Source: Dendrobates tinctorius (lineage: Eukaryota). From it: 64,000 bases of DNA. The position numbers and the translations under genes are program-made. The stretch's first letter is position 1; each line of letters starts with the position of its first letter. Location of the stretch: contig NW_027361697.1 of the NCBI RefSeq assembly GCF_039654945.1, forward strand, positions 10,912,001 to 10,976,000, in the 5' to 3' direction. The notes under the pieces are model-generated. The model ran no database searches. It was given only the letters and a program-made list of their open reading frames with translations, and had not been told where the DNA came from. This document shows positions 1 to 64,000 of this stretch, in pieces.

Positions 1-2100
1 TTTTTCTCTAGGTGATCGATGGCATCCCAAATGGATTGAGCGTGCAATAAAATTTTGTCAAAAACAGTGGTTTTTATTTGAATAAAAATTATTATTTAAT
101 GTGTCTGTGTGTTTTTTTTCTATTCTTTATAATTGGATTAATAATGGATCGGCGTCTAATTGACGCCTCTCCATTATTAACCGGGCTTAATGTCACCGAT
201 CAAAGGTGACATTAACCCCTTTATTACCCCACATCCCGCCGACGCGGTGCGGGAGTGGGAAGAGAGGGGCTAAGTGCCAGAATTGGCGCATCTTATTGAT
301 GTGCCATTTCTGGGGTGGCTGCGGCCTGATATTTGTAGCCGGGGGGGGCAATATCCATGACCCCTTCCTCGGCTATGAATATCAGCCCGCAGCTGTCTGT
401 GTAGCCTTTCTGGCCCTAAAATATGGGGGGCCCCTATGTCATTTTTTTTTGGGGGGTCCCCCTTTTTTTTAGAGCCAGAAAGGCAACGCAGACAGCTGTG
501 GGCTGATCTTCATAGCCTGGGAAAGGGGACATGGATATTAACCCCTTCCCAGGTTGGAAATATCAGTTTGCAGTTGTCTGCTTAGTCTTTCTGGCCCTAA
601 AATATGGGGGACCCCTACGTCATTTTTTTTTGGGGGTCCCCCTTTTTTTTTAAAGCCTGAATGGCTACGCAGACAGCTGCGGCAAGATATTTAACACCTG
701 GTAATCATCTCACCAGCGAAATCGCTGTGTGTGAGAGCGATCAGCGAGCGGCCCCCCTGCCGGTATCGCTGATCGCTCTGGGAAATCTCTGGACATTTCT
801 TTGGTCGATGGTCTCCCGCTGGCCAGCATGCATCGCTGCATGTGACAGGCGGGAGACCAGCGATCAGGTTTAAAAAAAAAAAAATTACCGAAAAAATATT
901 GTTATTCTCACCTTCCGATGTCCCGCGCAGTCTTCCGGCCTCTCTCCACGCTTCGGTCACAGTGATCCTTTGCACGAATGAGCGCGAGACGTCGTTGCCG
1001 CGAGACCGTGACATTCTCGCGGTCATTCTCGCAAAGGATCACTGGTACCGTAGCGTCAAGAGAGGCCGGAAGACTGCGCGGGACATCGGAAGGTGAGAAT
1101 AAAAAGATTTTGTATTTTAATACAATTTTTAACGGGTGGCCAGCGATGCCGTCCGCTCGGCATCGCTGGTGTAGCTGCCTGTGTGACAGCTCACCAGCGA
1201 TCACATAGCGACTAAGGGTGGTTTCACATTAGCGCTTTTTAAGCGCACGCACGGCCGGGGGTAGCTCCGCCCCTGAGCCGGCTCTCTGCCCGGCGTGCCC
1301 GCCCCTTGCTTGTAGCGCCGCCTCCTAGCGCACAGCGGCGCCTGCGATTGGCGCACCCTATCTTTAGCATAGGGTGCGCAGATCGTGCGCAGGCCGTGCG
1401 CTAGTTGCACTTTGACCTGCGCTGCGCACTTTTGACGGTGCGCCGTGCGCGCCAAAATCAAACTTTTCGGATTTTGGCGCGCACGGCGCACCGTCAAAAG
1501 TGCGCAGCGCAGGTCAAAGCGCAACTAGCGCACGGCCTGCGCACGATCTGCGCACCCTATGCTAAAGATAGGGTGCGCCGATCGCAGGCGCCGCTGTGCG
1601 CTAGGAGGCGGCGCTACAAGCAAGGGGCGGGCACGCCGGGCAGAGAGCCGGCTCGGGGGCGGAGCTACCCCCGGCCGTGCGTGCGCTTAAAAAGCGCTAA
1701 TGTGAAACCAGCCTTACTAGCAATCCTGACACCTTGATATCGGTGTCGGGATCGCTGGTAAGTCGCTTAGTGTGACGGGGCCTAGGCCGCAGCTGTCTGC
1801 TTTGCCTTTCTGAGCCAAAAATATAGGGGGACCCCACGTCAAAATTATTTTAGGCCTCCCAGGAATTTTACAGCCAGAAAAGAAATGCATACAACTGTGG
1901 CCAATCAGAGCCTCGAAACAGGCCATGTTTATGAACCCCAACCCAGCCTCCATTTACCATCCCATAGTTGTCTGCTTTGCCTTTCTGGCACCAAAATATA
2001 GGGGGGACGTTGCATCTACATACAAGTTTGCACTCAGAAAGGAAACGCAGACAACTGCGGGCTGATATTAATAGCCTATGAAAAGGCAATGAGTATTATC
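1..2100. mobile_element. Large foldback/MITE-like repeat with palindromic core (905-945 vs 1060-1100) and mirrored subrepeats
   Basis: ttctcaccttccgatgtcccgcgcagtcttccggcctctc and its reverse complement around ~1005; recurring cagctgtctg...aaatatgggggac units on both arms. Confidence 0.6.
1213..1716. mobile_element. Near-perfect ~500-bp hairpin MITE with Harbinger-type termini
   Basis: taagggtggtttcacattagcgc ... gcgctaatgtgaaaccagcctta; mirror ORFs 1201-1524(-) and 1405-1737(+) give almost the same peptide. Confidence 0.85.
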
Positions 2101-2276
2101 CCCTCACTCACATTCTAAAAATATGAAGCCGCTAACGTATGGCTACTTTTAGTAGCTATACAATATCAGTGCTCACTACCTAAATTAGTTGTTAGGGCTT
2201 ATATGTAAATGTTTGTTTTTTAGATTTAAAAGTGTTACTGATATAGTTCCTAATTCCATTTTCTATTTGTGTGTAG

Positions 2277-4233
2277 GTGCGTGATTTCCCAGCCCTTTGG
2301 GACCCGGCAGACAGGCTGTACAAAGACCGTGGCAACAGGGATCGTTGCTGGAGCAAAATTTTGAGTGATCTGTACCCTAACTGGAACTCCTTTCCAAAAG
2401 CCACACAGTCACAAATTGGTAACTAACTTTTTCAGGATTATTTTTGTTATCACGTGTTAATAAAGCAAAAAAGGTGGTAAAAATGTTGTTGTCTTTCTTT
2501 TGTAGACAGTGATGTCAAACAGCGTTGGCGTTCAGTTCGGGACAGATTTAACAAATTCATTGCCAGCTGTCAAAAAAGTGGCGCATCCCCAACCAGCAGA
2601 ACATTTCCGTACTTCCAAGAGCTTCAATTTCTCATCTCCAGCCGGACATTGCGAAGGTAAGTTTACCCAAAAAAAAAATACCGCATTCAAACAGTTTTAT
2701 TTATTTGCATTACTTCTCGGATATAGAAATTTGACATCTTTTAATTTTCTGAAATACTTAGCACACTGATGGTTCCAGTTACTCCTTTGAAATTGTCTTC
2801 CACCTGTCTTGAAGGAGTTTACACAGATGCTTAGCACTTGTTTGACTTCACTCTGCGGGCCCACCTCAACCCACACCATCTTGTTTGGGTTCAGGTCTGG
2901 TGACTGTGGAGGCCAGGTCATCTGGCGTAGCACCCCATCAGTGTACTTCTTGGTCAAATAGCCCTTACACAGGCTGGAGGTGTGTTTCTGGTCATTGTCC
3001 TGTTGACTACACAAATTATGGGCCAACGAACAGCAAACCGGATGTAAGAGCATGCCGCCTAAAGATTCCGTGGTAGCCATGCTGGTTCACAATGCCATAA
3101 ATTTAGACTAAATCCACAACAGTTTCACCAGCAAAGCACCCCCACAGCATCACACCTCCTCCTCCATGCTACACGGTGTTAAACAAGCATTGCAAGTCCA
3201 TCCGTTCACCTTTGTCATTTTATACTTTTTAGCCCTTCATACTGATTATACAATTTTCATTATAATGAAAATACATAAAAGTCTTTGAATGAAAAGATGT
3301 CTAAGAACTTTTGGTCTCTATTGGACATCTTCACTATGCGTTATAAAGCGCTTGTGAAGCTCCAATAAATTCTGACATGTGCCGCAGCTTCTAACAATAC
3401 TGCATGTTTCGCTGCCATTTGTTGACGCTGATTGACAGCAAAGATAATTTGCACTGTGTATATATAGCACGCACTGATTCCAAATGAGTGAAATACAAAC
3501 ATGCGTTATAATCGTGCAATTTAAAATGGGTCACCGCAGTTGTCATGAAATTTTTTTGGAGTTGGCCAAACAGTTGGTCAGAATAAAATATGTAATTTTT
3601 AATCCTCATTTTTTTCTTTTTTCTCTCAACAGCACTCAAGGGAACATAATTCAAAACGTCGATGAATCAGAAGATGGAGCAGGGTCTTGTGAGGCAGGTG
3701 ACATCTCGGCACCATGTAGTAACACCCCTTCTGATGTAGCCCCATCTTCATCAGCTGCAGGAACATCTGTTTCTGCAGCTGATGAACCATCGGGTTCCTC
3801 AGAAGCTTGTGTAGCCACTGCCTTTCCGGTGTCTGGAGAGCCGAGCAAGAAAAGAAACAAAAAAAAACACATTGACACCACCTTAAAGGCATCCTCGGAT
3901 ACACTAGATTTGATTAAAAAGACCACAAGCGAGGATGAGTTTGATTTCTTTGGCATGACAATTGCCAATAAAATTCGAAGCTTGACACCGGAGAGGCAGT
4001 CTATATTAATGACAATGGTGCAGATGTCAATCACTGCTTTACAGGACCCTGCTCCCATAGCATCGTACACTAATATTTTAATGGGCGTTTTTAACCTGTT
4101 CCGACCAACACCACCCACCCAACAGCAGCGGCCAACGGAGTATAGGCCAACAAATAACACCAATTACTTTTCTGACTCAGGCAGCTCCCAGGCCAACTAT
4201 CCCTATACCCCTGAGTACCATTATCTCCCCTAA
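2277..4233 (+). CDS. Harbinger-associated MADF (Myb/SANT-like) DNA-binding protein; exons 2277-2418, 2506-2656, 3633-4233; first exon not found
   Basis: Spliced frame VRDFPALWDPADRLYKDRGNRDRCWSKI...DVKQRWRSVRDRFNK...PYFQELQFL...STQGN...DEFDFFGMTIANKIRSL; GT-AG sites with compatible phases. Confidence 0.85.
2765..3212 (-). mobile_element. Tc1 transposase 3' fragment inside the MADF gene intron
   Basis: QQDNDQKHTS...WPPQSPDLNP motifs. Confidence 0.8.
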
Positions 4234-4694
4234 TTGTTACCGTCAATGGTGCACAAAATATTTGTTACAATAATTAGACATGTTGTCTGTTTCTAACACC
4301 TTGCCCGCTTCATCACAATAATCCCCCCAAAAATTTGTGTTGGTTAACAATGTCAGGTTTTGTAGTTGTTTAAATCTAATAATATTTGGCTGTATTTCTG
4401 GTTTTTCGATGCCAACAATGTCCTTGAATTTATATATTGTTTTCCAAATAAAAAATATTGTATTTACAATTTGTTTGTTTTTTTTGGGACAGATTTAATG
4501 TACATGCAGTGATCTCTGCCTGTCATGTGTCGAGAATCAAAGGACTATGGGCTGGAGGATCAAAAAGGTGGTTGATGCAGCAGAAACTGTAGGATTTCCA
4601 GCCAATGTACTGTGTGTAGGCTTTGAAGAAGGAAAATGAGGTGAAATAAATGAAACACACACCATCAATACAGAATCTAAATTGTTTTTATTGA

Positions 4695-5518
4695 TTAATA
4701 CAACCTAATTTTTTTTTTAAATATTTTGAAAAAGTTTTTCATTACAACTTGAGTGGTCCTTTCTTTTGTGACACTCTGTTCTCCTGTGGCCAAAAATCTG
4801 CAAAGAAAAAGAAAAACAACATTAGAAATGTTAGCAAAACATGATATTAAACATGTTTAACATATTCCCATTTAAGAGACTACATTAAAAAACGTTAAAA
4901 AGATATCCATGTCCATCTATGTGTGAGTGACGTGTGAAAGAGCCTCAATCACATACAAACCAAAAAATATATACTTACCGCAAGGTGATGAGCAGCCTTT
5001 CCTCAGCAGTGATCGCCTTCCTCATTATGGTATCCGCAAAGGTCAGGTGTGGTGCCAATATATGTAACAATCGGTCGAATGCCGGGATGGACAGCCGACA
5101 AAACAAGATGAATTTGTCCGGATAGCTGAAATGATATCATGACAAACATTTTAAATTCATAATGATAATATTTGAAGAGACGGATTAAAGATATTTTGAA
5201 CTTACCGCCTCAAATCTTGGTAAAGGACATAAAAATGCCCCTTCTCCTGTCGCTCAGCTACAAGCGGGTGCACCCACATCCGTCTGTTCCTCTTCCTCCT
5301 TCGTCGCCCCTGCAACTAAAATACAAATAAATGTTAAGAAAAAACAAAGAGGCAATGTGCACACATAGCATATTAGCTGGCCAAGCTTCAGCACAACTTA
5401 AAGAAACTCGCACCGCAGCCTATTCTGCATCTGTCCTAACGACAGCATGTTCCCAAAAAATAAACATAATGTCCCCCACTAGACAAAACGGCAACTGAAC
5501 GGAAGATGCCGTGAGCAT
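4695..5518 (-). pseudogene. Truncated Harbinger (HARBI1/PIF-like) transposase; exons ~5518-5414, 5309-5206, 5125-4979, 4797-4695
   Basis: RRMWVHPLVAERQEKGHFYVLYQDLRR-YPDKFILFCRLSIPAFDRLL...ITAEERLLITLR-FLATGE, then an unrelated tail and stop; no DDE domain; in-frame TAG in putative exon 1. Confidence 0.8.
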
Positions 5519-6664
5519 GGTGAACGGCTCAAAGGACTACATAGTCTGACGGAGGATGAGTATATCACTGTGTTTTTTTTTTTTTAATATATATTGGTTA
5601 CCAGATTAATTTATCCTGGTCTGGAACACAGTAACCACTACTCCAGACCATGGGTACCATCCGCACATAAAGCAGTAAATTAAAAGGATGGTTTCCACTC
5701 CTATGGCAGCATTCTTGCCACCATTATGAAAAAAATTGAGATGCTGAATATTTAGCCACTACCATAGGAGTGCCTCAGAAGCAATTTTGTAAAAAACCTT
5801 AAGCATAAGGCCGGGGTCACCCTGGCGAGGAATACAGCCGGGTGAGAGGCGCTCAAAGCACGCATTAGACACGGACCAATGATTCTCTATGGGGTCCCTC
5901 GCACCAGCCGTATATTTCTCATCCGTATTCTACGCTCCGTGCCAATGACAGCATGCTGCGATTGTCAGCGTACTACGCCCATAGTACGCCAATGCAATGC
6001 AACTGATGATTAACGCATGCAAGCACTATACCCTGCGGCCGCCATGTTAACGATAGGGAAGCATTGCAGATGCGACCTATTGCGCATGATGTGCTGCACA
6101 ATAAAACGTAAGGTGAAACCAGCCTTACCTCCTCTCTGTGGCGATTAATGTTTTGCAGCATAAACCACATCAAAAGGATTCGATATGGCCTGCAGAGCAG
6201 GCACCGCTGTGTGATCTGGTTCTCGGCCATCAGGGCACTTGAATGCTGGATGTTTGTGCTGATACTTGCTTTTGGCTAGCAAAATGGAGAATGGTGGGGG
6301 TTGGCCAAGGAAATGACATCACCTTTTTTTTTTTCCTCATTCAAGTTGCCATAAATTTATGTATGTTGTCTGCTTTGCAAAGTGCAGTCAAAACTGCACC
6401 AAAAACCGCACTAAAAAAAACGCAGGAAAACCGCATGAAAACCGCACCAAAAACAGCACCAAAAATGCAAAAACCGCACAAAAAACCGCACTTGCGTTTT
6501 CCAGCGATACGTGCGGATTTCAGGGATAAAAAAACCACACCAAAATCCGCAGCGTGTGCACACAGCCTTAAGAACAATTGTACTGGAGTACTGTACATGC
6601 TGATTATTTTCTAATCATCAGAAAATGTATGTGTGGTTCCCCCCGTCCTGTCCAGCTCTGTGTG

Positions 6665-8344
6665 GCTCCCCCTGTCCCATCCTTGTATACATGGCTCCGC
6701 TCCCACTCTCCCTCCCTTGTATATATGGCTCCGCTCCCACTCTCCCTCCCTTGTATACATGGCTCCGCTCCCACTCTCCCATCCTGTATACATGGCTCTG
6801 CTCCCACTCTCCCATCCTGTATACATGGCTCTGCTCCCACTCTCCCATCCTGTATACATGGCTCTGCTCCCACTCTCCCATCCTGTATGCATGGCTCCGC
6901 TCTCACTCTCCCATCCTGTATATATGGCTCCGCTCCCATCCTTGTATACATGGCTCTGCTCCCACCCTCCCATCCTGTATACATGGCTCTGCTCCCATCC
7001 TCCCATCCTGTATACATGGCTCTGCTCCCACTCTCCCATCCTGTATACATGACTCTGCTCCCACTCTCTCATCCTGTATACATGGCTCTGCTCCCACTCT
7101 CCCATCCTGTATACATGGCTCTGCTCCCACTCTCCCATCCTGTATACATGGCTCCGCTCCCACTCTCCCATCCTTGTATACATGGCTCTGCTTCCACTCT
7201 CCCATCCTGCATACATGGCTCCGCTCCCACTCTCCCATCCTGTATGCATGGCTCCGCTCCCACCCTCCCTCCCTTGTATACATGGCTCTGCTCCCATCCT
7301 CCCATCCTGTATACATGGCTCTGCTCCCACTCTCCCATCCTGTATACATGACTCTGCTCCCACTCTCTCATCCTGTATACATGGCTCTGCTCCCATCCTC
7401 CCATCCTGTATACATGGCTGTGCTCCCACTCTCCCATCCTGTATACATGGCTCCGCTCCCACTCTCCCATACTGTATACATGGCTCTGCTCCCACTCTCC
7501 CATCCTGTATACATGGCTTTGCTCCCACTCTCCCATCCTGTACACATGGCTCTGCTCCCACCCTCCCTCCCTTGTATATATGGCTCCGCTCCCACTCTCC
7601 CTCCCCTGTATATATGGCTCCGCTCCCTCCACTGTATATATGGCTCCGCTCCCACTCTCCCCCCCCTTGTATATATGGCTCCACTCCCACTCTCCCCCCT
7701 TGTATATATGACTCCGCTCCCACTCTCCCTCCCCTGTATATATGGCTCCGCTCCCTCCCCTGTATATATGGCTCCGCTCCCACTCTCCCTCCCCTGTATA
7801 TATGGCTCCGCTCCCACTCTCCCTCCCCTGTATATATGGCTCCGCTCCCACTCTCCCTCCCCTGTATATATGGCTCTGCTCCCACTCTCCCTCCCTTGTA
7901 TTTATGGCTCCGCTCCCACCCTCCCTTGTATATATGGCTCCGCTCCCACCCTCCCTTGTATATATGGCTCCGCTCCCACTCTCCCACCCATGTATATATG
8001 GCTCCGCTCGGCTCCCCCATCATACTTACCCTCACATCGCAGAACTTCCCTCCCTGCATCTCGCGGCGCTTCAGCTCCTGTGCGGAGCGGTCACGTGCTA
8101 CCGCTCATTAAGGTCTATGAATATGGACGCCACACCTATGGGAGAGGAGTGGCGTCCATATTCATGACCTTAAATGAGCGGTACACTTGACAGCTCAGCG
8201 CTGGATGAAGCCGCCGCGCCGTCAGGGACCGCTAGGTGAGTATCAGCTTCTGCACCACCGCCCGCTCTCCTTGTGTCCGCGGATCGGTACGGGCGCTGCA
8301 ACGGCCCGATGCTGGGCCGCGGACCGGTGGTTGGGGACCTCTGC
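6665..8344. repeat. ~34-bp minisatellite (ccatcctgtatacatggctctgctcccactctc) within an hAT-like non-autonomous element
   Basis: Dozens of tandem units 6665-8010; terminus ggttggggacctctg at ~8343; explains the many low-complexity ORFs. Confidence 0.85.
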
Positions 8345-9128
8345 TCTAGATCATCCAGATGGTCAATGGCGAACTTCAAATGGGCCAGGACATATGCTGG
8401 TGTGAGCAGAAGGACCTTGTGTACCCTGCAGGATTTTAATCCAAGAAAATGTAGTGTGTTACTAACTGTAATGTTTGAGATTGTGGTCCCAGCTCTCTTC
8501 AGTTCTTTGACTAGTACCTCCCGTGTAGTTCTGGGCTGATTCCTGACCTATTCAGTATCATTCTTACCTCATCCTTATCTCAAAAAGTGAGATATTGCAT
8601 AGAGCCCCAGACCAAGTAAGACTGACAGTCTTGTGTTTCTTCCATTTTCTAATAACTGGACCCGTTGTTGCCTTCTCGCCAAGCTGCTTACCTATTGTCC
8701 TGTAGCCCATCCCAGCCTTGTGCAGGTCTACAATTTTGTCCCTGGTGTCCATAGACAGCTCTTTGGCCTTGGCCATGGTGGAGAGGTTGGAGTGTGATTG
8801 AGTGTGTGGAACGGTGTCTTTTATACAAGTAGCGAATTCAAACAAGTGCAATTAATACAGGTAATGAGTGCAGAGTATGAGAGCTTTTTAAAGAAAAACT
8901 AACAGCTCTGTGTGAGCCAGAATTCTTGCTGGTTGGTAGGTGATCAAATACTTCTTTCATGTAATTTAATTATTTAAAAATCATACAATGTGATTTTCTG
9001 TTATTTTTAGATTCTGTCTCTCACAGTTGAAGTGTACCTACTATAAACATTACAGACCTCTCCATTCTTTGTAGGTAGGAAAACTTGCAAAATTGTCAGT
9101 GTATGAAATACTTATTTTACCCACTGTA
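8345..9128 (-). mobile_element. Tc1-like element, 5' part
   Basis: [34 protein letters not shown] paired-HTH start; TIR end cccactg-ta. Confidence 0.85.
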
Positions 9129-11008
9129 TACTAATTGTACTTGGGTATTTGTCCTTATACCCTACTGTATAATGTGACATCATACTCTTTTGAGAGTTAT
9201 GGAGTTATTGGGGCACATCATGTTGTCTAGGAACATCATACTCTTTGTGAAGGCATTAAAATGTTTGAGAGTTGTGCAGAAAAATCATACTGGAAGGAGT
9301 TGTGTACTATACGGTGTAGTAGTATATTATACTGTGTGGAGATGTAAGGGGGTGACGTTGCTATGGACCGTAGAGACAAGCTGCCACTTTAAGAGACAGC
9401 ACCCCCTTGGTTAGAGCAGTGGGACATTCTGCACTTCCCTGCTGTAAAGACTGTTTTGATTTCTTCTGCCAGCACTGCAGAGGGGAGGGGCTGCTTTTCT
9501 GTGTGCGAGGAGAGAGCCGAGATTTCTCCAGGAACGACACGTACCTGAGCTGTGAAGGAAAGACTTTGTAAACTATTCTGTGGAAAACAAGGTGGCTTTC
9601 CTATGTTGCCGTGAGGAGCCACAAAGAAAAGACAAGAAAGGAATCCAGAGGAGGGAATCCACTGTTTCTAGGAGCATCACTGGATCTGCACACAAGGAAA
9701 AGATCACGCTGCACAGAGCTTCCAGGAAGAAGTGTGCACCATCTTGCAAAGCTGCATGCCTCCGGGAATGGACTGAGATACCAATGCTACTGTGAGTGTT
9801 AACCTTTTCTGTGCACATGCTAGAGTTTAGGATAGGCTGCAATAGATAGAACACGGCAGCCGTGTGGCCTGGTTAGCAAAGGCCAGATAGGTTATAGTTA
9901 GTGTAGCATCATACATTACTTTACTGTGTTTTCTTGCCAGTTGGATAAATACACTGAGCTGTTATAGCTGGTGCTCCGTGCTGTTTGATGGCCCAGCTAG
10001 AGAATATTATCCTTGTAAATCGTCTGTTTCCATAGCATACCCCTGTTTCTGCATTTTCATAAACACTGCATTCCTTGCCTGTAAATAAATTAACCCATTG
10101 TTGCTTGCACCTCATCTTGTGTACCGTAGTCCCCCTGCATTGTGGTGGTCCCCCGGCCATCGGTTCAGGGACATGATCATACGCTGTGGGGACATCTTAC
10201 TCTGTGGGGGGTTTCTGAGGACATCATACTGTTTGAGGGGCTATGTGGGGGCATCATACTATGTTCAGAGCTGTGTGGGGACATCATACTCTGTTAGGGA
10301 TTATGGAGGTAGTAAATTGTGCTGGAAGCTGTTCACCAAGGTACAAGGGCTTAATAACAAAGCAGTATGATTATAAATGTTATAAAAAAACAGGAAACAT
10401 AATTCTGCTCACTATTAAATAATAAAAATTAATATAAACAAGAATAATGAACAGAATTAAGTTCGGATGGTTAGTTTGGCCCTCCACAGTAATCACAGAC
10501 TCTCATGTGGCCCCTTGAGAAAATGAATTGCCCACCCTAAGTCCAGAGGATTCCCTTCCATCTTTCTTGTCTTTCCTCGCACCACTATAAGACCCCATCA
10601 TCTTCACAGCAACCTCGACACTCAATTAAAAATAAGCAGGGCATCTTCACCACTGAAAAACCCACAGATACAAATGGTTTGATGCACTATTTGGGCTGCT
10701 ACCCTAGAGCCATAAGAAAACTCTCCCTAGCACTCAATTCAGCTTCGATTTACTTGCACCTCCATCCAATAGATACTGAGCGCACTCCAAGTGACTTTGA
10801 TTCCAATCACTAAGGGGACCTTGTGAACCCCTTCTTGTGATTGCTAGTTATCCCAGGAATCAGACACCCAGTGATCATATATTTATCAAATACTCTGTGA
10901 AACGGTCTATGGGACAACCCTGTTCAATTCTAAAACCATGCCTGTTCTAATCTTAGATTGATAGATATATTGGCTTAAGAAAGAATCTAATTTTAAAAAA
11001 ATATATAT

Positions 11009-11439
11009 TTAAAGGGACTCTGTCCACAAGTTTTTGCTATGTAGTCTGACAGCAGCATGATGTAGGGCCAGAGACCATGATTCCGGTGATGTACCACTTA
11101 GTTTACTGGCTGCAGCAGTTGTAATAGGATCACAGTTTTCTCTGCTGCAGACCTAGCAGAGCTCTGACTGCTGAGCTTTGTATAACCACGCCTACCCCAC
11201 TGATTGGCTTTTGTGCACACTGTATATTGACAGAAAGCCGTTGTGGAGGTGTGGCAGGACCAGGAGGCACGAGAACATCTAGTCCTGTAGTTATAATATC
11301 CTGCTGATAAAACACTAATTTTATTGAAACAATTAAACACAGACTAGTAAGTGACACATCATTGGAATCAGGGAGACTGATCCTACGTCTTGATGAACTT
11401 GAATTACATAGCAAAAACCTGGTGACAGATTCCCTTTAA
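11009..11439. mobile_element. T2/Kolobok-type MITE (TTAA-AGGG termini); related copy at ~27074-27510
   Basis: ttaaagggactctgtccac ... tgacagattccctttaa with internal inverted arms. Confidence 0.7.
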
Positions 11440-11559
11440 TCAATCTATAATGTATCACTAATTCTAATGTCTATAATTATTAGTAAGATGATGTATTTTT
11501 AACTGCCTCGGTAGGAAACTATATGCGCAGCGTGATTTTTTTTCTAGCCCACATTAGCT

Positions 11560-11893
11560 GATGACAGCTTTGATCCTAAAGTTTATTTCCTCTATCGTTG
11601 CGTCCACATTTACTGTTTTGTAAGTACAAAAATTCAGACCTTTTAACCCAAACCAGCTACAGATTCCACGAGTATTTATCCGAAGGCTTTTAAATATTAA
11701 AAATAAAACACACACACACAATACATTAGTTTGCAGGAGATTTATCTGGTAATCACTCCAGGGGTATAACAGTGAGGAAGGATTAGGTAAGGTTATATTT
11801 TTTTTTATATTTTTTTATGCTGAAAGGTCATCAAAAGATATTCGTTGATTTGAAAGTGAAGATTTTCTTTGCATCCTTCATTGATTCTGATGC
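11560..11893 (-). other. Probable terminal 3'UTR exon of the ranaspumin-like gene, with polyA signal
   Basis: ctttttcttaacattacag| acceptor at 11894; AATAAA on minus strand at 11587-11582; 3' end approximate. Confidence 0.6.
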
Positions 11894-13025
11894 CTGTAAT
11901 GTTAAGAAAAAGATATATAACGTTTTATTATGAATATTATTTATCATATCTAAATAAACAAAAGAAAAACAGCAGAAAACCAATGTGGTTGAATTAAAGT
12001 TGTAACTGTATAGTAAGTGAAAAAAGGGCTTAAAATACTAAAGCAAGAAAGCAGTGGTGAGGTAATAAAAGAAACAAAAAAAAGTGTAAAAGACAAGAAA
12101 ATTCAACGTGAAATGGAGAGATAAGAAATATATTTTAGCTACATAAATAATAAAAATAATAAAAAAAAATAGAAAGTCTTAGTAAACCTCTTGGAAAAAA
12201 ATTTGTGGATGATAAAGGAGGATGAAAAAAAAAGTTTATCGCTTTTCACACTGAAAAATCCGATGACAAAAAAAATTATTAGTGATCCTCTGGGCTGAAG
12301 AGGACCTATTTGGCCAGTTTTTGTTCTTATTTCAATTTTCCTGTCCTGAATATATCCTTGGTTTGATAATATCTGCCAAATATTTTTTTTTTAATGATAG
12401 AGGCCTTTTTATTTAAAGCTCAGTTTTATCGTCTTGACAAGGGGGTGTGGCCGACAGGATCCTCTAGGGTGTGACTTTAGGCTGCTCTGCATTATTACCC
12501 CATGAGCAAAGGGGAGGGGGAATATCATAAAAGTTAGCACAAAATAAAAAGCTTATTTACATCTCTGGAACCGTATGGTGGATTTAATAGAAAACAACAA
12601 AGAAATATTTAGAGGAGTAGTAGGTATAAGAAGAAAGGAAAATACTGGCCACTTTTGTACTCCCTGAAAGGTCCTCGTTATATGTCACCCGTTCCAGTTA
12701 GAGAGACCCATTATTGGAGGGTACTCGTAATTCTAAAAATATCTCATTTCATAAAGTCATGTCAGAAGTTGAGCTTAGGGTAAGAATGTGGAGGCTATGA
12801 CCCCCCGACGCTTCCCTGATAAAGTTGTATGTTGGTCATAGACATTATAATACTTGCACTCAACTTTCTAAAGACGGTGGAATAAAGCTGAAAGTGTCTA
12901 AAAAGGCGCCTTTTTAGCAATTGCTGAAAGACTTAGCATTGAGACCCCTTTCAAACCCAACTAGTAATACGCCTTGTTCTCATGACAAAAAGACTTATTT
13001 TCATTTGATGCTTTATAATACTTAC

Positions 13026-13089
13026 ATTTCTTTTTTTTTTTAATTTTCTTTTAACCGGCTCAAAGATTGGCCACACTCAGTACATTGTC
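13026..13089 (-). CDS. Ranaspumin-like exon 15 (DNVLSVANL*, TGA at 13062-13060, then 34 nt of UTR)
   Basis: ttttccctttccgaacag| ... AAT|gtaagt. Confidence 0.78.
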
Positions 13090-16020
13090 CTGTTCGGAAA
13101 GGGAAAAAATATATATATTTCAATAAGATTTATGTGAAAGATGGAAAGAAAATGACATAAATTAGCTTCACTGTATCCAACACTAATTCCAAAATATTTT
13201 TTAGCAACGATATTGTATGACAGTTCTTTTATCCATTTTATTTCTTATACCGTGTTCATTTCTATATCTAGTGTTGCATTTGGATTACAAATTAAAAACT
13301 TCCCCCAGTGTCGCTGATAGAGCACTTCCATACATACAGTCCATCATTTCGAAGCTAAGACAAAGGACCACTGAGTGGCCAATTAGCGGCAGCTTACAGG
13401 ACACTTGTCTAAATTAGCAGTTTAATTGCCACATAGAACTTTTAAAGGTTTTGGCATCAAAACTTTAATCGTACATGAAGACGGAAAGTAACTCTATTTA
13501 CACATGGAACTGAGAGAGTGACAAAATTAAATGCGTTGTATGCATTTTCAAAGCAAGTACAGGCTCTTCGACCCGATACAACACTGATAGAATGAGATGA
13601 GATAAAATCTAATAGAAACAAAATGAGCATATCCCAGTTGTAAGTAAACGGTAATAGTACACATAAATAACATGGGGTACTTAGTAAGCACTGTTTTTGA
13701 TAGAAAAAAAGTGTAAAAGCCATCCCACCACGACAAGGTGAACCCAATCGGGAAGGTCCTATCCTTTAGTGTTAAAACCTCACCTTGTATCAAGTAGCCT
13801 CAATGTAGATAGGGGCAGAGGAGGGTTGAGGTCCGACTGTTCAGGCATCCAGCCATTGGAAGTTATATAAATTAAATGCCTACCTAAAAAAAAAAAGGAC
13901 CACACCCCTGTTTGGAGCATCACAATTTGGGTTCACCTTGACGCGGTTGGATGGCTTTTATGCTTTTTTTAATCAAATCTATGTTTACCAAGGACCTTAT
14001 GATATTTATATACTATTACTATTATATAATATTACTATTTACTTACCGCAGGGTATTTGTCCATTTTGCTTCTATCCTAGGCTTTGCCTGTTAAATGGCC
14101 ACAGTGTGAACGTGCTCTAATACAATGCATGGATACTAACTTATGGTCCGGTTCATTTCTTTACTTTTACTGACAGGACTGAAGAGGAGGACCATTCCTC
14201 TACTAGCTTAGCATGTGTTATTTCAAATGATTTTCTATAGAAGACAACTTCTCTCAAATCCAACGTTATATATAACAGAATGATTAAATTATTTGAACAT
14301 GAAATCTAAATGATAAAAAGTAGCAGGAATTCTTAATCTCACCACAGTACAGATAATGTCATTGCCGAAGTGATTAGAAAGTTCATTCTGTAAAAAAGAA
14401 AAGAAAAAGTATCGTTTTAATCGTATTGAGCAAACGAACCATCTAAAAAGTCTGAAACCTAAATTTCATGTAGCTGTATTCCCAATATCACATCTGAAAT
14501 CTCCCGTAGTTCTGCAAATAGAGAATCTGAAAAAATGGTTGATTTCAATTTTTTTTTTAAATGGATGTATTCATCATTATTAGGATCTCATGTAACCTGT
14601 CATTAATAATGCTTGGCATTCACATTCAAAAAGAAATACTTTTAAATGACACTAAGGCCTTGTTCATATGTCCAATTTTTGTGTACGAGTGCCATCTGTG
14701 GTTTTATATGTCCGTGATTTTTCACGGACCGAGCGGTGTGTGAAAAATCAAGGAGACATGCCTGAATTTGATTCGATCAAAATCGATGATGCAAGTCTAA
14801 GGGTTTGTGAAAAAATCGGCCACACTCAGATATCTAACTTCCAAGTGCAGTATGATTTTTTTGGACTGGTGTAAAGGTAGAGAAACTTATTTCTTTTATC
14901 CTCGTATGTGAAAAAACGGAGGATTCTTGGACCACACTCTTTTCAAACATTGATCAAAATTATTGGTCCAATTTTCCTGTACATGAGAAAATCGGATGTT
15001 TGAACGAGGCCTAAGACTAAGGCTTATTTCATATATCTGACATTCATGGTCTAAGAACGGACCACAATGTCCAGACCGGCTTACCAGGCCTTCTAACCTG
15101 CACTCAACAGTCTCATATATGCCTAAGATCGGGAATGTCGAATGTGTGAAACTGACCCAAGATGAAACGTAGATAAGGAATGTTGATATTAATTACCAGA
15201 ATTGAATCAATGACAAAAGATAAAATTTTGTTGACAGATTTCACGGTTTCTTCAGGAAGTATTTTCTGAAAAATATTTTGGGATACAAGTCATTTCTTCA
15301 AGAAGGTTAAGAAACATGTTCATATATACTGTATACATATATAAAAAAAATCAGAACAATTATGGCGATGTCAAGCACAGGATTTTCTGCATCATCCTGA
15401 AATAAACGTTTTTCTCAAGCATTTATCTCTTGCCATTTTCCTCTATCAAAAAGGCCGTGCTTTACTTTCTGTGTCTTCTATTGTACACATAAGGGGTGGA
15501 CATATCATTGGTGCAACCCGTGTAGCTGCACTGGGGCTCTAAAGGTAAGGGGGCCCATTTCAACTACCAAAGCAAGTGGAATTGTGCATGATGTTGAACT
15601 GTTGGATGTCAAGCGGCCCATCCTGTTCTGTCCGTGTCCACTAGTGGTACACATAACAAGAGAACGGCTTGCGCAAAAGTGAAAAATGTCAATAGATGAC
15701 GTGGGATGTACACGGCGGGATGCTCAATAAAGCATTCATTTTCATGCAATAGAAGTCAGAATATGATCAAGAAAAGGACAAGAAGGGAGAGATCTCTGGG
15801 ACTTTTATGTATTTTCTTTGTTTAGTTTTCTTGACCGCCAGCAGTCATTGACAGTTAGCGCTAAAGTAAGAAAGTAACTCATGGTACTGAAGACTAAGTT
15901 CACTTACAATTTTTAAGGGGCTGTTGATATATATACTGCTCAAAAAAATAAAGGGCACACAAACAGCCTGTTGCAAATGGAATAGTGTTCCCTTTATTTT
16001 TTGAGCAGAATAAATATATA

Positions 16021-16058
<38 letters not shown>

Positions 16059-19000
16059 CTATGGCTTCTTACCAAATCTTTTATAAGTTCAGCAATGCTA
16101 CATTGTAATTTACCCTGAAACACAAAGCAAAGATGTTAGTACATTCTACATTTAGGCAAGATGATGATTGGTGAGATTAAACAGTATACATATACCCATC
16201 ACTTCAGGAAAGCTCACAGCCTGAAATAATCATTCCGCCGACTCACCACCACCCGAGCTGCTGCCTCACCACCACCCGAGCTGCCGCCTTACCACCACCC
16301 GGAGCTGCCGCCTCACCACCACCAGAGCTGCCACCTCATCACCACCAGAGCTGCCGCCTCACCACCTTCCGAGCTGCCAGCCCACCACCACCAGAGCTGC
16401 TGCCTCACCACCATCAGAGTTGACACCTCACCACCACCAGAGCTGCCGCCTCACCACCACCCGGAGCTGCCGCCTCACCACCACCCGGAGCTGCCGCCTC
16501 ACCACCACCAGAGCTGCCGCCGCATCACCACCAGAGCTGCCGCCTCACCACCACTGGGAGCTGCCGCCTCACCACCACCAGAGCTGCCGCCTCACCACCT
16601 TCCGAGTTGCCGCCTCACCACCACGAGAGCTGCCGCCTCACCACCACGAGAGCTGCCGCCTCACCACCACGAGAGCTGCTGCCTCACCACCACCCGAGCT
16701 GCTGCCTCACCACCACCCGAGCTGCCACCTCACCACCACCAAAGCTGCTGCACTCCCGACCTTCTGTCTCTTCCCCATTATCCCGTAGAACGTAAGTCCG
16801 CAAGGACAGGGTCATCTCCCTTCTGTACCAGTCTGTCGTTGTAAATTTGTTTACTGTAAGCGATATCTATAACTTTGTATGTAACCCCCCTTCTCATGTA
16901 CAGCACAATGGAATTAATGGCGCTATATAAATAAATAATAATACATAGAAACTAAATTAGCTACTGACATGGCATGTTAAATATATGTATATACCTGTAA
17001 AGGAATATCATTATATCATAATTGCTATATATCATATGTATAAAATGTGTATTGTATCTATACTGTGTTTATCATATGTGTGTATATATATCTGTATATA
17101 GATATACACATATATATACTGTATGAACCTCAATACTAAAACTGCATAGATGTATGTATGTGAACCCAAAGCTATTGTATATACCTATAATGTATATATA
17201 TGTATAATATGTATATCTTATGCTTTTCATGTGCTTATGTAAATATATATGTATTTATGAACCCAATACTAAAACGTGATAGATGTTTGTATTTCAGTCT
17301 TACCAAGAGTTTTTTCATTTTCAAATCAATGTTTTGTGAGTCTCCAGGCTATAAAAAAAAAAATATGAATGTTATTAAGACTTTTCATTAAGACAGTGAT
17401 TTCATTCCAATTACTATTTGTTTTCTAATTGATCTTCTCGGATAGTGATGGTTTGCGTGATCTGCCCAGTGGTTCTGATGTGAATTGTGGTCAGCCAAAG
17501 ATTTTGCTAGAATATTCTTGTTAACCGAATTGAAGAAAAGGTAATAGAGGACTCATCTGTTGGTCACTTGTGCTAAACCTTTTCAGCCCCGAGTGACCTA
17601 GAATGGCGATGTGTCATTTACATTACTGGTCTAAGGAATTCGACAAAAGAAGGAACACATTTTATTAATTACCTGACACTTCCAATGAGTTAATATGTCT
17701 TTTAGAGTCTGAAACAAACAAATGCAAAATATTAGTCACTTAGCCTCAAAGTCTGCACTGTATTTTAGCAGGTATATGCTTCACACGAGCTTTACAGTTG
17801 TGTTCTATAACATTAAGGCTCCAATTCCTACCATGAGATTTTGCCGCTTTTTTTGACGCCATTTATTTTTGCTGCACCAGAAACGCAGCGTCTCCCAGTT
17901 CCAGCAAAGTGGATGGGATTTATAAAAATCTCCTGGCCACTGTGCTTCTATTTTGCTCAGCATAAACTGATCGGCGATGTGTTTTTCTAATCTAAAGCAA
18001 GTCAATTTCTCTTGCAGGTGCCCTGAGTTTTCTGTGCAGATTTCCCCCATAGACTTGCACTAGATGCAGAAAATCCACAGGTATAAAACGCACATGCATT
18101 TTTAGTGCTTTTACGCAATGGAAACTAAAAAAAAAGCATGTAATCCGCACCTAAGTACTGTATATCAATAAAGTTTTGTCAAAGCCAAAAAAAAACCCCA
18201 AACAGTATCAAAAACACAGCAGCTCTATTTAAAGCGTAATGCATAAAAAAGACAAAAAGTGCACCATCAAAAGAGCATTAAAAATGAATGTTCAAGAAAA
18301 AGCACACAAAAACGCAATAAAAAAAATGCAAGTAACATAATTTAAATAATATGTGCAGAAATTCTGCAGCATCAAAAACTCACAAAAATCTCATAGTAGG
18401 AATTTAAATAATATGTGCAGAAATTTTGCAGCATCAAAAACTCACAAAAATATCATAGTAGGAACATATCCTAACAAGCAGGCAAAATCAGGAATGGGTG
18501 AAAAATGCAGGAGTTGTGACATGTTTCTATTATACTTTTCCTCTGATTTTTTCACTCCTGGTGGTAATTTTTTTCTCTTCATATCACGATCTTAATATTT
18601 AAAAAAGAAAAAAAAATTAATCTTGCAAATGTTACAATGGCCACTGGGGCTTTTTCAGACACATACTTCCTTGTCCCTTTAAGAAGAGTTTCCATCAGGC
18701 TCCTTACCATCAGAGACAGGACTAGAATGACAGGTAACTCCTGTGTACACAGCTGATAACGCAGGATTCACCAGTCATAATAGGGGATGTCACAGCAGAC
18801 CCTGCTTCCCATCCCTTCACAATGACCTTTGCACATGCTCATCGCACACTTCAATGCAAAAGATAAGGGAGGGATCTCTCCATTAAGGGTACATATATGT
18901 GCTGTTTCCTGAGACTATGGAAAGTCTGAGTCTAAAAAAGATCCCAGCGGTCAATATATGAACTGCAAGATTTTATTTTGTTTTTGTTTTTATTGTAGAT

Positions 19001-22000
19001 TGTGAAATATAAAAAAAATGCCATTTTTTTACTAATAAATTTAAAACAAAAATATGATTTAAACAATTGGTCACTTTCAGGTGATAGCTTCCCTTAAAGG
19101 AAAGAAAGCAAAAATGGAGATAACTCAGCATACACCCAGTTCTAAGACCTATTTAAAGGTTCCAAATTCTGTCATCCTGTGTCAATGCGAAGACTCGCTC
19201 CAATGCATGTGGATAGAGTAGTTAATGGGGAATCGAGAAGGTCCCAGCACTCACGCGTTTCAGCCCTTCCAACGATATCATCAACAGTCATTGGGCTGAA
19301 ACGCGTCCAGTTTTGTTGAATAAAGGAACCAAGAAAAAAAAACCTATGTGATAGCCGGGACCTTCTTGATTCCACAGTGGGAATTTAAGCCTTTTAGGTT
19401 TTTTTTTACAGTACGCTGTAATACTTGGTATTGTAGTGTACTGTGCTGTCAGCAAACGTCTATTTAGCCTTGATCGTGGCAGAACTCATTAAGGGTATAA
19501 CATTATGGCTCTTGGTTGTCTTCACTAAGCCTTTCAGATACCATGAGAGTCCATTTGCACCCCACATTAGCATCAAGGGACCTGATGGAGTGATGGAATG
19601 GGGCTTGATTTTCGGTGTAACCATTTAGATGCCAACGTTGCTAATAAAGGTTTCAATACCACGATCATCTCAGTCCTTCTCCGCACAAAACAGTTTGGAC
19701 ATTTTTACATTATGTTGCATGAAAGGGTGTGATCATTATAACAACAGGTTGAAATGCTTGTAGGAATAATGAAAGAACACAAGAGTTATTATATACCGTA
19801 CTTTCCTTTTTCCCTGCATGAATAGTGTTAGCACATAGTGATTGTATTGCTGCTTTCAGTCTTGTTTTCTTGACCACTCGAGTGCAGAAACTTTTGAAAC
19901 GTTTGGCTATGCTAAGACTTATTACATTAAATGGAAAATTATAAAAGATGACATTCTATTTGCAAATATTCACCTTGCCAGAGACCTGAAAGAACAGAAG
20001 AAAAGGCAGATAAGTTTGCATCGTTAACAGCTTTTAAGAAAGGGCTGGATGATTTTCTCAATGCACATAACATTGCGGGTTATAGCTAATTTGGTGACAA
20101 AATGCACAGTTGGTGGAGAAAGGTTGACCTTGAAGGGCCGCGATCTTTTTTCAACCTATGTAACCTTATACATTTGTGTAAATTCACATTAACACTTGAT
20201 TTAAGAATGACACCTTTCATTGATCCCACAAGACCTATAATCATTGTCTTTTAAATCATGTTTCTACTTCATTAGTAGGAAATATAAGAAATAGTGTATC
20301 AGACCAACGAAAAAAAAAAAACCAGCATGCACAAGATGCATCGGATCGGATCACACTCAGCCATTCATGTGCATGGATCCGAGGAAAAAAATGGACTGCA
20401 CTCAGATGACAAACCGAGTGCGGTCTGATTTTCACAGACTAACAGAATAGAGAATATAAAGAATTTCTTTTCCTTCTCCACATCCAAAAACATTGGACCG
20501 GAGTTGGATCAGAGTGTGATTAGCATAACAGGATTGATTTTTTCAGATGAGAGAAAAACGGTCGTGTGACCCTAGCCTATCCGAAAGTGCAGCTTCCTGG
20601 AAAAAAAAAAAAAGAATTTATTTTCTCCTGGGAGCCACCTGCTTTCAGTCATGAGGTTCATCGCTCACAGCACTGCTGATTATACAGTGAGCTGAGGCTG
20701 TAAGCACACCCTGGTTCCTTAACTGACAGCTTGCTCTGCCCAAATGTGCTGCACCGTGAGCTGTCAATCAAAATGCCAGGACATTCTTACAGCCGCCAGT
20801 GACAGTAAAATGAATGGTGAGCGACGACTGTAGCCGCTTATACGTGCCCCTATGACTGAAAGCCAGCGGCTCCTGGGACGAAATAAGTTTATTTCCTCCC
20901 AGTAGTCGCGCTTTCATTAAGGCGGCTAGGGAGCATTGTAACGATAATTGCCTAACGATTAACCCTATATCTGCAGGAAAATAGAGTTTTCCGTGGGGAT
21001 AGGTTCCCTTTAAGTTATGTCTTAAAAGGGTTGTCTAGTCAATAATAATGTTGTGTAATGACTAGGACATTGGGTACAACATGGTCAGATGTACATCGAA
21101 TCAGTAATGTGGATCGTGCTCATTTGCAGTAAATTATAATTCCATAATAAAATTCAGAGTATTACAGTAAATGTCCTTCTTACCTGGATGAGCTCATGCA
21201 GACATTTTGCTCTCCAAACTGGATCTAACTGTAAAGAAAAAAAAAAGAAAATACATATGGGGACATCATCAAGGAATGAGCGACTATGTTTGAAGTTATA
21301 TTTACTTGAAAGATTGCTTGATAGACTCATTTCCGATAGATTTCCTTGGACTCTCAGCTATGTTTGACCAGGATATAATAGAAGAAATATGTCTGATATA
21401 TAACATTGGAGCAACGTAGACTAGAGTACTCCTGTCTGTCTCCTAAGGGGTAGTAGCAGAATTGTGAGCTTATCTGCATCGTGTGAATTATCGGCCATGT
21501 CATGTCTGGATTTGCTGACGCCACAGCGGGACATGGGGAGCGCTGAGTGCCTGTCCACAATTACTGCATACAGACACATTGACTGGAATTATGGTGGTGT
21601 GAATTAGCCCCGCTAGTGGTTAGCGAGGGCATTTAGTCAGATTTTTATGCTGTCCTGCTTTCTTAACTGCAAAAAAAAAAATCCACTCTAAGAAACAAGT
21701 TCTGTAGGAAAAAATATGGAAATATACTACATAGTTCAATATTCTTAATAGCAAGAGCTATTTATTTTACATTTTAGGAAAAGCGAGCTCATTATTAGTA
21801 ATGTAACAATGATAGAGCTTCCTCATTTAAAACTTCTTGGCCAATGAAGAATTTGGGAGTAACTTGTATTTTATCAAATGGATTTCCACTTTCAAGTTCA
21901 TCCTTTTAATGACCAGCGCTGCGTAAAAATAAAGTATCAGCAGGACATGGGAACGACGTGGTAAGGGGAGGCTGACATGACTCAGGGAGGGCGGGACGAC

Positions 22001-25000
22001 CAGGTACAGCTTAGAGGGGGGGTGTAAGAGGAGACGAGGGAGAAGGGTCTGGAAGACGGGGATATGACATAGGGTGAGGGGTGGGGTTAGGTAGACAAAA
22101 GGATTGAGCAGGGCTAGCGAAGCCCTTTCTGACCTCCGAAGGACTGGACAGCTACGCTTCGTGTATTGACGTTGGAGGAGGCGCGGGTGGGTCCTCGAAG
22201 TTGGGAAAATTAGGACTGGGGATTCTTTAAAGGCATGGATCCCCTTCATGTGAGGTGGTGGTGGTCTGGTGAGTTTGGGTGACACCTGGCGATGGAACGT
22301 CGGGTTCTTATTAACGGAACATTTGGGTGATACCTGGTGATGGAACGTCAGGATCACAGTAACATAAGTGGCGGGTGATACCCGGTGATGGAACGTCGGG
22401 TTCACATATTGTGGATTGAGAGATTCCCGGCGATGGAACGTCGGGATCACAGGGTCGAGCGCAACCCCTTCCCTCGGTGCATGGTGCTTCTGAGTCGGAG
22501 GAAAACGGCTAGGAGTAAGGCTGGGGGAATGGGGAATGCCATATGGGAAAACCACCAGACCGGCATAACTTCGAGGACCTCACCATGTGTCTTTGATTAC
22601 CAATAATATCAATAAATAGGCTGCTGTGGCCATTATTACCCAAAGAAATGGTTGTCGCTTGTCTTTAATTAACGTAAATAAGGGAAGGGCCAGGCGGCAC
22701 GGGAGGGGGTATGAGGTCAAGGAGAAATCGAGTCATGAAATCAGAGGACACTCACCTACCCGGGCTCCTGAGCTATGTCTTTGCTGCTGCTCCGGTCTCT
22801 GTATTTTGGCTGTACTGCTATTATCACTATTAAGACGGGGTCACACATGCGAGAAACTCGCACGAGTCTCGCATCTCAATACCCGGCACTGCTACCTGCA
22901 CTCGGGATCGGAGCGCTCAGCTGCATAGAAATACAGGCAGCTGCACGCTCCGGTCTGAGTGCCAGCGGAAGTGTTGGGTATTGAGATGCGAGGCTCAGTG
23001 ATTGGCTGCAGCGGTAATGTGTTCTGTAGTCGTGATATCAGCACTGTAGAGAGCCAGTGCTGGCCGCAGGCAGGTAGCATAGCATCTGGATTTACACAGT
23101 GATGGAGCTGTTCATAATCACATGGAATATGTCACCATTAGTGCTGCTACTGCTCTTTTGTAGAGGACACCATATCCTTCATTTTGTAGCACTTATGTGG
23201 CTGCCATTGGGATGCATTGCATCTATAAGAAGCAGAGCAGTGGAATCCATCCTACCATTAATCCAGTCAATTTTTGTTGGTGAACTTCAGATTTGGGATG
23301 AAGCACCATAAAGAATGTCAAAAAATGGATAGGAAAACTGTTACTGGCATGAAGTATGAAACTAATAGTGGTTTCACTAGTAAACAAGACTCGCGATTTG
23401 CTGGATCTTTTCATAATACATTGTTATGTCATATATTGGTTTAGACCTATGTCTGATCACTACTTAGACTCATTCTTCCAACACACTTGGTTTCTATAAA
23501 ATTCCAATGTTGTGAAGAAGAGGCAGCGTTTATGCAGCAGCATAATTTATGGGCATCGAATCCATTGTGAGAGAAGCGTAGAACATACATTTTTAGTTGC
23601 TGATAAAGTGATTATTAGAAAATGAACTTACCATTTCGCATACTTTGTCCATTGCGGGTTCGAGGACCGCTATTTCATCACTAACCTAGAGGTATAGAAA
23701 AGATAAAGTTTTTATTATTATCACACATGTAATCAGCGTGCGAATAAGTGTAAACTAACAGACATATTTTTTGCTTAATAAAATTTACCATTGCTTTCTT
23801 TCATTTTGCTTTTCTAAGGGAATCTGTCATTAGGTTCATTCTACCTGAACCACGGGCAGCAAGAGTCAGAGCCTGACATGATAACAGCAAAGTATGTTTA
23901 TTCTGGATCCGGAACGCTATAGTGTTTCAGAGACAACAGAAAAGTCATCCAAAGGCTATAGGGAGAGATCTGACCAGTGCGGTGCGGACCCCGGCCGGCT
24001 GCTTCCCTCACTGTCCAGTTGATTGACAGATCCCTATATACACATATGAGAAAGACCTGTCTATGTACTGGAGCGGGGTGGGGAGAAGCCAATCAGGGGC
24101 AACATCAGAATGGTCTTGTCTCTCTTTATAGTTCCCAGATGGCTTATCATAATGCAAGCTGAGTAAAAGATGCATGACTGCAATTACAAAGCTAGTCTCT
24201 GGTCCATGCTGCCCATTGCTCAGGCAGCAATAATCCAATGGCAAAATCCCTTTAGCTTTGATCACTTGGCATACATTATATTACATCATTACAGTATATA
24301 TGTACTTGAACATAAAATGCATGTTTCAACCATGCTTTATTAAAGGGCTTTCGTATTTGGACAACGAATTGGATCACTTTACGATCTCTCAGTTGATATT
24401 GCACAAACATGTATCACAGAGGGTATCTATTTCTTCTACTGTATGCCAGAAGTTTTCCTCCACTGAAAACTGTGTTGGGCTCATATTTAGACCTCAATTT
24501 TCACATACAAGCGGTATCCATGTTTTTCAGGATAGGACTCATACTTGTGATAGTTTACGGGGCCATTCACATGTCCGTTTTGTTTTGTTTTTTTCCCCAA
24601 GTGGTCTGCAGAAAACATCCGAGACTTGTTTTATTTTGATCCGAGGGGTCAGATCAAAATCAACAATGCAAGTAAGTGGTTCTGTGAAAAAAATCGGATG
24701 AGAGCTCGGACTGTCAGAATGGAGAAGATGGAGATTTTATTTTTTTTTTTTAAATTTCTCCACGTACGAGAAAATCAGATGACACTCATAGCACACTCTG
24801 ATCAGAGTCTGATCAGAATAATCGATCCAATTTTCTCGTAAGTGAAAAAAGTGAATGCATGAATGAGGCCTTAGGTCTCATAGATCCAATGTAGGATGCA
24901 AACTTGGGAGGGTCTAATTCAATGAGCTCCAAGGAGAAAATAGGAACTAAATTACAGATGTAAATTATTTAGACTGTGTAAATTGTTAAAGCGTTTTAAA

Positions 25001-28000
25001 GGGGCAGACACAATTGTTAAAATGCTTTACATGGGAAAAATGTCAAAATGCTTGTAGAAACAAGCAACTTTACAATCTTATTAAAAATCCTTTCCGCTTT
25101 AAAGATCGGAAGGATTTTTAATTTTTACTGGTTACTGCTTATTGCTTAGATTACCGGACACCTCTGGAGTCCATCAGAGGAGGTTGGTTTTCTAGGGAAA
25201 GAGGGCACTCTTGCCCACTGTTTGCTAGCACAGTTCTGAAGCCGTCCGGATCCATCATCCTTCAGTGCCACTGTGCTCCTCTAATGATGCAGAGACAACG
25301 CTGTCTCTGACTGCAGCATGGGACAATGGAGAGTTCGAACCAGCCGCATGGCAATGTTACTGGTCCAAGCCGTCCATCATTAGAGGCGCACCACCCCCTG
25401 GAAAGCTGGAAGCTGGGAGCAGAAAAGCGGTGCACTCCTGGACCATGAAGATTAGCCAATCCCTTTAAAAGTGAGTAGTAAACGCTATCAACCTGGACAC
25501 CTTTAAATGTATTCACAAATATTAATATGAGCTGAGTGAAGTAATCCAATCACCCGATACCCATGTCTTAGCGCCTGTGAATCAATCTAGTAATTACTCA
25601 TATTACTAAGTTAGTTTTATAGCAATAGTAAACACAACTTACGATACGTTTAAGCAATTCCTTCAGTTCATCAAGTTTTTCCTTCGCCATTTCTGCCTAA
25701 AAAAAAAACAAAAAGAAACCCCCAGACTTCGATTACATAGTGTGAACAGTATATATAATATTTTAATTTAGGCTTCTAAAATATGGCAACTTATGTTAGG
25801 TTTATGAGAGGGTCATGCAGTTTTAGAGCTCAAGGAAAATAAAGAAAATATTAATTTGTATCTAGGAAGTGACAGGAGCGATAATTCCTAAATACCCCAG
25901 CAGTGATCTTATTATACATGTTCCCTATGTCCAGATATGTCTACAAGGAAATCTTGTTATGCCTGCGCCTTCAATGTATGTACCTCCTCAAAAAAGTGAA
26001 CAACCCAAGAAATGTAATAAAATATAATTTTTAGTGAATCTCATTATTTAAAACCATTTGATTAAAAGTAAGGGAAACCAAAGACCGAAACATAACCCAC
26101 AGCATATAACAATTGCATATAACAATACTGTAGCATAGGAATGCTGGCAAAACTTAGCATAAATAGGGTATATAAGAAAAAGGAAGACATCCACAATTGC
26201 AAAAGTAGGCAAATATACAAACAGATAAGTCTAAAAATTACATGACAGTATATAAATATAATACCCATAGTCAGCAACCCGTGGCTCCTGTGACGCCAAC
26301 TTACGTTTCGCCCTGTGGCTTTCTCAAGGAGTGTGACCATATTCCAAACCTCTTATTCTAAATCTCCCATCCCTTATCGTTCTCCTACCCTGGTTGTATC
26401 CCTTCTCCACTCTTCTCTTAAGTTTGTATATTTTATTAGACTACTTGGCTGTGTGCTAGTCACACCGCCACCAAGTTTCTCAAATTATATGTCTTGGCTC
26501 TATCTTGCTGAGTGATTTACATTTACGGTAAATGTCAACATTTCTTTGCTCTTTGATTGTAACTGCTTTCTTATTGTTGAATACCTTTTTATAAAACCAA
26601 TAAAAACCTTTAACTAAAAAAAAAGTATTTTACCAGCTCTTATATGATCCTATCAGCTACACTGTCAGTGCAAACCTGATACATATAATAATACCTTGAC
26701 ATCAGCATCTATTGTGCTACCATAGTGCTACCGATTTGTTGGATTGGCGCTTGGACTATTTTTTGTTACTTAGTGTAGATCATAAAACACCTTTAATTTC
26801 TGACAGTATATATGGAAAAAAAAAATCCTCCAAAATAACCTTATCTTATATGCGTATAGAAAAACAATCCTCTAACATAACCTTACCTTATATGCAAACC
26901 AGTCTCCTGTTTAGAAAACTGTCACTCTCTGCCTGATAGACTGTTTTTTTTTTTTGTGGGGCACATAATGACAGATTTTAAGAGGTATCAGGGGACAAAG
27001 AAGACTGGAATACGGGGGAACTGAATGGGCAAAGTATATAAAGGATTACGGTATTTAACTGTTTGCAAAGAGTTTAAAGGGGATCTGTCACCAGGTATTT
27101 GTAACGCCATCTGAGAGCAGCATAATGTAGGGGAAGGGACCCTGATTCCAGTGGTCTATCACTAGGCTATTTGCTACAGTTTTGATAAAACCACAGTTTT
27201 ATCTGCTGCAGATCTACCATTTCTCTGAATATTAATCCCTGGATAACTCCACCCACATCAAAGATTGGCAGCTTTCTGTGTGCACTGTGCATAGACAGAA
27301 AGCTGCCAGTCAGTGGTGGGGCTGGGGTTATACAGAGCTTATGAATATGGAGGACTGCATGGCAGCAGGTTTATTAGTGCTCTATTGATAATGTCCTGTT
27401 GATAAAACAGTGATTTTTATCAAAACTACAGCAAGCAGCCCAATAAATGACACATCTTTTGAATCAGGGTATATGCGCTTACAATATGCTGCTCTCAGAT
27501 GAAATTGTCACTACAAATCTGATTTCTTTCTGAGAACCCAACAATTGTGAAAATGGGAAGCCCTTTCTGAATTGAGTGGAGGTGTGCTTGTTTGATTAGT
27601 CTCTGCTGATCTTTATGAGAAAGCCAAGTACACAGCCCCTCTATTTCCAGTAAACTCAGAGACAATGAACAAAGTGGAGGTCGAGCATGCACGCTTTTAT
27701 TCAGACAGAGTTATATAGAGCCCCATATTTGGGATTGATAAGTGTTTCAAAGGTTGGACTCCAACTGATCAATAAGTTATCCCTTATCCTACTTGTTGAT
27801 ATTCCATTCTATATGGCCAAATAGTAAATTATTTAAAAAAAATAAAATAAATAAAAATAGTAGAAATAAAAATGTAAAAAAACACATTTTCTTTATAGGA
27901 CTAATTATTTTCCTTGATGAAAAAAAAAAACTATTAAAAACTTACTATTTCTAGGCCACGTAAAGGTTCAGGCAAACATTTATGATCATCCTGTAAAATG

Positions 28001-31000
28001 ATAAATAAGAAGAAAACTGAATTGCTAACATTTCAATCAAAAACACTATTGAAAAGTAGGATTGTTAGCGACATTTACAAACTTTCTGCTCTTGGCATTA
28101 AACCAATCAATCATGAATAATAAGAGTAGCTCAACACAATTAGTACTGGAGTGAACCTAGAAGGTCATCATTGGAGCTCTCAATGTGGTCATCTGAGATG
28201 TCTCCCAGGCGGCATTTTGCCGTTCCCCGGCAGTGGGATTTGGCCATTTCGAGCTGGTGTTAGATTGAAAGCTCGCTCATAAAACATGTAAAAGGCCAAC
28301 TCCCTGAATTCAATCGCACTCACATCTTTCAGAGGCAAGTACAGTCGAAGCTCTGATCACTTCCGGGGTCAATGCAATGTCAGCCGAGTGATGAGGTTAC
28401 CTGATCACATTGCTGTTGTCACTGCTGCGTTACAGAGGAGTAGAAGATGGCCATAAGTTAAGCGTTCCAATGAAGCATGAGAAATGGTAGTTTTTTTTGG
28501 GGGGGACAGTCTGGGGGATGGTGAGTGTGAGGGGGTATAGTATTGAGACTAAGCAATGTGGGAGAGGACAATATAGAATGGGAGAGAGTGAAGGACAGTG
28601 TAAGGGGACAATATGGGGGGAAGTTGTGAGAAAGGGGCATAGTATAGCGACTGGATATTATGAAGGGACAAGATTACAGACAGTGTAAAAAGGCATCAGC
28701 GTGGGAGAATAGTATGAGGGCACAGTATGGAGTAGAAAGTATTTAAATCAGTTAAAATTTAAGAGACGGGACACAATATAGAGTCTGGACACAGTATGGG
28801 ACGCAGTATAGAGAGGGGGCAGCATGGGTGGGCAGTGTGAGAGCAAAGTATGGAGGGGAGAAAATGTAGAAAGGGGGTGAGTGTGAGGCAGGGTCACACT
28901 ATAGAGACTTGGCAGTATGGGACGACAGTATGAGGCACAGTACAAAGAGGGAGCAACAAAGAGGGACTGTATGCTGGCACAGTATATGGGATAGTTTGCA
29001 GAGGGGAAAGTGTGAGTAGTGGGTACAATATAGAGACTAGGCTGTATGGGGGGTACACAGTATGACGGGACAGTGTGAAAATGGTCCTCAGTTTGGGGAA
29101 GAAAACTCAAGATAGGGATAGTGTAGTTGTTATAGCTAGCAAAGGCAGACAGTGTCGTGGATATAGCTAATAAGGGCAAACAGTCTGGCAGTTATAGCTA
29201 ATTAGGGTGGACAGTGTGGTGGTTATAGCTAATTAGGTTGGACAGTGTGTAGTGGTAGTTATAATTCATAAGGCGGATGGTATGCAGGCAATATTTTATT
29301 GGACAGGAGAGTGTGGAGGCCATGTTCAATAAGTGTGACAGTGTGAGGAACACATTTTGTGCAGGAGGCATAGTGAGAGGCAATTACTTATTCAGGGGCA
29401 CAGCGTATGGCAAATATTTTTATGCAGTAGCATTATAATCACGCTGTTATTTTTAAGGGCAACAAGTCGGTGTTTGCTACAGAAGACCAGAGAAGATGTA
29501 AGGTTTCAGAGAAGTGCTTTGGATATAAAAAGTCATCATGGTGTCTAGACAAGATGTAGAAGAAAATAAAAAGAACAACTTCAATCAGAAGAGACATCAT
29601 CTATACAGTAACTGGATGTAAATGTTAATTTGTGATGCTGACTACATCTCATTAGTACTGTGGTTCCTGTAGGGTCCACCATCTGATAATGACTGTTAAC
29701 AACTCCCAGTATCTCTTTACCATTATTTAGAACATACTGGGATTATTAGTTTCATGTGATACAATTGTATATGGGACTGAATTGACATTGCAATTGATCA
29801 TTGTACTAAGCTTGGCGATGTGTTCATGTACTGATGGTGGATCTGGTGACGTATTCATGTACTGACAGTGATTCTGGTGCTATTTTCATATACTTACGGT
29901 AGCTTTATTGCTGTGTTCATGAACTGATGATGGTCCTAGTGATGTATTTATGTACTGATGGTGTTTCTAGTGATGTATTACTGAACTGATTATGGTTGTG
30001 ATGCTGTATTTCTGTACTGATGGTGGTTCTGATGCTGCATTCCTGTACTGATATTTGTTCTGATTCTGTACTTGTGCAACAAATCATAACTTGTCAGATA
30101 ACGTGATACATGGATTTGTTAATAAAGTATTGAGCCGTCTGACAAATTAAGGATTACTACATCTGTATTTATGTTAAGTGAGTAAGTATGCAAATTATAT
30201 ATATACTTACATCAGTCATTGCTTGAGATAAAACACATTGACTATTTGGACTGGCTAGGGATTTGTTGACTTTTGACTTCTGATTGCATGTTAGAAATAT
30301 GGCTAGGGCTATGTTCACATATTGTGTTTTTGATGCATTTATTTCAGCAGGCAAAACCTGCTCTCTTGGCAGTAAGCAAAAAAAGCAGGTTTTGATTAGT
30401 TTCTGTTGTGTTTTTTGCTGCATTTTTGTGCGCTCTTTTCCTGCGTTTTTGGCATGGTACATTTGTCTCTTGTGCGTGCTGATAAAATTTAGGGTATAAA
30501 AAAATATCTGATTCTACCTCATAAGGTTTTGGCACCAAAAATGCAACAGAAACTGATGAAACCTGCGTTTTTTCAGCATTTCTTCAGCAGTTTTTGCACC
30601 ACCATTGCTTTCAATGGGTCATATACGTTATGCTGAAAAAACGCTGAAAGAAGTGACATGCTCCATGCTGCAAAACCCAAGGGTTTGCATAAAATACTGA
30701 GGACAGAAAAGCAAGCTGTGTGCATTACATTGCTGAAATCTCATAGACTTTGCTGGTCCTTGAAAACGCAGCTGAAAATTTGCAGAAATAAAAAACGCTC
30801 CAAAAATCAGTTAAATAAACGCATCATGCGAACATGGCCTAAGTCAAGTTTTCTGATCCAGCTATAAGGTAATTTAATATAGTACTGCACTTATATTAAC
30901 TGCGTAAATAATTATGATGTTGCACATTTTCGTATTTATCTACTGTAGGCTATAGTGTTTTAGAACATTTAAAAACAAATCTTACCAAAAATGTAATGGT

Positions 31001-34000
31001 GGTTTCGACTGATTTGGTCACTTTATCCAGTTCAGACTAGTACCATAAGAATAAGAAGTAACTTATCGTTAGACTGTTATTATTTCAGTTATTAACATGT
31101 ATTATAATAGTTGCATTTCTGTTGTCCGTGCTCTTCTTATTTTATATTGCATGATCAACACAATTGTGTATTTTATTATTGGTCCAATTTAATATTCACA
31201 CATAGTAATTTGAAGTAGATACAATAAACTATTATCAAAACATTTAGTAAAATAATGCTTATATCCTGAATGCTGTCCTCTCTGAAGACACAGAATGAGG
31301 AACTAGTGAGCACGCAATGGATGAGGCTCTCATCTTCTGGATGTACCCTCCCACTATGGTATGAATGCCACTGCTGTGGTCATAAAGATGGCAACCTCGC
31401 CTGGAGATTTATTGTGAGTACCTCCTTTCTCAGGGCCAGTACAAGCAATTTATCTGCTTAACTTTTAATGTAAATCAGAGGTTCACATGCTTCAGATGAG
31501 GTCCGCTATGCCATTCCGTGCAGCCCCCAACCATCTGGTTACAGAAATGCTTGGCCTGCGTGCAACTATTTTTGCACGTAGATTCCATGAAAAAAAGGGT
31601 TAGTAGTAGTGATGAGCGAGAATACTCGTTTCTCGGGTTTTCCCGAGCATGCTCGGGTGGTCACCGAGTAGTTTGGCTTGCTCAGAGATTTAGATTTCGT
31701 CGTCTCAGCTGCATAATTTGCGACTGTTGGACAGGCTGAATACATGTGAGGAATGCCTGTTTGTTAGGGAATTTCCACATGTATTCAGCTTGTCTACAAG
31801 TCGCAAATCATGCAGATGAGACGACGAAAACTAAATCTCCGAGCACGCCAAAATACTCGGAGACCACTTGAGCATGCTCGGGAAAACACGAGAAACGAGT
31901 ATACTCGCTCATCACTAGTTAGTAGTCATTTATGTAATATAAATTTTAGGAGTATGGGGGTCCCTTGGCCTTTTTGTTACTCCAAGAAGATGTATATGAG
32001 TTCTACATCTGGCCATCTATACTTGTAGCTCTCCATCTTGTAGTTTATGGCATTTACGTTTACAATGGGGAGAGTCACGTTCACACATGGCCTTCCCCTC
32101 TCCAAAGAGCTGGCTGGTTTTCAGATTCCTAGCTGTCAGCCAATTAATTTTGATTTGCCGGAAATGTCTCCGATGGAAAGACACTTATAGGTTATATTTT
32201 GGCCCTTCGAAGCGATTCAACGTGACATTGTGACCCTCGGATCAGAAACGGTTGTACATCCTGGCTGTAATATTTTATCCAGACTGTAGAATTATGTCTA
32301 GAGGTAGACTATAATATTAAAGCATTTATCGATGGTGCTATGTATTACTAAGTTTCACACTTATTTAGTGATGATCATTCGTTATTTATGTGGTTCATAA
32401 ATCTAATTTAGACTAGATTTGACTGGCGTTTGTGATTACGATATGAGTGAGGTTTATTAGAAACCTATTACTGTGAAACCTTTCCCTCTTTGAATATAGA
32501 CAAAAAAAAAGACTTGAGTCGGATAATGTATATTTTTAGGGAAAATTTTGAAATTGATTTGATATATAACTTTTTAATGATTGAAATAAAGAGTATGTTT
32601 TAAATGATTTCATTGAAGATACAGCACTTAAATCGGTGATTTGACAAAAACTGAATTCTGCAAATTTGCTTAAATTCAGCCAAGAAATTCAATTCACATT
32701 GTAAAAAGAGAAAAAAAATGTATTATGCTGTGAGGTCTCCCAACCTCAGAGCATAATAAGCAGATAAAAAGCAATACCATAGCATACATAGCCCGTTACC
32801 TGTCCCTGCCACCGCAGCTCCTCACCCGTCCTCCACTAGCTTCTAAAGGCACCTGATCCACTTCATCACCAGTCTCCTCTTCATCGGTCATGATGCCATT
32901 TCATGTGTTGTCTGATGCATTCACGTGAGGCAGTGAATGTCATGATATCACAACATGCATTTAAGCCTACCTGGTGTAAAAAACTATGGCAAAGAGTGAA
33001 TCTGAGACCGGCACTGGAGATGATGGGTGTCTTAAGAAGCCATGAAGCCATTGGAGGACTGGCGAGGAGCTGCGGTGACCAGAACAGCTGAGGGGCTTAC
33101 TGAGCATATTTATTGCTTTAAACCCCTTCCAAGCCCATATAAACTCAGCAAACTGGCAGCTGGCTGGCCATCATTTTGCTGGGTTTGTACAAATTGACCT
33201 CCCAAATCTTCAGATTCACTCAAATTTGAGGAAATTTGAATCAAATTCGATTTGGAGTGACTCATGAAAATGTTTGAAACGAAAATATCAGCCTATCAAA
33301 ACTCAGCATTGATTTTGTACTCTGCTTTTAAAAAATGTAAGCTGCGTTGTGATTGGTTGGTACGGGCAGCAGAACACAGATCATCATGATGCCATTGAAA
33401 CACAGTAAAAGGTCTTGTGTGAATCTAACATTATAATAGAAAGTGACCGAAAATTTACATGGACAGCAACCAATTTATGGATGTCACCCACACACGGTGT
33501 CAGACTGGGGTACCAAGGGTCCACCAGTAACCAACTCCAGGGCCCCACTTTTCAGCTTCATGCAAATGTGACATTATCCTCAATCACAAATTTATATAAC
33601 AATAAACTGGGTATATTGTTAAATGAATAAGATGCTGCCTCAGTCTGTACATAGTGATGCAAGTATGTTGTGCCAAGTACTGATCACCCACTCTTGCACA
33701 GCGGCCCACCGGAGGATTTTCCTGTTCTCCTGTGGGCCAGTCTGAGCCTCCCCACACAAATGGGTCCTTGTCCACCTGGGACTTCCATTAGCAGTAGAGC
33801 TTTGCAATTACAGATTAATCCACAAAGTATAGTAGATTATTATATTATATTGTAATTACTGTATCATCATATTTAACAACACATGTAGTGTGAAATAAAG
33901 TGAATTACCTCTTCATGCCTACTCTTGCAGACATTTCCAGCAAGTGAAGTAAGCAACTCATCTGATTTCTATTAAAATACAAAATGATAAAAGATTAATA

Positions 34001-36019
34001 TAATACAGTTAAATATTACAGTATGTAGTATATATAATAATGTAAAATTGGTACATATTTGGAGATTATTGAATGTTATGCCTAGAAGAAAAGAACAAGC
34101 TTTAACATTAGGGACATTTTTTTAAACTTAAATGCTGCATATATTTTGGGCTAAAAATTAATATTCCAGTTGGGTTTCTTTAAAAAAAAATTTCACACGT
34201 TGTGTTTTTTTATGCTTTTTTCCACAGGCAAAAGCTGCTCTCTTGGCAGAAAGAAACTTGGGTCAAAAAGCAGGTTTTGCTTAGTTTTTGTTGCATTTAT
34301 TCCTACATTTGTCTCTTGTGCATGCTGATAAAGTTTAGTGCATAAAAAAATCTGTTTCTACTTCATCAGGTTTTAGCAATAAAAACGCAGCAAAAATTGA
34401 TGCCTAAGTTTTTTTAGCGGTTTTTTTGCACCACCATTGCTTTCAATGGGTGAAATATGGTGAAAAAACACTGAAAGAAGCGACATGCTCCATTCTGCAA
34501 AACCCAAGGCTTTGCACAAAATACTGAGGACAAAAAAAAAACAAGCTGTGTGTATGAGATTTCTGAAATCTCATAGACTATGCTGGTACTGTAAAACGCA
34601 GGTGAAAATTTGCATGGAAGAAATGCTGAAAAAAACGCAACGTGTCAACATAGCCTTATAGCCTCAATTTCACTATTTAAAGTTGAGTTAAAAGAAAAAA
34701 TACCTCGAGTGAGCTCAGACATTTTTTTATGTCTAAACCTAATTTGTCCATGTCTAAATCAATGCCGTATCCTGAAAGGAAAAAAAAGAACAATTAAAAA
34801 AATATTTATTACAAGACCTAATAAATATAGCAAGCAAAATAATATCACAGCTTGTTACATTCATAACTTTCACGTTTCTGCTTTCAAACTATTATATGAC
34901 GCTTGCTCCCTTGAACAAATAGTTGTTTGTAAATATAATATTTTGCTGGTACATTGTTAACTAGATAATATTAGGTGTTAGATAGTAGTTTATGAAAATT
35001 GTACTATTGTTCTAATAAAAATCAGCTCTCCATTCTACTTGGCCCAATGCTACCAAAAACAAATGGTAGTGGGAGCTCTATTGGAAATTTTGCCCAAGCT
35101 TTAAGTTACATCACTGTCCGTTAGGTTTGTGGTGGTCTTGTTATTTTACTATCTGCATAAACAAAGCTGCAGTGTAAAGTATGGACTATTGGCAGAACAG
35201 CGGCCTATAATTAAGCAGAGGCTGGCACAGGGGCGGACATATCATTGGTGCAACCTGTGCACAGGGGTCCACGAAGTAAGGGGGCCCATTTCTGCCTCCC
35301 AAACAGGTAAAATTTTGTATTATGAGGAGCTATTGGACTGCGAAGGGCCCATATATCATTCAGCACAGGGGCCCTCTTCTGCATTTGCCAGTGGGCTGGC
35401 AACATTGTTCAGGGCTATGTGCTAATGTATAAGACCTAAAAATCAGCCAAGCAGCCAACAATGATGTCAATAAATAGAAGGTAGCTAGAAACCAGCATAT
35501 AACTTTCCAGACCGCAAATGGATATAAGAAATCACCAGTTTTTGCTCTTATATTTTTCCTGCTGCTTCCCTGACGAGTCTGTTTTTTATTTATTTTTTTT
35601 TAAATATGCTCAGTGATATGGGCATTTTTATCTAATGCTAATTTTAATGGTCTTTGCCAAAGGAGCATAGCTCACAGGGTAATAAGGCAGAGTAGCCTAA
35701 AGACACACCCCTGAGGATCCCGTAAGCCATGCTCTCTTGGTAAAGACCATAAAACTTAGCACAAACTAAAAAGAACTATATATCTAGAGTTAAAAAAAAA
35801 TGTACTCAGGGGTACAAAGGGAATAAAAAAGAACAAAATATGATCCCATTGTCCACTGTGATTTTAAGTGTAAAGACATTAATTTAGCTCCTTAATATAT
35901 TAATGTAATGTATAACATGTATAATATATCAATAAGTGGCTTACAGTAAATCTATCAGATATCTTACCACTGCTGAAGAGGCCGAGACCAACCAGCAAAA
36001 AGATGGCAATGTTCTTCAT
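13060..36019 (-). CDS. Lv-ranaspumin (Lv-RSN-1)-like secreted 8-Cys helical protein, 235 aa, 15 coding exons: join(complement 36019-35968,34771-34704,33968-33909,31036-30986,27990-27946,25696-25643,23685-23632,21228-21184,19985-19974,17708-17673,17348-17304,16114-16073,15265-15197,14387-14343,13089-13060)
   Basis: Manually spliced; all introns GT-AG with pyrimidine tracts; 708 nt open frame: MKNIAIFLLVGLGLFSSGYGIDLDMDKLGLDIKKCLSSLEKSDELLTSLAGNVCKSRHEESELDKVTKSVETTITFLDDHKCLPEPLRGLEIAEMAKEKLDELKELLKRIVSDEIAVLEPAMDKVCEMLDPVWRAKCLHELIQVSGKTLKDILTHWKCQPGDSQNIDLKMKKLLGKLQCSIAELIKDLKILPEETVKSVNKILSFVIDSILNELSNHFGNDIICTVDNVLSVANL*. Signal peptide, 8 Cys, VC-x9-KCL and ILSF motifs match my recollection of Lv-RSN-1. 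The gene model is more certain than the family call. Confidence 0.85.
14343..14387 (-). CDS. Ranaspumin-like exon 14 (NELSNHFGNDIICTV)
   Basis: ttttcttttcttttttacag| ... GTG|gtgaga; 45 nt; supplies the eighth Cys. Confidence 0.85.
15197..15265 (-). CDS. Ranaspumin-like exon 13 (KILPEETVKSVNKILSFVIDSIL)
   Basis: atatttttcag| ... CTG|gtaatt; 69 nt. Confidence 0.8.
15934..16008. mobile_element. Tiny (~75 bp) Tc1 deletion derivative consisting of TIR ends only
   Basis: ctgctcaaaaaaataaaggg ... ccctttattttttgagcag; same termini as the Tc1 at 39354-40446. Confidence 0.7.
16073..16114 (-). CDS. Ranaspumin-like exon 12 (GKLQCSIAELIKDL)
   Basis: ttgctttgtgtttcag| ... TTG|gtaaga; 42 nt. Confidence 0.85.
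16244..16750. repeat. 21-22-bp GC-rich minisatellite (gagctgccgcctcaccaccacc), followed by an L2-like 3' tail to ~16942
   Basis: About 23 tandem units; tail tgtacagcacaatggaattaatggcgctatataaataaataata. Confidence 0.8.
17304..17348 (-). CDS. Ranaspumin-like exon 11 (PGDSQNIDLKMKKLL)
   Basis: poly-T tract then atag| ... TTG|gtaaga; 45 nt. Confidence 0.85.
17673..17708 (-). CDS. Ranaspumin-like exon 10 (TLKDILTHWKCQ)
   Basis: tttgtttgtttcag| ... CAG|gtaatt; 36 nt. Confidence 0.85.
19974..19985 (-). CDS. Ranaspumin-like exon 9, 12-nt micro-exon (VSGK)
   Basis: ccttttcttctgttctttcag|GTCTCTGGCAAG|gtgaat. Confidence 0.7.
21184..21228 (-). CDS. Ranaspumin-like exon 8 (LDPVWRAKCLHELIQ)
   Basis: ttttctttacag| ... 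CAG|gtaaga; 45 nt. Confidence 0.88.
23632..23685 (-). CDS. Ranaspumin-like exon 7 (VSDEIAVLEPAMDKVCEM)
   Basis: tttctatacctctag| ... ATG|gtaagt; 54 nt. Confidence 0.88.
25643..25696 (-). CDS. Ranaspumin-like exon 6 (AEMAKEKLDELKELLKRI)
   Basis: poly-T tract then ag| ... ATC|gtaagt; 54 nt; amphipathic helix pattern. Confidence 0.88.
27946..27990 (-). CDS. Ranaspumin-like exon 5 (DDHKCLPEPLRGLEI)
   Basis: ttatttatcattttacag| ... ATA|gtaagt; 45 nt; supplies the third Cys. Confidence 0.82.
30304..30842. mobile_element. Harbinger-type MITE; relatives at ~34190-34658 and ~17813-18473
   Basis: tagggctatgttcaca ... gaacatggcctaa termini; shared ctgaaatctcatagact...aaaacgcag blocks. Confidence 0.65.
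30986..31036 (-). CDS. Ranaspumin-like exon 4 (SELDKVTKSVETTITFL)
   Basis: ttcttattcttatggtactag| ... TTG|gtaaga; 51 nt. Confidence 0.82.
31607..31917. mobile_element. hAT-type MITE with 8-bp TSD GTTAGTAG
   Basis: TIR tagtgatgagcgag / ctcgctcatcacta; identical 8-mers at 31599-31606 and 31918-31925. Confidence 0.88.
33909..33968 (-). CDS. Ranaspumin-like exon 3 (KSDELLTSLAGNVCKSRHEE)
   Basis: ttttgtattttaatag| ... GAG|gtaatt; 60 nt. Confidence 0.85.
34704..34771 (-). CDS. Ranaspumin-like exon 2 (GYGIDLDMDKLGLDIKKCLSSLE), phase 1 to 0
   Basis: T-rich tract ending cctttcag| acceptor, GAG|gtattt donor; phase fits exon 1. Confidence 0.88.
35968..36019 (-). CDS. Ranaspumin-like exon 1 (signal peptide MKNIAIFLLVGLGLFSS-G), ends phase 1
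   Basis: acaATGAAG start, hydrophobic core, donor GTG|gtaaga; TATA box about 60 bp upstream. Confidence 0.9.
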
Positions 36020-36048
36020 TGTGCAGATTGGAGAGTTCACTTCAAGCT

Positions 36049-36082
36049 ACTGATGACTACCGGGCGCTGCACCTCATTTATA
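36049..36082 (-). promoter_or_regulatory. TATA box plus Inr of the ranaspumin-like gene
   Basis: TATAAA at 36082-36077; TCAGT Inr-like motif with A at 36051, 31 nt downstream; ATG at 36019. Confidence 0.75.
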
Positions 36083-37974
36083 CCGTTTATGTGCACTGAC
36101 ATCACCAAAGACAGAAGATGAGGAGATTGGCACCGTCATGTGCCAAAACCACAATCTCCTTTAACATTTAAAATTTATCAGCTATTGGCATTACTTAAAA
36201 CAATACACATTGGGAAATTTTCCAAATCCTCACTTTTCTCCAAGGGACTAAAATCAAAGTGTTATTTTTACCATTAATCCCTTCATTTGAGAACAGGATC
36301 CAATGCAACAAATGAATGGTCAGCAATCAGCATTATAACAGACAGTCAATGGTGAACTGTAAAGAATGTCCAGTCCATGATAAATGAAGGAATAGCGATT
36401 TTATTCTGGTTATGGTCGAGTATTTACTTTAAGAAAAATTAACAGACTCCATAAAGAGAATGTTACTGTCTAATGAAGAATTTAAGATTAAGATGCAATT
36501 CGTAGAATTTGCTACAGTTCCAATGGATCTCTATAAAAAAAAAAAGTACTGGATAACCCCTGCTTAATTAATTCAGAACCCCTTAAAAAATAAAAATAGT
36601 TCAAACTCATATCCCAAGGTGGAGCCATTACAGTAATGTTGGCACTACTGGTTCCACAGAGTGACATGATTTATTGTGTCATATATCGGCTGCAGCCAAT
36701 CAGCGATTGCTCATCAGCTGCAGCTCATCAATAATCCATCAAAGCGAACGTCCACTCTGATGAGCGAGAAAAGGCTGCAGCTGAGGATCGGCCGATCAAT
36801 GGCTGCAGTAGAACACGACACTACAATGAAACATCATCCTCCAGGAACAGCGGCGCTGACATTACTGGAACAGTGCCGCCGTTTTTATTTTGTATGTAGC
36901 ACCAGAAAAATCAATGGACCTGTAGTGTGCATAATCGACCTCTTGGGATCAGTAGGGGTTTTAGCCCTCGGACCCGCAGAAGTTGGGAATGTATCCATTA
37001 TCCCTCTTTTAAGTGTTTTTTTTTTTTAATCCTGTGTGTGCTCTCAGTATTTTAATAAAATGTGATATTTTCGTATCTAAAATATTTCTTTTTAGTTATT
37101 TATGCCTTCTATTTATTTTGCTTTTCTGCTCTCTTTCACTATGTGGTATAATTTAGAGGGATGGGAGGGATATGTTTATTATACACAACCATTTTCTTTT
37201 TTCTTTATATGCTATTTTTTTTGGTTCTGTCATGAGACCCCTTTTGTTCACTATTATTTCTCCACCTTTTTTTGATATGTTGCTGCTAGTGTGGCGCCCT
37301 GAAAAGACTTGTCGCAAATGTCTGTGAACTCTGATAGTATGAGAAGCCAGCTGTTCAGCCATTTTTACACATACACATAAGTAGTGTAAGTGTGAGGGGA
37401 ACCAGGGTCGTAGTTGTGGCTGACAAAGGCTGCTCAATCACACCCTGGTCTCCCACCACATACACATCATGTTCCCTTTGTAGCGTACCTGTCTCCTCGC
37501 TTTCCGAACTATCAGGGTCCTCTCGGATCTGTTGAGAGTTCACTCCTGTCGATTCCACGCAGAGAGAGACAAAGTCCAATTCCAACTTTAAACAAACAGC
37601 TTTACTTGAATCCATTCTCCGTACGTCCAATTCAGTTACACATAGGATTCAACACAGAATGAATCCTTCTCTTTCCCTTTGTCTTCCCTCACTTCTCCTG
37701 GAATGCCCCCTGGGTCATCCGATACTGCAGCCTTCCCTCTGTCCAGCTTAACTATCCTTAGTAGTTCCCCTGACAGTTTTGCCCCAGACATAAGGGCATC
37801 TACCCACATAGCTGCCACATCTTGGAGCTTCCCTGCATTCCTGTCCTACTGTGACTTCTGGCCCAGAGGCCCTGGATGACTGGGCTACTTGCTTAATCTT
37901 GCAGAGCTAATCGTCCTGTCCGGACTCCAAGACCCAACTGACTAAAATGCCGGGAACCTGCTGGCTTGCCAGTT

Positions 37975-39243
37975 TGGGATGAGAAATATATTTTTTTCTA
38001 ATCATAACCCCTTTTACAGTAATATACAACTATATGCTCGTTATATAGATGACCTGATCTTAATTTGGAAAGGTGATAAATCAGGAATTAAGGATTTCAT
38101 CAGTTATATTAATGGGAATGACTTCAACCTTTCATTCACATTTACTGTATCAGAACTGTCTATCAATTGTTTGGATGTGATTTTGTAAATTGCAACAGCA
38201 ATAAGGTTCAGGTTTATCCTTTTGGAAAGCCCACTGATACCAATTCAATTTTACAAGCCCGTTCATGCCACCCTAAACATGTTGTTCAAAGTATACCAGT
38301 AGGAGAATTAATAATGCTTAAAAGAAATTGCAATTCACCTACAACTTTCACTAAAGAGGCAAATCAGGCTGTATCTAGACTTAAAGATCGAGGATATGCT
38401 AACTGGATGTTGTTCAAAAGCGGAGAACTTTGTTAGCAAAATTGATAGAAATACCCTTTTGAATGAATCCCCCTCTATTTTTACATATAGTGGTGTCACT
38501 GCAAATAAAAGAAGAAAAAAAGGAGACATTTTAAAAGGTCTGAGAGTAATAATCATTATGGCTCTATTGTTAGTTTTTCTACTACATTCAGCCCGCAATA
38601 TAAAAAAATCATTGACATTGTAAAAACATTTGTGCCTATTTTATATAATGATAATACATTGGGTCAAAGTTTAAAAACACTCAGATTAGATATACTGCCA
38701 GAAAGGCTCATTCTGTGAGTGATATTTTGTCTCCGAGTTTTTTCTCTAGTAATAATAAAACAAAATAATACTTGGCTGTCATATTAGGGCTTTTACAAAT
38801 GCGGACATAATCCCTGTAAAGTCTGCAACTTTGCAACTAAGACTAGCAGATTTGTTTCTTGCACCACGGGTATATCATATCCTATTCAATCCCATATGAA
38901 CTGCAGTTCAGAGGGTGTTATATATCTAATAGAGTGCGTCTCTTGCAACCTCCAGTATGTGGGCTGCACAATAGGTTCCCTTCAGAGAAGAGTTAGGAAA
39001 CATTTGTGGGAAGCCACTAGCCAGAATTATAATATTTCAGCAGTTTTGAGCCATTGTAAAATAAAACATGCGGGTAATACTAACAGTCTCAAAGTTGTAG
39101 CGATAGAGAAAGTTTCCAAACCTGCTAGGGGAGGTGATTTTAGGAGAAAATTGCTAAACCGTGAATCCTTCTGGATTTTCAAATTAAACACACGAATACA
39201 GCTAGGTCTGAAGAGGCTTGATCTTATTTTACAATTAGATTGA
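37975..39243 (+). mobile_element. Degraded Penelope-like retroelement (RT C-terminus plus GIY-YIG endonuclease)
   Basis: YARYIDDLILIW, KPTDTNSILQARSCHP, NCSSEGVIYLIECVSCNLQYVG...LLNRESFWIFKLNT; frameshifts and stops. Confidence 0.88.
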
Positions 39244-39353
39244 ATCTGTCTCAAATATACGCTCTATTTTTGTGGCATTTTTTGTTAGTCCTAATTAATT
39301 CTGGTTGTTCCATTGAAAAAATGTTTTCTCTTTCCAACTTCAGCATGTGTATA

Positions 39354-40446
39354 CACTGCTCCAGAAATAAAGGGAACACTTAAACAACAGAAGTACTCCA
39401 AGTAAATCAAACTTCTGTGAAATCAAACTGTCCACTTAGGAAGCAACACTGATTGACAATCAGTTTCAAATGCTGTTGTGCAAATGGAATAGACAACAGA
39501 TGGAAATTATTGGCAATTATCACGACACACTCAATAAAGGAGTGGTTCTGCAGGTGGGGACCACAGACCACATCTCAGTATCAATGCTTTCTGCCTGATA
39601 TTTTGGTCACTTTTGAATGTTGGTTGTGCTTTCACACTCGTGGTAGCATGAGATGGACTCTACAACCCACACAAGTGGCTCAGGTAGTGCAGCTCATCCA
39701 GGATGGCACATCAATGCGAGCTGTGGCAAGAAGGTTTGCCGTGTCTGTCATCGTAGTGTCCAGAGGCTGGAGGCACTATCAGGAGACAGGCCAGTACACC
39801 AGGAGCCATGGAGGGGGCCGTAGGAGGGCAACAACCCAGCAGCAGGTCCGCTACCTCAGCCTTTGTGTAAGGAGGAACAGGAGGAGCACTGCCAGAGCCC
39901 TGCAAAATGACCTCCAGCAGGCCACAAATGTACATGTGTCTGCACAAACGGTTAGAAACTGACTCCATGAGGATGGTCTGAGTGCCCAACATCCACAGAT
40001 GGGGGTTGTGCTCACAGTCCAACACCGTGCAGGACGCTTGGCATTTGCCCCAGAAGACCAGGATTGGCAAATTCACCACTGGCGCCCTGTGCTCTTCACA
40101 GATAAAAGCAGGTTCACACTGAGCACATGAGACAGATGTGACAGAGTCTGGAGACGCCATGGAGAGCGATCTGCTGCCTGCAATATCCTTCAGCATGACC
40201 GGTTTGGCAGTGGGTCAGTGGGTCAAAGTAATTCTTTGGAGGGCTGCATGGTGTTGGGCTGTGAGCACAACCCCCATCTATGGACGTCAGGCACTCAGAC
40301 CATCTTCATGGAGTCGGTTTCTAACCCTTTGTGCAGACACATGCACATTTGTGACCTGCTGGGGGTCATTTTGCAGGCCTAAGTGGACAGTTTGATTTCA
40401 CTGAAGTTTGATGTACTTGGAATTATATTCTGTTTTTTAAGTTTCC
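39354..40446 (+). mobile_element. Tc1-like element with internal deletion and inverted segment
   Basis: TA-cactgctccagaaataaaggg ... tttttgagcagtg-TA; paired-HTH ORF ([16 protein letters not shown]); ~40240-40378 is a reverse copy of ~39900-40030. Confidence 0.82.
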
Positions 40447-54600: not shown

Positions 54601-57600
54601 GCTTGATGGTGAGAGCCTCATCAGCTAGAGCTGCAGCTTCCTCCACAGTGGCTGGTCTCCTTTCACGCACCCATTCCCGGATCTCAGGGGGCACTTGAAG
54701 TAAAACTGCTCTTTAAGGATGAATTGGAGGAAGGTCTCCCAAGTTAAGGCCTCCTCTCCCTCCAAATCTGGGGAGTTCCCTCATGGTGGGTGCTGAGGTT
54801 ACAGTCTGTCTGGAGCTTCTAGCTGCTTCCACAGCGAGCTGCCTCTCCAGCAATGCCCTCTCTTGAGCTCTATGAATGGCCTCCCTCTTATCTTCTATGG
54901 TAGCCTCTTCTCCCAGCAATGCCAACTCCTCCTCGTACCACACAACCCACTGACTTATTTGGGTATTTACCTCCGGCTGCAGTCTTTCCTCCGTTTGCTG
55001 TGGGGATCCTTCCTCAGCGTCATCTTGCAGGCGAACTCCTTCCAAAGCCTCAATCAGCTGCTCCTTGGAGAGTCCCTTGTAGCTGACTCCCAGTTCACGG
55101 GCCTTTGTTTGTAGGTTCACCGCAGTCCAGTTCTTGTACTCTGCGGTGCTGGTTCCAGATCTTGATGGGCCGTTGTCCTCCATTCCTTCTGCTCTGATCC
55201 AACTGCTGCCACCAGTTTGTGACAGGGTATACGACAGAGCAAGAAGGGACAACAGGCAGAGGGACGATCCAATGAGATTTATTAAGGCAGGGAGCATGCA
55301 ACATCAAATATCCATAATGTCCTTGGAGTCCATGAGAAGTCCACAATAAGTCCACACAATGGAAACAAATCCGGGCACCTCACGATAGTCCTTGTGCCAG
55401 ATACGATAACAATAATCCTTGCAATAGTCCACAGGATTCCACACCATCCCATGGACGTCACGCGCTGGCCTCAACTCAGTTCGTGACTCCTTCCACGTCC
55501 GCACTCAAAATCACAACACATCTTAAAACAAGAAGTATTGTCAGGGCTCCTGGGATCAGCCCATCTGAAGGGGGTAGGGGTCACACCTACTATACAATGG
55601 TTTGGTCCATCAGAAGATTCTAGAAATGTAAGGGCTCCACTTAGTCTACAGAATGTGTATTGTAGGTTATCTTCTGCTTAGGAAAACAATAGCCAAAGAC
55701 ATTGCAGAGTATTGGGGGAAGGAGACATGATTAATTTACAGCAAATACAACCAGAGAAAAGTTAAATGACATATTATACAAAATACAGGACAGGGCAAAA
55801 CTACAAATGACATGGTACCCCACCATCCAGGTAAGGTGGAGACTCCTGACCACGCTCCAACACCTGCACCCCACACCACAAAGTAGTGTAGCAAAGCACC
55901 TTCGGCTGCTCCCTGCTTGGAGTGTAGCATAGCACCCCTTGGTGGCTCCCTGCTTGGAACACGAAATGTGCTGGGAGGTGGGTGGAGTTTAGTTCACCTA
56001 AAAGAGCGGGAAGAGTTGAGTTCAGGCAGTCAGTCATTCACTCAGTCAGAGAGTGAGGATGTAGACGGACGGAGTGTGAGACAGAGAAGATCCCCGGGAG
56101 AGGGATGGAAGAAGGAAGTGCTGCAGCAGGCCATAGTGATCTGGGTCTGATTGGCACAGGAAAGAGACAGAGAAAGGAAGCTTGATTCTCCATTGGAAAG
56201 AAGGATTAGCACGGAACGTGAGGAGAATAAGAGAACAAGGACCAGGGTTAGAGGAGAACCCTTTTCAAGTTCTAAGTGCAATGCCGGGGTCCGGTCCCCG
56301 AGGTTGTATAGATACTAATAGTCCTGCAGCAGACACCGGAGGAATAGAAGTAGTGACTAGAGTTGAGCGACTTTTGTTTTTTTTGGGTCGAGTTTCGTTT
56401 CGTGAAACCCGACTTTTCCAAAAGTCGGGTCGAGTGAGATCGTCCGACTAACGGAAAAAGTCGGGTTTCGTTCAGACCGAAACACGAAACCCAATGTAAG
56501 TCAATGGGGAAGAAAAGTCGGGAGTGAAAAGAGGACAGAAAACACACTTACAATGCCCATTTGAATGCCAAAACCATAAAATCTTATTCCTGAAGCTTGT
56601 CACCCTTTATTTACTTCATAATACAAGCTACGCATTGAAAAATGGGGGTTATTTGGCTAAATTTGCGTGGGGGAGGGCTGGATCCAGGTTTTCATGTGCC
56701 CTGGGCCAAAGAGCGCCCCTTTAACACATACCACAACTCATGATGCTCTGATACGGCAGAGAAATAGCGGTCTAGTACAATGAAAAATACTTCACTTTTT
56801 ACATCTCATGACTGATATCCATTTAAAATTCTCCAATAGCTCCAAAAACGGACAGTATATTACTCCATACAGTATTATGGCCACCGCATATACAGAGTAA
56901 TGAGGCCCATCTATTTCTCCCTACAGAATCATTGATCCCATATAATGTTTGAAACTGTATATGATGAGCTCCACATAATGCTACAGTATATGTTGGTCCA
57001 CATGGATGAAGCTCCACTGTCTTATGGGCCCAAATAATGCTCCATACATAAAGGACCCTATTTCTAATGCTCTAGTGTATAATGGGCCCTGTACATGCTG
57101 CTCCAGTGTCTGATGTCCACCTTTGGAATGTTCCAGTGTATGGTGGGCCCCATTTATCATTCTCCAGAGTATAGTGCTCCCCAAAAATAGCAGGCCCAAC
57201 ATTGAAAACAATGAAATAATTATCCTCGCTATGGAATCCCTGTACTAGTCAGGCCTCCTTGTCGTCCCCATCTTCCATCCCACTGCACTTGGCTGTTTAG
57301 GCAGAGGGCGTACAGACGTGATGTCATTGCGCTCTCTGATCAGAATATCAGTGTCAGGAAACGCGGAAGACGTCATGGCGGTGGAGCAGGGAGAGGTAAG
57401 TATTTCAACCTTGCAAGTGCTGTGATCCTGAGCAAGCAGGGGGGGCCCACTCGTTGGCGACGGCACTGGCACAGGGCCCCTCATAGTACGGCGGTGTGTC
57501 TGACGGCAGGTGGGCCGAACCTGTACTTTCATCTGCAGCTTCCTCTTTGTCACCGTGTAAGGTGGAACATTATATGAGAAGGGTAACCTGAGTTTCATCA

Positions 57601-57799
57601 GGGTCAGATTCAGGCTGTGTAGAGTGCGAGAGGAATGTAGTGGTCTGGGTCAATGTACCAGCAGAATCATTGAGCAGTGGCTGGGCATCAGTGCACTTGT
57701 GGCGCCCACAGGAGTATGGTCGCCACACTGGCATTACCTTCCTCCTAGGGAGTGTGATGTCATGCTTGGGAGCAACGAATGAAGGATCTCTCTAGCAGG

Positions 57800-58282
57800 T
57801 TAACTGATTGGGCGGCATGATTCCCACGACTCACGACCCTCCAAACAGCATCCATGAAGGCAAAATTGTAGTTTGACGTGGGCAGTATGGTTGCAAAGCT
57901 GAACCTTAAAGGAATGTCCAGAAGGGCATCACCAGGAGTGGAGCCTGCGGCGTAATTGGACTCAACACGGGCAACCTCAACCATCCAGCAACCGAAAAGA
58001 TGCACGCATTGCAAGCTTAATTCCGTTAACGAACGAGACTCCGTCCTGCCCACGCGGTCCGCGTCCAGCTTACTAGAGGGACACGCGAGGCTCTGGCACG
58101 CGAGATTGGGCAATAACTGGTGTGTCAAGGCCTTACATGTCCGTGGCTGCATGCGCGCTACACCGAAAGGGCCAGCGGGTGTCGCTTACAGGTGCAGATA
58201 AGCCGCTGAACACCGTTAGTGATGGGGATCTGGGATTACAATTATTACCCGCGAACGATGATTTCCCAGTAAGTGCAGGTCA
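57800..58282 (+). pseudogene. Diverged 18S rRNA-derived fragment (3' half, internally deleted)
   Basis: gtatggttgcaaagctgaaccttaaaggaat..gaagggcatcaccaggagtggagcctgcggcgtaattggactcaacacggg; ttaattccgttaacgaacgagac; gcaataac..gccttacatgtccgtggctgcatgcgcgctacac; gatggggatc..ttcccagtaagtgc follow conserved 18S blocks in order. Confidence 0.85.
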
Positions 58283-58957
58283 ACCGCTGTTCCGGAATTA
58301 GGCCTAACCGTCATTCCTGAAAAAGGGAAAAACTTATGTGTGCAAACCACAGGTGCTGTAGCTTGCATAACAGCTCGCCAGCCGTTCTCAGGCACATTAT
58401 GGATTACACGTGATTGCACAAAGGTGAGAAAGGGTACCGTATCACCGGATAACATGTATGGATAGCATAGTTTACACATTAAAAATATATGTCTATACAT
58501 CAGGAGGCAGGCTCAGACGGTGTCAGGCCCAGTATGGATTTGACAGCCCAGACTACACAGCGGAGGAGCAGGGAGAGGTAAAGATTGCAAATGCTGGGGC
58601 CCTGGCCAAGCACGGCTGGCCCACTCGTGGGCGTCGGTACTGGCACTGGGCCCCTCATAGTACGGCGGTGTGTCTGACGGTGGGTGTGCACCACCACCGT
58701 CAGAGACACTTGATTGCACTATGAGGGACCCTGTGCCAGTGCCCGCGCCCAAGAGTCGGCCTACCCACCTGTCAAGGGCAACGGCACTCGCATGGTTGCG
58801 TGCGCTAGCTGGTGAACCCGACCATGGGGGGGGGCAGCCCAGTTAGGGAGGTTTATACAATGGCATATGTTGATGTTGGACATTCAGCTGATGCAAAAGG
58901 CGAAATTGGTCAAGTCCCAGGAAGCGGAGGACCAAAGCAAGCCATGTTTCTGTCAAC

Positions 58958-61900
58958 CTATGTGTCATCAGGGGAAGGTGGGACAAAATCCTTGGAAACC
59001 CATGCATGGTTCATTTTAATGAAGGTTAGATCATCCACATTTTGGGTCGACAGACGGGTCCTTTTTTCTGTCAGTATTGAACCAGCAGCACTGAAGACTC
59101 TTTCCGATAGCACACTTGCAGCTGGGCACGCGAGCTCCTGTAAGGCATATTGGGCCAATTAAGGCCAGGTGTCCAGTTTTGCGGCCCAATAGTCAAAGGG
59201 GAATGACCTGTGTGGGAGAACATCGATATGGGAGGAAAAGTAGTTTGTAACCATAGTTGACAACTGCTGTCTCCTGTCACTTTCCATCGATGCAGTATTA
59301 CCAGTTGTGTGAGCGGTACTTGAAAAATCAGTCCACAACATTGTCATGAAACCCCTGTCTCCAACGCCACTTCTGCTGTGTGCACCACGAACACCTCTGC
59401 CAAGCTGCCCCCGGCCCGTACGGCTCGTGTGAGAACCATCACCGCTGCTGTGTGCTGGGAATGCCTCAAGCAACCGATTTACCAGAGTTGCTTGTTTATT
59501 CGCCAATATTAGGTCAAGGTTCTCCTGTGGCATGATGTTTTGTAATTTGCCTTTATAGCGTGGATCCAGGATGCTGGCCAACCAGTAGTCGTCATCGTTC
59601 ATCATTTTGGCAATGCGGGGGTCCCTTTTTAGGATCTGCAAGGCATAATCTGACATGTGGGCCAATGTTCCCGGTGTCAATGATGCACTGCGAGTGCTGG
59701 TTGGAGGAGCACTTTCTGGCAAATCCACATCCCTCCAGTCACGCACAAACCCTGTACCAGACCTTGCCATGCCAACATTTTCACTTGCCCCACGAGATGC
59801 ATCCTCCTCCCCAAAGTAATCATCCCCATAATCATCCTCCTCCTCCTCTTCTTCCTCCACCTCGTCCAGGAGAGGTCCCTGAGCAGACAATGGCTGAATG
59901 TCATCAAGGATTCCCTCCTCGTCAACATTGGCTGCAGACGTCTGCTCTTTAATGTGCGTCAAAGTTTGCATGAGCAGACGCATAAGTGGGATGCTCATGC
60001 TTATGATGGCGTCGTCTGCGCTTACCAGCCGTGTGCATTCCTCAAAACACTGAAGGACTTTACAGAGGTCTTTCAGCTTCGACCACTGCACACCTGTCAA
60101 CTCCATGTCTGCTCTCAAAGTGCCTGGCCGTGTATCCTCCCACAAATGCATTATGGCCTGCCTCTGCTCGCACAGCCGCTCAACCATGTGCAGGGTGGAG
60201 TTCCACCTTGTTGCAATGTCGATAATGAGGCGGTGGTTGGGAAGGTGGAGCAATCGCTGCAGCTTCTGCATACGAGTGGAGTGTACAGGCGACCGGCGGA
60301 TGTGCGCGCACAGTCTTCGCACCTTCTGGAGCAGGGCTGTTAACTCCGGATAATTTTTGAGGAAGCACTGCACCACCAGGTTCAAGGTGTGAGCCAAGCA
60401 AGGTATGTGGCTGAGTTTTGAAAGGGCTATGGCTGCCACAAAATTACGGCCGTTATCACTAACTACCTTGCCTGCCTGAAGATGTACACTGCCCAGCCAT
60501 GACTCAGTTTGTCGCTGAAAGTACTCGGCCAGCACCTCGGCGGTGTGTCTGTCGCCCAAACACATCATCTGCAACACAGCCTGCTGACGCTTTCCACTAG
60601 CTGCTCGATAGGGGGACACCTCGTGTGCAACAGTGGCAGCAGAAGATGGAGTGCTCGTACGACTGCGCTCTGTGGACGAGCTTTCGCTTCTGGAGGAGGA
60701 GGAGGAGGAGGGTGGAACGCCTACAGCCAACTGTTTCCTATACCGTGGGCTAGGCAGCACTGTCCCACCACCGCTGTCCCCTGTGGACCCTGCATCCACC
60801 ACATTAACCCAGTGCGCAGTGATGGACACGTTACGGCCCTGGCCATGCCGACTGGACCATGCATCAGTTGTGAGGTGCACCTTTCCACTCACTGACTGCT
60901 TGAGTGCATGGACAATGCGGTCTTTCACATGATGGTGGAGGGCTGGGATGGCTTTGCGAGAGAAGAAGTGGCGACTGGGTAGGTCATAGCGTGGTACTGC
61001 ATAGGCCATGAGTTCGCGGAAAGCTGCGCTTTCCACCAACCGATAGGGCATCATCTCAAACGAGATTAGTTTGGCAATGTGGGCGTTCAAACCCAGTGTA
61101 CGCGGATGAGAGACTGAGTACTTTCTTGACCTACTCATAGTGTCTGGGAGGGTGAGCTGGACTTGAGAGCTGCATATGGTGGAAGTAGCGGTGGACAGGG
61201 CGGACTGAGAGAGGGTTGATGATGTTGATGGAGTTGGTGTTCTTTCTGATGGACTAGATTCAGTATTTCGTTGATATAACAGTGGGATTCCCTGACTGCT
61301 GTGGCCTTGCAACGACACCTCAACATTTGCTGCGGTGCTGTCCGGTTGGCTTACAGTGGGGGAAACAATGTAGCATTGCTGACTACCTTCTTTGTGATCA
61401 GTTGCACATGTGGTACTTGAGGTTTGGTGTTGTGTCCACGCTTACAAGTGCATGCTGGTTAAATGTCTAAGCATGCAACTGGTATTCAAATTTTTCAGAT
61501 TTTTCCCTCGGCTAAAGGTCTTTGCACACTTCTTACAGATAACCTTGGCCTGATCATGAGGATTTTGTTCAAAAAAGTGCCACACTGCACTCTTCCTACT
61601 GTGGAAGACATTTTGCGGCCTAGCACGCTGTGATATTTTGACCCTCTGGACAAGCTGTCCAGCAACTCTTTTGATTTTTGGAACCTGTCTTTGGAGTGCT
61701 CCGTGCCTGCCAGATAACAGCTGTTGCAATGTTGATGTCTGCTGTGGATGCTCCTCATCTGAGCTATTGGAAGCAGCACCCTCTTCCCCCAATGGATGCC
61801 AATCTGGGTCAACAACTGGGTCCTCCATCACCTCCTCTTCAATGTCATGTGCACCTTCCTCTGTGTCACCGTGTATGGTGGTATAGTGTGCGGGAAGGGG

Positions 61901-62485
61901 CACCTGAGTCTCATCAGGGTCAGAATCTGGCTCTTTACACTGCGAGGACAATGTAGTGCTCTGAGTGAATGTACCAGCAGAATCATCTATCAGTGGCTGT
62001 GCATCAGTGCACTCCATGTCAGATTCATCTTGGCCTGGGTAATTCACCATTTCACTTGATAATCCAGGCATGGTATGTGAAAACAGCTCCATGGAGTAAT
62101 CAGTAGTACGGCCTGCTTCATCCTTCAATCTTGGTTGGGGTGAAGGACACAAGGAAAGGTGTGGTTCATGAACATGAGCCTCCAATGACGACTCAGTGCT
62201 TTTACTTTTTACAACTTCAGAAGAGGAGGCGATAGAGCTGGAGGCTGAGTCAGCAATGTAAGACAAAACTTTTTCCTGCAGCTCTGGCTTTAAAAGCGGT
62301 TTGCCAACTCCTAGAAAACTAAGCCTTCGAGGCCTTGTGGAGCCAGACGATGACGCAGGCTCAACACCTCCTGCATTTGGTCCTATTTTGCTTTTGCCAC
62401 TACCATCAGATCCACCACCAACACCATCATTACCAGCTGCCAACCCCCGCCCAATTCCACGGCCTCTTCCACCAGCCTTCCTCAT
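58958..62485 (-). pseudogene. hAT/ZBED-like transposase (~1175 codons) with two in-frame TAA stops (61444-61442, 59161-59159)
   Basis: BED finger WHFF..CKKC..LRHLTSMH; TTDAWS, SDN, CLAHTLNL, TRWNST, SERVFS; the three ORF-track pieces are in one frame. Confidence 0.9.
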
Positions 62486-62546
62486 TTTTGGTAGAAATGT
62501 AGACAAAATCAAACAAACTATATAGTAATGTAAAACAAGGTACAAG

Positions 62547-64000
62547 GTGTCTATAGGACAGGGGAGATTTTGAATTTCTGCACACACTTGTGGACACTGG
62601 ACACTTATGGATTGTGAGAGGCCCACTGAATATCACAGCGCTATGTCACAGGCTCGATGGCACAGGTGTGAAAAAAGTGACTACAAGATCACGGAGATTT
62701 TGAATTTCTGCACACACTTGTGGACACTGGACACTTATGGATTGTGAGAGGCCCACTGAATATCACAGCGCTATGTCACAGGCTCGATGGCACAGGTGTG
62801 AAAAAAGTGACTACAGGATCACGGAGATTTTGAATTTCTGAACACACTTGTGGACACTGGACACCTATGGATTGTGTGAGGCCCACTGAATATCACAGCG
62901 CTATGTCACAGGCTCGATGGCACAGGTGTGAAAAAAGTGACTACGGGATCACGGAGATTTTGAATTTCTGAACACACTTGTGGACACTGGACACTTATGG
63001 ATTGTGTGAGGCCCACTGAGTATCATAGCGCTATGTCACAGGCTCGATGGCACAGGTGTGAAAAAAGTGTCTATAGGACAGGGGAGATTTTGAATTTCTG
63101 CACACACTTGTGGACACTAGACACTTATGGATTGTGAGAGGCCCACTGAATATCACAGCGCTATGTCACAGGCTCGATGGCACAGGTGTGAAAAAAGTGA
63201 CTACAGGATCACGGAGATTTTGAATTTCTGAACACACTTGTGGACACTGGACACCTATGGATTGTGTGAGGCCCACTGAATATCACAGCGCTATGTCACA
63301 GGCTCGATGGCACAGGTGTGAAAAAAGTGACTACAGGATCACGGAGATTTTGAATTTCTGAACACACTTGTGGACACTGGACACTTATGGATTGTGTGAG
63401 GCCCACTAAATATCACAGCGCTATGTCACAGGCTCGATGGCACAGGTGTGAAAAAAGTGTCTATATGACAGGGGAGATTTTGAATTTCTGCACACACTTG
63501 TGGACACTGGACACTTCTGGATTGTGAGAGGCCCACTGAATATCACAGCGCTATGTCACAGGCTCGATGGCACAGGTGTGAAAAAAGTGACTACAGGATC
63601 ACGGAGATTTTGAATTTCTGAACACACTTGTGGACACTGGACACTTATGGATTGTGTGAGGCCCACTGAATATCACAGCGCTATGTCACAGGTTCGATGG
63701 CACAGGTGTGAAAAAAGAGACTACAGGATCACGGAGATTTTGAATTTCTGAACACACTTGTGGACACTGGACACTTATGGATTGTGTGAGGCCCACTAAA
63801 TATCACAGCGCTATGTCACAGGCTCGATGGCACAGGTGTGAAAAAAGTGTCTATAGGACAGGGGAGATTTTGAATTTCTGCACACACTTGTGGACACTGG
63901 ACACTTATGGATTGTGAGAGGCCCACTGAATATCACAGCGCTATGTCACAGGCTCGATGGCACAGGTGTGAAAAAAGTGACTACAGGATCACGGAAATTT
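62547..64000. repeat. 130-bp tandem satellite, at least 11 units
   Basis: tgaatttctg recurs at 62571, 62701, 62831 and so on, exactly every 130 bp. Confidence 0.95.

What the first reader, a model, noticed from the sequence alone, without database searches (positions are those of the whole stretch)
11560..36082. Hidden intact ranaspumin (foam-nest surfactant)-like gene built from 15 tiny exons
Seen: TATA/Inr, a signal-peptide exon and 14 further short GT-AG exons splice into an uninterrupted 235-aa ORF with 8 Cys (C35, C54, C82, C126, C137, C158, C179, C224). The CDS is about 3% of the span and the ORF track misses it. Knowledge: Lv-RSN-1 of Leptodactylus vastus is a ~217-aa helical surfactant with four disulfides. 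Inference: Cys spacing, VC-x9-KCL, LKD and ILSF match it from memory at low identity, so this is a divergent family member. If the host does not build foam nests, it points to a wider skin, oviduct or egg-jelly role for the family.
Basis: partly seen in the sequence, partly recalled or inferred. Interest (0 to 1): 0.85.

Follow-up and report, generated by a model that had tools for sequence, protein, structure and literature searches.

The report
Ranaspumin-like gene of 15 mini-exons
A poison-frog-like genome carries an intact gene, split into 15 very short exons, for a secreted protein that is a distant relative of Lv-RSN-1, the foam-nest surfactant of Leptodactylus vastus, which suggests this family is not limited to foam nesting.

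Summary
On the minus strand there is a TATAAA box, an ATG and a signal-peptide exon. Fourteen further GT-AG exons of 12-69 nt follow.

The spliced protein has no reference, so I did not send it to the remote search or folding tools. Single exons found nothing. Instead I had the PDB tool confirm short stretches of Lv-RSN-1 (4K82_A) and compared the two proteins locally.

- Both mature proteins are 217 aa and have 8 Cys.
- Cys gaps are 19,28,44,11,21,21,45 against 20,29,47,11,21,22,39. Random Cys placement matched this well in 2 of 2,000,000 trials.
- A free global alignment gives 28% identity and beat all 10,000 shuffles.
- At database scale the match is invisible (phmmer E about 40).

So this is most likely a divergent member of the Lv-RSN-1 family. 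The fold was not tested.

Transposon proteins point to a dendrobatid host, a group that does not build foam nests. Papers already report "ranaspumin" transcripts in dendrobatid male glands. The hydrophobic N-terminal tail of Lv-RSN-1 is acidic here, so surfactant function is unproven.

The parts
36077..36082 (-). TATAAA box, 63 nt upstream of the ATG. An Inr-like TCA lies 29-32 nt downstream of it, which implies a 5'UTR of about 30 nt.
   Evidence: Read directly.
35968..36019 (-). Exon 1 (52 nt coding): MKNIAIFLLVGLGLFSS plus the first base of G18. This is the signal peptide, with predicted cleavage SSG|YG. It ends in phase 1; donor gtaaga.
   Evidence: Donor in the top 2.8% of GTs.
34704..34771 (-). 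Exon 2 (68 nt): (G)YGIDLDMDKLGLDIKKCLSSLE, carrying Cys35.
   Evidence: Acceptor in the top 0.1%.
33909..33968 (-). Exon 3 (60 nt): KSDELLTSLAGNVCKSRHEE, carrying Cys54.
   Evidence: One of 4 candidates in a 6.7-kb gap. Dropping it lowers the global score against Lv-RSN-1 from 40 to 10.
30986..31036 (-). Exon 4 (51 nt): SELDKVTKSVETTITFL. This is the weakest exon of the model (acceptor at the 24th percentile).
   Evidence: It is kept because the Cys54-Cys82 gap is 28 with it and 11 without it, against 29 in Lv-RSN-1, and because it mirrors E11. The alignment score does not need it.
27946..27990 (-). Exon 5 (45 nt): DDHKCLPEPLRGLEI, carrying Cys82 at exon position 5.
25643..25696 (-). Exon 6 (54 nt): AEMAKEKLDELKELLKRI, strongly amphipathic (hydrophobic moment at 100 degrees 1.97).
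23632..23685 (-). Exon 7 (54 nt): VSDEIAVLEPAMDKVCEM, carrying Cys126.
21184..21228 (-). Exon 8 (45 nt): LDPVWRAKCLHELIQ, carrying Cys137. Together with E7 it forms VC-x9-KCL.
   Evidence: Best splice score of the scan (17.8). 4K82_A has the same VC-x9-KCL...Q.
19974..19985 (-). Exon 9, a 12-nt micro-exon: VSGK.
   Evidence: Second-best splice score in the unbiased scan (16.2). It makes the Cys137-Cys158 gap 21, as in Lv-RSN-1.
17673..17708 (-). Exon 10 (36 nt): TLKDILTHWKCQ, carrying Cys158.
17304..17348 (-). Exon 11 (45 nt): PGDSQNIDLKMKKLL.
   Evidence: It makes the Cys158-Cys179 gap 21, against 22 in Lv-RSN-1.
16073..16114 (-). Exon 12 (42 nt): GKLQCSIAELIKDL, carrying Cys179 at exon position 5, as in E5.
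15197..15265 (-). Exon 13 (69 nt): KILPEETVKSVNKILSFVIDSIL, containing the ILSF motif.
14343..14387 (-). Exon 14 (45 nt): NELSNHFGNDIICTV, carrying Cys224.
   Evidence: Acceptor in the top 0.3%.
13026..13089 (-). Exon 15: DNVLSVANL and stop TGA at 13062-13060. ATTAAA is at 13044-13039 and a GTAAGT donor at 13025-13020. It is therefore either the last exon or is spliced on to the exon at 11893.
   Evidence: It gives 235 aa and an 11-residue tail after the last Cys, against 10 in 4K82_A.
11831..11893 (-). Either a 3'UTR exon or an alternative last coding exon (ASESMKDAKKIFTFKSTNIF-stop if joined directly to E14, giving 246 aa).
   Evidence: This variant scores lower against Lv-RSN-1 (global 32 against 40).
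11582..11587 (-). AATAAA polyadenylation signal.

Best explanation
This is an intact, TATA-driven gene on the minus strand. It has 15 coding mini-exons spread over about 23-24.5 kb of transposon-rich intron.

It encodes a 235-aa secreted precursor: an 18-aa signal peptide and a 217-aa mature protein of 24.4 kDa, pI 5.1, with 8 Cys and amphipathic-helix-like exons. The protein is a divergent homologue (about 28% identity) of Lv-RSN-1, the two-domain, four-disulfide helical surfactant protein of Leptodactylus vastus foam nests.

The gene looks like a tandem duplication of a six-exon, four-Cys module (E2-E7 and E8-E14), with all junctions in phase 0.

Shown here: the exon chain, the open reading frame, the signals, and the collinear Cys and residue match to 4K82_A.

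Inferred: the same fold and disulfides, and secretion into a mucous, skin-gland or oviduct fluid. There it would act at interfaces or hold hydrophobic ligands in the helical core.

It lacks the hydrophobic Gly/Pro-rich N-terminal tail of Lv-RSN-1 and is more hydrophilic overall, so strong foam-type surfactancy is the less certain part.
For: - Gene anatomy.
- Splice-site percentiles and strand asymmetry.
- 4K82_A segments printed by the PDB tool: 1-25, 30-67, 72-109, 110-146, 151-165, 165-207 and 196-217. Its Cys are at 18, 38, 67, 114, 125, 146, 168 and 207.
- Cys gaps are 19,28,44,11,21,21,45 in the model and 20,29,47,11,21,22,39 in Lv-RSN-1. Random placement matches as well in 2 of 2,000,000 trials, and permuting the model's own gaps in 8 of 5040.
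- The gaps 11, 21, 21 come only from exons found at stringent or moderate splice thresholds in scans made before any comparison with Lv-RSN-1.
- Global alignment: score 40, 52 of 185 identical, 7 of 8 Cys aligned, shuffle mean -29, sd 15, 0 of 10,000 reach it; the reversed-sequence control scores -12.
- Local Smith-Waterman score 68, p about 0.001.
- Cys-anchored alignment: 43 of 150 non-Cys identities, 1 of 5000 within-segment shuffles reach the score.
- Mature length is 217 aa in both proteins, with similar pI and similar Leu, Lys, Asp and Ile content.
- Intron positions relative to the Cys repeat between the two halves: C1+5 and C5+6; C2-13 and C6-14; C3-4 and C7-4; C3+10 and C7+9; C4+2 and C8+2 (coordinates).
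- Lv-RSN-1 itself has a significant internal repeat, 18-106 against 125-204 (score 61, 0 of 5000 shuffles).
Against: - There is no transcript evidence.
- No homologue was retrieved from the big protein libraries, but only single-exon pieces could be sent.
- The sequence match would not pass a database search (phmmer E 39-40 at PDB scale; hhalign local P 0.038, probability 1.4%).
- With Cys masked, the best local alignment is off-register.
- The model's own two halves are not significantly similar in sequence (p=0.25).
- Dropping E4, E5, E10 or E11 does not lower the alignment score.
- The N-terminal tail is acidic (mean hydropathy -0.34) where Lv-RSN-1 has a hydrophobic one (+0.86), and GRAVY is -0.11 against +0.35.
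Confidence: 0.8

Rival explanations
1. It is a real secreted-protein gene, but it is not related to Lv-RSN-1. On this view the resemblance comes from shared composition (Leu/Lys/Asp/Glu-rich amphipathic helices with scattered Cys).
For: phmmer E about 40 at PDB scale. hhalign probability 1.4%. With Cys masked the best alignment is off-register, p about 0.01. There are no Pfam hits for either protein's pieces.
Against: The two proteins have the same mature length, the same Cys number and the same order of Cys gaps (p about 1e-6 against random placement; 8 of 5040 against permuted own gaps). Within-segment shuffles still give z=4.0. The reversed-sequence control scores -12 against 40. VC-x9-KCL....Q followed by 15 residues to the next Cys is shared exactly.
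Confidence: 0.1
2. It is an unexpressed or recently inactivated copy of a ranaspumin-like gene. The sequence is still intact but the gene has no function in this species.
For: No transcript or protein matching the longest exon was found in the two libraries searched. Introns are loaded with repeats. E3, E4 and E13 have modest acceptors.
Against: All 28 splice sites, the ATG, the TATA box, the polyadenylation signals and a 235-codon frame spread over 15 exons are intact. The blanks mean little, because only a 23-aa exon within a 58-aa genomic reading frame could be queried.
Confidence: 0.07
3. It is a chance chain of in-frame AG..GT segments and not a gene.
For: All internal exons are phase 0 and tiny, so any in-frame segment can be added or left out freely. 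Some non-model candidates have comparable splice scores, for example 25412-25392.
Against: The signal peptide sits directly behind a TATA box and an ATG, and polyadenylation signals lie at the far end. Candidates are enriched on this strand. The collinear match to an independent protein beat all 10,000 shuffles. Intron offsets from the Cys are mirrored in the two halves.
Confidence: 0.03

Closest known systems
Lv-RSN-1 (Lv-ranaspumin), Leptodactylus vastus foam-nest surfactant, PDB 4K82/4K83
   Same: Both are secreted. Both have a 217-aa mature chain and 8 Cys with nearly the same spacing. They share VC-x9-KCL, LKD and ILSF, are acidic in pI and are Leu/Lys/Asp/Ile-rich. Identity is about 28% in a collinear alignment.
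   Different: The 16-17 residues before the first Cys are acidic here and hydrophobic Gly/Pro-rich in Lv-RSN-1. Gly content is lower here and GRAVY is -0.11 against +0.35. There are indels of 3-9 residues between Cys3 and Cys4 and after Cys7. The host is not a foam-nester. Fold, disulfide pairing and surface activity are untested.
'Ranaspumin' transcripts in male finger glands of dendrobatid frogs (PMC12617036, citing Abondano Almeida et al. 2024)
   Same: They come from the same host family, as suggested by transposon hits. They are described as encoding a secretory extracellular protein in frogs that do not build foam nests.
   Different: The papers give no sequence in the text or supplements held. 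I cannot tell whether those transcripts are of the Lv-RSN-1 type or resemble one of the unrelated tungara ranaspumins.
Tungara frog ranaspumins Rsn-1 to Rsn-6 (cystatin-like surfactant Rsn-2, fucolectins, C-type lectin)
   Same: They share the name and the foam-nest context only.
   Different: According to PMC5727673 and PMC4929970 they have no sequence or fold similarity to Lv-RSN-1, and so none is expected to this gene.
Latherin / PLUNC (BPI-fold) surfactant proteins
   Same: They are secreted vertebrate proteins with intrinsic surface activity, encoded by genes with many small exons.
   Different: They have a different fold and are not Cys-rich helical bundles. No similarity was seen.

Membership tests
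Lv-RSN-1 (Lv-ranaspumin) family | Secreted protein with a mature chain of about 217 residues | tested here: met
   There is a signal peptide MKNIAIFLLVGLGLFSSG. Cleavage after G18 leaves 217 aa, and 4K82_A is 217 aa. The cleavage site is judged by the -3/-1 rule, not by a predictor.
Lv-RSN-1 (Lv-ranaspumin) family | Eight Cys (four disulfides) in a characteristic spacing | tested here: met
   Gaps are 19,28,44,11,21,21,45 against 20,29,47,11,21,22,39. Random placements do as well in 2 of 2,000,000 trials. Disulfide pairing itself cannot be tested here.
Lv-RSN-1 (Lv-ranaspumin) family | Significant sequence similarity to Lv-RSN-1 | tested here: inconclusive
   As a single planned comparison it is significant: global z=4.5 with 0 of 10,000 shuffles reaching it; local p about 0.001; Cys-anchored 1 of 5000. 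It is not significant at database scale: phmmer E 39-40; hhalign P 0.038.
Lv-RSN-1 (Lv-ranaspumin) family | Two-domain, mainly alpha-helical fold (six-helix bundle plus helical sheet with two short strands; PMC4929970) | not tested
   The spliced protein has no reference and was not typed into structure prediction. Only hydrophobic moments compatible with amphipathic helices were computed.
Lv-RSN-1 (Lv-ranaspumin) family | Internal two-fold repeat of a four-Cys module | tested here: inconclusive
   The repeat is significant in 4K82_A (score 61, 0 of 5000 shuffles). In this gene it shows only as mirrored exon lengths and intron offsets from the Cys. The sequence of the two halves is not significantly similar (p=0.25).
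Lv-RSN-1 (Lv-ranaspumin) family | Very hydrophobic, unstructured N-terminus, thought to relate to surfactant function (PMC5727673) | tested here: not met
   Here the tail is YGIDLDMDKLGLDIKK (mean hydropathy -0.34). In 4K82_A it is LLEGFLVGGGVPGPGTA (+0.86). The length of the tail is conserved; its character is not.
Lv-RSN-1 (Lv-ranaspumin) family | Surface activity and presence in foam-nest or oviduct secretion | not testable with these tools
   This needs expression data and a surface-tension assay.

The most novel reading that the evidence does not exclude
The Lv-RSN-1 family may be an old, frog-wide family of secreted two-repeat helical proteins. Its original job would be in skin or male breeding-gland secretions, for example as a carrier for hydrophobic signals or a wetting agent. 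On this reading the foam-nest surfactant of Leptodactylus is a later co-option, made by replacing an acidic N-terminal tail with a hydrophobic one. The one-module-per-six-mini-exons gene structure would record the duplication that built the two domains.
Probability: 0.3. Interest if true: 0.6.

Novelty: new member of a known kind. Interest (0 to 1): 0.45.

Why it matters
Reviews held here describe Lv-RSN-1 as unlike the other frog foam proteins, apart from some sequence similarity to one Leptodactylus fuscus nest protein (PMC5727673).

A clear relative in a frog that does not make foam nests would have three consequences:
- It separates the family from foam nesting.
- It gives a natural contrast (acidic against hydrophobic N-terminal tail, hydrophilic against hydrophobic surface) for testing what makes the protein surface-active.
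- It gives a genomic basis, including exon structure and an internal duplication, for the 'ranaspumin' transcripts seen in dendrobatid male glands.

It is also a practical warning for annotation. The gene has 3% coding density, exons of 12-69 nt and a 12-nt micro-exon, so it is easy to miss or to mis-assemble.

Tried and rejected
**Pieces sent to the remote tools.** All of these were blank or irrelevant, as expected for pieces of 20-23 aa at about 28% identity.
- E13, E2 and E6 (plus 2 residues) against the PDB at E up to 10: no Lv-RSN-1 hit.
- Four exon pieces and one Lv-RSN-1 segment against Pfam: no family.
- The 58-aa genomic reading frame around E13 against 1.84 billion representative proteins: 0 hits.
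- The same frame in the search for homologous proteins: no candidate shared three 5-residue words.

The 235-aa spliced protein has no reference. I therefore did not type it into the search for homologous proteins, the search of solved structures, structure prediction, the listing of cluster members or the look-up of encoding contigs.

**What I did instead.** Each came back 100% identical to 4K82_A. I stored the segments that the tool printed in /scratch over several scripts. Residues 68-71 and 147-150 remain X. All comparisons were then run locally.

**Other negative or rejected results.**
- tblastn of the model against the whole window found no paralogue.
- The 246-aa variant with the 11893 exon as the last coding exon was rejected as primary model. 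It gives a 22-residue tail and a lower global score.
- The primary Lv-RSN-1 paper (Hissa 2014) and 'Sexy Fingers' (Abondano Almeida 2024) are not held.
- The supplements of PMC12617036 do not mention ranaspumin.
- The scan's earlier notes do not mention ranaspumin.

Full report
**1. What is there**

The finding's coordinates run from a polyadenylation site to a TATA box, but the gene is on the minus strand. Read on that strand, 36082-36077 is TATAAA. An Inr-like TCA follows 29-32 nt later. The ATG at 36019 opens MKNIAIFLLVGLGLFSS-G, followed by gtaaga.

- Stringent or moderate splice thresholds found E2, E5, E6, E7, E8, E9, E10, E11, E12 and E14.
- E13 was read directly from the sequence.
- Relaxed thresholds found E3, E4 and the terminal exon at 13089.

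Joined together they give 708 nt and 235 aa with no stop. Cys fall at 35, 54, 82, 126, 137, 158, 179 and 224.

All 14 introns are GT-AG. The first is phase 1, as is usual after signal-peptide exons, and all the others are phase 0. Exons are 12-69 nt and introns 324-2995 nt. The CDS is 2.9% of the span.

**2. More than chance?**

Eleven of 14 acceptors are in the top 4% of the 1453 AGs of the region, and all donors are in the top 11% of the 1347 GTs. E3, E4 and E13 have weaker acceptors, at 13-24%. Symmetric stop-free AG..GT candidates at a fixed threshold number 11 on this strand, 4 on the other strand, and 3 and 2 in the 28 kb upstream.

On its own this is only moderate evidence. The strong evidence is the agreement with an independent protein (section 4) and the gene's internal symmetry (section 5).

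**3. Limits of the tools here**

The full product was therefore never sent to the remote search, folding or look-up tools.

Single exons of 20-23 aa found nothing in the PDB, in Pfam, in the 1.84-billion representative library or in the search for homologous proteins. At about 28% identity these blanks carry no information.

**4. Test of the Lv-RSN-1 idea**

I recalled the Lv-RSN-1 sequence and used short probes of 22-43 aa to have the PDB tool confirm it. All five probes matched 4K82_A (217 aa, 'Lv-ranaspumin (Lv-RSN-1)', also 4K83) at 100%. With the extra stretches the tool printed, 209 of 217 residues are verified. Cys are at 18, 38, 67, 114, 125, 146, 168 and 207, which fits the four disulfides described in PMC4929970.

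Local comparisons with the model gave the following.
- (a) Mature length is 217 aa in both, with pI 5.1 against 4.9 and similar Leu, Lys, Asp and Ile content.
- (b) Cys gaps are 19,28,44,11,21,21,45 against 20,29,47,11,21,22,39. The summed difference is 12. Random Cys placements reach this in 2 of 2,000,000 trials, and permutations of the model's own gaps in 8 of 5040. The gaps 11, 21, 21 depend only on exons found in splice scans run before any comparison was made.
- (c) An unconstrained global alignment scores 40, with 52 of 185 residues identical (28%) and 7 of 8 Cys aligned. Shuffles average -29 (sd 15, maximum 35), and 0 of 10,000 reach the observed score. The reversed-sequence control scores -12.
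- (d) The local Smith-Waterman score is 68, with p about 0.001.
- (e) With the Cys forced into register, the seven inter-Cys segments have 43 of 150 identities and 90 of 150 positives. Shuffling within segments gives z=4.0, and 1 of 5000 shuffles reaches the score.

Against this:
- phmmer with Z set to the PDB's size gives E 39-40.
- Single-sequence hhalign gives P=0.038.
- With Cys masked, the best local alignment is off-register.

I conclude that homology is likely (about 0.8-0.85) but sits in the twilight zone. A fold comparison is still needed.

**5. Internal architecture**

4K82_A has a clear internal repeat, residues 18-106 against 125-204. It pairs C18 with C125, C38 with C146 and C67 with C168 (score 61, 0 of 5000 shuffles).

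In the frog gene the two halves are not significantly similar in sequence (p=0.25), but the exon plan repeats. The table gives lengths in aa, with the position of the Cys within the exon where there is one.

| First half | Second half |
|---|---|
| E2, 22 | E8, 15 |
| E3, 20 (Cys at 14) | E9+E10, 16 (Cys at 15) |
| E4, 17 | E11, 15 |
| E5, 15 (Cys at 5) | E12, 14 (Cys at 5) |
| E6, 18 | E13, 23 |
| E7, 18 (Cys at 16) | E14, 15 (Cys at 13) |

Intron positions measured from the nearest Cys agree within one residue: +5 and +6, -13 and -14, -4 and -4, +10 and +9, +2 and +2.

This fits a tandem duplication of a six-exon, four-Cys module. It also supports E4, E9 and E11, which the alignment score alone does not require.

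**6. The 3' end**

The exon at 13089 (DNVLSVANL-stop) is followed by ATTAAA at 13044-13039 and also by a GTAAGT donor at 13025. It either ends the transcript or splices to the exon at 11893.

The 235-aa form leaves 11 residues after the last Cys, against 10 in 4K82_A, and scores better than the 246-aa alternative.

**7. Host and context**

The flanks are transposons. They include Ty3-type RT, RNase H and integrase, a hAT element with zf-BED, a GIY-YIG ORF and Tc1-like remnants. The hAT protein's best matches are Ranitomeya variabilis and R. imitator (74%) and other dendrobatids.

Dendrobatids are not foam-nesters (my own knowledge).

PMC12617036 reports 'ranaspumin' transcripts up-regulated in male finger glands of Hyloxalus and cites the same for other dendrobatids. 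No sequence is given, so identity with this gene is unproven. A newt study also lists a 'ranaspumin' transcript. [quoted passage not shown]

**8. Function**

Shown: an intact gene for a secreted, Cys-rich protein with amphipathic, helix-like exons.

Inferred from homology: the Lv-RSN-1 fold with four disulfides.

The N-terminal tail has the same length as in Lv-RSN-1 but is acidic (five Asp, three Lys) instead of hydrophobic and Gly/Pro-rich. The protein is also more hydrophilic overall.

My best guess is a secreted component of skin, breeding-gland or oviduct fluid. It would have moderate interfacial or hydrophobic-ligand-binding activity rather than being a dedicated foam surfactant. I put about 0.3 on Lv-RSN-1-like surfactancy.

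**9. Verdict**

This is a new member of a known kind. Its value is modest but real: family membership outside foam-nesters, a mini-exon gene structure that mirrors an internal duplication, and a natural variant of the N-terminal tail.

Noticed in passing
PDB 4K82_A residues 18-106 against 125-204 (not in the window): Lv-RSN-1 itself contains a significant internal repeat that pairs C18/C125, C38/C146 and C67/C168 (local score 61, 0 of 5000 shuffles). I could not check whether the primary structure paper describes this, because it is not held.
   Followed up: partly
window 25392-25412 (-): There is an in-frame 21-nt AG..GT segment (LPAFQGV) with good splice scores between E6 and E7. If used it would lengthen the Cys82-Cys126 gap from 44 to 51, against 47 in Lv-RSN-1. 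It cannot be excluded without RNA data.
   Followed up: no
window 16237-16748: A 23-bp tandem repeat (22 copies) lies inside intron 11 of the gene. It gives the 122-aa plus-strand ORF rich in PHHH/SCRLTTTR.
   Followed up: no
window 6665-8009: A 33-bp minisatellite with 41 copies. It produces many long spurious ORFs on both strands.
   Followed up: no
window 47863-48672: Two N runs (47863-48025 and 48065-48199) are followed by an interstitial telomere-like (TAACCC)n array of about 80 units.
   Followed up: no
window 48936-55297 (-): Pieces of a Ty3/gypsy-type retrotransposon (RNase H, RT, integrase with zf-H2C2, a gag-like ORF) are interrupted by a 21/41-bp minisatellite at 49993-51211.
   Followed up: partly
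window 59162-64000: A hAT-family element (719-aa ORF plus a 394-aa ORF with zf-BED). Its closest proteins are from Ranitomeya (74%). It is followed by a 130-bp satellite (11 copies) that runs off the window end.
   Followed up: partly
window 38896-41152: A GIY-YIG ORF (Penelope-like) and Tc1/mariner-like HTH and DDE remnants lie just upstream of the gene's promoter.
   Followed up: partly
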